From assembly GCA_038087875.1 (NCBI GenBank), contig CM075994.1:5458001-5522000 (forward strand): a stretch of DNA of 64,000 nucleotides. Direction: 5' to 3'. How positions within the stretch are numbered: the first letter of the stretch is position 1; every line of letters starts with the position of its first letter. Below, one piece after another: positions 1 through 64,000 of this stretch. Source of the stretch: Malacoraja senta. Taxonomy: Eukaryota. The notes beneath the pieces are model-generated. The model was not told the origin of the DNA. It ran no database searches and was given only the letters and a program-made list of their open reading frames with translations. The translations under genes were made by a program, and so were the position numbers.

Positions 1-59
1 TGGGAAATATTATTGGTTGTAAATAATTAAACTAAATTGTCTTTTCTCACGTTCCTGAA

Positions 60-775
60 ATTTATTTCCCACCGAACACTGTCAAATTACTTCCTCGTCA
101 ATTCGTCCCTTCCCACCCAAACCAGCTCTCCCCTGGTACGTTCCATTGCAACCGCAGGAAATGCTACACTTATCGCTTTACCCCCCCCCCCCTCGACTAC
201 ATCCCAGGAGCCAAGCAGTCTTTCCAGATGGGGCAGAGGTTCACCTGCACCTCCCCCAACCTCATAAATTGCTCCGCTGCTCCAGGTGTCAATTGTTCTA
301 CATCGGTGAGACCAAGCGCAGGCTTGGCGATCGCTTCGCCCAACACCTCCGTTCAGTTGGCAATAACCAACCTGATCCCCCGGTGGCTCAACACTTTAGC
401 TCCCCCTCCCATTCCGAATCCGACCTTTCTGTATTGGGTTTCCTCCATGGCCAGAGTGAGTCGCACCGCAAATTGGGGGTAAAGCACCTAATATTTCGCT
501 TGGGTAATTAACACCCCAGCGATATTAACAATGACTTCTCCAATTTCAGGTAGTCCTTGCTTCCTTCCTCTCCCCTTGCAAGCTCTCTCACAGCCTACTC
601 TCTCCCTCTCTTCCTTTCTATTTCCCGCCCCCCCCCCACGTAAGTCTGAAGAAGCGTCTCAACCAGAAATGTCACCTATTCCTTCGCTCCTTAGACGCTG
701 CCTCACCCGTTGAGTTTCTCCAGCAATGTTGTCTACCTTCGATTTTTCCAGCATCTGCAGTTCTTTCTAAAACAA
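60..775 (+). mobile_element. Penelope-like element 3' fragment (GIY-YIG endonuclease end plus pLTR with degenerate hammerhead at ~646-673)
   Basis: ORF 146..511 RCSRCQLFYIGETKRRLGDRFAQH...VAQHF; same tail as the longer copies at 20.2 and 48.2 kb. Confidence 0.9.
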
Positions 776-806
776 CTATCAAATAAATATTGATTGATAG
801 TTTTAC

Positions 807-833
807 CTGCTTTCAATTCACGTAACTTTTCTT
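807..833 (-). CDS. Microexon 17, 27 nt, EEKLRELKA
   Basis: gatatttgaccttacag|AAGAAAAGTTACGTGAATTGAAAGCAG|gtaaaa. Confidence 0.8.
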
Positions 834-1579
834 CTGTAAGGTCAAATATCGAAAGGAATTTGGGGTTTAATGGCTTAAACGAAATGCAGTTGTTTTAGCA
901 GCATGTTCACTGATTTAATCATTATTCTGAAGCGGCTCAGCAACACATTCTGCAACACGTGCAAAACAACCTCCCAACTCCCGTAATCATTGTCCCATCT
1001 GATTAACGTTATCATGTCAACCGCATTTTTCACTACACGTCCATCCGCGACACCATTTCCATGGAGTCTTGTATATATCTAAATTTGTCCCTTCGCTTTC
1101 CAACACCTCCAAGGGCACTGACGTTCACTGTAATAGATCTACCATGGGTTGACTTACCACAATACATCACCTCATCCTTGCATTCAACGAAAAATACTAA
1201 CATAACTGATCGGGTTGAGAAACATATAAACCGCAAAACTACTATCTATGCTTTGTCATATAAATTTCCTGACTAGTGTACCATGTGATCTTTCTCGAAT
1301 AAGTCGCTTTTCACACAGACCTCCTTCCCCAACTTCCGTTGGCTCTCTTGGGTACATGCACCAGTTCCTCAGCGAAGCATTCTGCTCTCGATATCCTTCC
1401 ATTGCTTTCCTCGCGAGGATTAATGCAGAGATTGCTACCCATGCAGTGCTGCTTATTCTCCCTTTTCAAAACTCTTTCCATTTCCACCATATTGGATCCC
1501 GTTCTTGCTTTCTGTGTCAGAAAGAGTGACAAAATGCCAATCGTTTTGTTATGGTTATCTGCAACATATCGGGACTCAC

Positions 1580-1606
1580 CATCGAATTGCAAATGCTTCT
1601 TCAAAT
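1580..1606 (-). CDS. Microexon 16, 27 nt, DLKKHLQFD
   Basis: atatttcataacag|ATTTGAAGAAGCATTTGCAATTCGATG|gtgagt. Confidence 0.8.
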
Positions 1607-1761
1607 CTGTTATGAAATATATTTAGGCACGCCAATTACATATTGCTTCGGAAATATGGAACAACATAACCGTTTTAAAATTAAATCTATGAAAAATAGA
1701 AAATCGCGAAATAACACTCATCATCATTTTACAAAATAATATTACTTAGATAAAAACTTAC

Positions 1762-1788
1762 CTATTTCCTTATGTTCCAGTTCCTCAT
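1762..1788 (-). CDS. Microexon 15, 27 nt, DEELEHKEI
   Basis: cattttaatttcacag|ATGAGGAACTGGAACATAAGGAAATAG|gtaagt. Confidence 0.85.
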   Translation of the reverse strand: MRNWNIRK

Positions 1789-1928
1789 CTGTGAAATTAA
1801 AATGTGGACAGTTATATGAAGGCTATTTGCACCAAATCCGAAAGTGCATGCAGAGGGTAATGAGGATTTGGACGACTCTACCTGAAAAATTGGTGAACAA
1901 TTGAATATTAATGTATTGAACGAGAATA

Positions 1929-2105
1929 CAGGGCGCAGCGGTAGAGCGGTAGAGCTGCTGCCTTACAGCGCTTGCCGTGCTAGAGACCAGGGTTCCATCG
2001 CGACTACGTGTGCTGTGTTCTTGTACATTTTCCCCGTGACCACGTGGATTTTCGATAGCTTCGGTTTCTTCCCACACTCCAAAGACGTAGAATTTTATAG
2101 GTTGC
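1929..2105 (+). mobile_element. tRNA-derived V-SINE (HE1-like)
   Basis: A/B-box-like head (GCAGCGGTAGAG...GGTTCCATCG) and V-domain-like core TCGGTTTCTTCCCACACTCCAAAGACGT; related copies at ~4665-4815(-), 9395-9615(-), 9765-9925(+), 26501-26835(+). Confidence 0.75.
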
Positions 2106-2442
2106 ATGTAGACACAAAATGCAGGAGTAGGCCATTCGGCCCTTCGAGCCAACACCGCCATTCAATGTGATCATGGCCGTCCTTCCCACTCCCCTGACAT
2201 CAGTCTAAAAAGAAGGTGGTCGAGACGAAACGTCACCCATTCCTTATCTCCAGAGATGCTGCCTGTCGCACTATCAATTTAATTTGTTTGACTTTAGACT
2301 TGAGACATTAGAAATCGTGCGTGGGAACAAGCCCTTCCATCCATCGAGTGCGCGCCGAGCATAGAACATTCCACGCAAGCACTAGCCGACGCACTAAGGC
2401 CAATGTATGAGTTACAGAATTCAATGAACCTACAAACCGCTG

Positions 2443-4662
2443 CTGTATCCTCAATAATGTTAAGTACAAAGACCCATCAATTATGTCTATGCCTCTGTAC
2501 TCCACAATTTGAGATTTGAAGTGGAAAAATCATATCTGGTTTAAGTGCAATTTGCCACATTTCAATAAAGGCCATTTTATAAATTTTGCTTTCACCATGT
2601 AGAAATCACAGCAGTGTTTAAGGATACCCCCCCCCCCCATATCAAATGCATGCCCAATTGGATTCAGGTCGGTGATTGACGTGGCCACTCAATAAGTGAC
2701 CGTGTTTAGCTTTGAAAAACTCCTTTGTCGCTTTCGCACTATGTTTGGTATCTTTGTCTTCTTGCAGAATAGAACCGCCAGCCAATGAGTTTTGAGGCAT
2801 TTCTTTGAACTTGAGCAGATAGGATGTTTCTATACACTTCTGAATTCATTATGCTACTACCATCAGCAGTTGTATCATCAATGAACATAAGTGCGCCAGT
2901 ACCTTCAGCACCCATGTATGCCCAGTCCAGAACACCCCTACCAGCGTGTTCCACAGATGGTTTGGATCTTGAGCAGTTACTTCTCTCCTCCATACTTTGC
3001 TCTTGCCATTACTCCGATATAAGTTAATCTTCGTCTCATCTGTCCACATGACATTTTTCCAGAACTATGGTTGCTCTTTTAAGTACTTCTTAGCCAAATG
3101 TAACCTGGCCATCATATTTTTACGTCTAAGCACTGGTTTGGATGTTGCAATGTAGCCTCTATATTTCAGTTCATGAAGTCTTCTGCTGACAATGGTCCTG
3201 ACAAATCCACACCCGACTCCAGAAGAGTGTTTCTGATTTGTCAAACAGGTGTTTGGGGATGTTTCAATAATATGCAGCGAATTCGTCTCTAATCAGCTAT
3301 GGAAGTCTTCCTTGGCCTGCCAATTCCTTTGCGATTAGGTAGCTCACAATTGTTCTCTTTCTTCTTAATGATGATTAAAACTTTTGATTTTTGTAAGCTT
3401 AATATTTGGCTGATGTCCCTAACAGTTTCATTCTTGATTCTCAGTCTCACAATGGCTTATTTGACTTTCATTGGTACAAAGTTGGGCCTTATGTTGATAA
3501 ACAGCAATACAATAATCTAAATGTAAAGTAGTAAAGTAAAGTAAATGTATTTATATAGCACTTTTCAATCAGTTTCAATCACTGAAGACAAAGTGCTTTA
3601 CACAGAAAATTATCCATATAAATGAAAAAAAGTGGTAGAAAAAAAAAGACACGACACACTATTAGAGATTGAACACGAACACCCCCCCTCCCACAGCAGA
3701 GTCGACACTCTCCACTGTGAGGGAAAGGCACCAAAATGTCCAGTCCTCCTCCTAGTCCACCCGAGCTCGGGGCCAGTTTGAGGCCTCCGCAGCCAGTCGC
3801 CGCAACGGCAGCCCGATGTTGTAGGCCCGCCTGCCGGGAAGCTGGAACACCGGCATCGGGTGGAAAGTCCTCAGCTGCTTGGAAGTGTCTGGAGCGGCCG
3901 CTCCCTCCCCTGATAGCTTCGACTCTGACTCCGCGGTGTTTTCGATCCAGCGCCGCCCGCCCGCGGCGGGACACCCTCAGACCGCAGACCACAGACCGCA
4001 GATCGCAGACCGCAGACCGCAGACAGCGGCTGCTCGATGTTGGTGGTCGGCGGTCACAGCACTCCGGAGCGGCGACCCGGCGCGGCATCGCCCGCTCCGT
4101 TTTGGTGTCCCAGCGCTGTGCCGCCGAAGCTGTGGTCCCCGGCAGGAACGCCGCTCTAGCCCGATGGAAGGCCGCATGGGGCGAGCGAAAATGGGATTTG
4201 GAGGAAAACCGCAGCCCCGACCAGGTAGGACTGGGTTTGAAACAGTTTCCCCACCCCCACATAGAAAGAATAGACCTCCAAATAAAAATTGTAGACAATA
4301 AAAATGGTTAGAGGACGGACTGCAGGCAGGCGCCCGTACAAACGTGGAAAGACTAAAGAAATTACTAGGTGCTGAGAGCTCACTTATACCTGCATTAAGG
4401 ATGCATTTAAATACACATGAGCAATTAAAAACACATGTGAAGCCATGTATCCCAAACATTTTGGTGCCCTGAAATGGAGGGGGGGGGGGACTTTGTATAA
4501 ACACAGCTCTAATTTTTACATGGTGAAACCAAATTGCATAAACATACCATTTAATAACATCTGACCATGTGCACTTGAACCACGTGTTTTTTTTTAAAAT
4601 TACAAATCTTAAATTGTGTACAAAGGAAACTGAATAAATGATGGATCTTATGGAGGACACTG
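2443..4662 (-). mobile_element. Decayed Tc1/mariner transposon with ~200-bp TIRs, interrupted at ~3523-4310
   Basis: Transposase fragments WTDETKINLY..KVWRR and GTGALMFID...NSEVYRNIL; matching inverted blocks at ~2443-2640 and ~4450-4662; right end CACTG followed by TA. Confidence 0.85.
3523..4310 (-). mobile_element. GC-rich non-autonomous retroposon with an L2-like 3' tail, nested in the Tc1
   Basis: Minus-strand tail TGTAAAGCACTTTG...GTGCTATATAAAT plus (TTTAC)n; internal 7-bp (CAGACCG)n repeat at ~3978-4025. Confidence 0.55.
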
Positions 4663-5135
4663 TACGTCTTCGGAGTGTAGAAATAAACCGGAACACCCAG
4701 GCAAAGCCCACGCTATCACGGGAGAAAATACAATCTCCGTACAGTCATCACCCATACTCAGGATCATACTCTGGCCTTACTCCAGGGCCATAAAAGTGGC
4801 AATTCTACTTTTGCGCCAAACATTGTTGGTGGAGGTGATTTCATTGTTTTCTCCGGCGTTATCGCTGTCAACAACAAGTATCTGCGGGCTCGTCAGCGGG
4901 GTACCTTCTGGCTCAAGATTGCATTTTGACGATATTATTCTATTCGCCTCAGAATACGATCATCGATTTCAGACGAATTAGCGAAATAATTAAGGATCTA
5001 CTCTGAGAACATTCCTCATACCTATCAGTTCATCAAAACATGAACGTAATTAAGAGCTTATAGAGATATATGCGAAAAAAATTCAACTGACTGATTTCAG
5101 CGTCGCGAATTAAAGCATTTCATTAATATTGCCAA

Positions 5136-5323
5136 TGTAGCGGCCTGGACGAGGTAAGGAAAAGGCCAGACTCCATGCCGGTTCAAACAGTGGTATTTTA
5201 TCACACAGCGAAAGCACACACCCGAAAGGGACCTCGGGAAACGCCGTGACAGACCAGCGCCCCTGTCCCTCAATAGCCAAGGGGGTGATCTAAAGTGTGG
5301 CATAATCCCCAGGAACCGCCACA
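5136..5323 (-). repeat. Gypsy 3' LTR (188 bp)
   Basis: Direct repeat of 13685-13873 with roughly 25 differences by eye. Confidence 0.95.
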
Positions 5324-5539
5324 GCACCCCCCGAAGTAACCGAGGCACGAAATGGACAGGAGGGTGTACACGGCGGCCAGCCGGGTGCATAACATGCCCG
5401 GCACAGGAACAGGCAACTGACCAACAGGTGCAGGGGACGGAGTAGCCAGAGAAGGAGGTACCCTAGATCGAGGGCGCCCTCATTTACGGCACCGCGCTAC
5501 CAGCAGCGGCTGATCAATATAAATATGCGCCGGCTTCAA

Positions 5540-8263
5540 CCGAAACAGTCTCTTGCCGATCCCCCATGTCCAGGACGAATGTAGACGGGCCATGCTCTAG
5601 GACTCGGAAGGGACCCTCGTACGGCCGCAGGAGAGGTGTATGATGAGCATCCCTGCCCATGAGACGAACTGGCAGTCCTCCAGAACAGAGGACACGTGCG
5701 GACGGAAGGACCCATGGCGAGACGTGGGCACCGGCGCCAGCTTGCCCATCGTCTGCCGAAGACGTTGCATAGAATCCGAAGACTGCTCCACCTGGCCCCG
5801 TGCCGGTGGGATGAACTCCCCGGGCACCGTCAACGGAGAGCCATACACCAACTCGCAGAGGAAGCCAAGTCCTCTTTCCGTGCAGTGCGGATCCCCAGCA
5901 AAACCCACGGGAGAGCGTCCACCCAGTCCGGATCATTCAACCGTGCCTTCAGGGCATCCTTGAGTTGGCGGTGAAACCGCTCCACGAATCCGTTCGCCTG
6001 CGGATGATACGCCGTTTTGTGAAGTAGGCGGACCCCCAGGAGGCGTGCCATGCCCGACCACAGTTCCGACGTGAACTGAGGCCCCCGGTCGGATGTTATG
6101 TCCAGTGGCACACCGAACCGGGCTATCCAGTGCGCCACGAAGGCTCGAGAATAAGTGACCGTTGAAGAATAATTTAGCGGAATTGCTGCTGGCCACCGCG
6201 TGAAGCGGTCCACGACGGTGAAGAGACAGATCATGCCCCGGGACGGCGGCAGCGGCCCCACGATGTCCACGTGGATGTGGTCGAACCGCTGCTGTGGGAT
6301 GGTGAACTCCTGCAACGGCGCGCACACGTGTCGTTGCAGCTTGGCGGTCTGGCACGGGATGCATATGGGCGCCCAATGTCCAACCGCCTTCCGCAGACCG
6401 TGCCACATGAAGCGGGAAGCTATCAGGGCCGTTGTCGCCCGGACGGAGGGATGCGCCAGCCCATGGAGCACCTCAAACATTCTCCGCCGCCAGGCGACGG
6501 GGACGATGGGTCGCGGAAGTCCAGTGGAGACATCGCACAGCAGCGTTGCTCCCCCAGGATCACAGACAACGTCCTCCAACTGCAGGCCCGAAACTGCGTA
6601 CGATAGGCGGCCATCTCCTCGTCGTCCAGCTGAGCGGCTGCCAGGGCGGAATAATTAATACCCTCAGCGACTTGGAGAACCGCGTGGACTGCAAGTCGCG
6701 ATAAGTCGTCGGCCACCCTGTTGTATTTGCCCTCAACGAAACGGATGGACGTGGTGTACTCGGACGCATACGCCAACGGCCTCTGCTGCCGGGCAGACCA
6801 CGGGTCTGAAACCTTGGCGATCGCGAAGGTTAGCGGCTTGTGATCCGTAAATGCAGTAAAAGGGCTGCCCTCCATGAAATAGCGAAAATGGCGTACGGCG
6901 AGATACTGGGCAACGAGCGCGCGGTCGAAAGAACTGTAGCGGCGCTGAGCACAACTGAGATGCCTGTTGAAGAAAGCGAGTGGCCGCCAGCATCCTTCAT
7001 CGAGCTGCTCCAACACTGTCTCAACAGCAACCTCAGAAGCGTCTACCGTCAGGGCTGTCCAGTCGTCCTCTCGTGGGTGGACGGGCATCGTGGTCCCAGA
7101 CAGTGCCTCGTTAGTCCACTCGAATCCCGCTGTTGCTTCATCGGAACACTCAACCTCCCTGCGATGACCAGCACTCAGGTGGAAAAGCGGTCGCATGATT
7201 GCGGCCGCTGCCGGCAAGAAACGGTGATAAAAGGTGACCATCCCCACGAACTCCTGTAGACCCTTAACTGTGGTCGGACAGGGGAAGCTGCGGACAGCGT
7301 CCACCCTGGCCGGCAGAGGCACCACCCCCTGTGGACTTACGCGGTGGCCGAAGACGTCGATAGCCGTCACCCCAAAACGGATCTTGGACGGGTTGATGGG
7401 CAAACCAAAATTGCTGAGGCGCTGACACAGCCGATGGAGATGAATGCAGTGCTCCTGCCGCGAGCGACTGTTCACGAGTATGTCATCCAAGTACACAAAT
7501 ACGAAGTTCAGGCCGCGGCACACACAGTCCATAAGGCGCCGAAAGGCCTGCGCTGCATTCTTCAAACCAAACGGCATCCGCACAAATTCAAACAGTCCAA
7601 ATGGCGTTATAATGGCTGTCTTCGGGATATCGTCGGGTTGACCAAAATTTGGTTGTATCCTCGCACGAGGTCCACCTTGGAGAACACCGATGCTCCGGCC
7701 AGATGGGCATTGAAGTCCTGAATGTGCGGGACCGGGTACCTGTCTGCGACGGTCGCATCATTCAGGCGACGGTAACCCCCACACGGGCGCCTACCCCCAC
7801 CCGCTTTAGGGACCATGTGGAGCGTTGACGCCCATGGGCTATCGGAGGGGCGCTCGATGCCCATCGCCTCCATCATGCGGAACTCCTCCCGAGCCAGACT
7901 AAGCTTGTCTGGCGCGAGACGACGCGCCCGGGCGTGCACAGGCGGGCCGGTAGTAGGCATATGGTGCTCCACTCCGTGCTTGGGGTGGAGCACCGGAAGT
8001 GGGGTTCGAGGATGTCGGGAAAATCCACCAGAATGCTCGCGCCCTGATGGACGACAGGGCGCCATCAGGGCGCGATACGGGATCACCGATGCGGATGAAG
8101 ACCGGCTCCAGCGTGACGGAGTGCACCAGGCGCCGCCGCTTGACATCCACGGGCAGTGAATGGGCTCGAAGGAAGTCCGGCTGGGAAACGTCGGCGATGA
8201 CGATATCCCACGAAAAGCAGCTGCGGCCAAAGTTCAGGGATATAATGCGAACTCCGTAGGTGC
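5540..8263 (-). pseudogene. pol: Gypsy pol (PR C-terminus, RT, RNase H, integrase), frameshifted
   Basis: ORFs 7607..8230, 6423..7583, 5830..6579 and 5514..5936 in shifting frames. Confidence 0.93.
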
Positions 8264-8957
8264 CAGTGCAGGATTTAGATGAAGAGAGGACCTAAGCTGT
8301 TCCACTTGTGAGGCCCCTCCCAATCCCCCACCCCCACGACTAGAGAAAGATGGTCCACCAGATTGTCACCGATTTGCAGCCCAGCGTGGCCAGTGAGATA
8401 AGGGTCTGGAAAGCTGCGCTTATTTATTTATTTATTGCCAGTGCTAGTTTCGAGTTACCGGCTTAAAACAGTATTATTCTGAAATGGATGGCAATGAAAA
8501 TTACTGAAGGGTTGTTTAGAGACTACCGCGCGTTGTGACAGCATATGCAAGAAAGGCATATGACAGTCAAATATATTATACACCTTGCAGGGCTCTCACT
8601 TAATTTTGTTTCGCTGTTGTCAGCCGGGCAATATTGGCAGCTTTTTAGGTTGCCAAATGACAGTTTAGGTGGTCATTTAAGACGGCGTGCATGACGCGTG
8701 CGATAATGTGCTCGGACGATGTGCGTAGTTGCCAGTCGGAATGATTCTCAATGAAGCATTCACATATTATTTCTCCTACAAATAAAGTCACAAACTAAAC
8801 ATATTCACCAATCAAGACATGATATATACCACAATGACATGCAGCAAAATTATAATACATTATCTCAACAATTTTTACACATTGCAATTAATGCAATTTC
8901 TATTAGTTCTTTCCACTTCCAAACATCAATGTGGTTGGATTATTCAGCGTATGATCC

Positions 8958-9390
8958 ACCTCGGTGCGACCAAACGCTGGCTTGGCGATCGCTTCGCACA
9001 ACACCTCCACTCAGTTCGCAATAACCAACCTGATCTCCCGGTGGCTCAACACTTCAACTCTCCTTCCCATTCCGAATCCGATCTTTCTGCCCTGGGGCTC
9101 CAACATGGCCAGAGTGAGGGCCGCCGCATATTGGAGGAGCAGCACATCTATTTGTTTGGGTAGTTTATACCCCAGCGGTATGAACATTGGCCTCTAATTT
9201 CATGTTGTCCTTGCTTTCTCCTCCCCTTCCCAGCTCCCCCTTAGCCCACTGTCTCCACCTCTTCCTTTCTTCTTCCCGTCCCCCCCACCCTCACATCAGT
9301 CTGAAGAAAGGTCTCGACCCGAAACGTCGCCTATTTCCTTCGCTCCATAGATGTTGCCTCACCCGCTGAGTTTCTCCAGCATTTCTGTCC
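8958..9390 (+). mobile_element. Penelope-like 3' fragment
   Basis: GATKRWLGDRFAQHL...VAQHFNSPSH plus pLTR tail. Confidence 0.9.
9297..9330 (+). ncRNA. Minimal type I hammerhead ribozyme motif (best-preserved copy)
   Basis: CTGAAGA-A-AGGT(CTCG)ACCC-GAAA-CG-TC: full catalytic core, stem II with one mismatch, palindromic ACGT in place of stem III. Confidence 0.7.
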
Positions 9391-10136
9391 ACCCATTCAC
9401 ACAAGTTCTGTTATCCCACTTACCTCACCCACTCCCTACACATTAGGGGCAATTTTACAGAGAGGTTAACCTACAAAGCCAATGCGTCTTTGGGATGTGG
9501 GAGGAAAACCACACACTTGTAGGGAGAATGTGCAAATTCAACACAAACAGTGCCCGAGGAGAGGATCGAACACAGATCTCTGGCGTGTGAGGCAGCAAGT
9601 CTACCAGCTGTGCCTCTATATTTTATTTTCCAACACGTAACAAAATATACGTTGATAAATTTGGTTACTAAAAAAATGATAATATCCATTTTCAGTTTTA
9701 AATCTCCAAGTGACGCTATGTCCCCCTTTGCAGCTACTTTAGGTTTTAATAAAGTTCAAGACTATGGGGCAGTATATTGGCCATAAATTCGCTGCATAAA
9801 AGTGCCAGAGACCCGGAATTGATCCTGAATATGTGTGCTGTCTGTAAGGAGTTTGCTCCTTTTCCCTTTGATCGCATGGGTTTTCACCGGGTCCTCTTGT
9901 TTTCTTACACATTCCAATGGTGTGCAGGAACCTATTTCAGACCCAACCCAAAACATAATATTTTCGTTTTGTCCAGAGATTCTCTCTGACCTGTTGAGTT
10001 ACTACAGCTTTTTGTGTCTATCTTCAGTTTAATCCAGCATCTACAGTTCCTTCCTACACGCACGATACTATACGATAGAACTTTATTAATACACGAGGGA
10101 AATTTTGTTTGTGTGTGTTTATGTGGGTATATATAT

Positions 10137-10194
10137 CACACACACGCACAAACACACACACACACATACACACACGCACACACTCACACACTCA

Positions 10195-10231
<37 letters not shown>

Positions 10232-10275
10232 ACACACACACACACACACACACACACTTATATATATATATATAG
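10137..10275. repeat. (CA)n then (TA)n microsatellite
   Basis: Direct reading. Confidence 0.97.
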
Positions 10276-10871
10276 TTATATATTCATATATAAATATTCA
10301 CCGTTTTGTTTTCTCGGTTATAACATTGTTTACAGAGTACTATATTTACATATACTGTTGTGCTGCTGCAAGTAAGGATTTCATTGTTGTAACTGGGATG
10401 TGAGAGAATAAAACACTCATGACTCTTGACTTACTCCCCTAATGTGTGGGATAGAAATAGTGCACTGGTGATCGGTGGCCGGCGTGGACCCGGTGGGCCG
10501 AAGGGCATGTTTCCACGCACTATCTTTAAATTAAACTAAACACACTAAAACCAGAGGGAATCTAAAGAAGGGTCTCTACCCGAAACGTGACCCAATTTCT
10601 TCTATCCAGAGTTGCTGGCTGCACCATGGAGTTCCACCACACAATTAAAGCATGGACTAGTCTTCACCCTCCCATAGTTACCCAACCAGACGCAACTAAA
10701 TTTAAGGTAACTCTTTTTTTCCCAAGAAACTTTTTTTGCTTAAGTCCAAGTCAAGAGTCAAGAGAGTTTTATTGTCATGTGTCCCAGATAGGACAATGGA
10801 ATTCTTGCTTGCTGCAGCACAACAGAATATGTAAACATAATACAGAACAGGAGATAAAAGTTCAATGTGTT

Positions 10872-12080
10872 TATCTACAGCACCTAGAACGCCAGGGGAC
10901 CTATGCAAGGATCCTGTTTGTTGATTTTAGTTCTGCATTCAACATCACTGTGCCAGAGCAACTACACAATTCAAACTTTCCGAGTTGACTGTGCCTGAAC
11001 CGCTCTGTCAGTGGATCACCAACTTCCTGTCAGACAGGAAGCAGCATGTGAGGCTGGGAAAGCACATATCGGACCCGCAAACGCTCAGCATAATAGCACC
11101 GCAAGGCTGCGTACTCTCTCCTCTCCTCTACTCTCTCTACACCAACGACATTACCTCCACAGGCACCTCTGTCAAGCTTCACAAGTTTGCGGACGACACA
11201 ACCCTGATTGGACTGATCCAGGATGGGGAAGAATCTGCCTACAGACAGGAAGTGTCTCAGCTGGCGTGCTGGTGCCGTCGCAACAACCTAGAGCTCAATG
11301 CTCTTAAGACAGTGGAATTGATTGTAGACTTTAGGAGAGCTCCCCCTCCCCTCACCCCACTCACCATCAACAACACCACAGTCACATCTGTGGAGTCTTT
11401 TCAGTTCCTGGGAACCATCATCTCCAAGGACCTTAAGTGGGGAGCTACCATCGACTCCAAAGTCAAAAAGGCACAACTAAGGATGTACTTCCTGCGGCAG
11501 CTGAGGAAGCACAATCTGCCACAGACAATGATTGTCCAATTCTGTACGACAATCGTGGAGTTTGTTCTCACCTTCTCCATCATGGACGTGTTTGGCTCAT
11601 CCACTAAGCACGACACCTGGAGGCTGCAGCGAATCGTCGGATCAGCAGAGAAGATTATTGGCTGCAACCTTCCCTCCATTGATGAATTGTACACTGCAAG
11701 GGCCAGGAAGCGAGCGGGCAAGATCATCTCTGACCCCTCTCACACTGGCCACAAACACTTTGAATCACTTCCCTCTGGAAGGTGACTCCGGATTGTCAAA
11801 GCTGCCACAGCCAGACATAAACACATTTTTTATCCACGAGTAGTTGCTCTACTCAACAGCCAAAAATATGTAGCTTCCCTTTGATCTGGTATTTTGTTGA
11901 TTCACATGCTTGATCAATGGTGTTTTATAATTAATGTCTTATCATTATTATTATTATTAATGTTTATTGTTTTCGGAGTCATTCGTAACTGTCACTGTAT
12001 GTCATGTTGTTACTTATGGGCGGAGCACCAAGGCAAATTATTTGTCTGTGAATACTTGGCCAATAAACTTACTTACTTAC
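10872..12080 (+). mobile_element. 5'-truncated Rex1/Babar-clade LINE (RT C-terminal part)
   Basis: ORF 10985..11785 APQGCVLSPLLYSLYT...KFADDTT...WCRRNNLELNALKTVELIVDFRR; 3' AATAAA plus (CTTA)n tail. Confidence 0.9.
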
Positions 12081-12686
12081 ATACATACCATGGACCATAT
12101 ATATACACAATAAATAAACACATAAAATGCAAGAGGCTGTTAATGTTCAGCCCTCCACCACCTCCTGTTTAAATTCGATTTAGAATATTTATGAAGGACC
12201 AGGAAACCAGAAGCAAGAGTTGCTCCAGGGAGTTACCCCAGATCCAGAGTCAGGGAGCGTTTCTGCGTTGGTTTTCAGCGGTCGCAGCGAGGCGGCGACC
12301 GGACAGCAATGGCGGCCAGATCTCCCACAATTCAAAGCGAGGGAGAAAGTGCCCAGCGCCGACCAGTTGCCCTGGCAGTGCGCATGCGCATGTCGGCCGA
12401 TGATGTGCTGGCCGTGGTTGTGCGCATGTGCAGGGGAGGATGTACTGGCCGTAGCAGTGCGTATGTGCAGGGCGGCCTGCCATGCCTGCGGATCAGGAGC
12501 GAGCGGAGAGCGGTGACCAGGCAGCCCGGACACGGATACGCATGGAGGGCGGAGACGGAGAGAGACAAAGAGAGAGAGATAGAGAGGCCAGAGTTGAACG
12601 GCAGGTGACATGCCTTGGCCAGAGGCCGCCTAGATTTCGAGGCCCTAGGCTTAAGCTTGACAAGCTTATACGTAAATCCGGGCGTG

Positions 12687-13633
12687 GTAGGTGCGAATAG
12701 CAATCCCGTTCGCTGCGGTCAGGAGGGGGCCCCGTTTACGTGCACGGATGTCAGCGATGGAGGGAGGCAGATCACTCATTTCCGCACCATTGTGCACGAT
12801 GAATCGACCCCCAGTGCGGTGATCCCAGGCGAAGACGCGATGAATATTGCCAGCCGCCGAAGGAATCACAGGGTGGGCGACATTGCCTTGCTGCAGCTCC
12901 CCAGCGACGATGGTAATAGCATCAACCCCCTCTGCTGACGTCTGGTGGAACTGCAGGCGAATTTGGCTGGGTTGAACACTAGCGACATCTGCTAGCGTTG
13001 GGTGGAACTGCAGGAGGGCTGTGCTGAAAAGACGTGCCTGCAGTGGAATGCACGATGGCGGCCGGATTTCGCTGCGGGGGCCGACTGGGAGCAGCGCAGC
13101 CGCGGTGGATAGCGTCCCCGATATGATCTGAGCCTCCCGACGCCGCGTGAAGGACGGCCAGTGCTTCCAGGTCCAACTGGCGGGACATCCACAGCTCGTC
13201 TGCCTGCTCGGCCAGCGCCTGCATGTCGGTAAAGGGATTCCTGGCGAGCTGCAGGCGGATGTCGGGCAGGAGCTGCTGCATATAAGCGAATTTAAATAGG
13301 AAACAAGGTTCGTGGTCCCCTATTAGGACGAGCATGTCCTCCAGGAGGGCAGACGGCCGGCGGTCGCCCAGGTCGTCCATTCGGAGAATCTGAGCTACCC
13401 GCTAGGATTCACTAAGGCCAAACCTCCTGACAAGGAATTCCTTAAGGCCCCTATATTTTTTACTTAACGGTGGGGGTGAGGGGGGCTCCAAAGTAAGGCG
13501 CTTGTTCAAGCGCGTTGACCACATAAAAGTATTTTGTTTCGTCCGCAAATTGTGCCTCTGCCGGCTGGAACCAGATGCCACGCTCTTCGGTCCACAGAGT
13601 AGGGAGTTTATGTGCAACGGCGTTGTTATCCAT
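12687..13633 (-). pseudogene. gag: Gypsy gag and protease N-terminus
   Basis: MDNNAVAHKLPTLW...WFQPAEAQF; ORF 12979..13380; protease-like RFIVHNGAEMSDLP...LTAANG in ORF 12666..12869. Confidence 0.85.
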
Positions 13634-13650
13634 CACGATGTGTGATGAAT

Positions 13651-13682
13651 GGCTGCGTGTTCAAATCACGTCGGGGTCACCA
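13651..13682 (-). promoter_or_regulatory. Primer-binding site complementary to tRNA-Trp (canonical 18 nt at 13665-13682, match extends to 32 nt)
   Basis: Minus strand TGGTGACCCCGACGTGAT is the classic Trp PBS; plus strand GGCTGCGTGTTCAAATCACGTCGGGGTCACCA resembles the tRNA-Trp 3' half. Confidence 0.92.
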
Positions 13683-13684
13683 GT

Positions 13685-13873
13685 TGTAGCGGCCAGGACG
13701 AGGTCAGGAGAAGGCCAGACGCCAGGCAAGTTCAAACAGTTGTCTTTTATCACACAGCGAGAGCACACGCCCGAAAGGGACCTCGGGAAACCACGTGGCA
13801 GACCAACGCCCCTGTCCCTCAATAGCCGATGGGGATGATCCAAGGAGTGTCATAACCTCCAGGGACCGCCACA
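13685..13873 (-). repeat. Gypsy 5' LTR (189 bp)
   Basis: Direct repeat of 5136-5323; PBS lies 2 nt inside. Confidence 0.95.
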
Positions 13874-14819
13874 CCAACACAAATTCTCCATTGTTCTATG
13901 AAATTTATTCCCCCGCTGAATACCTTCTGTGAAAAGCAAGCTTTCAAAATGTATATTTCAAATTGATTATTTTGTTCAATTTGCTAGAATTTCCCCATGC
14001 CATCCGTCGTTTGTCAAGTTCAAGATGCCTCGAAAATATGAACGTTTTTCCTTTTACGCTTCCAAATTACCTAAAATGTGACTGCCTTATCTCAAAATGG
14101 TGGTGCAAGCTAACTTGGTTTTAACTTCTCAATCAAGATCACTACCGAACCAGACCTGCTAGCATTTTTGTTCTTCTACACTTGTCGCCAACTGTTCTGA
14201 TTTTGGATGGCCTGTTTTACTGAACTGAATGAGAGCAAGTGGGAGCAGCATAGGAGTGACTGCACCGAACCCTCCGGGGAGGCGACAACGAAATTTAAAA
14301 CCCCCAGGTACGGCGGAAAATGCCGATGAATGAAGAAAACAATTGTCTCAACCTATTTCCCGCTTTCGGTGTCGTGAGGATAATTTAAAAGTCAACTGTC
14401 TATAATGTTCAATCTCTTTTGCAATATGATGAAGATATATAACATAATTTCAATGCGAGCAATTAGATCAAACAAAGTAATCCACATATTATTGCAAGAT
14501 ATAAAGTAAAGGAAAGAAAGCACAGTGTTCTGTAACCAGCGTTTCGTATTGAACTGCAGGTTTCTTCTCATTCTATAAGAAACCGAAATTTTCTGCTATG
14601 TTATTGTTTTTGTCAATGGTTGTCTGATTCCCCCAACGGAAAGCGCGATTAGTCAAAACATGAGTTGATTGCTATGAATTAGAGATCCTCAGACATTACT
14701 CATTTTGCTGATGATGCACAGTGCAACTTCATATGTATAGATTTCTGGCTCTTTAAAATTTTATATCTTAACCGCAAAACGTCATCTTTTTTTTAAGTTA
14801 GCTCAGCTTTATCACTTAC

Positions 14820-14855
14820 CTTTGAATTTCAAATTTTGTTTCGCTTCAGTTAATT
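14820..14855 (-). CDS. Microexon 14, 36 nt, ELTEAKQNLKFK
   Basis: ttttattgattttcag|AATTAAC...TTCAAAG|gtaagt; consensus donor. Confidence 0.85.
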
Positions 14856-15827
14856 CTGAAAATCAATAAAATGTTTTTTTTTTCCCGACACAAAGCAGGC
14901 ATATTCGAATGGATATTAACTGACATAATTTCCACGGAATTGATAGACTTCGTTCTACATTCGTATGGGACATCTGCCACTGATGAAATTGCTGCGCAGA
15001 CAACAGTACCGAATATAAATGTTGCACTATGTTTGACAATTAATCCGAATATGTTATAATGGTTGTTGTGTCAAACCGTGGTTACAGCTCACCAGATCAT
15101 TTACGAATTTTACGCACGTGTGTATTAACACACGTGATCTATGACTGTGACAAAGGTTGTGTTACAGGCGCCCATGTTCATGAGTTTATCAATGAAGTCA
15201 TCTTGTTCAACGTTATGTAATTTGAAATTATTTATACAACATATATTAATAAAAATCCCTAAATTCTTCTAATCCATATGTGAAACCTAATGTCAACTTT
15301 AGTTTAAAATGCAGATAGATATGAGATTTGATAATCCATCGTCTTCTTCATTCGCTGAGAAAATCAATTCGTGTAACCGTTCTGCTCGTCGTCCTTATGT
15401 TATTAATAACATCCAGAAAATCTTCTTATACAAACAATTGTTTTTAAGTGGTTACAATTCGCAGAAATGCATATTTTAAAATTTCAGCTTTGTCGAACAC
15501 GTAAATGATTCCGATATGACGTATGTGTTGCTTCAATGGTATTGCACGTTCCTTGATGCTGGTGGCCTGCTGAAAGAGTGCACAGCCTCTCCTTCCCGTA
15601 AAATTTCAGTCAATGTTTCATCGATGCCAGCGTCAGAAGAGAACATCAGTTCTAGTCGGCCGCAAGGATGAGCAAATAAAAGAGCTTCCAGTTCCAACAA
15701 GACCAGGCTGATGAAAACTCAACCTGGTCTATTACTAGGGGAAACAACGAGGAAGAAGGCTCAACACATAGCTCGTGAAACGACATGATTCCAGTCCGGA
15801 AATGGCAAGAGGAGGAGTTCTTATAGT

Positions 15828-16856
15828 GGACCCCGTGTGCGGACAGACAAGAAGCCGTAGCATAAAAGCCGAAGCCAAAGAACCGAATAGATACGTGGCC
15901 GAAACGCCGAGGAACCGAAAGAGTCCGAAGACGAAACGCCTACTAACCGAAAGGATGGGACGCCTAAATGCAAACTAACCGAAAGGGCGGGGCGCCTAAA
16001 CGCCAACGAACCGAAAGGCTGCGTCGCCTAAAATCAAACTTACCGAATGGCCGCTCAGTCGAAACGCCACCTACCCGAAAGGCGGCGGCGCCTACAGGCC
16101 AATGGACCGACTGCCGCTCAACAGAAAAGTCCAATAACGGACTTGACGTTACCGGGGGGCGGGACTTGTCAGCGATTGGTTCAGACCCCCGTGCCCATCA
16201 CATCACTGTGAAGGCATGAACATTGTCCCATACCTCCGCTCCACCAATCCCGACCGTGGGAGAGTGGGGCTGTCCCGAGGAATGCACACCTTCGGCCGCT
16301 TTCAACTTGGTGTTTGGGATCAGATTGCCCAGTCACGTACGGCTTGTGTGGGAAAATGAACCCCACGCTCCCGACTCCCCCTTCTCTCTCCCCTGTTCTC
16401 TGTCTCCCGCTCTCTCTCTCTCTCTCTCCATTCTCTCTCCCTTCTCCCTTGGGACAATGTTCATGCCTTCACAGTGATGTGATGGATGCGGAGGTCTGGA
16501 CCAATCGATGACATGTCCCGCCCCCCGGCAACGTCAAGTCCGTTATTGGACTTTTCTGTTGAGCGGCAGTCGGCCCTTTGGCCTGTAGGCGACGCCGCCT
16601 TTCGGGTAGGTGGCGTTTCGACTGAGCGGCCATTCGGTAAATTTGCTTTTATGCTACGCAGCTTGTCGGTTCATTGGCGTTTAGGCGTCCCGCCCTTTCG
16701 GTTAGTTTCCATATAGGCGTCCCTACCTTTCGGTTAGTAGGCGTTTCGCCTTCGGACTCTTTCGGTTCATTGGCGTTTCGGCCTCGTTTCAATTCGGTTC
16801 TTCGGCTTCGGGTTCTTTGCTTCGGCCACTTGTCTGTCGGCGCCGCGTCCGGGTCC
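15828..16856. mobile_element. Foldback/MITE-like element with ~400-bp inverted arms
   Basis: 15828-16230 is the reverse complement of 16450-16856; outer arms are built from ~15-bp CCGAA-containing subrepeats; no TSD found. Confidence 0.85.
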
Positions 16857-17009
16857 CGGTGAATCCTGTGGACAGCATGTGGGATTGGTATTGGTTGACC
16901 TTAACCATACTGGTAACAGCGTGAATTCCAGGTCTCTGGAAACAGACATGGAAGCATACATTCACTTTTGTGTGTTCGAGTCGGGCAAAGAGATCAAGTC
17001 GTTTGCGGC

Positions 17010-20000
17010 CCGCGACTCGACTGCCTGCAGGCTCCGGGCCCCAAATCTGGCCCGCGCTGCCTGCCCGAGTCCCGTGACGCCATCTTGGCCACGAGGAGCA
17101 GCCCCAGCACTCACCAGGACGCCGCCTTCGCCAACCTTTATGTCGATGGTGCCGCCGATCTTCACCTGCCCACCGATGACGAGGAACCTCGCTGCCTCAC
17201 CGGTAACTCGGACTATCTTCTCCTCGCCGCCTCACTATGCCCATCGAACACCGCCGCCGCACCCGGCCCATCCAACATTGCCGTCGCACTGGACCCACCG
17301 AACATGACCGCCGGACCCGGGGCCCACCGAACACGGCCGCCGCACCTGACCCACTGAAGATGGCTTCCGCACCGGACCCACCGAACATGGCAGCCGGACA
17401 GGGGCCCACTCACCGGGCCGCCGCACCAAACCCACCGAACATCGCTTCCGTACATGACCCAGCGAATATGGTCGCCGCACCGGGGCGCACTCACCGTGCC
17501 GCCGCACCGAACCCGTCGAACCGCGCCACCCCACCGACCATCCGCCTACCGGGACCGCCCACGCATCGCCCATTGACCCGGACTCTACCGCCCGCGGACT
17601 CCAGCCATCGATTCCGCCGACCCTCGCCACTCCATCTCCCTCCAGCAGTCTGCAGCCGTCGCCTTACCTGCAGCCTGGACTCATCACCGGGCCTTAGGCT
17701 TCGACGCTCGAGACTCCCACACCCCCGTGTTTGAATGCGCTGGGTCCTAGTGCTAGTCACCCTGTCCCTGGTTACCACAGTGGCTGTTCCACTGGGTCTT
17801 CCCCATACCCCTCAAACCATGTGACCCCAGCTTTTCCCCACCCACACTACAGCCTTCATGCCGCCCCTCGCGCCCTGACCCCCCACCACCCCCAACCAAA
17901 CATCGACTCGTCCTCAGTCCACTTACCTGCCTTCTTCCGGGCCCAACCCCCATCCCTGCCGGGTGTTTACCATCCCCCCTGACCTCACCCTCTCTGATAC
18001 CGAACGGTCGGTCCTCAGCAGATGCCTTACCTTTGTCCCCCTCCGTCCCCACCTCAATGACTTCCACGCCCGCCTCGGCGTGGAGCTCTTCTACCGTCGT
18101 CTTCGGCTCGCAGCGTTATTCCATTGGAACGAGTCCCCGCCCCCCACTGTTGATCCCTTCACCCGTCTCCAACGGACCCTCTCCACTTGCCCCCCCCCCC
18201 TCATGGTCTTCCGGCTTTAGAACTTTTTATTCAAAACTGCCGGCGGGACATCAAACGCCTCAAATTCTCCAATCCCCTGTCTCACTCTAACCTCTGCCCC
18301 ACTGAACGCACTGCCATGGACTCACTCCGCAACAACCCAGCCTGGGGTATCAAACCCGCCGGCAAGGGAGGGGCTGTGGCAGTCTGGCGCGTTGATCACT
18401 ACAAAGCTGAGGTCTCGCGCCAACTCTCGGATACCTCCTCCTACTTACCCCTGGACCATGACCCCACTGACGAGGAAAAGGCCACTATCTCTAGCACCAT
18501 CACTGACTTCATCAACTGCGGCTCCCTACTCCCCCAAGCCTCCAACCTCATCGTTCCACAGCCCCGCACGGCCCGATTTTACCTTCTCCCCAAAATCCAC
18601 AAACCTGACTGTCCTGGTAGAACCATTGTCTCTGCCTGTTCGTGCTCTACCGAACATATTTCCACGTACCTCGACTCCACCCTATCCCCCTGGTTAAATC
18701 CCTCCCGACCTATGTTCAAGAAGCCTCAGACACTCTCCGTCGTCTCCAGACATTCCATTCTCTAGGCCCCCATCCCCTCATCTTCACCATGGACGTCCAC
18801 TCACTCTACACCTCCATCCCCCACCAGGAAGGTCTCAAAGTCCTCCGGTTCATCCTGGATCGGACAACTAACCAATACCCGTCCACTGATGCTCTCCTCC
18901 ATTTAGCGGAGTTGGTCCTTACCCTCAATAACTTTTCGTTTGAAACCTCCCATTTCCTCCAAACAGAAAGCGTAGCTATGGGCACGCCCATGGGCCCCAG
19001 CTATGTTTGCCTCTTTGTAGGGTACGTCGAACAATCCTTGTACGAGACGTACCAGGTCCCCATCCCCGATTTCTACCTCCGCTACATCGATGATTGCATT
19101 GTTGCCACCTCCTGCAACCATACACAACTCACTAACTTCATCAACTTCGCCACTAACTTCCATCCGGCACTCAAATACACCTGAACCATTTCCGATATTT
19201 CCCTAACATTTCTTGACCTCACTAACTCCATCGCAGGTGAAAGTCTTTTCACCGATATCCATTATAAACCCACTGACTCCCATGGCTAGTTGGACTACAT
19301 TTCTTCCCACCCTGCTTCCTGTAAGGACTCCATCCCCTACTCCCAATTCCTCCGTCTGCGCAGCATCTGCTTCCCGGATGAGATGTTCCACACCAGGGCA
19401 TCGGATGGTACTCATTCTTCAGGAAACGGGGGTTCTCCTCCCCTACCATAGATGCGGCTCTCATCATGGTCTCTTCAATACCCCGCAACACTGCTCTCTC
19501 TCTCCCCATCACCCACTCGGAACAAGGGCAGAGTCCCCTAGTCCTCACCTTCCACCCCACCAGCCGTCACATAAAACAAATAGTCCTCCCTAATTTGCGC
19601 CACCTCCAACGTTACCCCAGCACTCTCCAGATCTTCCCATCTCCCCCCACCCGTCCGCATTCCTCAATGACCGCTTCCTCTGTAATTCCCTGGTCAATTA
19701 TTTCCTTCCCACCCGCACCACCCCCTCCCCGGGCACTTTCCCTTGCAACTGCAAGAGATGCTACACGTGTCGCTTTACCTTCCCCAACGACTCCATTCAA
19801 GGACCCAAGCAGTCGTTCCATGTGCGACAGAAGTTCACCTGCATCTCCTCCCACCGCATCTATTGCATCCGCTGCTCGAGATGTCAGCTGATCTACATCG
19901 GTGAGACCAAGCGTAGGTTTGGCGATCGTTTCGCCGAACACCTCCGCTCGGTTCGCATTAACCAACCTGATCTCCCTGTGGCTCAGCACTTGAAATCCCC

Positions 20001-20335
20001 CTCCCATTCCGAATCCGACCTTTCTGTCCTGGGCCTCCCCTATTGATAGAGTGAGCACCACCGGAAACTGGAGGAGCAGCACCTCATATTCCGCTTGGAC
20101 AGTCTGCATCCCAATGGCCTGAACATTGACCTCCAATTTCCAGCAGCCATTGGTGTCACCTCCCCTTCTCAGCTCTCCCTCGGCGCTCTTGCTCCTCCTC
20201 TTCCTTTCTTCTTCCCGCCCCCCCCCCCCCTTCATCAGTCTAAAGAAGGTCGTCGGCCCGAAACGTTGCCGAATTCCTTCGCTCCATAGATTCAGCCGCA
20301 CAAGCAAATTTTCTCCAACAATGTTGTCTACCTTC
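17010..20335 (+). mobile_element. 5'-truncated Penelope-like element (RT plus GIY-YIG, Cys-rich linker suggestive of the Neptune group), frameshifted
   Basis: IKPAGKGGAVAVW, FYLLPKIHKPDCPGR, TMDVHSLYTSIPH, AMGTPMGPS, YLRYIDD, IYCIRCSRCQLIYIGETKR; pLTR tail. Confidence 0.95.
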
Positions 20336-21667
20336 ACGCCTTTTGAGATTGGACCTGCCAGAATTGATCGGAAATGTGCACTGCCACCATCTTTATGGCG
20401 ATCCATATGGTGAGTTCAATTTACCTGGTGAGAATTATTGCGTTCTTGCTATTATTTAGCGTACTGGCATCTCCATAAATTTTAGATGCGTTTTTTTTTC
20501 ACTTACATTTTATAGATTTTTCACAGATATATACAACACCATCACCATAAATAAAGCAAAATAAGAAAAACAACAATCAAAATAAAAAAAAATAATATAT
20601 AGGGGAAAAAAAGAAGTAAATTAAAAAAAATTGAATAAAACCATGTGGTTCCCTTACCAAATTAAAAATATCCGTTACATTGAATAGTTATCTGGAGATA
20701 TATCAATATTCGCACAAACATACCATCTAATTCTATATAACACAATCTTCCCATATCAAATTTGGCATTTTATCTAATTGGTGTCATGACTCAAATAAAC
20801 GGTACATTTTCCCCAGATCTTCTCAAATGAATTCTCAAGGAATATGTCAGTTTCTCCATATTAAAGATGTCTCGCACAATTTCTAAACACTGTTCCTGTT
20901 TTGGAACGCGTTTAAGGCTACTTAAATTGCGGTGATGAAACAAAAGAAGAAGAATGGTCCTTGCAGTGAAAACAAACGTGGGGACCAAGAGGTGTTTTCC
21001 TGATACACATACTTGGTCGACTGGTTCTTACGTTTATATATGGCACGCGGAGCAAATGTTAATTTAATATCCCAATGTATATGATCTCCTGCTGTTTTGC
21101 CAAAGAGGGACATTTTAACCTTGGATATCCCCGATGAGCCGAGGCATTTAAAATTGCAGATGTTTTCAAAGGAATGAGTTGCTAAAATACTTCAAAAAAG
21201 TTCAAAAATTTGAAGCTTGGGGTTCATTACATTAACACTAGTCGCCAGAATAATTAGGCTGCGTTTCCTGATCATGTTGTCAGATAAGATTGGTCTCTAG
21301 TTTCAATCCTTTCCATCCATGTCGGGGATAATGAACACTTGAGAGAACTGCCGGTGATGATAAAGGAGAGGGGGCGCTGTCCTGTACGGCTGCCAGTACT
21401 GCAGCTCTCCGCTTTTTTCACTTAAAAAATATAGTTTTACTACTTTAATGTGAGTAGTTGGAGATCTAATCGTTTTTATGTGTGGGGGGTGGAGATCCGT
21501 CCAGCGCGGCCTGTTGGCTTGGAAACCGCGGTCTCCAGGCACCCCAAGCCGCTGAGAGGGTTCTCCCGACGCCGGAGCACCATCACCCGGCGAGATGGCC
21601 TGAAACATCGGGCCTGCGTAGTGGCGACTGTGGAGGCCTCAATAAGCCCAGACCACGGCTGGACAAG

Positions 21668-24600
21668 AGACAATGGACAATAGATGCAGGAGTAGGCCTT
21701 TTGGCCCTTAGAGCCAGCACCGCCATTCGATGTGATCATGGCTGATCATCCCCAATCAGTGCCCCGTTCCTGCCACCTCCCCATGTCCCACGACTTCGCT
21801 ATTTTCAAGAGCCCTATCTACCTATGTCTTGAACGCATCCAGAGAACCTGCCTCCACTGCAGTCTGAGGCAGAGAATTCCACAGAATCACCACTCTCTGT
21901 GAGAAAAAGTGTTTCATCGTCGCCGTTCTAAATGGCTTACTACTTGTTCTTAAACTGTGGCCCTTGGTTCTGGACTCCCGCAACATCGGGAACAAGTTTC
22001 CTGCCTCTACCTTGTCCAAGCCCTTAACAATCTTATATGTTCCAATGAGATCCCTCTCATCTTTCCAAACTCCAGAGTGTACAAGCCCAGCTGCTAGATT
22101 CTGTCGGCATATGACAGTCCCGCCATCCCGGGAATTAACCTTGTAAAACTACGCTGCACTCCCTCAATAGCAAGAATGTCCTTCCTCAAATGCGGGGACC
22201 AAAACTGCACACAATACTCCAGGTGTGGTCTCACTAGGGCTCTGTACAACTGCAAAATGACCTATTTGCGCCTATGTTCGATTACTCTTGGTATAAAGGC
22301 CAACATGCCATTCGCTTTCTTCACTGCCTATTGTACCTTCATGCTTACTTTCATAGACTGATGTAGAAGGACCACCAGATCCCGTTGTACTTCCCCTTTT
22401 CCAAACTTGACGCCATTTAGATAGTAATCTGCCTTCCTGTTTTTGCTACCAATGTGGATAACCTCACATTTATCCGCATTAAACTTCATCTGCCATCCAT
22501 CTGCCCAACCCCCCCCAACCTGTCCATTTCACCGTGCATTCTCATAGCATACTCCTCACAGTTCACACTGCCACCCAGCTTTGTGTCATCTGCAAATTTA
22601 CTAATGTTACTTTGAATCCCTTCATCCAAATTTATAATATATATTGTAAATTGCTGCGGTCCCAGCACCGAGCCTTGCGGTACACCACTAGTCGCTGTCG
22701 GCCATTCTGAAAGTGACCCGTCAATCCCTACTGTTTGTTTCCTGTCTGCCAACAACTTATCTATCCATGTCAGTACTCTACCTCTAATACCATGTGCCCT
22801 AATTTTGCCCACTAATCTCCTATGTGGTACCTTATCAAATGCTTTCTTAAAGTCCACGTAAACTACATCCACAGGCTCTCCGTTGTCCATTTTCCTAGAT
22901 ACATCTTCAAAAAATTCCAGATTAGGCAAGCATGATTTCCCCTTCGTAAATCCATGCTGACTCGGACCGATCCTGTTACTGCAATCCAAATGTGCGGCTA
23001 TCTCATATTTTATATTGACTCCAGCATCTTCCCCACCACCGATATCAGGCTAACTGGTCTATAATTCCCCGTTTTCTCTCTCGCGCCTTTCTTAAAAAGT
23101 GGGATAACATTAGCTACCCTCCAATCCACAGGAACTGATCCTGAGTCTATAGAACAATGGACAATTATCATCAATGCATCCACGATTTTTAGAGCCACTT
23201 ATCTAAGTACCCCGTGATGCAGACGATCAGGCCCTGAGGATTTATCAGCCTTCCGTCCCATCAGTCTATCCAACACCATTTCCTGCCTAATGTGAATTTC
23301 CTTCAGTTCCTCTGTCACCCCAGATCCTCTGGTCACTACTATATCAGGAAGATTGTTTGTGTCCTCCTTGGTGAAGACAGATCAAAAGTACCTGTTCAAC
23401 TCATCTGCCATTTCCTTGTTCCCCATAATAAATTCACCCTTTTCGGTCTTCAAGGGTCCAACTTTGTTCTTAACTATTTTTTCCCTCTTATCATACCTAA
23501 AGAAGCTTTTACTATCCTGCTTTATATTCTTGGCTAGCTTACCTTCGTATCTCATATTTTCTCTCCGTATTGTCTTTTTGGTTATCTTCTGTTGTTCTTT
23601 AAACATTACCCAATCATCTTGTTTCGCGCTCATCTTTGCTACGTTGTACTTCTTCCCTTTAATTTGTATACTGTCTCTGACGTCAGCCATCGTCGTCCCT
23701 TTCTTCCCTTGGAATCTTTCTTCCTCCTAAGAATGAACTGATCCTGCACCTTCTGTATTTACCTAGAAACACCTGCCGTTTTTGTTCCACTGTCATCCCT
23801 GCTAATGTATCTTTCCAGTCAACTTTGGCCAGCTCCTCCCTAATGGCCCCATAATACCCTTTATTCAACTGCAACACGGGCACCTCCGATCTACTCTTCT
23901 CCCTCTCCAATTCTAGATTAAACCTGACCATGTTAAGGCCACTGCCACCTAATGCCTCATTAACCTCGAGGTCCTTTATCAAATCCGGTTCATTACATAA
24001 CACTAAATCCAGAATTGCCTTCTCCCTGGTAGGCTCCAATACAAGCTGTGCAAAGAATCCATCACGAAGGCACTCTACAAAGTCCATATATTGGGGTCCA
24101 GTGCCAACCTCATTTTCCCAGTCTACCTGCATGTTGAAATCTCCCATACCAACCACAGCATTACTTTTGCTACATGCCAATTTTAACTCCTGATTCAACT
24201 GGCGCCCTATGTACAAGCTACTGTTTGGGGGCCTATAGATTAGTCCCATTAGGGTATTTTACCCTTACAATTCATTCGTTCTATCCATACTGACTCCACA
24301 TCTCCTGTTTCAATGTCGCCCCTTGGAAGGGACTGAATTTCATTCCTCACCAACAGGGCAACCCCACCCCCTTTGCCCACCTGTCTGTCTTTTCGATAGG
24401 AGATATATCCTTGAATATTCAGTTGCCATCCCTGGCCCTCTTGCAGCCATGTCTCAGTTATCCCCACAACATCATACTTAATATTTTCTAACTGAGCTTC
24501 AAGCTTGTCCACTTTATTCCTTATACTTCCGCATTGATATACAGTACTTTGACCTCCATATTCACGTCCCCCCAGCAATTGGCACCTGGTGTTACTCTGT

Positions 24601-25110
24601 TATCCATTCTCAAGCTTTCCTTCCCATTAATTCGAGAATAGTTTGTAATTTTACCTGTAGCCACTTCCCCTTAAACTCCATCTTTATAGTCCCAATTTGT
24701 CGATCACTCCCCCCCCCCCCACTATTTAGTTTAAACCCACACGTGTAGCCCTAGCAAACATGCCTGCCAGAATGTCGGTCCCCCTCCAGTTAAGGTGTAA
24801 CCCGTCCCTTTTGTACAGGTCACCCCTATCCCAGAAGAGATCCCAGTGGTCTATATCACTGTAATCCCTGACCAGGAAACTCTCGTTTTCACGGATGGCC
24901 CTTAGGTCATTCAGCTGCTTCTCCAGTGCCCCAACACGGTCCTTTAGCAGATTTCTAAAGAAGGGTTTCGGCCGGAAACGTTGCCTATTCCCTTCGCTCC
25001 TTAGATACTGCTGCACCCGCTAAGTTTCTCCAGCATTGTTGTCTACCTACGGTCCTTTAACGCTGAACGCACTTACCACAGTTGTAACAGCCAGAAGCTC
25101 TATCTGTGTC
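21668..25110 (-). mobile_element. Near-complete decayed CR1 LINE (ORF1 esterase remnant, ORF2 APE endonuclease plus RT)
   Basis: DHWDLFWDRGDLYKRDGLHLN (SGNH-type ORF1); DVVGITETWL, MGDFN, ILDLVL (EN); QHGFTKGKSC, GVPQGSVLGP, KFADDTKL (RT); short-repeat tail at ~21668. Confidence 0.93.
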
Positions 25111-26070
25111 CCTGGGCTCCCACATTCTGCAAGCGGATGGGGACTGGACCATGTGCCTTCCCCCACAGTGGGAAGCATTGTGGGGGGGAATTTTTATGTT
25201 TTAATGTTAAACTTCTTCTTGTATTTTTATCAGTGTGCTTCAAGGACATCTGAATTTCCCCTGAAAAGGGGATTAATAAAGTATTTATTTTTATTCGCAA
25301 AACAGGACAGATGAAGCATATCCTGTACTACCTACCCAGTGGAATGGTTTGCATTAACTTAAATGGCTAGGTCTGATCCCACTGGAAATGTTACTACTTT
25401 ACTAGTAATGTAAGTAATTCTGAAACTTGGAGATATAAGACATAGGTTGAAGCGCTGTCGCATCGATGAAGACCATTTAATCAGATAGATTTTGTCGCGG
25501 CCAAAATAATAACAAGCAATATTTATTGCAAATTAAAGAGCTGAGCCAATATTGCGAAATCTGTTTTTTGGGTTACTGTCAGTTTTGACTTGGGGTTTTG
25601 GCACATGCAATGTTAATTCTGTTTATCTTTCCACAGACGATGACTGACGTGCAGAATGTGTACAGGATTTTTTGGAGAGGGTTGACATTCTGGTTCATCT
25701 GATTAACTCAGAAAATAGCATTGGGCGTCTTCATTTTTACTGTAAAGTCGCGGTGTTTGAGATAGGAGCAGCCAGATTCATTCAGATGAATATATGTCAA
25801 CAATTTTCAACCTATTTACGTCTTCTGAATAAATCTAAGGCATATGTATCAATGCTGAAAGTTTAACGTCAGCGACCAAAGTAATACGTGTATTTATTAT
25901 TTCATTCAATTTCTGAGGCAAAAAATGCTATTTGAAGCAAATAAGAAATACGCAAAAATGCAGGTGTACCACACACTAACTGATTAGCTGGGCTTTAATT
26001 ATATTGTTGATATGTTAAGTAAATCGTTTATTCCAAATATCAATGATCTTTTTGTTTCGATAATACGAAC

Positions 26071-26097
26071 CTGTTTTCTTTTCTTCCAACAATTTTT
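26071..26097 (-). CDS. Microexon 13, 27 nt, EKLLEEKKT
   Basis: ttgtgtcctttgcag|AAAAATTGTTGGAAGAAAAGAAAACAG|gttcgt; donor weaker. Confidence 0.7.
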
Positions 26098-27553
26098 CTG
26101 CAAAGGACACAATTTGTCACTGTTGCAACGAGACTAAACTTGGGAACAACTATATATTGTGAAATTTGCTTCTAAGCATGCACCTACGAAATAACTATAA
26201 CAACCCCAGAAGTGCTGACGTTGAGCACCGTGTACATATATATTTTGATGCAACTAATTACTAAAATACGGAGAACATATTCTTGCCGTATTGTTATTTG
26301 CACATTTCGTGACCTGTAGGTGGGGGAAGGTTGGTTTAGGTGGTTCGTGTAGACATGCTTTGGAATAATTGAAGTTTCCATAATATTCACCAAAATGACT
26401 CATAATATATAATATAATGGAAATAATAACATTGGCACCTATCATCTTTAGTCTTTTAGATATCTCTACTCATTTGCATTCTGGAAAGTACTACTTCTAA
26501 GGACGGCACGGTGGTACAACGGTAGAGTTGCTGCATTGTAGCGCAGAAGACCCGGGTTCCAACCCGACTACGGCGTACATGTTTGTATGTCATTGGATTG
26601 ATATTAGTGTAAAGCGTCCGTTGTGTGTGTTGGGTAGCTTCGTTTTAGTTTTAGTTTTAGAGACACAGTGTGGAAACGGGCCCTTCAAACATCCGTGTCC
26701 GCGTCGACCAGTGATCCCGGCACATTGACACTATCCAACACACACTGTGGACATGTTTTACATTAATATGCGGGGATTTCCGGCCGGTACGAACTCGGTG
26801 GGCCGAAGGACCCAATTCTGCTCTGTATCTTTAAAATTAAAACATAAAACTGATACAATGCACACGCTGTACGCAGCCGCAAGGTCGTTGCGTGGCGGGG
26901 ATACATTTATCGTACTCAAGCGTGACGCTGGTAGTGCCTACCTTGTGTGCAACCCGTGTTGGCGAGCCGGGGACCTTTTGCTGAACCTTGGTGATCGCCG
27001 GCAGCTCCGCAGTAGGGTGGGAGCCGAAGGTAGGGGAGACAAGTGGCTTGGAGAGAGGTAAGGAAGTTCAACGGGCGCGACGTATGCGATGGAAAGATGA
27101 ACGATGCGTGGATTCCAGACCGTTCGTCACCAAGGGCACTGGGTGAAGAAGGAATGAGTTGAAATGGTCCGCTGGAGCCCCTGCACACGCCTGGGGCACG
27201 AGCGGCTCAGGCACCGCTCAAGAGGCCAGGCGCGCGGATTGGATGCGGCGTACAGCGGCACGAATGAGTGGCAGACACGAACAAGCTTGCTTGGCCAAGC
27301 CGACCATGCAACACCGCCTGGACAGCGGGCATTTTTGGCCAAAACATGAACTCCACTTTTACAGCAACTAGGACTTGAAACAAGAAATGTTGTGTCAAAT
27401 GTGCTGTCTCACTTTACAATGCTTAGGTGCTTGTACTTAACTTTGATGGTGCGTACGTATAATAATATCTTTACTCAATTTAATGGAAAAATGAAATTCC
27501 ATTCTCCCTTGATTTATGTGACCATAAAGTACCATTGTTCTGTTTCGCCTTAC

Positions 27554-27577
27554 CACATTCGCGCAACCTTTTAATGG
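27554..27577 (-). CDS. Microexon 12, 24 nt, AIKRLREC
   Basis: ttctgctttctttacttcag|CCATTAAAAGGTTGCGCGAATGTG|gtaagg; strong splice sites. Confidence 0.75.
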
Positions 27578-28448
27578 CTGAAGTAAAGAAAGCAGAACAA
27601 TATTAGCAATACGTCTTCTGATTTACGTATACTGATTATTTGGAGTATTTTGTTAACATTAATCTTGTATAATGTCCAACCATGAAATTACCGAATAATT
27701 GTGTTATGTTTGATTCAATTTCATAAACTACGCTTCCGTTCTTTTCAGTGGGTTGGTACAGTAGCCATCATCCAGATTAGATTATTCAAAGTAGCTGATG
27801 TGAAGACTAGAACAAGTTATCATCGGGATACCCAAATTCAGATGTCTTCATCTTAAGTGTGCCACGGAGTGACTTAGAGCGGGAAGATGTCACTGGTTAT
27901 TTGCTGATTATGTGTCTATATTAACAACGTTGTTCCCTTTAATTTGATCGTTACATGTCCCAAAATGTTGTTCATCTTTACCCCTTGAACGGCATACCAA
28001 GGAAACATCAGATGCTACGGAAGATATGTGCTACCATTCATTTTATATTAAGCAAGGATGATTAAAATTGATAGATTTGTAAAGAACAAGCACTGCACAC
28101 CGAAGACGTAGTTACGTTAGATTTATCCAATGTCTCAAAGATGCGGAATTAATGCGAGTCAATCAAGATACAGATAAGTTGTGGACATTAGGTTTTTGAA
28201 AGAAAAGGTGGCTATTATGCGGACGTTGCTAACATAATCTGAGATAATTAGAGTAGTCATAGATTATTCATAAAAGTATTGAGAGGTAAGTACAATAACG
28301 GAGGTATATAACGATCGCGACCGTCACATAAAGCAAACTGATATTCATAGAATCGACCTCTTCCATACCAGAACTGTTCAAGTATTTTGGGTCACTAGGC
28401 CATTCTTATCTCAAATATTGGAAAATTGAAATTCACGCTTGTGTGTAC

Positions 28449-28475
28449 CTTCATCTTTATCAGTGATCGGAGTTT
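28449..28475 (-). CDS. Microexon 11 (TDKD repeat exon), 27 nt, ETPITDKDE
   Basis: ttgttcattaatttccag|AAACTCCGATCACTGATAAAGATGAAG|gtacac. Confidence 0.75.
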
Positions 28476-28656
28476 CTGGAAATTAATGAACAATAGCTGT
28501 ATACATCAACCAGGTTAAAACGTGTTAATTTTGTGTCGCAGTTTAAACTTGAACGAGATTGCGCCATCCAATGATTTTATGCTTTCATTACTTTGTTTCT
28601 AAGTACATAGATATGCATCTGCCCGGGAAACACCACATGCTTCAACCGGCTTGTTA

Positions 28657-29262
28657 AAAGGTCTGTCTCACGAATCTGCGGTCATTGGCGGCGAAACGGG
28701 AAGAATCTGCCGCCATAGACCGCGCACTCGTGAGAAAGAACAATTCCCGGGCCGTGCGACGGTGTTCCCAACACCGCGCGGTGCAAAAATAAAATCGACA
28801 ATGTCGAAAACACTATCCTCACCGCACAACCTCCACCAGTGATGCACGAGTGCGCACGGCCGCTCGCACGGGCCGCCCCCAGTGTGGGTCGAGCGCCGTG
28901 CGTCAAACCTCCTCTGCCACAGCCTCCGCCAGTGACGCACGTGCCGCCGCCAGTGAGGCACGTGTGCTGCGCGGCCACAGGCACAGCCATCGCTACAGCG
29001 CCGCGATCAGGATGGCCGCCGCCACAGCCGCCGCTGGTGAGTCACGTGCGGGGGGCCGACGTCATCGAAGTCGGCCCGCCCTTTTTTTACTTACCGCAAG
29101 CACGTGGGACCCGCCGTGTTTGAATTAACTCGGCCCCCGCGCAACATCCGTGCAGCGCCCCGGTGGATAGGCTCGACGCTCTCGCCGTTGCCGCGCGGTC
29201 CTCGCTACCGGCGAGGCCGCGCTTCACCGCCGATGACCGCAAACAGGTAAGACACGGCCTTA
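28657..29262. mobile_element. PIF/Harbinger-like MITE
   Basis: TIRs AGGTCTGTCTCAC..TGCGGTCATTGGCGG / CCGCCGATGACCGCA..AGACACGGCCT; TAA/TTA-like flanks; sister copy inverted at ~38548-39085. Confidence 0.75.
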
Positions 29263-29674
29263 AGTGAATGTATATTATGGAATGTTGCGCATATCGACTA
29301 AAAATTGCTTGATATTGAAATCAGCGGTTCCGAATATCAATTTGCACCTGGTCTGCGGGCACTAAGCCGTGCACCCTGGTGTGAAAAAAACACATGCTAC
29401 ATATGAAAGCTTGTGAGTAACTTTTGTCTTCTCCATGCACCATTGTTGTAAGTAAATCCAATCATGATATCCTGAGCTCAAGGCAAAGCCACTATATTCA
29501 ATCACGCAACGAAGATGAATTCCTTCGCATAAGTTAGCATAGCGTGCAGAGATGAGCGTTCTGATTTTAGGATTTCATGTTTAATTTTATTATATTAATT
29601 AACGTGTGTGTTTGTGTGTACGTGGAGGGCTGTGCGTGTGTGTGCGTGTGTGTGCGTGTGTGTGGAAAACACTT

Positions 29675-29997
29675 CTAGGTTCATGAGTATACAAGCCCAG
29701 CCTCTCCATTCTTTCAATATATGACAGTCCCCCCATCCCGGTATTTAAAGTGGTGAATCTTCGTTGCCCTTCCTCAATAGCAAGAACGTCCTTCCTCAAA
29801 TTGGGAGAAAATACTCACTGCTCACAATACTCCAGATGTGGTCTCACTGGGGCCCTGTACAACTGCAGAATGACCTATTTGCTCCAATTATCTACTGCTC
29901 TTCTATGACGGCCAACATGCCATTTGCTTTCTTCACTGCCTGCTGAACCTGCATGCTTACTTTAATTGAGTGATGAACAACGACTCCCAGATCACTT
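29675..29997 (-). mobile_element. CR1 RT fragment
   Basis: MRKDVLAIEEGQRRFT...ERLGLY. Confidence 0.85.
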
Positions 29998-31099
29998 CCC
30001 TCTCAGCGACCCTGAAATGTCAGTGAAAACAACAGCGAGAAATTTGCTACAGATATAAATCGTTGCATGGAATTAAAATAAAAGGTTTATATGCGATATG
30101 GCTACGAAGGAAACTCAAACAATATATTGAAAAGTATATTTCAACTGTAGCGTCCTTACTCTGTTTAGAGGTAACCAGCACAAGTAAAACTGTCAACATA
30201 TATATTTTTGCATGGAACAACTCTGCCACAATGTTCCGTCATGTACGCGTGATACTAGTCATATAGTTATGCAAATTTCAAACTAGACGTGCGAAGTACA
30301 TCCTACATGGGAACCATCTACAATGCAGCGTAACTACAGATGTAATAGATTTGCCTTTGTATACACGGCCATTGTTATAAGCGACATAGAAATGCTATAA
30401 AACTCCATCTCATCCAAGTTCAAATTCAAGTTCAAGTTCGAATTCATTGTCATATGTACCAAATCAGATACAGTGATAATTATTTATTCCTTTGACCTTT
30501 TCATATATGTGTGAGACGTCAACTCTGGTAATAATACCTTGGATGAAAATAGTGGGTAAGCTCCAACCATGAGCCTGTGTTATCCGCAAATGCATCCGTT
30601 GCTCTTGACCGTTAAACTTGCTTAAACATTGTTCAAACTATATTCCAGCGAACAGAAGACCAAAGAAACAATATATGATGAGAAGATGTGACGGTGCTTC
30701 CTGGCATTTTATTTTGAAGTGAAGATGAAAATAATTGATAGATGTGTAAAGAATAACAATACCGTACGGAGCATTCATATATTCATTTCACTGTATCCAA
30801 TACATCCATGAAGCAGAATTAAGACAATCTAATCAAGACACGGAGTGGTTGTGGGGAAATGATTTTTGGAAGATTGGTTATAATTTGACACTCGCTGTCG
30901 TACATTGAGTAAATTCCAGCACTCAATAGTTAATAATAAGTGCATTGAGAGGTAAATGTTAGAAAGGCCGTGTTTTACAAAAATCTAATATTATGCAGTG
31001 AGTACTCCTTTTCCACTCTAGAAATGTTCAAGGATATTAGAGCAATATGATATTTTGTGTTTCAAAGATTGGAAAATTCAATTTCGCGCATGTGCATAC

Positions 31100-31126
31100 C
31101 AGAATCTTTATCAGTTTTTGATTCAT
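31100..31126 (-). CDS. Microexon 10 (TDKD repeat exon), 27 nt, DESKTDKDS
   Basis: ttcttcattttgtgccag|ATGAATCAAAAACTGATAAAGATTCTG|gtatgc. Confidence 0.8.
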
Positions 31127-32165
31127 CTGGCACAAAATGAAGAATATCAGAAAGAGTAATTTCTATTGATTAATACGACTTCAATGTACCCACACATTAT
31201 TCTCAATTGCATAGTGTGGGAAATCTGCACGTTACATGTACCTCCAATGACTGAATTCATGATATATATGACTTGTTATATTTCATTGCGTGGACAAAGA
31301 AAATAATGTGATTCTGGTTTTTTTCCGCGATAATATAAATGATTCATAGAAGCAAATTTATACTTTGAGCGGGGAACACACATTTATTTAAACTGCTTGA
31401 CAAGCGAATGCCCATGCTCGAATATTGGGCTTAAACTCATAATACGTAGAAATCAGCGGTCAGACAACATCCTGCTCCATCATGCATTGTCAAGATCCCG
31501 ACATGTCGTGTATTTCCTTCCGCTAATGCTTCATCATCAATTGAATTATCTCCGCAATATTTATCATGAAGTACATAATGTGGATTTTAGGTGGTCCGAA
31601 TATCAATTTGGAGCACGTCTGCATGCGTTACACCTGCTGCCTGCTGTGAAGGATCGCAGAACGCAGCTAGGAGCCTATGATGACACCTGTGTTCACCCCG
31701 GTACATTGTTGTCTGTAAACACAACCAAAACACGCTGAACTGAAGGCAAATTCACAATAGTTAATCAGTAAATGCCGTTGCATTTGTTAGAATACGTTAA
31801 CGTGTAAAGATGATGATGTTCCTTTTAATGACAACATATTTATTGTACGTATTTTAATTAATGTTATACATTTAAATTACGTTTAATATTTTACGAATAA
31901 TGTGTGTATCGTTTTATTTCTAATTTACTTTCGTGTTCCGCGTATAACTGTTTACCATGAACTTGGTCAGTCAAGTCCTTTGACTGACCTGGACATCATA
32001 AATTCTTCGAGATAGGCTGGATATTAGTTCTTGTCACTTGTAATCCAGTCGCTCCATTTTAAGGAAGAGGTCGTTTTACTGTATATCACTTAGCACGTCT
32101 AGGCAACTTCGTGCCATTAAGAACGGTATCAACAAGGGGATCAGTGCAGACATTGAACACAGGAA

Positions 32166-32196
<31 letters not shown>

Positions 32197-33578
32197 CACC
32201 CGTCCAAGTGTGTTCGGTCCATGGCTTCCTGGGTAACGTTGTCGTCAATCCTTCAGCAATGACCACTTCGGCTACATACAACATATTAAGAATATATGTG
32301 CATAGAGCGTGCAATGGTTTCCATTTGTCAACCGGACATGATATTCCTTATCTGAATTTTATATTAATGGGTTCAATTTTAACAACGACACATTATTCTG
32401 CCTCTTTACATGAAACACGTGCTTAACGTGCCTACTGACAATTTGATATTCATCGTTTGATATAACACTGAATACGTCTGTCCTCATTGCCATGCACTTC
32501 GTGAACTCCACCAATTTGAATTTAAAACGAACTTACAAGCAAAACATTTGACATGTTGTTCCTGTGTTATGGATTTATTGTGGCTGTGTGTGTTTATGTG
32601 TGCGTGCGTGTGTATGGTAGTGAACATTGACTTCGGAAATTCTCACTCAGCTACACTGCAATCTAAGTGAAATCAAGAGCGAGAAATATGCTGCACATCG
32701 AAACCGTTGCATGGGAAATAAAATACAAAACATATGTGCTTGAGACTGCGATGAAAATAATATATACTGAAACAAACTTATTTTGTTAGCGTCCTCAATG
32801 TGCTTTGAAGCATCTACCAATAGTAACACTCAAAAGGTTATTTATTCTTGAATGCAACAACTATGTCATAATTTGCCGTCATGTTCGCGCGATTCCAGTA
32901 GTTTAGTTATCCAAGATTCATATCAGACGACCAAAGTGTAATGGGTAACATATACAGTGCAAAATCACTGCATAAGTAATAGATTTTATATTGAAGACGC
33001 GTCTATTTCAAATATTAACATGTTTAATCCGCAAAATGCGACGATCAGTGTGACCCGAGCAAGTCAAAATCGGAGCCAATAACTTGTAGACATTATATGA
33101 GACTCCATGAGGTTTTTTGTGCCTTTGCACAATTTATATATGTGTGAGACTTGAACTCTGGTAATTATGCCTCAGAGAAAAGTGGTGGGTAAGCTCAGAT
33201 CATGTACCTCTATTGATACATTGCCATTGTTTGTTAAACTTGCTTAAACTTTATTCATGTATATGCCAGCGAACTGATTATCAAAGCAACAATACATGGA
33301 CAGATGATGTGATTGTGTTTCCTGACGTTTTGCTTTGAGACAGAAATTATTAAAATTGACAGATGAGTCAAAGACTACGAATACATTCGGAAGACTAAAT
33401 ATATTACTTTCATTGTATCCAATGCATAAATAAAGCTGAATTAACGCGATCTAATAAAGAAACGGGGAGATTGTCGGAATATGATTTTTGACAGAAACAT
33501 TGGTTATAATCTAGAACTCGCTGACAAACATTGAGTTAATTCGAGTATTCAAACGTTATTGATAAGTGAATTGAGAGG

Positions 33579-34210
33579 TAATGCTCCTGTCCCACTTAGG
33601 GAACCTGAAGGGAAACCTTGCGCGGTGAAGATGAAGGTAAACGGCTGTCACAGAGCACGGTAAGTCCTTTAGAGAGCGCGGGAGGGAGGGAGAGAACGGT
33701 AAAGAAGTGGAGAGAAGGACAGATAAGGGGAGAGAGAAGGGGAAGAGAAGGGGAGAGAAGGGGAGCGAGAAGGGGTGAGAAGGGGAGAGAAGGGGTGAGA
33801 AGGGGGGTAGAAGGGGGGAGTAGGGGAGAGAATGGGGGAGTAGGAGTGGAGACAATTTTAATAAGTTTAATAAAGTTCGCGGGCATTTAACCTTCCGGCT
33901 GATTGTCTAGGTTCTGAAAACCAAAGATCCTTCAGGATTTTTGTTGAAAACTCCAATGAGCCAATCAAAATGGCCGGTCAGCGAAGTAGATTGCCTTCGA
34001 CAGCTTGTAAGTAAATAGCGACCCCACTCCACCGGCTTCCACCAAACGGCAACCAATTTTTAGTCGAGGTCTGTTTTGATTTTGTTGAAATAATCGCAGG
34101 AACATAGAAGAAGCCTCGACTACGCGGAAACCACTTTCGACCATTAGGGAGAGTGACCAAAACCTCCTGGAACCTCCGGGAACCTCACGGAAATCTTGGG
34201 TGGGGCGCAA
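33579..34210. mobile_element. Harbinger-like MITE with purine-rich internal tract
   Basis: Begins TAA-TGCTCCTGTCCCACTTAGG; GA-rich tract at ~33680-33850; interrupts a tandem-array unit. Confidence 0.55.
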
Positions 34211-34388
34211 ATGAGACATGGGCATAAGTGTAAGAACGGAGGGATGGAACGGTTTGGACACTCTTTACAAAAATAAAATATTATTTATACAGTAGTCCTT
34301 TCCCGCACTAGAACTGTTCAAGGATATTAGGCCACTCTGACATTTCGTATCTCAAATGATTGGAACATTCAAATACGTGCATGCATAC

Positions 34389-34415
34389 CTGCATCTTTAT
34401 CAGTTTTGGTTTTAT
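34389..34415 (-). CDS. Microexon 9 (TDKD repeat exon), 27 nt, DKTKTDKDA
   Basis: ttcttcttttcgtgccag|ATAAAACCAAAACTGATAAAGATGCAG|gtatgc. Confidence 0.8.
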
Positions 34416-36476
34416 CTGGCACGAAAAGAAGAATAAATTCTAATAATTCATTACTCATCAAGTTACCCACATATCTTTCGCAATTGCTCTGTGTAGGATT
34501 CCTATATGCTGCATGTACCAGTAATTACTGAAATACTAATATCCATGACGTTATATTTCATTGTGCAGACAAAGAAAATAAAGCTACTTCTGTTGTTTTT
34601 TCTGCGGTAATATAAAAGTTTTGTAGAATTAATATTAGTCTGTGCATATCTTCCAATTTTTCAATTTTATATCAACTGGTATAGAACGTCTTATTTTATG
34701 TCGCTTTGTTGTAATGGAAATTTATTTCCCCACCCCATCCGCCGTACAGGGGTTAAACGTCTTGAATCCATGGAAGCTGATAAGATAGATTCATCTAATC
34801 GGGAAACATATATTGCTTGTGTTATGAAGCACATACTGCAGCTAGAAACTTGAGGGTGACTTTTGACTCCTCCCTGAGACATTATTGACTGTAAACCCAA
34901 TCTTTATACCACGAACGGCAGCCGAGGCTGCTATAGTTAATCGCGCAGCGCAGACGAATTCCTGAGCAGAAGTTTGCCGAGTAGAGATGAGCGTCTATAT
35001 TTTATGATTTCTGGTTAATTTTAGGTATTTTAATTTATTTGTTTGTGTTAATGTGTTTGCGCCTGCCTGTGTTTTTCAGATATTTGACTTCAGAAACTCT
35101 GCCAAACTGCAATTTCAGTGAAAACAATAGCGAGAACTATGCTACACATATAAATCGTTGTATCTGAGTCGAAATAAAAAGGATTATATGCGCTTAAGAT
35201 TAAGAAGGATACTCAAAAATTATACTGGAATTTACATTTCAATTGTAGCGTCCTTGCTGTACTGAGAAGCTAGTAATACTGAAACATATTACTTAATCTT
35301 GAATGCGACAACTATGTCATTATTTACCGTCATGTTCGTGTGTTACCAGATCATACAAAACGAGCAATGTGCTTCCTGCATTGGAACCATCAACGGTGCA
35401 GCGTAACTACATAAATGACATAACTACATAAACTACATAAACTACATAAATAATACATTTTTGTTTAAATACGCGCCTATTGCAATTATAAATATATTTC
35501 ACCTGCAAAATGCGACGATCAGTGGAATCGTCGCAAGTCAAAATCTGGGGCATTAACTAATAGAAATCCGTTTAAATCATTATACCGTTGATCATTTTAA
35601 ATGTATGTGATACGTGAAGTCTGGTAATGATACCATGGATAAAAATAATGTGTGAGCTCAGATCATGTGCCTCTTTTAACCGCAAGTTAACCCATGGCCC
35701 TTGACGGTACAACTTGCTTAAACGTTGTTCCTCTCATGATTCAGTGAATGAAAGATCAAATGAACTATACATGGACAGAATGTGCGACTCTTCTTCTTGA
35801 CATTTTACTTTAAGGCAAAGATGAATAAAATTGATAGATGAGTAAAGGACAACCATTGCGTACAGAAGACTTAGCATATTACGTTCACTCTATCCAATGC
35901 ATCAACGAAGTAGAATTAAGGCGATCTAAACTACACACGAAGAGTTTGTGGGAATTTGATTTTTTAAAGGAATATTGGTTTGCTATCTGGAACTCGGTGA
36001 CATACATTCAGTCAATTCCAGCAGTCAAAGGTTATTGATGAGAGCATTGAGAGTTTAGTGTAAGAGTGGATGGATGAAACGGCCAGGAGCATTTTTGGAA
36101 AAATAACATATAATTTAGAGAATAGTCCTTTTCCTTTCCAGAACTGTTCAAGGGTATCAGCCTCAAAGTAAAAAGCCTGGAAGCACTGTCAGAACTTCTG
36201 CCCATGTATCGTTTATTTGATGTTCAATTCGCTGGAAAATAAGATGAACAAAGTTTCAGAAGTTTAAACATCAAAGGCAATGGATAAACTAGCGGTTAAC
36301 AAAGGCACATGATTTAAGGGTACCCACTATTATTATGCATGGTCTCATTACCAGACTTCACTTCTCACATGTATATCTATTGCTCAAAGATATAATTAAC
36401 CAAATACAGTCTTATAACAATCTGACGTTTTATGTATCTCAAAGATTGGAATATTCAAATTCGCGCACATTCATAC

Positions 36477-36503
36477 CTGAATCTTTATCCGTTTTTGAAT
36501 CAT
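36477..36503 (-). CDS. Microexon 8 (TDKD repeat exon), 27 nt, DDSKTDKDS
   Basis: cttcttcatttcgttgcag|ATGATTCAAAAACGGATAAAGATTCAG|gtatga. Confidence 0.8.
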
Positions 36504-38547
36504 CTGCAACGAAATGAAGAAGACCCATAAGAATATTTCCATTATTTCATTATTCATCAAGTTGCCCACATATTATTTTCAATCGCATTGTGTATGACAC
36601 GTAAGCATAATATCAATTACTTCTTATATTTCATTGGGTACACAAAGACAATAATGGTTATAAGCGTTTTCGGTATTTTGACTGCGAATTATCAGGCCAT
36701 AGGTCACTCGCGGTAGACTTTCTCCGCAGCTATAATGCTGGGTTGTGCACAGGCCTGTGTTTCGTCCGTGATCGGGGTCGGGCCCGGTTCTTCGGCGCAG
36801 TTGAGTTGCTGTTGAGCATTACCCGTCCCCTCCCGTGTGTCCCGTCCCTGTCCGGGGGTGTCCGGGATGGCCCTGGGCTGGCGATCACTGACCTGCTACC
36901 CGTGCGGAGGGGGAGCGCTGGCACCGGTTCGGCTCTGCTACGGCTCCGGGGGGCGCGTTCCCTGGCGGACCTGGGCCCATCGGCTGCGCCTCTCGCCTTT
37001 TCCAGTGGCTGTCGGTTGGCCCGATCGGTGCCGGCGGGGGCCGAGCGCCGTTCATCGGCGAGATGCACACCTGCAGCGTCTCGGCGGGTAAGGCATCATC
37101 TCTGAAGAAGGGCCAGAACCAAAACGTCACCCATTCCTTTTCTCCGGGGATGCAGCCTCTCCCGCTGAGTTCTTGCAGCGTTTTGTGTGTGCCCCGTTGA
37201 TAGCTGGTTCTCGGCTTTCGCCGGCGACGGATTGAGTTGGACGGCGGCCAATAAGTTGGGCGGGGTGTGCGTCGGAGAGCGGCTTCCTCGGGAGTTGGAG
37301 CGGGGTTGAGCTAGAGTTGGCGCTTCTTCTCCACGTTGGCTTTAGGCCTGTGACTGCCCCTAATCCGGGCCGCTGTCCCGTCGGTCCTGGACTGTTGCTT
37401 GGCCCTGCGGGACAGGCGGAGTTGTGCTGGGGATCATGCTTCAACTCTGCTCAGGCTGTGATACGTCGCTCCTCCGGTCCGCTGTCTCGCCGCTCCGGGG
37501 CGGTCGGTTGGGGCGGCGGGACAGGAGCTGTGGTTGGCGCTTTTCCACGCTGTCTGTGGGCTTGTGGATCGCCGCTCTTCCGGGCCGCAGTTCGGTGGCT
37601 CCGGACGTTACAACGGTCCGGACGTCACACCCTGGTCCAAAAGGCATCGTCGAACCGGTCTAAAGAGTGTTCCCGGCCGAAACGTCTTGTATTTCCATCC
37701 GCAAATGCTTCATAATGCAATTTGTTTTAAATTTATCATTATACGTATGGGCGCATTTCAAAGACTCTCAAGGACGCCTTGCAGATAAGCAGACTACAAA
37801 ACATATAAGCAGAATAAAAAAATTAAAAATAGTAGGGATTTCAACAACATCACAATACACAAATTAAGGACATAATTCATTCTAAAGGCACAAAAAAGAA
37901 AATCAGAAACACAATTTGAGGCGAGAGCAGCGCCCGCGTCCACTCTCTCCGCAATGAGTTCTTTGCGCAATTTAGATTATGAAATGCTTACTTTTAAAGT
38001 AAGGTTTTCCGAATTTCACTTTGTATTAGTCAGCATGGGCTAAGCCCTGGAGCCTGTTGTGAAGAAGCGCAGAACGCAGCTCCATTATTTGGTTGACATC
38101 TGTCTCCGCCCCGGGGCATTGTCGACTGTAAACCCGCTCGCTCCCCTCAACTAACAGCAAAGCCACGATGGTTAATCAAGAATTGCAGATAATTTGTTCG
38201 AATAGGATAACCTGTAAAGATGAGGGCCTTCCTTTTAATACTGCATGTTTATTTTAGATATTTTAATCAATATATTTAATTTGGAATTGTATCTAATATT
38301 TTACTCATATTAATGCACACGTGTACCTCGTATTTTGCTTTATCGTGGACTTTTAAAAAATGTGGACAAATTCTTTGACTAACTAAGATTTAAGGTCGAC
38401 GAGATACACCATGTGCTGGACATTAGACCTTGCCACAGGTGGCCGATGGCCCCGTTTCAATGAAAATGGTGTTTACTATCAGTTAACATATATTGGCAAC
38501 TGCGTGACGATGTTATGGCATCCTAAGCTTAGACGCACTTTCCATTC

Positions 38548-39085
38548 GTAATGGATCTGTCCCACGGGTTTGCGGTCGTTGGCGGTGAAGCGCGGCGTCG
38601 CCGGAACAGGGGACGGCACGGCAACCACGATAGCGCCGCACGGATGTTGCGCGGGGGGCCAAGTACGGCCGGTTCAACAAGCTTGCGGTTTCGGCTGATG
38701 ACGTATTTCGGATCGCGGGGCTGTGGCGGCGGCCGTGCCGCACACGTACCTCACTGTCGGCGGCTGTGGCGGCGGCCGTGCCGCACACGTGCCTCACTGG
38801 CGGAGGCTGTGGCGGTGCAGGTTCGACTTACGGCGCCCGTGCCTCATTGGCGGCGGCTGTGGCGGTGACCGTGCCGCACTCGTGCCTCACTGGCGGCGGC
38901 TGTGCGGTAGGAACATATTTTTGGACAGTGTTGGGTTTTGTTTAGCACCGTGCGGTGTTGGGAACAACGCCGCACGGCCCCGGAATTGTGCGTTTGACCG
39001 AGCCCGCGGTCTCTGGCGGCCCAGGAGCGGTAGATATTTCCTGTTTCGCCGCCAATGACCGCAGACTCGTGAGACAGGCCTTTTA
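38548..39085. mobile_element. PIF/Harbinger-like MITE (same family as 28657-29262, opposite orientation)
   Basis: TIRs CTGTCCCACG.. / ..CGTGAGACAGGCCT; internal ~39-bp GC-rich subrepeats. Confidence 0.75.
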
Positions 39086-39244
39086 CACTGGCAAAATATA
39101 ACTTATATTTTGCAACAACTGTTTCATAATGTCCCATCATTTTTGCGCGAAACCAATTGTTAAGTTAAAGAAAGTTAATTTAAGACAAGCGAAGAGCATC
39201 CTTCATCGGAACCACCGAAAGTGCATCGTAACTACAGAACTAAT

Positions 39245-39607
39245 AGATTTGCTTTAGAATATACGGATTCGTCCGCCCGACGCAGGGGCACCGACAGGAG
39301 AGCTTCGACTGCCCCGACGCGGGAGTTTCGATAGCCCGACGCAGGGGCTTCGTACGATGGCTACGGGAGCTTCCATCGCCCCGACCGCCGATGGTTCGAC
39401 TGCCCGACCGCGGGAAATTAAAGAGGGAAGAGGATTCTACTTTATGGCCTTCCATCACAGTGAATGTGGAGAATCCGCGGAGGTGGGTGTTTATGTTAAC
39501 TTTCATGCAGTTTTGTGTCTTGTTGCTTTTTGTCGCTGTATGGTAATTCGAATATCACTGTACCTTAATTGGTACATGTGACAATAAAAGACCTTTGAAA
39601 CCTTTGC
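39245..39607 (+). mobile_element. Non-autonomous GC-rich retroposon with a LINE-derived tail
   Basis: GC-rich subrepeats, core GCCTTCCATCACAGTG, tail GTGACAATAAA plus short repeat. Confidence 0.55.
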
Positions 39608-40585
39608 ACTGATTGAAATGTTTCATTTGCAAAATGCGGCAATCTGTCTAATCCTAGCAAGTCAAAATCTGGGCCAATAACTTGTAAAATGTCTTATAAG
39701 CCTCCATTTAGTTCATTATACATTTGAACATTTCATATATATGTGAGACGTGAACTCTAGTAACGATGGCATGGATAAAAATAGTGGGTAATCTCAGATC
39801 ATGTGCCTCTGTTAACTCTAAGTTGATCCATTGCCCTTGATTGATAAACGTGTTTAAACTTTGTTCTTCTTATGTTGTAGCGAGTGAAAGACCGAAGACA
39901 CATCATGAGGACAGAAGATGTGACTGCTTCTGAGCATTTAACATTAAGGCAGAGATGATTAAATGTTATAAATGAGTTAAGGACAACCAATGCGTACAGA
40001 TGTCTTAATATATTACGTTTTCTGTGGGTTCAAGGGAAGAGGGATCACTTCGCTGCCCTTTTTGCCACCAATCTTCCGATGACCACGCACAAGACGCCAT
40101 TGTATGCAGATGCCGAGAAATATGTACAGTTTTGGCTGAAATATTTCTAATCTTGTGATGTAGACTCGGTAAGATGGCTTTCACTGTATCCAATGTATCA
40201 ATGAAACAGAATTAAGGAGATCTAAACAAGAAACAGAGCGGTTGTGCGGATTTGATATTTTACAGAAACAAGTGTCAAGAGTCAACAGTGTTTTGTTGTC
40301 ATATGTCCCAGATAGAACAAACAAATTCTTACTTGCTGCAACGCAACAGAATGTGTCTGTACATTAAGTTACATTGCGTTCATTCCAGTACTCAAAAGTT
40401 ATCGATAAAAGCATTGAGACGTAAGTGTAAGGACGGTGCATATAACGCCCAAGGCCGTTTTCACAAATCTAAAATCACCTTTGCAATATAGTGATTCTCC
40501 GCGCCAGAACTGTTCAATGATATTAGGGCACTATGACGTTTTGTATCCCAAAGATTGGAACATTGAAATTCGCGAATATGCGTAC

Positions 40586-40612
40586 CTGAATCTTTATCAG
40601 TTATTGCTTTTT
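40586..40612 (-). CDS. Microexon 7 (TDKD repeat exon), 27 nt, EKAITDKDS
   Basis: ttcttcttttcgtgccag|AAAAAGCAATAACTGATAAAGATTCAG|gtacgc; paralogous to four other exons. Confidence 0.8.
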
Positions 40613-40699
40613 CTGGCACGAAAAGAAGAATAGCCATGCATAATGTCAATTGATTCATTATTCATCAAGTTACCCACATATTATTCTCAATTGAATTGC

Positions 40700-41398
40700 G
40701 CAGGATACCTGGATCGATGATGGTTTTGCGATCGACGAGCGATCAGCGGTCGATGAGCGTGTTAGGTGGGGGTGTCGGAGGGGAAGACAATGGGGACTTG
40801 GCAGAAGCGTGTGCCTCGGCGACAATTGAAGCCTTGGCGGCGGCGGGGCGTCGGCGGGGCCTCGGCGGCTGCGGGAGCCTCGGTGACGTTGGTGTCTCGT
40901 GATCGACAAGCGATAAGCGGTGGATGAGCGTGAGGGGGGGGATGATAAATGGTACCCGGCGTGTGGGGACCGCCGTGAAGACCAAAGGGGACCCGGCGTG
41001 GTGCGGCCGTCGTGAAAAATAATGGGATCCGGCGTGGGTGGACGGCCGAGAACAACAATGGGGAACCGGCGTGGAGGAACCGACGTGAGAGTCGGTGGGA
41101 GGAGAAAGGGAGACCAGGTATGGGTGATGGGAGGGCACTCTAGATTTTGAATCCTCTGCCCAGGGGATAAGCCTGCGTTCGTTTCTTTGTTCGTTCGTTC
41201 GTTCTGGTTAAGGTGCTGGGCACACGGCAGCCAGCCAACAGTCGCTTGTCTTTTTCTTCATTTATTTCACTTTTAATTTAATTTTAATTTCCGGTTTTCG
41301 TGTACCTTGTTGTGTTTTGTTATCAGACCAATCTGGTGCCAGACCAATCTCCCTCCGGGGATGGATAAAGTTTCATCGTATCGTACCGTATTATATCG
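40700..41398 (+). mobile_element. Non-autonomous retroposon with (ATCGT)n-like tail
   Basis: GC-rich insert interrupting an array unit; ends GGGGATGGATAAAGTTTCATCGTATCGTA. Confidence 0.5.
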
Positions 41399-43574
41399 TT
41401 CCTGCAAATGCTGAAATCCTAATATTTTTGTTATAGTTATTTGCGGAGACAAAGAAAATAATGGAGATTCTGGGGGGTTTCCACGATGGTATAAATGTTT
41501 GTCAGAAGCTACATTGGCCTGTGTATAATCTCTACAATTTTATATCCATTTGTTTAACAGTTGTTATTCTTGTATCCCTCTAATTTTTTAACTCGAAAGA
41601 AATTTCCCTGCCTCATCAGCTGTAAAGTGGTTTAAGGTTTAAAGCTTTAATTCCTTGAATGATAATCAGATAGTTATTCATCTGAGCGGACAATAAATAA
41701 TAATTTGAACTGCATGACATGCACGAATATTGGACATAATCATAAATGTGTTATCACTCATCGGGCCAGGCAACATTCAGGTCCAACAGGCATATCAAGA
41801 TCCGATCTCAAGAGAGGTCCTGACTCGAAACGTCGCGGATTTCCGTCCGCATCTGCCTCATAATCCATTGGGTGATTCTAGCAATTTTGATTATGAAATG
41901 CTTAATGTTAAAGTTAGGTGTCCGCAATATCACTTTGTAATTATTCTCATGGGCTAATCCCTGCACCGTGCTGTGTTGATGCGCAGAACGCAGCTGGATG
42001 ACTATTGGTGACAACTGTCTCCACCGCCGGTCATTGCTGACTGTAACCCGATCATTACAGCATGAACTAACAGGAAATGTATGGTTAATCAGGAAATACA
42101 TCAGCATTTGTTAGAATACGTTAACGTTTTTATGACTGCATGTTTATTTTAGGTATTTTAATTAATTTATTTAATTTGAAATTTTGTTTCATATTTTACT
42201 AATATTGTTATTTATGTTGTTATTTCTAATATACTTACGCATTTATTGTGGACTTTTACAAAATTGTGGACAAGTCCTTTGACTGACCGTCGAGATATAT
42301 ATGGGCTGGATACTAATTTTTGTCACTGGTGTTCCAGTCGCTCCTTTTTAAGGAAGAGACGGTTTTATGTCAAATGGCACAGTGAGCAAGAGTCGGATCA
42401 GTGCAACACCGAAATAAGTGTTAGACCTATTCGTACCCGTCCAAGTATGTTCGGTCCATGGATTTCAGATTCAGCAATGAAGAATTCGGCAACCAACATG
42501 CAAAGTATGAAAATCTGCGCAGAGGGCGTTACTTGATTTCCCTTCATCAACGCGATATGTATTTTTTTAAATTAATTTCAATCAATCGATCTAATTTTAA
42601 CATCAACGCTTATTGCCGTTCTTATGATTTGTTACACGAACCACAGACTTAACATGTCCTGCTGATATAACTTGATATTTGTCGTATGATCTAACACTGA
42701 ATACATCTGTCCTTACACCCATGTATTTGGTGAATTCCACCATTTTCAATTATACACTGCCTTAAAAACGAACTCACAGGCAAAAACGTTTTACATGTTT
42801 TTCCTGTGTTCTCTGATTGAGTGTGTTTCTTAGTTTGTGTGCGTGTGTGTATGTGCGCGTGCGTGCGTGTGTGCTTGTGTGTATGTATGAACGGCAACTG
42901 CGCGCATGTGTGAACGGAGAATCGGAACAATCTGAGTGTGCTGCAAGCGCTGAATGCAGAAGCCATGTTTATTTAGCCAATCATCTTCGGAAATACCCAC
43001 TGCACTACACTTCAATGTAAGAGGAAAATAATAACGGAAATGTGCAACACATAAACATTGAAGCATAATAATTGAATTAAGAGATTTATATATGCTTGAA
43101 ACTAAGAAGAATGCATAAAAAATGCTGAAACAAATTTCAATTTTAGTGTCCTTTATGTGCTCAGGAGCAGTTATCACTGGTAACACTGTGTTAATGTTAT
43201 TTATTCCTGGTTAGACCAACGTTTTTTTAAACTAATTTACCATCATTTTCGAGCGATAGCAGTCGTTTAAACAACGTTCATAAGGGACGAGATAATTACA
43301 TCCTACAGAGGAACGACGACAGTGGATCATCAATTTAAAAGCAATATCTTTCCTTCTGCGTACGCAGCTATTGCGGTTATTAACACATTTCATTTCCAAA
43401 ATGAGTCGGGCCGTGTGATCTCATCAAGTCATACTCTGGACATTAACAGCAGCAAAGCAAGACTATTTTTAGTTCCTCATAAACTTAACCAACTCAGATA
43501 TATATGAGACACATGAATTCTGGAAGGTGTACCACGTGTAAACATCCATTTCGTGATTGTTGATTATTTCTTAC

Positions 43575-43601
43575 CTTTTTCGGCTTGCAACTTTTTAATT
43601 T
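43575..43601 (-). CDS. Microexon 6, 27 nt, EIKKLQAEK
   Basis: ttctattttttcatacag|AAATTAAAAAGTTGCAAGCCGAAAAAG|gtaaga. Confidence 0.85.
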
Positions 43602-44250
43602 CTGTATGAAAAAATAGAACGGAAATGTTCTAATTAAACTTTTCATTTCATGTCGATCGAAAAAGAGTAGTGGGGCCTCTTGTTCAATCTTGCCTTGGAG
43701 CAATGTATCTGGCCATTAAAATAAGTATCAATTGCTAGTGTAACTACAAAGCGTAGAGAGAAACACCTTTTTATTTGTACAACTGACAGTTGTCTGGAAA
43801 AATCCTGCCTAATTTCAGGTTATACATCATTATATTCTCGCAGAAATCAATGTCAGCGTCGCGATGGGAGTCTCACTGTGAGGATATGATTTGTAGAATT
43901 ATTTTTAAAATAAAATTGTTTATATTGCACGTTTACACCAGTTGTAAATATCTTTCCATCCCGGGTACATCTGTATTAAAGACAATATATCAGAACACCT
44001 GTGCTGTCTACTTTAGTACAACGCGTTGTGCATATCAATTACGTTTTGCTAAGTTAGTAAGTAAATAACAAAAATTCGCTGTGCGGAACGGGACATCTCG
44101 AAGGTAGGTGACAGGGTTTATAATCACGGAAACACAATTCCAGTTGGTCGATGCATTGTTGAATGGAGAAAACACAAAAAAAAGTGTTTTGGTTACACCT
44201 GCATTATTCAAAGCAAAAACCAAGTGAACAAGTGGACATTAAAGTGCACA

Positions 44251-47200
44251 CGAGTTTCTCCAGCACTTTTGTCTACCTTCGATTTTCCAGCATCTGCAGT
44301 TCCATCCTAAACACGTTGTCTACTCCACTGCGAAATCTCCTCAAGGTATGTGTACTTTTAAGAAGTTCTCCTCCTCCCACCGAAGACAGCTTTACAAACT
44401 CCTCTCCAACTGCTCCCCCTCTGTGATTCCCCCTTCCCTTCAATTCTAGGACCACATACTAACCCAGACACGATACCACAGCCACATCGTCTTCCTCGGG
44501 ACATGCCTCCGCCTCCTTCTCATACCTCATGGCTTCCAGCTCCAGTTCCCTACCACCCAGTTCGGACCCAAGCCGGACTATCGATACCGACTGGATATCT
44601 ATCGGCATACACAACCATTCTCCCACCGGGCACTGAGATCTACCCTGGCTGCGATGCGCCGGCAGCAGCAGGACCTCGCATTGAGTCTCCCGAAACTTCG
44701 GGCCTCACTCACCCAGACCTGCAACGGACCACAACTCTACTTCATCCGCCGGAAAATTCACCTCTTCAATCAACGATTCCTGGCCCACCTTAACTCCAAC
44801 AAGGAACTGAATGTAGCCCGTCTCCAGGCCGCTCCTGCCACCGACACTCCGCGACTCGACCGACTGCAGACCCCGGCCCCCAATTCTGCCCGCGCCGCCT
44901 GCCCGAGCCCCGCGACGCCATCTTGGCCACGAGGAGCAGTTCCAGTACTCAGCAGAAAACCGCCTTCGCCGACCTCTACGTCGATGCTGCCGCCGACCTT
45001 CACCTGCCTACCGATGACGCCGAGCCTCGCTGCCTCACCGATAACTCTATATATCTCACCCTCCCCGATTCCTCCGAGTATCGACACAATAACATGACGC
45101 CGAACCTCGTCGCCCCCCGGAACAGCCTAACCTCATCGTCCCGCGGGACCGCCTAACCTCATCGCCGCACCGGGCCCATTCAAATTTCCCGCTGCACTGG
45201 GCCCATGTAACATTCCCACTGCACTGGGCCCGCCGTATATCGCAGCCGCACCCGGCCCATCGAACATCGCCGTCGCACTGGGCCCATCGAACATCGCCGT
45301 CGCACTGGGCCCATCCAACATCCCCGTCGCACTGGGCCCATCCAACATCGCCGTCGCACGGGGCCCATCCAAGATCGCCGTTGCACCGGGCCCATCCAAC
45401 ATTGCCGCCGAACCCGGCCCATCGAACACCGCCGCCGGACCGGTCATACCGAACATCGCCGCCGGGCCTGGGCTCACAGAACATGGCCGCCGCACTGCGC
45501 CATACTCACCTCGTCGCCTCACCGGGCTGGCCGAACCGCGCCGCACCACCGACCATCCGCCCACCGGGACCTCCCACATATCGCCCGCCGACCGCACTCC
45601 ACTACCCGCGGACTCCTACCATCGGTTCCGCCGACCCTCGCCACTCCACTGCCATCCAGCAGCTCGCAGCCGTCGCCTTACCTGCAGACTAGACTCAGCA
45701 CCTGGCATGGAGTTTCCACGCTGCAGTTTCCCACTCCCCTGGCTTTGACTGCGCTGGGTTCTAGAGTTAGTCCGCCTAACCCTGTTAACCTCAGTGGGTG
45801 TTCCACTAGGTCTTGCCCATCCCCCTCAAACTATGTGACCCCTGGTCTTCCCCACCCACACTACAGTCTTCATGCCCCCCCCCCCTCCTCCCTGACCCCC
45901 CACCAGACATCGCCTCGGCCTCAGTCCACTCACCTGCCTTCCTCCGTCCCCATCCCTCATCCCTGCCGTGCGTTCACCATCCCCCCTCACCTCCCCTTCT
46001 CCGACACCGAACGGTCGGTCCTAAGCAGATGTCTTACCTGTGTCCCCCACCGCGCCCACCACGACTTGGAGCTCTTCAACCGTCGCCTCCGCCTCACAGC
46101 GTTCTTCCATGGGAAGGAGTCCTCGTCCCCTATTGATGATCCATTTTCCAGTCTCCAACGTACCCTCTCCTCGTGGACCCCCACCCCCCCCTCATGGCCT
46201 TCCGGCTTTAGTCCTTTTTATCCAAATCAACCGCCTCAACTTCTCCACTCCTCTGTCTCCCTCCAATCTCTCCCCCCTGAAATACAGCCATCGACTCATT
46301 CCGCAACAACCAAGACTGGGTTATCAAATCCCCCGACAAGGGAGGTGCCGTGGTAGTCTGGCGCGTCGATCTCTACAAAGCTGAGGGCACGCGCCAACAC
46401 TCGGAACATCCTCCTACTTACACCTGGACCATGACCCCCACAGACGAGCACCAGGCCATTATCTCTAGCACTGACTTCATCCACTCCGGCTCCCTGCCCC
46501 ACCGAGCCTACAACTTCATCGTCCCCCAGCCCCGCACGGCCCGATTTTACCTTCTCCCCAAAATCCACGACCTGCCTGTCCTAGTAGACCCATTGTCCCT
46601 GCCTTTTCGTGCCCTACCAAACTTATTTCCACATACCTTTACTCCATCCTACCCCCCCCCCTGGTTAAATCCCTCCCTCCTATGTTCCAGACACCTCAGG
46701 CACTCTCCGTCGTCTCCGGGCCCCCATCCCCTCATCTTCACCATGGACGTCCAGTCGTTCTACACCTCCAACCCCCACCAGGATGGTCTCAAAGCCCTCC
46801 GGTTCTTCCACGACCGGTGAATCAACCTATACCCGTCCACAGATAATCTCCTCCGCCTAGCGGAGTTGGTCCTTACCCTCAATAACTTCTCGTTTGACTC
46901 CTCCCATTTCCTCCAAATACAAGGCGTAGCTATGGGCACGCGCACGGGCCCCAGCTGTGCCTGCCTCTTTGACGGGTACGTCGAACAATCCCTGTTCAAT
47001 ACGTACCAGGGCCCCATCGCCGACATCTACCTCCACTACATCGACGATTGCTTAGGTGCTACCTCCTGCACCTACACACAACTGACTGACTTCATCTGCT
47101 TCACCACTAACACCCATCCGGCACTCAAATATACCTGGACCATTTATGACACGTCCCTAGCATTTCTTGTCCGCTCTATCTCCATCGCAGGTGATAGATT

Positions 47201-48316
47201 CTGACCGACATCCACTATAAACCCACTGACTCCCATGGCTATCTAGACGACTCTTCCTCCCACCATGCTTCCTGTAAGGACTCCATCCTCTACTCCCAAT
47301 TAGTCCATCTACGCCGCATCTGCTCCCAGGATGAGGTGTTCCACACCAGGGCATCTGAAATGTCCTCATTCTTCAGGAAACGGGAGTTCCCCTCCCCACC
47401 ATAGACGATGCTCTCATCAGGGTGTCTTCAATACCTCGCAACACTGCTCTCTCTCTCTCTCCATCCCCCCACTTGTAACAAGGGCAGAGTCCCCCTAGTC
47501 CTCAACTTTCACCACACTAGCCGTCACATCCAACAAATAGTCCTCCGTCATTTTCGCCACCTCCAACGTGACCCCACCACTCGGCACATCTTCCCATCTC
47601 CCTCCTGACTGCATTCCGCAAAGACCGCTCCCTCCATAGCACCCTGGTCATTCATTCCCTTCTCTCCCGCACCACCCCCTCGCAAGATATGCTACACTTG
47701 TCGCTTTACCCCCCCCCTCGACTCCATTCAAGGACACAAGCAGAGGTTCCAGGTGCGACAGAGGTTCGCCTGCATCTCCTCCAACCTCATTTATAGCATC
47801 CGTTGCTCTAGATGTCAGCTGATCTACATCGGTGAGACCAAGCATAGGCTTAGCGATCGTTTCGCCGAACACCTCCACTCGGTCCGCATTAACCAACCTG
47901 ATATCCCCGTGGCTCAGCACTTCAGCTCCCACTCCCATTCCGAATCCGACCTCTTTGTCATATGGGCCTCCTCCATGGCCAGAGTCAGTACCACAGGAAA
48001 TTGGAGGAGCAGCACCTCATATTCCGCTTGGGCAGTCTGCACCCTAGCGGCATAAACATTGAATTCTCCAATTTCCATTAGCCCTTGCTGTCTCCTCCCC
48101 TTCTCAGCTCTCCCTCAGACCTCGGGCTCCTCCTCTTCCTTTTACGTTTCCTCTCCCCGCCCCCCCCCCCCACCACCCTTCATCACTCTGAAGCATGGTT
48201 TCGGCCCGAAACGTTGCCTATTTCCTTAGCTCCATAGATGCTGCTGCATTCGCTAAGTTTATCCAGCTCTTTTGTCTACCTTCGATTTTCCAGCATCTGG
48301 AGTTCCTTCTTAAACA
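44251..48316 (+). mobile_element. Near full-length decayed Penelope-like element with partial 5' pLTR
   Basis: 5' 44251-44314 repeats the 3' end; N-terminal HIVFLGTC..LIPHGF; RT (YLHYIDD) and GIY-YIG; 16-bp flanking direct repeat AACAAGTGGACATTAA (44227-44242, 48313-48328). Confidence 0.95.
45150..45445 (+). repeat. 27-bp minisatellite inside the PLE ORF
   Basis: (GCACTGGGCCCATCGAACATCGCCGTC)n, about 10 units; more diverged version at ~17235-17520. Confidence 0.9.
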
Positions 48317-48989
48317 AGTGGACATTAATGTTGACTGCCGGGGAATTATTGCAGACTCGTGTGAGTAACCTAAACAAGATAATCAATTTAATCTTGCGGA
48401 ACATTTCAAAGCGGAAATTAGCTACGGTTACCAAGAGAGAATCAAATGAGAACGAATGTTGCAAAAATCGGAATTCGGCAGACGTAAACTAAATTAACAA
48501 CAAAGGCCAGGTGTTGACACTTCGCGCCCAAAGAATACTGGTAGTGAAAGAATAAAAAAAAGAAGCTGGACATGTTGGTTTACCAGGGAAAGACACAAAA
48601 TGCTGGAGTAACTCAACAGGTCAAGCAGCATCCTTGAAAAACACAGAAAGGTGATGTTTTGGGATGTGGCCATTCTTGCATTTTCTACTGATGTTACTTT
48701 CGTAGTAAATATAGCCTTGGCATTGAAAGCGTTAATTTAGTCACTGCTGCGATTCAATTATTTCCATCGACTCGTGGTAGATATCAATTTATATCAAATT
48801 CCAAATAAATTTGTGACGGCTTGCAAACAATCACTGTTGAATAGATTGTACTGCAACGTTTATCTCGCATTTCCCTCGTGCCTAATTTGCAGGTAATTTC
48901 ATATTTTTTTTAGGAGACCTCGTTGTCAAAGTTCCAGGTCCATGTTCACAGCGACAGCATAGAAAATACATGAACATAATATTAATCAC

Positions 48990-49016
48990 CTTCATCTTTT
49001 CGCCTGAGCTGCTCTT
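48990..49016 (-). CDS. Microexon 5, 27 nt, EEQLRRKDE
   Basis: ctatttttttatgcag|AAGAGCAGCTCAGGCGAAAAGATGAAG|gtgatt. Confidence 0.8.
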
Positions 49017-49729
49017 CTGCATAAAAAAATAGTAATTTTATCATAACATAATCGAGTTAACTGATGTAACTCCTTTTTTTCTATTAATGTACTGAGTTAT
49101 AATTATTCGTCTATGTTAGGCGATGGACTTTATTTGTTAAGTTGCACTATAATTTAAATAATAAATTAAAAAATAAACCTTAAATATACAATGCGTCAAT
49201 TCAACAACAAGCGATTAAATCTGTTAATTCGTGATAACTAACTAAGAGCCAACCGTTATTGTCAAATATCATAACTTACTCTGTATATTAATAGATCATA
49301 TTTGAATGATCAAATATTAATTTGTGGGTCGTGGTGTTTACAATATTAAATTGGCGGCAGAGATTCCAAACAATTTTTTTTCCTAAGGGATTGCAGAAGT
49401 CAAATTCGAAGCAAATACGTTATGAAATCAGTAAAATGTTGGGGTCAGTCATAATTTTGCGGGAAAATCAGCGGATAATCAGACCCCCGCGGGCGTAATC
49501 AGAAAATAATGTTGGGGATAACTATTTCAAGCAAAGGATGGTTGGTGTACGTAACTGGCTGCAGGAGACGTAGTCGAGGCAGGTACGTTTGCAACGTCTA
49601 CGAAATATTTAGAGAGGTATATGCGTAGGACAGGTTTAGAGAGATATGCGCCAAATACAGGCAGGTGAGGCGAGGATAGATGGGTCAAGTTGGCCGGTGT
49701 GGGAAGGTTAGGCCGAAGGGCCTGTATCC

Positions 49730-50325
49730 ATGTCCCCACTTACGTGACCTTGGCACGCTAATTACTCGACCTCGTTGTCGCGTTGAGGCGCGACGGTCCC
49801 GCGAAGGTCGTGCGCGACTTGATGCGCCCGCACAGCCTTCTGGAGCGCGGGACGTCATTTGAAGATGGACACAAAATGCAGGAGTAACTCAGCGGGACCG
49901 GCAGCATCTGTGGAGAGAAGGAATGGGTGAGGTTTCGTGTCGAGACTCTTCTTCAGTATCATCAATTTCCGTGGCCCCGCTCTGGGAGTAGAAGTGGGGG
50001 GCGGATCCGGACCGCAACGGCCGTGAGCCCCAGGCCGAGCTCGGCGATCGTTTGCCTGCTTCTGCTGCTGTTGGAGGTGAGACGTTGCGCCAGGGTCTTG
50101 GGCCCGTCCCACTTTGGCCGTCAGTTACGCGACAGGCCGGTGGCGCGTGAAGATTTCGTTCCCTACAAAATTTCGGAACGCCGCGCAATACCGCGCACAA
50201 CTCCAAGCCCTTCCGAGCTTTTCAGTGGCACTGGCCCTGCGCGGCCACACGAAGCGCGTGCGCCTCAACGCGACGACGAGGTAGCGTAATTTGCGTGCCA
50301 AGGACACGTAAGTGGGACAGGGCAT
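49730..50325. mobile_element. Harbinger-like MITE with nested inverted pLTR/hammerhead fragment (~49860-49960, minus)
   Basis: TIRs CCCACTTACGTGACCTTGGCACGC / GCGTGCCAAGGACACGTAAGTGGG. Confidence 0.75.
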
Positions 50326-50983
50326 TAAGATTCTATGACTCAGTGATTCTAAATACATGTAGTGTATCCATTTGACTGAATCGTACACACGACTGCTGAA
50401 TCTGAATGCATCAATTACCGTCGACTTCAAACGTTATCTCTGCATGGATCTCCACTGATACGGACGAATTCGGTTTATTCCGGCTGACCTTCCATGTTTT
50501 TGTTATATCCACTATTGTTTCTATGTAAGAATGCGTCAGTACCATCTACTATTTATTCGTATATGTCTGCATGTCTCTGTCTGTAGATGAGTGCACGCAT
50601 TTGTCTCGCTTTAATCAGCCTGCTTGATAGCAGTCCACCTGCTCAATATATCATAATGTGGATCAATGAGGAATCAGAAAATAAAGCTGGTGAACCCGTT
50701 TTAAAATCATATAACAAGACAGTTTCATAACTTATTTTACCATTATACCAAAGCTGTCTATATACGCATATGCACCTTAAAATTTACGACGATATTCCCT
50801 TTTTGCGTGATATCTGACGCCTGCTACTCTTTGTCGAGATATATTGATCAAAAAAAATAAAATTCTTTGCATGAGTCCTTAAAGTGATTTCAGCAGTGGA
50901 ACACGTCAATTGTTTAACATTGAAGCTGAACTTTATTCGATGACATTTTCTGAAATAACATGTAACATTTCGAACATGCTCAC

Positions 50984-51019
50984 CGACATCCTTCTTGAAG
51001 GCCTCTAGTACATCTCCGC
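50984..51019 (-). CDS. Microexon 4, 36 nt, GGDVLEAFKKDV
   Basis: tgcttgtgtatcggcag|GCGGAG...GATGTCG|gtgagc; phase 1/1, open; polypyrimidine tract modest. Confidence 0.6.
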
Positions 51020-51965
51020 CTGCCGATACACAAGCATAGTTACATTTTCGTGACACATTGCGACACTACAATAACATGTTTTATACGGTTTTACGAGCAA
51101 CTTCACGATAAGTCCAATTTGCAATTGAGAATCACTTCAATTGTACAAATACATTCGTATGTTTTCATTCTTGGCATTATGTATACAGAAACGCACTTCA
51201 AGCGGACTACGTCCAAATTAAAAAATAATTTTCAAACCACAACCCTCAGATAATTAAAATTAAACATCTGTCGACAATGATGAAGTGTTTACAAATTCGT
51301 CAACATCATATTTGTCCCATTATAAACCTGTATTTTCTGTTCAAATGTATTTGAACAACATATCCCATGAAGTAAGGTGAGTCGGGAAACAAATGTTGCT
51401 TGCACTCGTCAGCCACTGCGAATCGGAGAAGGAAGGAGTTTAGTGGCTCCTAGATCGAGGGTGCGTGGTATTCGAGAAACGTTACCAAAGGCTGCAGCAT
51501 AGTAGACTGCGCATGGATGTCAACAACGGAACTATTTTTGCAATGCGTGATATCACGACAAATCTAACGTGCGTTATCAGCGTTTGAGTTTCAGGGTAAC
51601 GGCGTGGTGTTAAAAGGGGATTGCTTTTTTACTGGTTAGAATAGAGCAACAAACCAATAAGTTGATTGCAAATGATGTTCATTATGCCTGTATTTTATCG
51701 TAAATTATTTATATATAAATGCAGGACTAAATATACTAACATATTTATAAAATACGCTAGCTCCAATACTTTTCGAGTAATTTTAACGATTGTTTCTAAT
51801 GTCGAATTATTGTCAGGAATTTGAAGACTTTTGTGGAATTTGAAATCCCAATCGTACTACCTAGAACGTGGAATGAGTATTTCAGTATGCAACCTTGTAC
51901 TCATTGTTATCATGATGGCAAACGTAAAATTAAAGTTTATAATTGTCATCGAGTCTGGATCTTAC

Positions 51966-51992
51966 CTGCTGGTTTAGTAATTGATTTATCTT
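51966..51992 (-). CDS. Microexon 3, 27 nt, EDKSITKPA
   Basis: cctttatatatttttag|AAGATAAATCAATTACTAAACCAGCAG|gtaaga. Confidence 0.8.
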
Positions 51993-52404
51993 CTAAAAAT
52001 ATATAAAGGTAACGATAAATACATGTGCGCAGTAGATGCTGATCGGAATAAATTTCATATCATGTCTGAACTCTTCTGCGCGTTTTACCCGATGATCGTG
52101 ATATTATATGGACTGTTTTCTGCAGCTTCCCAGTACCTCCTTGTAGACATAGTATCATCATTCCTTGCCACTTATTCGAGCTGTTGGGAAGACTTTTTTT
52201 TTTTAATGGCTACGTTGTTTTATTTTTATTTTGTTCTTTCCAAACGTAGAACGCCATGCCAGGAGAGTGTATAACAGGGATTAATGTATATGTCGATGTT
52301 TTACTGTTCAGGTAGATAGTTCCAGACTGACATGCAGATCACGGTTCTGCACACACTGACTACAGCATAACAGGCATGCCCTTTTAATCTCCACACCAAT
52401 CAAC

Positions 52405-53332
52405 GGACAATAGACAATAGACAATAGTGAATAGGTGCAACATTAGGCCATTCGGCCCTTCGAGTCAGCACCGCCATTTAATGTGAGCAATGCAGATCAT
52501 CCCCAATCAGTACCCCGTTCCTGCCTTCTCCCCATATCCCCTGACTCCGCTATTTTAAGAGCGCTATATAGCTCTCTCTTGAAAGCATCCAGCGAACCTA
52601 CCTCCACGGCTCTCTGAGGCAGAGAATTCCACAGACTCACCACTCTCTGTGAGAAAAAGTGTTTCCTCGTCTCCGTTCTAAATGGCTTACTCCTTTTTCT
52701 TGAACTGTGGCCCCTGGTTCTGGACTCCCCCAACATCGGGAACATGTTTCCTGCCTCTGGCATGTCCAAACCCTTAACAATCTTATAAGTTTCAATGAGA
52801 TTACCTCTCATCCTTCTAAACTCCAGAGTGTATAAGCCCAGCTGCTCCATTCTCTCAGCATATGACAGTCCCGCCAACCCGTAAAAGAACATTGTAAACC
52901 TACGCTGCACTCTCTGAATAGCAAGAATGTCCTTCCTCAAATTAGGGGACAAAAACTGCACACAGTACTCCAGTTGTGGTCTCACTAGGGCTCTGCAGAA
53001 GGACATCTTTACTCCTATATTCGATTCCTCTTGTTATAAAGGCCAACATGTCATTAGCTTTCTTCACTGCCTGCTGTACCTGCATGCTTACTTTCATAGA
53101 CTGGTGTACAAGGACCCGCAGATCCCGTTGTACTTCACCTTTTCCGAACTTGACCCCATTTAGATAGTAATCTGCCTTCCTGTTTTTGCGACCAATGCGG
53201 ATAACCTCACATTTATCCGCATTAGACTTCATCCCATGCATCTGCCCACTCCCCCAACCTGTCCAAGTCACCCTGCATTCTCATAGCATCCTCCTCACAG
53301 TTCACACTGCCGCCCAGCTTTGTGTCATCTGT
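52405..53332 (-). mobile_element. 5'-truncated CR1 (same family as 21668-25110)
   Basis: ALVRPQLEYCVQF...FFSQRVVSLWNSLP; (GACAATA)n tail on the plus strand. Confidence 0.92.
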
Positions 53333-54005
53333 TTGATACTGGCAGTCAGAAGTTCAGTGGTAGTAAATTGTGGACGCAGCCGCCGATATATCTTGTGCTG
53401 GAACGAACTGTAGATGCTAGTTTCAACTGAAGATAGACACAAAAAGCAGGCGTAACTCAGCGGGTCAGAGAGCATATCTGCAGAAAAGATGACTTCTTTC
53501 CACCACGATCCTAAAGTTCAATGATTCCTTTTCGCCAGAGAAGTTGTCTGATCGGCTGAGTTACTGCTGCTGTTTGTGTCTATCTTCGCCGATATATCTT
53601 GCCTGCCATGAACCAATCTTGTGTTGGTGGCAGAGCTAACGTTTCCATTTTGCAGATTCATTTTAACTTTAAAAAAATATAATTATATTTTAACAATTTT
53701 GAATACAAAATCTTTTCATACATTCCATTATTTTCCTTTTAGGTTCTTTGAGTTTCATAAACTTACATATCACTCTTTTTCCTAATGAAATAGTTAATAT
53801 GTTTTATCTTCCAATCGCCATTCATAATTATTATCTTACAATTCGCTGGAATAACATCAACATGTACACAGTGTAAAATATGTTTATTAGAGCGTCCAGT
53901 TTCTCTGTGGCTACTGGTGTCGAAATGTAGCAATGGAGCGCATCAAGTCGTGGAAGCTTGTATTCATTTTCATGCCGATTAAACGTGTTCGTTGTATTTA
54001 CGTAA

Positions 54006-55783
<1,778 letters not shown>

Positions 55784-56292
55784 TATTTCCTATATTTTCC
55801 CATTTTCACAGAACCCTTGGTTCCACAAAGTTCAAGTGTCTCTGCTTTATCCTTTCCTTGAGAAAAAGGCGTAGCATTTCTTGAATTCCTTTGACATAGT
55901 ATTACCTACCCATTCTCCATGGGGGGGCCTTAAAGTGAACCCAAGCTAAGTTTATTAATCGTTACATCATTTTATTCTTATAGGTGCTCACATAGGCCAA
56001 TATAACTTTCCACGATATTTACTACTCTATTGTTCAACGTTGCGATCCTCTTGTTAGTATTCTGGGGATATGTTAGGCCGGTCACATGATAATTACCAAA
56101 TTTGAATTCATTGTAGATTATTGCGGTACAAGAGGAAACCAAAGGACATAACCATAAACATGTTGTTACTTTCTGATTAACCGTCCTTCATAAGGAGGAA
56201 ATAAGACAATGTATTCAGATGTAGCAGGTGCTATCATAATGCTACGCACCTGAAATTGATCAGAAAATGCTATTTTAAGTTTCAGCTCTCAC

Positions 56293-56328
56293 CTGTTTCT
56301 TTAAGGAGTTTTCTTAATGCTAGTATTA
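56293..56328 (-). CDS. Microexon 2, 36 nt, VILALRKLLKET
   Basis: ttttcattttgattgtacag|TAATAC...GAAACAG|gtgaga; phase 1/1, open; an internal AG would give a 27-nt alternative. Confidence 0.7.
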
Positions 56329-56449
56329 CTGTACAATCAAAATGAAAAATACAAATTAGTATAATTAGCTGTGGACAATTGAGTTCTGCATCGATCAATG
56401 CTCAGATTTATGTCGTTGGTTAAGTGTATGCAATAGACTTGGACGAAAA

Positions 56450-57265
56450 CATCGATGGTTTGTTTTGTAGGTATGCAGACAACAGAACAATTGGTGGAGG
56501 CGCAGACCGTGAAGAAGGCTGTCAAGGGATGCATGAGTATATATGCCACAAACAGGTATGAGAGGAGAAAGGTAATAAGTTATTTAATCCGAGTGTGTGA
56601 GATGTTGCACTTTGGGAGGGAAAATGTAACGGGGAAGTGCGCAGTAAGTGACAGTATCTTTAACAACATTCATGTACATAGGGGTATTGTAATCTTAGTT
56701 CGTACTTCCCGCATAGTAGCAGCATGGGATCTTTAGTCGGAGACTATTTGGAGTAGTGTGTGTACTTTTGCTCGCAACATTTCATGAATAAAGTTAAAGC
56801 TTTGGAGTGGATGAAGATGGGTTTTAGCAGAACACTCCCTGTTTACATTTGTATTTGCTACAAAGGGCTATAAAGACCAAATAATATGTTGGCAAAGGTT
56901 GGAATGTTTCGCCGAAACGTCGGAGAATGAGAGGTCACTATATACTGCAGATGAACACAGTAATATGAAAAGCATAGGTACGGAAGAATGCCACGTTATT
57001 TTCCCCTGAGATTGGAAATTTCTAATGTTTGAGCATTTGTTTGAGGTGAGGAAAGAAATAAAAGAAAATTAGCGAAAATTATTGGAAGTGCTTGGAACTC
57101 GTCCCAATGGTGGTTGTGGAAGAAATCATTGCAGGTGGCTTTGATACTCTTTTTGATAGATACGTGAGTATGCAGGGATATGGGCAGAAGGGATTCGTAT
57201 AAATTGACATAATGGGCAGAACAAATATCATGGGACGAATTGACTGTTCTTGTGCTCCACTGTTC
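56450..57265 (+). mobile_element. Highly decayed CR1 3' fragment
   Basis: Residual CEMLHFGR motif and CR1-like 3' layout. Confidence 0.55.
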
Positions 57266-58632
57266 TTTGTCTCATGTTATAACGTTCAAAGGATGCATTC
57301 ATAATTTTTATCGACGCCAGTGAAAATATGACAATTTGAGTCGCTAAAACATTCGGACAAATATTTTCTGAACGAATAACGGGGAGATTAAAAGCAATGC
57401 AGCAGCAGAATCTCAAGATCATCTCCGTATATTCATCCATAGCTAGGCTTGGCGTCCATTGCCGAAATTTGACAGTTCGCTATGTACCACTGGCATCGTC
57501 ACTGGTAAAATAAGGAATATTTCTAGCTATTTGCAAACTAAATTCGTGAGGGAGAACGTACATTTCTAAGTAACTAACTGCAGGGAGTCGTTGGAGCTGT
57601 TTTCGCAATTGAACCAGGAAGCATGCGTTTTTGGTACGAGAAAGATACGTGGTTATGAAGCAATGGGCGTTGATTTAAATAAGTAAGTGGAAATTTGGTT
57701 TCGAGGTTCCAATCACACCTTCTTCAATGACAGATTGAAATAAATTGTCCTATGGCACAGTTTTGCTCCCGATTCGCATTACTGCCAGGAATACCGTATG
57801 CTTTGCCAAGGAACAAAACAACAATATCGTGGAATTCTCATGTTTTAAATGCATGAATCAGCTCATGGGTCACATGAAATCTGGTACAGAATGCCCATGC
57901 CAACATATCTGCAGTATAGTTTTGCATCTGTGCGGAACGTAGCGTAACTGCAAGATCCTAGAACATGGTTCTGAAAAACTATATCAGTATTCCTCTCGGG
58001 ATGAGATAATTGGCTTCCAATTCCAATATTAACTTATTTGTGCAAGAGCCCATTCTGTACTTGCTATTGGATGCCATTTGATTTCACTTTAACCGGAGAT
58101 CCATTCATCGCACTCCGGCCAATTCTAACAGGTAATTAATATAATTTCCTTTCAATACCTTGGTGCAATTCGGGGCATTGAGGTTTCTACGATTAAATGC
58201 TATGACAAGGGATTTGATTTAGAATGCTCATACCGCAACACAATTCAACAATGGAAAACAAATATTATCGTCAAAACATGATTCTTGGCAACTTTCGGCA
58301 TTTAGCGTCAGTTTGACTTGTCAATAAATAGCAGAATTGCAGAGCTTTCCTTACGAATATAACAATAATATTTTGCAAAGTCAATTAGCAATCGATGTCA
58401 TTCACTCATGCTATGTAAATATGTAAATATGCTACGCGTTAAATGGTATCAACGCAAACTATTTTGAAGGATTTGTAACACCCTATTTTAGCATGAAAAA
58501 TCGATATGAATAGAGGACAACGAATTGTACAATTCCCATTAAATCTGCGTCAATCTGGTCTCTCAAATGTAATTATGATGGACATATGTTATGGTTAAAA
58601 AAAATTGCTGCTGGTGGCAAGTATGCTCTTAC

Positions 58633-58656
58633 CTTCATCTTTTTGCTTCTCTGTTT
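58633..58656 (-). CDS. Microexon 1 of minus-strand host gene, 24 nt, (E)TEKQKDE
   Basis: Minus strand reads catattttccgaacag|AAACAGAGAAGCAAAAAGATGAAG|gtaaga; 3n length, phase 1/1, open. Confidence 0.75.
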
Positions 58657-59814
58657 CTGTTCGGAAAATATGTCATAGTTTCATTCACCTGATTATCTAT
58701 TTCAGCTTAAGTATTTTGTTTAGCAGCAAATGACTTGGAAAATAAATGTTACATTAGAAAAGGCAATGTTTTTTATTTTTCACTAACAATAAACCAAAAA
58801 CAAATGTTGGTGTAGGCGTGCCTATATGCGAGCAAATATGCGACAGTTGTTGATATAGCGCAAAGCAGAATATCCTGCTGGGATATTCTTCAAACTCCAT
58901 GATATCAAACAGTCAAGATTTGGACAATTTCGTAATGACTGCCTAAATAATTCACAATAATAATGCAGTAAATCTAATGCCTTGTGAGCATCTGAGAACG
59001 CTAAAATACAAAAGCATTGAACGTTAACAGAACAATAGACTACGTACTTCTCACGGAATGCCGTACAATTCCAGTGTACAGCTACCAAAACACTAGACGC
59101 ATATAGTCGTTTGTCAATCCGACATTTCGGAATATATACGTGCTTGTGTCTCGTATATGTTCATGTTCTTTTTTTCTCAATTGCGTAATACTCGAATCCA
59201 TCTTAGAACTTTCGCCAAGGGATGTGTCGTCTATGGGCATAGGAGTATGTTCAAGAGCAACGTTAAACAACTGTACATGTTAAGCGGACATGTTCAATCG
59301 AATAGGATCAGCGACTGTGATTGAAAACAACGAGCTGGGATAATTGGCTATTATTTTCTTTTTTCTCTTAACGCAATCTTTCGGATTCCAGTTCGAGTAT
59401 TGGAAGGAAATGTATATATGTAATACTTTATTTTATATTTATTTATTTATTTATAAAATAAAGTATTAAATATATATATATATGCTAATTTCGGATAAGG
59501 AAATTATTGTAATTCTATTAACATTACCTAAGCTGGCAGCATTACGCACTGCACATGCAAGTCAACAACGGAACTGTTTTGCAATGCTTGATAACACGCC
59601 AAATCCATCCTGAACAATCAACGTCTGAGTTACAGGGTGACGGAGTGGATTTAAAACGGATTGACAGTTTCATTAGTTAGACTGTAGCAACATCCAATAT
59701 TTTAATTGTAAGTGATGTCCATTGGGTTTGCATCTTATCGTTAATTGTATCTTGATCATTGCATGAATCAATCCACGAACAAATTTAGAGAACACATCCG
59801 GTTCAATTTATTTC

Positions 59815-61375
59815 TGACATTATTCCAAGAAGATCGATCAGTTCAGGATCATCGCCAGCACAGTGGCAAGGCGGATGACCAACTTCCTCTCCAGCAATGG
59901 CTACATCGACAGCTCAGTGCAAAAGGGAGGTTTGTCTGGAGTACCGGGGTGTCTAAAGGACACGGGAGTTGTGACCCAGCTGATCAGTAAAGCCAGGGAG
60001 AAGAAGGGAAACCTGACAGTGCTCTGGCTTAACCTGGCCAACAACTATGGCTCCATCCCGCACAAGCTGATACAGACAGTCATGGCCAAGCATCATGTTC
60101 CGGGCCAAGGGGCAGATCTCACCCTGGACTAGAACACCCAGTTCAGCATGAGAGTCTCATCAGGGTCAGTAATATCAGTGTGGCACAGACTGGAGGCTGG
60201 GATCATCACAGACTGTACCATCTCTGTGATCCTTTTTGCCTTGGCGATGAACATGATCGTCAAGTCTGCTGAGCCAGAGTGCCGGGGCCCTGGACCAAAT
60301 CTGGAGTGCGCCAACAACCATACAGCGCCTGCATGGACGGCTTGAATGTCACCACTGAGTCAGTACCAGGAGGCAGGTACATCCTGCAGGGGTTGGAGAA
60401 ACTGATTGGATGGGCAAGGATGAGGTTTAAGCCAAGAAAATCTCGTTCACTGGTGCTGAAGTAGGTCAAAGTCATGGACAGGTTCCACTTCAGCATCGAA
60501 GGGACACCATTCCCAACTGTCTCTAAGGCCAGTGAAGAGTCTTCGCAAGGTGATTAACAGCAACCTGAAGGATACAGCATCTGTCCAAGCAACCTGTCAG
60601 GTGCTTGGACAGATTGAGAGCAGTGGACCGGTCGGGGCTTCCCGGAAGTTCAAAGCATGGATTTACCAGCATGGTATCCTGCCAAGGATACTCTGGCCAC
60701 TGCTTGTCTACGAAGTCCCAATATCCATCGTAGAGAGATTGGAGAGGAAAGTGAGCAGCTTTCTCCGGAGGTGGCTGGGACTGACCAGGAGCCTTAGCAG
60801 CATCGCCCTTTACGGAAATAACACCTAACTCCAGATGCCACAGAAGTCCCTGGAGGAGGAATTTAAGGTGACTCCGGCCAGACAGGTGATGATGTACAGG
60901 GACTTTAGTGACACCAAGGTGGCTCAGGCCGGGTGGAGGTGAAAACTGGGAGGAAGTGGAGAGCAGGCGAAGTCGTGCTGTAAGCGGAATCTTGGATACG
61001 CCACAGAGTCCTGGTGGGAGCAGTGACTCGAGGAAGAGCTGGTGTGGGAATCTTCCCAAATCCCCAGTTTAACAAGGCCAAGGGGTAGGAGAGGCGCAGG
61101 CTGGTCCAGGTGGAAGTGAGGGCAGTGGTGGAGGAGGAGAGGTTTACTAAAGCAGTTGGATTGAGGCAGCAGGGAGCCTGGACCAGATGGGAGCAGGCCT
61201 TGGACCGAAAGGTCACATGGACTGAGGTCTGCAGGCTGAACCACAGCACATCAAGTTCCTGGTCCAGGCAGTGTATGATCTTCTGCCCAGACTCATCATC
61301 TGTGGCAAAACGGCATGTCCGGGTTGCCCGCAATGCTCAGGCAAGTGGTCGTTGGAACACATCCTGAGCTGCTGC
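59815..61375 (+). mobile_element. Decayed RLE-type non-LTR retrotransposon fragment, Hero-clade-like (RT to CCHC knuckle)
   Basis: YIDSSVQKGG...LWLNLANNYGSIPHKL; KFKAWIYQHGILPRILWPLLVYE...RRWLGL; CPQC...EHILSCC at the end. Confidence 0.8.
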
Positions 61376-64000
61376 CATATAACCATATAACCATATAACA
61401 ATTACAGCACGGTAGCAGGCCATCTCGACCCTTGTAGTCCGTGCCGAACACGTATTCTCCCCTAGTCCCATATACCTGCGCTCAGACCATAACCCTCCAT
61501 TCCATTCCCGTCCATATAAATATCCAATTGATCTTTAAATGATAAAAACGAACCAGCCTCCACCACCTTCACTGGAAGCTCATTCCACACAGCCACCACT
61601 CTCTGAGTAAAGAAGTTCCCCCCTCATGTTACCCCTAAACTTCTGTCCCTTAATTCTCAAGTCATGTCCGCTTGTTTGAATCTTCCCTACTCTCAATGTG
61701 AAAAGCTTATCCACGTCAACTCTGTCTATCCCTCTCATCATTTTAAAGACCTATATCAAGTCCGCCCTTAATCTTCTGCGCTCCAAAGAATAAAGCCCTA
61801 ACTTGTTCAACCTTTCTCTGTAACTTAGTTGTTGAAACCCAGGCAACATTCTAGTAAATCTCCTCTGTACTCTCTCTATTTTGTTGACATCCTTCCTATA
61901 ATTAGGCGACAAAAATTGTACACCATACTCCAGAATTGGCCTCACCAATGCCTTGTACAATTTTAACATTACATCCCAACTTCTATACTCAATGCTCTGA
62001 TGTATAAAAGCCAGCACACCAAAAGCTTTCTTTACCACCCTATCTACATGAGATTCCACTTTGAGGGAACTGTGCACAGTTATTCCAAGACCCCTCTGTT
62101 CACCTGCATTCTTCAATTCCCTACCATTTACCATGTACGTCCTATTTTGATTTGTCCTGCCAAGATGTAGCACCTCACACTTATCAGCATTAAACTCCAT
62201 CTGCCATCTTTCATCCCACTCTTCCAACCGGCATAAATCTCTCTGTAGACTTTGAAAATCTACTTCATTATCCTCAGCCCCACCTATCTTAGTATCATCT
62301 GCATACTTACTAATCCAATTTACCACACCATCATCCAGATCATTGATGTACATGACAAACAACAGTGGACCCAACACAACCCAAACAACCATCCACCATT
62401 ACTCTCTGGCATCTCCCATTCAGCGACTGTTGAATCCATCTTGCCACTCCACCATTAATACCCAACCATTGAATCTTCTTAACCAACCTTACGTGAGGAA
62501 CCTTGTCAATGGCCTTACTGAAGTCCATATATACAACATCCACGGCTTACCCTTAGAGAGATTTTTCGGTCTGAACGAAATTTCGTTGCCTGCAGTCATA
62601 CATATAATAATAAATGACAAAACACACAATAAACACAAATTAACATCCACCACAGTGAGTTCACCAGGCACCTCCTCACTGTGATGGAGGCAAAAGTCTT
62701 AAAGTCTCTGTCTCTTCCCTCTTTGTTCTCCCTCTGCGCTGAGGCGATCCAGGCTTCTGATGCTGTGACCCCGCCGGGCGACGGTAAGCCAGTCCCGCGG
62801 CCGAATCCGTGCTCCGCGACGGGCCGGCTCAAACTCCGCGGCCCGGGGTGGTCGAAGCTGCCGAAGCTGCCGCCCTCCAGTCCAGCGGACGCAGCTGTAC
62901 TTGCGGGAGCCCCAGAAAAACAGGTCACCAACCTGTGACCTGCGCGCTCCCGACGATGTCGTCCACTGGGCCCGCGGCCGAGCCTCCGGATTCAGGTCGC
63001 CACCAGAAGTTGGCCAGCCTCGCGCTCCCGAAGATGTCGTCCACTGGGCCAGCTGCGGCCGAGCCTCCGGATACCCTCATCAATTTCCCGAGTAACCTCT
63101 TCAAAAAATTCAAGAAGATTAGTCAAACATGACCTTCCAGGCACAAATCCATGTTGACTGTTCCTAATCAGCCCCTGTTTATCCAGACGCTTATATATAT
63201 TATCTCTAAGTATCCTTTCCATTAATTTGCCCACCACTGACGTCAAACTAACATGTCTATAATTGCTAGGTTTACTCTTAGACCCCTTTTTAAACAATGG
63301 AACAATATGCGCAGTACGCCAATCCTCCAGCACTATTGCCGTTTCCAATGACATTTGAAATATTTCTGTCATAGCCCCTGCTATTTCTACACTAACTTCC
63401 CTCAATGTCCTGGGGAAAATCCTGTCCGGACCTGGAGACTTATCCACTTTTATATTTCTCAAAAGTGTCAGTACTTCCTCTTCTTTGAATCTCATAGATT
63501 CCATAGCTACTCTACTTGTTTCCCTCACCTCACATAATTCAATATCCTTCTCCTTGGTGAATAGCGAAGAAAATAAATTGTTCAATATCTCCCCAATCTC
63601 TTTTGGCTCTGCAGATACCTGTCCACTCTGACTCTCTAATGGACCAATTTTATCCCTCGTTATCCTTTTGCTATTAATATAGCTGTAGAAACCCTTTGGA
63701 TTTACTTTCACCTTATTTGCCAAAGCAACTTCATATCTTCTTTTAGCTTTTCTAATTTCTTTCTTAAGACTCTTTTTACATTTTTATACTCCTCAAGCAC
63801 CTCATTTACTCCATGCTGCCTATAATTATTGTAGATCTCTCTCTTTTTCCGAACTAAGTGTCCAATTTCCCTTGAAAACCATGGCTCTTTCCAATTTTTA
63901 CAATTTCCTTTCAACCGAACAGGGACATAAAGATTCTGTACTCTTAAAATTTCACCTTTAAATGTCCTCCATTGCTCTTCCACATCTTTCCCATAAAACA
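61376..64000 (-). mobile_element. CR1 LINE (second family) running off the window, interrupted at ~62550-63075
   Basis: ORFs 61751..62392 (YADDTK), 62992..63723 (KSPGPD, QHGFVPGRSCLTNL); (CCATATAA)n tail on the plus strand. Confidence 0.93.

What the first reader, a model, noticed from the sequence alone, without database searches (positions are those of the whole stretch)
807..58656. Hidden minus-strand gene built from at least 17 symmetric phase-1 microexons
Seen: 17 segments of 24, 27 or 36 nt, all on the minus strand and all in non-transposon DNA. Each has a pyrimidine-rich AG acceptor and a GT donor, ends in G, and has a length divisible by 3. Joined in order they give 480 nt with no stop: ETEKQKDE-VILALRKLLKET-EDKSITKPA-GGDVLEAFKKDV-EEQLRRKDE-EIKKLQAEK-EKAITDKDS-DDSKTDKDS-DKTKTDKDA-DESKTDKDS-ETPITDKDE-AIKRLREC-EKLLEEKKT-ELTEAKQNLKFK-DEELEHKEI-DLKKHLQFD-EEKLRELKA. 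None is visible in the ORF track. Established: runs of tiny symmetric exons encode the cytoplasmic coiled-coil tails of butyrophilin and chicken BG proteins, and the luminal region of triadin. Inference: the Leu/Ile-spaced E/K content favours a butyrophilin/BG-like coiled-coil tail, here mostly in 9-residue rather than 7-residue modules. Any exon can be skipped in frame, so tail length could be combinatorially tunable. The gene cannot be named from this window, and the exons were selected by eye using these same criteria, so a few may be false and others missed.
Basis: partly seen in the sequence, partly recalled or inferred. Interest (0 to 1): 0.9.

Follow-up and report, generated by a model that had tools for sequence, protein, structure and literature searches.

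The report
Skate microexon-built coiled-coil gene family
The 17 tiny exons are real and are the middle of a long gene in a skate-like fish that builds a coiled-coil protein from about 40 interchangeable 9- and 12-residue pieces; it belongs to a shark-and-ray family of B30.2-domain relatives in which no immunoglobulin or membrane part was found, so it does not look like a butyrophilin.

Summary
All 17 segments exist and far exceed chance: 11 strict calls on the minus strand, 0 on the plus strand, at most 1 in 20 shuffles. They are the middle of a gene (gene C) with about 41 phase-1 microexons over at least 185 kb. It lies in a cluster of about six paralogs on contig C18. The neighbouring paralog D ends in an intact B30.2 (PRY/SPRY) exon. 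That domain retrieves RefSeq models from an electric ray and a catshark: coil plus B30.2, with no RING, B-box or Ig domain, and isoforms differing by 6-12 residue blocks. Gene C aligns collinearly to a B30.2-less ray paralog that has nine such isoforms. No butyrophilin-like IgV or IgC exon matched C18. Duplicated exons keep splice sites and frame while residues drift (dN/dS about 0.8). Best reading: a soluble, coil-only member of a chondrichthyan B30.2 clade whose length changes by exon birth, death and skipping. A role as decoy or adaptor for its B30.2 sisters is inferred only. No RNA from this organism was available, and both gene ends are unresolved.

The parts
58633..58656 (-). 24-nt phase-1 microexon (weak acceptor); first of a three-exon unit duplicated upstream at C18:5528581
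56293..56328 (-). 36-nt microexon, heptad-like; copies upstream and in paralog E
51966..51992 (-). 27-nt microexon with a possible tandem acceptor giving 24 nt
50984..51019 (-). 36-nt microexon of the recurrent class mapped by the pattern search
48990..49016 (-). 27-nt microexon
43575..43601 (-). 27-nt microexon
40586..40612 (-). 27-nt microexon, copy 1 of five polar Thr/Asp/Lys repeats
36477..36503 (-). 27-nt microexon, polar repeat copy 2
34389..34415 (-). 27-nt microexon, polar repeat copy 3
31100..31126 (-). 27-nt microexon, polar repeat copy 4
28449..28475 (-). 27-nt microexon, polar repeat copy 5 (weak donor)
28039..43269 (.). Block of tandem exon-plus-intron duplications (pieces 65-81% identical) that produced the five polar repeats
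27554..27577 (-). 24-nt microexon
26071..26097 (-). 27-nt microexon, weak sites; least certain of the 17
14820..14855 (-). 36-nt microexon
1762..1788 (-). 27-nt microexon
1580..1606 (-). 27-nt microexon, weak acceptor, but a similar module (4 of 8 residues) is in the ray protein
807..833 (-). 27-nt microexon, last in the window; 11 more candidates follow down to C18:5423539

Best explanation
The window holds the middle of gene C, a coil-only member of a chondrichthyan family of soluble coiled-coil/B30.2 proteins. Shown from sequence: about 41 symmetric phase-1 exons of 24-36 nt; growth by tandem duplication of exon plus intron; a sister gene with the same modules ending in B30.2; no family-type B30.2 exon for gene C. 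Shown in relatives by predicted RefSeq models only: the modules are spliced together, single modules are skipped, and the proteins lack Ig, RING and B-box domains. Inferred: the product is a cytosolic helical rod in which a 9-plus-12 residue pair keeps the three-heptad register, while the five polar repeats in this window form a non-coil insert. Selection acts mainly on frame, splice sites and length, less on residues. Inferred function (about 0.3): the rod oligomerises with its B30.2-bearing sisters through shared modules and acts as a spacer, adaptor or decoy that sets B30.2 valency, most plausibly in innate defence. The confidence below refers to identity and anatomy, not to that function.
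For: Enrichment over controls. In-script splice of 41 exons aligns to ray protein P0012 over 423 columns at 29% and 69.7 bits; 0 of 100 exon-order shuffles (max 53.9) and 0 of 100 residue shuffles reach this. Gene D aligns to coil-plus-B30.2 protein P0005 at 68.2 bits, 0 of 100 order shuffles. D's last exon hits Pfam SPRY at E 3.8e-12 and BTN3A1, TRIM21 and pyrin B30.2 structures. Only C18:5710013 and C18:3733606 carry this B30.2 subtype above 40% identity. Ten of 153 B30.2 domains form a clade (SH-aLRT 100, quick tree) whose named members are all sharks, rays, skates or a chimaera. P0012 and P0005 share coil modules (E 3e-10). Across 112 non-independent duplicate pairs, splice dinucleotides are 92% identical, exons 74%, introns 75%. 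12 of 13 copies found by homology alone are intact against 7.8 expected under neutrality. Hydrophobic periodicity peaks at 3.45-3.55.
Against: No RNA from this organism. The window's 17 exons alone align weakly to P0012 (29.6 bits; 2 of 100 order shuffles reach it). The 5' end lies beyond an assembly gap, in about 90 kb of contig C4996 that was searched only by the genome-wide domain searches, not read. The 3' end is ambiguous: the next acceptor gives a stop after two residues in C and B but is lost in A2, and gaps lie at C18:5453167 and 5410966. Pfam PRY and SPRY searches missed D's own B30.2, so a divergent domain could be missed again. dN/dS near 0.8 also fits relaxed constraint. The 12-of-13 test is weak (P about 0.012, copies not independent). 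Periodicity power at exactly 3.5 is low in gene C (0.01). No binding or localisation was tested.
Confidence: 0.7

Rival explanations
1. Gene C is the cytoplasmic tail of a membrane protein of butyrophilin/BG type whose leader, IgV and transmembrane exons lie in the unread 5' region.
For: Phase-1 microexons followed by B30.2 is the butyrophilin tail layout (PMC4046983 passages). BG genes have Ig-V, TM and many 21-nt exons (PMC5938342 passages). The 5' end is unread, the V-set search scored only 150 of 1517 candidates, and P0012 starts with a short hydrophobic stretch.
Against: 0 of 59 BTN-like V matches and 0 of 40 IgC matches on C18 or C4996. No Ig domain in the family's RefSeq proteins from ray, catsharks, skate or chimaera. 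Gene D's exons match the ray protein to within about 10 residues of its start.
Confidence: 0.08
2. Gene C is an ordinary coil-plus-B30.2 gene like D whose B30.2 exon is hidden in a gap or lies further downstream.
For: Gaps at C18:5453167 and 5410966. The last microexon ends on the same base as D's last microexon before B30.2. No conserved terminal exon was found. The ray protein's tail looks repeat-derived.
Against: Only two B30.2 exons of this subtype in the assembly, both on the plus strand and each closing another array. At least four arrays (A2, B, C, E) would all have to lack theirs. Nine ray isoforms have no B30.2 (Pfam run on two of them).
Confidence: 0.1
3. Gene C is a decaying duplicate: it may be transcribed, but the product has little function and the array survives because symmetric exons tolerate duplication.
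For: Exon identity equals intron identity and differences are even over codon positions (0.245, 0.278, 0.248). Decayed exon copies occur in B and D. No conserved last exon.
Against: Splice dinucleotides 92% against 75% in introns, and exon indels are rarer and mostly in frame. 12 of 13 unselected copies are intact. A coil-only gene with collinear modules exists in an electric ray.
Confidence: 0.1
4. The family is secreted, a coil-plus-B30.2 or coil-only protein left after loss of the Ig and TM exons from a butyrophilin-like ancestor.
For: Skate protein P0170 of the sister subfamily starts with a signal-peptide-like stretch, judged by eye. Phase-1 junctions suit a leader exon (recalled).
Against: P0005, P0166 and P0168 start with polar sequence; one P0012 isoform starts inside the coil. 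No signal-peptide predictor was run.
Confidence: 0.07

Closest known systems
RefSeq XP_069775418-28, Narcine bancroftii, auto-named golgin A6-like / trichohyalin-like (P0007-P0015)
   Same: Collinear coil modules, no B30.2, no Pfam family above cut-off, isoforms differing by 8-12 residue blocks.
   Different: Only 29% identical; no clear match to the five polar repeats of this window. The name is a compositional label, and exon structure was not seen for that gene.
RefSeq XP_069775384-90 (Narcine, A33-like) and XP_038672306-10 (Scyliorhinus, TRIM39-like)
   Same: Same coil modules; likely orthologs of sister gene D or A1; isoforms skip 6 or 9 residues.
   Different: They end in B30.2, gene C does not. 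Despite their names they have no RING or B-box by Pfam.
Chicken BG proteins and the soluble zipper protein
   Same: Long coil from many tiny split-codon exons, varying exon number, selection on tail variation, a soluble tail form (PMC5938342, PMC4046983, passages).
   Different: BG has Ig-V and TM and uses 21-nt exons in compact genes; here 27/36-nt exons with kilobase introns and no Ig found.
Butyrophilins
   Same: Phase-1 microexons leading into a terminal B30.2 exon (gene D).
   Different: No IgV or IgC found; this genome's butyrophilin-like genes lie on other contigs; the family's B30.2 forms a separate clade.
Enterophilins (architecture recalled: soluble leucine zipper plus B30.2)
   Same: Soluble long coil plus B30.2 matches gene D's layout. 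Enterophilin-1 binds SNX1 and lowers surface EGFR (PMC13749957 passage).
   Different: Mammalian and heptad-based (recalled); no sequence was compared; gene C lacks B30.2.
Schistosome micro-exon genes (MEGs)
   Same: Genes made mostly of symmetric exons of 36 nt or less that can be skipped in frame (PMC8293314 passages).
   Different: MEG products are parasite proteins exposed to the host; homology was not tested and is not claimed; here the product is a vertebrate coiled coil.

Membership tests
Butyrophilin | Extracellular IgV domain | tested here: not met
   0 of 59 matches on C18/C4996 with a BTN-like V query, 121 of 121 candidates scored; none in homologs. The generic V-set search was partial (150 of 1517).
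Butyrophilin | IgC (C2-set_3) domain | tested here: not met
   0 of 40 matches on C18/C4996, 150 of 181 scored.
Butyrophilin | Transmembrane exon | tested here: inconclusive
   No credible TM exon in 324 kb by a crude hydrophobic-run scan; the 5' region in C4996 was not read.
Butyrophilin | Terminal B30.2 exon in gene C | tested here: not met
   Present in D and A1, none near gene C; assembly gaps leave some doubt.
Chicken BG | Tail of many tiny symmetric split-codon exons | tested here: met
   41 phase-1 exons.
Chicken BG | 21-nt heptad exons | tested here: not met
   Lengths 27 (28), 36 (11), 24 (2); none of 21 nt among the 41 listed.
Chicken BG | Single IgV plus TM | tested here: not met
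   IgV not found; TM inconclusive.
TRIM | RING and B-box before the coil | tested here: not met
   No RING, B-box or TRIM_CC hit in P0005, P0166, P0168, P0170, P0012; control P0067 does hit TRIM_CC. Tested on homologs, not on gene C's unread 5' end.
Chondrichthyan coil/B30.2 clade (defined here) | Shared coil modules in the same order | tested here: met
Chondrichthyan coil/B30.2 clade (defined here) | Clade-type B30.2 domain | tested here: not met
   Met by sister gene D, not by gene C, which is placed by its coil only.
CD23/CD209-type lectins with a coiled stalk | C-type lectin domain after the stalk | tested here: not met
   0 of 29 matches on C18, 112 of 112 scored; split exons lower sensitivity.
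Enterophilin | Sequence kinship and intestinal expression | not tested
   No sequence or expression data; architecture recalled.
Triadin | N-terminal TM and triadin homology | not tested
   No triadin query was run; the homologs found are unrelated to it by name and Pfam.

The most novel reading that the evidence does not exclude
Sharks, rays and chimaeras have an undescribed B30.2 clade without RING or Ig in which a kit of 9- and 12-residue microexons is duplicated, lost and skipped combinatorially. This yields rods of tunable length, and coil-only paralogs such as gene C co-assemble with the B30.2-bearing ones to tune an innate sensor or trafficking adaptor: a vertebrate counterpart of schistosome micro-exon genes.
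Probability: 0.25. Interest if true: 0.78.

Novelty: new variant of a known kind. Interest (0 to 1): 0.55.

Why it matters
Genes made almost wholly of 24-36 nt exons across 200 kb cannot be seen by ORF or Pfam annotation and carry misleading automatic names (golgin-like, TRIM39-like, A33-like). This cluster exposes a B30.2 clade spanning chimaeras, sharks and batoids, with a butyrophilin-like tail layout but no Ig or RING domain. That bears on how TRIM and butyrophilin architectures relate. It also offers a natural test of how coil length and register evolve through exon birth and death, with a 9-plus-12 residue solution in place of the 7-residue BG one. Function is untested.

Tried and rejected
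RNA evidence: no RNA holder listed; X1 and X2 contigs run through introns and no exon-to-exon joint was among the 15 joints shown (172 more not shown), so they say nothing on expression. A profile of single exons was too short to search. P0008 against the genome gave nothing useful because the exons are too short. A query from D's 5' end returned only repeats; two searches found A1 and a minus-strand piece at 6.089 Mb but nothing in C4996. Pfam PRY and SPRY genome searches scored 150 of 686 and 150 of 696 candidates and missed D's B30.2, so they were not used as evidence of absence. The pattern search was not enriched genome-wide (24 hits against 51 for the control) but 11 of 24 fell on C18. 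The conserved block after the last microexon was considered as a coding exon and left open: frames disagree among C, B and A2, and the ray tails showed no credible match in the part that was displayed. The AlphaFold model of the catshark protein is low confidence (pLDDT 50.9; helices then a beta domain) and carries no weight. The complex prediction was never queued. The careful tree did not finish; the quick tree is reported. One search counted two copies twice (L002 and L003 overlap); one search corrects 14 of 15 to 12 of 13. The head-to-head layout of C and D was rejected as unreliable: C4996 continues differently past the gap. Earlier findings: none. Literature searches (listings only) showed no description of this family; subscription papers and supplements were not covered.
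Full report
Observation. The window is C18:5458001-5522000 of a 1.94 Gb assembly. Its long ORFs are retroelement fragments. A scan for short AG...GT segments with approximate, recalled splice matrices gave 11 strong minus-strand calls, 10 of them multiples of three, against 2 on the plus strand. At score 8 or more, 12 of 14 minus-strand calls are multiples of three, against 1 of 3 on the plus strand and a mean of 1.0 in 20 local shuffles. A relaxed scan returned 16 of the 17 segments among 21 candidates, and the last is at 50984-51019. They sum to 480 nt without a phase-1 stop, and 0 of 289 possible junctions create one. Three have weak sites.

Extent. I read 324 kb, C18:5398001-5722000. The same minus-strand array (gene C) runs from 5608534 to 5423539, about 41 exons of 27 (28), 36 (11) and 24 nt (2), median intron 2.8 kb. 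I chose this list by hand from scans that required a stop-free phase-1 frame, so the lack of stops inside exons is by construction, and a few members may be wrong. An assembly gap at 5612743 cuts the 5' end. Contig C4996 overlaps it at near identity and continues about 90 kb past the gap; I could not read that part. Two more gaps lie at 5453167 and 5410966. After the last microexon, which is conserved with its splice sites in two paralogs, the next acceptor gives a stop after two residues in C and B but is lost in A2, so the 3' end is open.

Paralogs. A second array of about 41 exons (gene D) lies on the plus strand at 5615896-5707083, including many 27-plus-36 nt doublets, that is 21 residues or three heptads. 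DNA searches place further copies, all on C18: A1 about 3.66-3.73 Mb, A2 about 3.79-3.90, B about 4.82-5.00 (80-86% identical to C in several blocks, introns included), E about 6.00-6.08, and a minus-strand piece at 6.089. Only coordinates and short stretches of these were seen.

Identity. A motif scan found a PRY-like start at 5710022. It is an intact terminal exon with a phase-1 acceptor 2.9 kb after D's last microexon, Pfam SPRY E 3.8e-12, matching BTN3A1, TRIM21 and pyrin B30.2 structures. Its only close paralog in the genome is at 3733606 (71%); none lies near gene C among 150 of 681 candidates scored, and one search lists the same two plus three on C5. It retrieves an electric-ray RefSeq model at 63%: a coil plus B30.2 with only SPRY and PRY by Pfam, whose isoforms differ internally by 6 and 9 residues. 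The coil of that protein retrieves a second ray gene without B30.2, nine proteins differing by blocks of 8, 8, 11, 12 and 23 residues. Gene C spliced in a script aligns collinearly to it: 29% over 423 columns, 69.7 bits, with 0 of 100 exon-order shuffles reaching that (max 53.9). The window's 17 exons alone give 29.6 bits, reached by 2 of 100. A catshark model shares the coil modules and B30.2. In a quick tree of 153 B30.2 domains, D, the ray and the catshark group together (SH-aLRT 95) inside a 10-row clade (100) whose named members are sharks, rays, skates and a chimaera. None of the clade members scanned has RING, B-box or Ig. A little-skate domain is 91% identical to a C5 copy, so the organism is a skate or close batoid. 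These RefSeq entries are predictions; that their isoforms rest on RNA reads is my inference.

Butyrophilin test. A BTN-like V domain from this genome found 59 matches, none on C18 or C4996, with all 121 candidates scored. The BTN IgC family found 40, none there, 150 of 181 scored. C-type lectin found 29, none on C18. The generic V-set search was too partial to count.

Evolution. The five polar repeats at 40612-28449 arose by tandem duplication of exon plus intron (pieces 65-81% identical) and have no clear counterpart in the ray protein. Over 112 non-independent duplicate pairs, exons are 74% identical, introns 75%, splice dinucleotides 92%; gap columns are 1.2% in exons and 3.7% in introns; differences are even across codon positions. 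dN/dS averages 0.77 over random sets of about 15 disjoint pairs; the 0.61-0.94 spread reflects pairing choice only. Of 13 copies found by homology alone, 12 keep sites and frame against 7.8 expected (P about 0.012, copies not independent). Decayed copies exist in B and D. So frame and splicing are held while residues turn over fast, which fits either relaxed or diversifying selection.

Mechanism. The product is rich in Lys, Glu, Leu and Asp, with hydrophobic periodicity peaking at 3.45-3.55 (low power at exactly 3.5 in C) and hydrophobic residues concentrated at positions 2, 5 and 9 of the 36-nt exons. I infer a soluble helical rod whose length is set by exon number and skipping. Because coil-only and coil-plus-B30.2 genes share modules and sit together, the likeliest role is oligomerising with the B30.2 sisters as spacer, adaptor or decoy (about 0.3). 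The context of B30.2 genes suggests innate defence (inference). A cytoskeletal or trafficking role, as for the chicken zipper protein (PMC4046983 passages) or enterophilin-1 (PMC13749957 passage), is as open. None of this was tested.

Comparison and novelty. It works like a BG or butyrophilin tail in gene layout (PMC5938342 passages) and like schistosome micro-exon genes in skippability (PMC8293314 passages), but fails the Ig, 21-nt and RING membership tests. Homologs are in RefSeq under misleading automatic names. Eight literature searches (listings only) and one review passage (PMC6795676) showed no description of the family; closed journals and supplements were not seen. Verdict: real, a new variant of a known kind, interest 0.55.

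Noticed in passing
window 5830-8290 (-): Fragmented LTR-retrotransposon pol (reverse transcriptase, RNase H, integrase by Pfam) inside the 13-kb intron of gene C.
   Followed up: partly
window 36-740, 17750-20340, 44360-48320: Several decayed Penelope-like elements (reverse transcriptase and a weak GIY-YIG hit), two preceded by 27-bp tandem repeats.
   Followed up: partly
window 54914-55613: 700-bp TG microsatellite.
   Followed up: no
G000:C18:5660148-5689780 (L022-L025): Gene D holds roughly a dozen recent 27-plus-36 nt exon doublets, some 90-95% identical with their introns, plus copies with broken splice sites.
   Followed up: partly
G000:C18:5710011-5710531 (L027:8011-8531): Divergent intact B30.2 exon missed by the genome-wide Pfam PRY and SPRY searches; clade members share an unusual Trp-Asn motif.
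   Followed up: yes
G000:C5:15346056, 17412028, 17439331: Three more B30.2 exons of the same chondrichthyan clade; the little-skate homolog P0170 has a signal-peptide-like start, judged by eye.
   Followed up: no
G000:C4996 and C18:5612743: C4996 overlaps gene C's 5' part at near identity and runs about 90 kb past the scaffold gap, so the head-to-head layout of C and D may be an assembly effect.
   Followed up: partly
G000:C4250, C4298 and other small contigs; C18:9.8-11.6 Mb: Butyrophilin-like V, IgC and B30.2 exons cluster on unplaced contigs, and the genome has about 690 PRY/SPRY candidates, many on distal C18.
   Followed up: no
window 34385 and 28444: Single-base differences in run X1 within five bases of two donor sites; could be allelic splice variants.
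   Followed up: no
G000:C18:4759013-4761484: A further copy (77%) of DNA downstream of gene C, beyond paralog B's end; may mark another family member.
   Followed up: no

What the first reader, a model, noticed from the sequence alone, without database searches (positions are those of the whole stretch)
27650..43530. Protein repeat grown by tandem duplication of whole exon-plus-intron units
Seen: five collinear, heavily diverged kb-scale units, each with exactly one 27-nt exon at the homologous position. All five keep AG/GT, the 27-nt length and the core AC(T/G)GATAAAGAT (T-D-K-D; the one change is synonymous), while flanking intron and the first four codons vary. Inference: purifying selection on a TDKD motif. 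T-x-x-D fits the CK2 phosphorylation consensus, so the array may insert a variable-copy hydrophilic, phosphorylatable spacer between two coiled-coil segments.
Basis: partly seen in the sequence, partly recalled or inferred. Interest (0 to 1): 0.75.

Follow-up and report, generated by a model that had tools for sequence, protein, structure and literature searches.

The report
Five duplicated microexons in coiled-coil gene
An animal gene carries five old head-to-tail copies of a roughly 2.6-kb stretch, each with one intact 27-base exon-like unit, which likely add a short polar linker to a predicted coiled-coil protein; this way of lengthening a protein is already known, for example from chicken BG immune genes.

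Summary
Observation confirmed, on the minus strand. Five units (43545 to about 27890) share one junction, are 61-73% identical in their introns, and each holds one 27-nt phase 1-1 exon coding xxx(I/K)TDKD(S/A/E). They lie among 11 further candidate 24-36-nt phase-1 microexons predicted to code a K/E-rich helix. Splice sites and frame are kept better than intron controls (2-6 of 668 windows); four invariant residues in a row occur in 0 of 976 intron blocks. But the whole exon is only modestly conserved (79 of 977 windows match it), and two intronic 12-mers downstream are as conserved as the TDKD core, so splicing signals explain part of it. The CK2 idea is weak: 46% of shuffles hold the motif, and the invariant Lys is unfavourable. 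Best reading: one helix exon duplicated with its intron, expanded to five; inner copies drifted into a polar linker. The host gene resembles a butyrophilin/BG-type tail but could not be identified; inclusion in mRNA and copy-number variation are not shown. Known mechanism (chicken BG, avian troponin T P exons, piccolo b). The scan has notes on related intron-plus-microexon duplications in other genomes, none on this array.

The parts
27890..43545 (-). Tandem array of five exon-plus-intron units; insertion-poor unit about 2.6 kb
   Evidence: self-BLAST, multiple alignment, junction alignment
39783..43545 (-). Unit 1 (starts about 30 nt after the donor of the exon at 43601-43575)
35647..39782 (-). 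Unit 2, with high-copy repeat insertions and an inverted copy of unit sequence at 36157-36433
33184..35646 (-). Unit 3, with a deletion of about 1 kb and an insertion at about 33582-34224
30551..33183 (-). Unit 4, no large insertion; best model of the ancestral 2.6-kb unit
27890..30550 (-). Unit 5, the most diverged (61-67% to the others); holds a LINE fragment (29672-29993) and a GC-rich repeat (about 28655-29254)
40586..40612 (-). Array exon 1, 27 nt, phase 1-1; Ile before TDKD, Ser after
36477..36503 (-). Array exon 2, 27 nt, phase 1-1; Lys before TDKD, Ser after; carries the one silent core change
34389..34415 (-). Array exon 3, 27 nt, phase 1-1; Lys before TDKD, Ala after
31100..31126 (-). 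Array exon 4, 27 nt, phase 1-1; Lys before TDKD, Ser after
28449..28475 (-). Array exon 5, 27 nt, phase 1-1; Ile before TDKD, Glu after (likely closest to the ancestral exon); weak donor in the window, +5 reads G in both DNA runs that cover it
   Evidence: place 28444
43575..43601 (-). Candidate exon just upstream of the array, 27 nt, phase 1-1, strong splice sites
27554..27577 (-).
58633..58656 (-). Candidate upstream microexon, 24 nt, ends in KDE like array exon 5
56293..56328 (-). Candidate upstream microexon, 36 nt
51966..51992 (-). Candidate upstream microexon, 27 nt
48990..49016 (-). Candidate upstream microexon, 27 nt, ends in KDE
26071..26097 (-). Candidate downstream microexon, 27 nt, weaker splice scores
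14820..14855 (-). Candidate downstream microexon, 36 nt
1762..1788 (-). Candidate downstream microexon, 27 nt
1580..1606 (-). Candidate downstream microexon, 27 nt, weak acceptor; frame stays open 89 codons past its donor
807..833 (-). Candidate downstream microexon, 27 nt
40515..40565 (-). Conserved intronic halo downstream of each array exon (two 12-mers with 11 of 12 invariant columns; coordinates approximate, given for unit 1)

Best explanation
Five tandem copies of a 27-nt, frame-neutral (phase 1-1) exon-like unit with its flanking intron sit inside a gene predicted to be built of microexons, and they likely lengthen a predicted coiled-coil stalk or tail with a polar linker of up to 36 extra residues. 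Steps: (shown) one duplication fixed a single junction that all four internal joints share; (inferred) later copies arose by unequal crossing-over between units; (shown) all copies kept splice sites, length and an open frame while introns drifted to 61-73% and took up separate insertions; (inferred) the ancestral exon belonged to the gene's recurring helix motif K-D-E-x-I-x-x-L, the two outer copies keep the Ile that fits the helices on either side, and the three inner copies lost it and became a flexible break; (inferred) TDKD is held by a mix of exon-recognition signals and the ancestral helix motif, not by a CK2 site; (inferred, about 45%) the host is a butyrophilin/BG-type membrane protein whose Ig and transmembrane exons lie beyond the window.
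For: Shared junction. Intron identity and tree with unit 5 longest. Gap-free 33-column window with the splice columns invariant: 6 of 668 intron windows for 4 columns, 2 of 668 for 7. Four invariant residues in a row: 0 of 976 intron blocks on either strand, 0.0007 in column resampling. pN 0 and pS 0.20 in the core codons against pN 0.38, pS 0.49 in codons 1-4. Conservation extends into the downstream intron (pairwise 0.70-0.84 against 0.68). A relaxed scan for charged phase-1 microexons gave 22 rows on the minus strand and 2 on the plus strand, 15 of the 22 being listed exons. Array 4% large hydrophobics and 27% Ser/Thr against 23% and 6% in flanks. K-D-E-x-I-x-x-L is formed at three exon joints of the conceptual product. 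A second, about 85% identical copy of 30140-30945 in both DNA runs, above the 63-72% of any window homologue, points to a paralogous locus. Precedent: chicken BG tails of phase-1 microexons with exon repeats that expand and contract (PMC5043582, PMC5938342 passages).
Against: The whole exon is not much more conserved than intron (79 of 977 windows reach 15 of 27 invariant columns; 136 of 977 reach its pairwise identity). The first 11 nt are less alike (0.56) than intron (0.68). Absence of stops alone is weak (25% of intron blocks). Coiled-coil periodicity of the flanks is not significant (p 0.125-0.255). None of the 16 candidate exons has the 21-nt length typical of BG. No Ig, SPRY or other non-transposon Pfam domain in 82 of 180 long frames scanned. 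Splice scores came from approximate matrices written from memory. Five sequences give little power and the overlapping windows are not independent.
Confidence: 0.55

Rival explanations
1. The five exons would be alternative or mutually exclusive cassettes: each mRNA takes one copy, or a tissue-dependent subset, giving variant 9-residue segments or tails of stepped length rather than one fixed linker.
For: Equal length, equal phase and homology fit tandem-duplicated exon substitution (PMC9741552 passages). Any subset keeps the frame. A single copy with Ile (exon 1 or 5) restores the hydrophobic spacing across the flanks. Avian troponin T P exons are spliced in by tissue and age (PMC7581897 passages).
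Against: Introns between the copies are 2.1-4.1 kb, so no steric exclusion; no conserved pairing found. True mutually exclusive events are rare, 236 in human. Amplified piccolo b exons and BG repeats are mostly co-included.
Confidence: 0.25
2. One reading: selection would keep T-D-K-D as a CK2 site, and the array would be a variable-copy phosphorylatable spacer.
For: T-x-x-D meets the minimal CK2 consensus in all five, with an acidic residue at +1, and three more S/T-x-x-D sites arise in inner copies; the flanking exons hold none. pN is 0 in the core.
Against: 46% of shuffles of one exon peptide hold the motif. Basic residues are described as detrimental and nearly absent at CK2 sites (PMC5832243 passages), yet Lys at +2 is invariant. 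KD is shared with two non-array exons that lack the Thr. No copy-number variation seen.
Confidence: 0.1
3. Only one copy (likely exon 5 or 1) is used; the others would be silent passengers whose intact look comes from limited divergence, gene conversion around the exon, and after-the-fact choice of the core.
For: Whole-exon conservation within the intron range; equally conserved intronic 12-mers exist.
Against: Five of five keep CAG, GTA, length and frame at 27-39% intron divergence (2-6 of 668 control windows); exons 1-4 have higher splice scores than exon 5; codons 1-4 differ strongly between copies, which argues against recent conversion across the exon.
Confidence: 0.1

Closest known systems
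Chicken BG genes (butyrophilin family), cytoplasmic heptad-repeat exons; BG0 three-exon repeat and BG1 four-exon repeat (PMC5043582, PMC5938342, PMC4046983: passages seen)
   Same: Long run of tiny phase-1 exons coding a charged predicted coiled coil; groups of exons repeated in tandem, attributed to unequal crossing-over; multigene family; in-frame intron read-through.
   Different: Here exons are 27 nt (12 of 16), 24 and 36 nt, none 21 nt; introns are kilobases; the repeat unit holds one exon; the repeated exon lost hydrophobic residues; Ig and transmembrane exons not seen; copy-number variation not shown.
Avian fast troponin T P exons (PMC7581897: passages seen)
   Same: Up to seven tandem tiny exons adding a repeated hydrophilic motif to a helical protein.
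   Different: Different protein and motif (His/Glu-rich); regulated inclusion is shown there, not here. That P exons arose as exon-plus-intron units is recalled, not seen in a call.
Teleost piccolo b exon amplification (PMC3484663: passages seen)
   Same: One symmetric exon amplified many times by single-exon gains and losses, ascribed to unequal crossover; conserved patches within otherwise fast-diverging copies.
   Different: Exons of 700-1350 nt coding zinc-finger halves, phase 0; co-inclusion shown by RT-PCR.
Symmetric-exon internal duplication as a general route to repeats and disordered modules (PMC3632108: abstract seen; PMC1553488: passages seen)
   Same: Phase-symmetric exons duplicated in tandem, tending to code disordered segments.
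   Different: None in kind; here the intron homology and the junction are still readable in all five copies.

Membership tests
Tandem duplication of symmetric exons | Homologous exons of equal phase in tandem | tested here: met
   five 27-nt phase 1-1 exons, 16-24 of 27 nt identical pairwise
Tandem duplication of symmetric exons | Flanking intron duplicated with the exon, breakpoints in introns | tested here: met
   intron identity 0.61-0.73; one shared junction
Tandem duplication of symmetric exons | Copies spliced into mRNA | not testable with these tools
   only indirect support from conserved splice sites and frame
Butyrophilin / BG family | Extracellular Ig-V (and C) exon and transmembrane exon | not testable with these tools
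   would lie beyond position 64000; no genome held; none in 82 frames scanned
Butyrophilin / BG family | C-terminal B30.2 (PRY-SPRY) domain (butyrophilins; absent in BG) | not testable with these tools
   would lie before position 1; none in the frames scanned
Butyrophilin / BG family | Tail coded by a run of phase-1 microexons | tested here: met
   16 candidate phase-1 exons of 24-36 nt on one strand; predicted, not seen in RNA
BG genes in the strict sense | Tail exons mostly 21 nt (one heptad each) | tested here: not met
   0 of 16 candidates is 21 nt; 12 are 27 nt
Butyrophilin / BG family | Heptad coiled-coil periodicity | tested here: inconclusive
   peak at 3.5 residues downstream of the array, p = 0.125 against shuffles
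Butyrophilin / BG family | Member of a multigene family | tested here: inconclusive
   one contig about 85% identical to 30140-30945 in both DNA runs; a paralogue, an unassembled extra unit or a diverged haplotype cannot be told apart
Mutually exclusive tandem exons | Homologous, same length and phase | tested here: met
Mutually exclusive tandem exons | Never two copies in one transcript | not testable with these tools
   needs RNA; no exclusion device found
CK2 substrate sites | Minimal consensus S/T-x-x-D/E | tested here: met
   but met by 46% of shuffles
CK2 substrate sites | Acidic context without basic residues | tested here: not met
   invariant Lys at +2; basic residues detrimental (PMC5832243 passages)

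The most novel reading that the evidence does not exclude
The five frame-neutral microexons act as a combinatorial, tissue-regulated hinge (up to 32 inclusion patterns, 0-45 residues) in the coiled-coil tail of an undescribed BG-like immune receptor family of a cartilaginous fish, with paralogues differing in hinge length: an independent invention of the chicken BG strategy on a 27-nt instead of a 21-nt module.
Probability: 0.15. Interest if true: 0.55.

Novelty: new member of a known kind. Interest (0 to 1): 0.3.

Why it matters
It is an unusually readable record of a protein repeat growing one microexon at a time: the unit, its single junction and the drift of helix residues into linker residues can all be traced. 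Annotation pipelines easily miss a gene made of 24-36-nt exons spread over 58 kb. If the host is a butyrophilin/BG-type gene it would extend BG-like tail expansion beyond birds. The mechanism itself is established, so the general lesson is small.

Tried and rejected
No whole genome is held, so the gene's ends could not be read. No RNA holder listed. Run X3 was laid only on repeats, 5 of 30 bins. The 98-residue read-through frame 1314-1607 found no homologue: 26 candidates, none at E <= 1, and 0 hits among 1.84 billion representatives. Pfam on 82 of 180 frames of 90 residues or more gave only retroelement-type domains. Rfam: 0 matches in the window. A suspected pairing between the exon core and the downstream conserved intron 12-mer was rejected: z-scores -0.32 to +1.21, consensus energy -4 kcal/mol with an unfavourable covariation term, 1 of 11 pairs with a two-sided change. 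No intron homology between the array exons and the other 11 exons within 300 nt (z <= 4; the one high pair is two overlapping windows). Tandem Repeats Finder does not see the array (period over 500). Assembly artefact rejected because units are 27-39% diverged and carry separate insertions. Literature: searches listed no paper on this array or on BG-like microexon tails in sharks or rays; the library lacks most subscription papers. The one held supplement of PMC12841164 has no TDKD; its figures and the BG papers' supplements were not seen and may bear on exon sizes in fish butyrophilins. The scan's own notes had nothing near, in relatives, by sequence or under butyrophilin words.
Full report
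Observation. Each match lies in a 27-nt segment bounded by a pyrimidine tract with CAG and by GTA, ending in G, so each is a phase 1-1 exon without a stop: 40612-40586, 36503-36477, 34415-34389, 31126-31100 and 28475-28449. They code xxx(I/K)TDKD(S/A/E); T, D, K, D are the only invariant columns. Sensitive self-alignment shows five collinear units from 43545 to about 27890. After I cut out insertions by hand, 1003 gap-free intron columns give pairwise identities of 0.61-0.73, with unit 5 the most distant. The four internal junctions align at one position (near 39783, 35647, 33184, 30551); left of it they match the tail of unit 5, right of it the start of unit 1, about 30 nt after the donor of the preceding exon. 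The unit is therefore nearly the whole upstream intron, the exon and about 560 nt of the downstream intron, about 2.6 kb in the insertion-poor unit 4. Units carry separate insertions, a deletion and an inversion, which marks the array as old. Public DNA contigs cover exons 1-4 with 0-1 differences per listed piece, and one 2.7-kb piece spans exons 2 and 3; these runs come from one study and may include the assembly's source, so they are not independent, and no listed piece spans the whole array.

Are the exons under selection? The test fixed in advance is splice sites plus length. Of 668 intron windows of 33 columns, 210 are gap-free, 6 also have the four AG/GT-position columns invariant and 2 have all seven columns that are invariant around the exon. 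Four consecutive invariant residues occur in 0 of 976 intron blocks read in frame, 0 of 976 on the other strand, and at 0.0007 in column resampling; four invariant residues anywhere occur in 10 of 976. In the core codons pN is 0 and pS 0.20; in codons 1-4 pN is 0.38 and pS 0.49 (only about two silent sites per pair). Against this: the exon as a whole has 15 of 27 invariant columns, reached by 79 of 977 intron windows; the core's 11 of 12 is reached by 2 of 992 windows, and 32 of 977 27-column windows contain such a 12-mer. Both intronic 12-mers lie shortly downstream of the exon, in a zone with pairwise identity 0.70-0.84. So the exons are probably functional, and TDKD is more constant than chance, but part of the signal is a halo at the nucleotide level that fits exon-recognition elements as well as protein constraint. 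The windows overlap and five sequences give little power. A pairing between core and downstream intron was tested and not supported.

The host gene. A scan with approximate splice matrices (written from memory) finds 11 more phase-1 candidates of 24-36 nt on the same strand between 58656 and 807, including one at 27577-27554 just past the array. A relaxed scan for charged microexons gave 22 minus-strand rows and 2 plus-strand rows; 15 of the 22 are listed exons, the other 7 I left out as nested, longer variants or lying in repeats. Twelve of the 16 exons are 27 nt, two 24 nt, two 36 nt. The conceptual product is K/E-rich with spaced Leu/Ile in the flanks (23% large hydrophobics) and polar in the array (4%; Ser/Thr 27% against 6%). 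The motif K-D-E-x-I-x-x-L is formed at three exon joints, one of them array exon 5 with the next exon, and 59512-59814 is 72% like 51470-51774, so the gene had duplicated exon blocks before. Hydrophobic periodicity peaks at 3.5 residues downstream of the array but is not significant (p 0.125), so 'coiled coil' is a prediction. The rest of the window's recognisable coding sequence is retroelement. The repeat tails look like those of shark and ray SINEs and LINEs; this is recalled and was not tested. Both DNA runs hold a contig that differs from 30140-30945 at 122 letters in about 800 (about 85%), whereas the window's own homologues reach 63-72%: a paralogue, an extra unit or a diverged haplotype. 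At 28444 both runs read G at +5 of the exon 5 donor where the window has A, so the one weak donor may be stronger in other copies.

Mechanism. Shown: one junction, five copies, intact splice sites and frame, polar drift of the inner copies. Inferred: an ancestral exon ending in I-T-D-K-D-E was part of the helix; one duplication with intronic breakpoints made two units; unequal crossing-over raised the number to five; the outer copies kept the Ile that fits the neighbouring helices, the inner three replaced it with Lys, and copies 1-4 end in Ser or Ala, so co-inclusion would insert up to 36 extra polar residues as a break in the stalk (0.55). Rivals: alternative or mutually exclusive use (0.25), a CK2 phospho-spacer (0.10), silent passengers (0.10). 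The CK2 reading is weak because 46% of shuffles of exon 1's peptide hold S/T-x-x-D/E and because basic residues are described as detrimental to CK2 (PMC5832243, passages) while Lys at +2 is invariant. T-x-x-D also resembles a helix N-capping box (recalled, untested).

Comparison with what is known. [quoted passage not shown] Butyrophilins are reported in cartilaginous fishes and with variable heptad numbers in squamates (PMC12841164, passages). Avian troponin T has up to seven P exons with a repeated hydrophilic motif, spliced in by tissue and age (PMC7581897, passages). Teleost piccolo b amplified one exon 8-16 times (PMC3484663, passages). Symmetric exons often arise by internal tandem duplication and tend to code disorder (PMC3632108, abstract; PMC1553488, passages). 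Mutually exclusive use of duplicated exons is rare (PMC9741552, passages). This array works like those cases. It is a member of the class 'tandem duplication of symmetric exons'. It is not filed as BG (no 21-nt exons) and membership of the butyrophilin family could not be tested (about 45%, from architecture alone).

Verdict. A real, cleanly preserved exon-plus-intron array in an unannotated-looking microexon gene; the mechanism is known, the phospho-spacer idea is unsupported, and inclusion, copy-number variation and gene identity remain open. New member of a known kind; interest 0.3.

Noticed in passing
window 1314-1606, minus strand: The frame of the microexon at 1606-1580 stays open for 89 codons past its donor, like BG-type intron read-through; no homologue found.
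   Followed up: partly
window 59512-59814 and 51470-51774: 72% identical intronic stretches, a trace of an older multi-exon duplication in the same gene; a sister of the 51992 exon may lie beyond the LINE at the window's end.
   Followed up: no
window 36157-36433: Inverted copy (72%) of unit sequence (39677-39953) inserted about 45 nt downstream of array exon 2.
   Followed up: no
window 30140-30945 and 31362-31502: Contigs about 85% identical to the window in both DNA runs: paralogue, extra unit or diverged haplotype.
   Followed up: partly
window 28444 and 34385: Differences between window and runs fall in array donors: +5 of exon 5 (both runs) and +4 of exon 3 (run X1 only).
   Followed up: partly
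window about 43570-43555 and 27910-27895, minus strand: The two ends of the array share a short AT-rich likeness (about 11 of 14 letters in the junction alignment), a possible microhomology for the first duplication; could be chance.
   Followed up: no
window 5136-13876: Decayed Gypsy-type LTR element (LTRs 5136-5326 and 13685-13876, 86% alike; RT, RNase H, integrase) with nested LINE pieces inside a 13-kb intron.
   Followed up: no
window 15839-16841: Inverted repeat of about 390 nt, 90% identical, with internal 32/64-nt repeats.
   Followed up: no
window 28655-29254 and 38558-39085: The same GC-rich high-copy repeat inserted separately, in opposite orientations, into units 5 and 2.
   Followed up: no
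window 54914-55613: 700-nt (TG)n microsatellite in the intron after the 36-nt exon at 56328.
   Followed up: no
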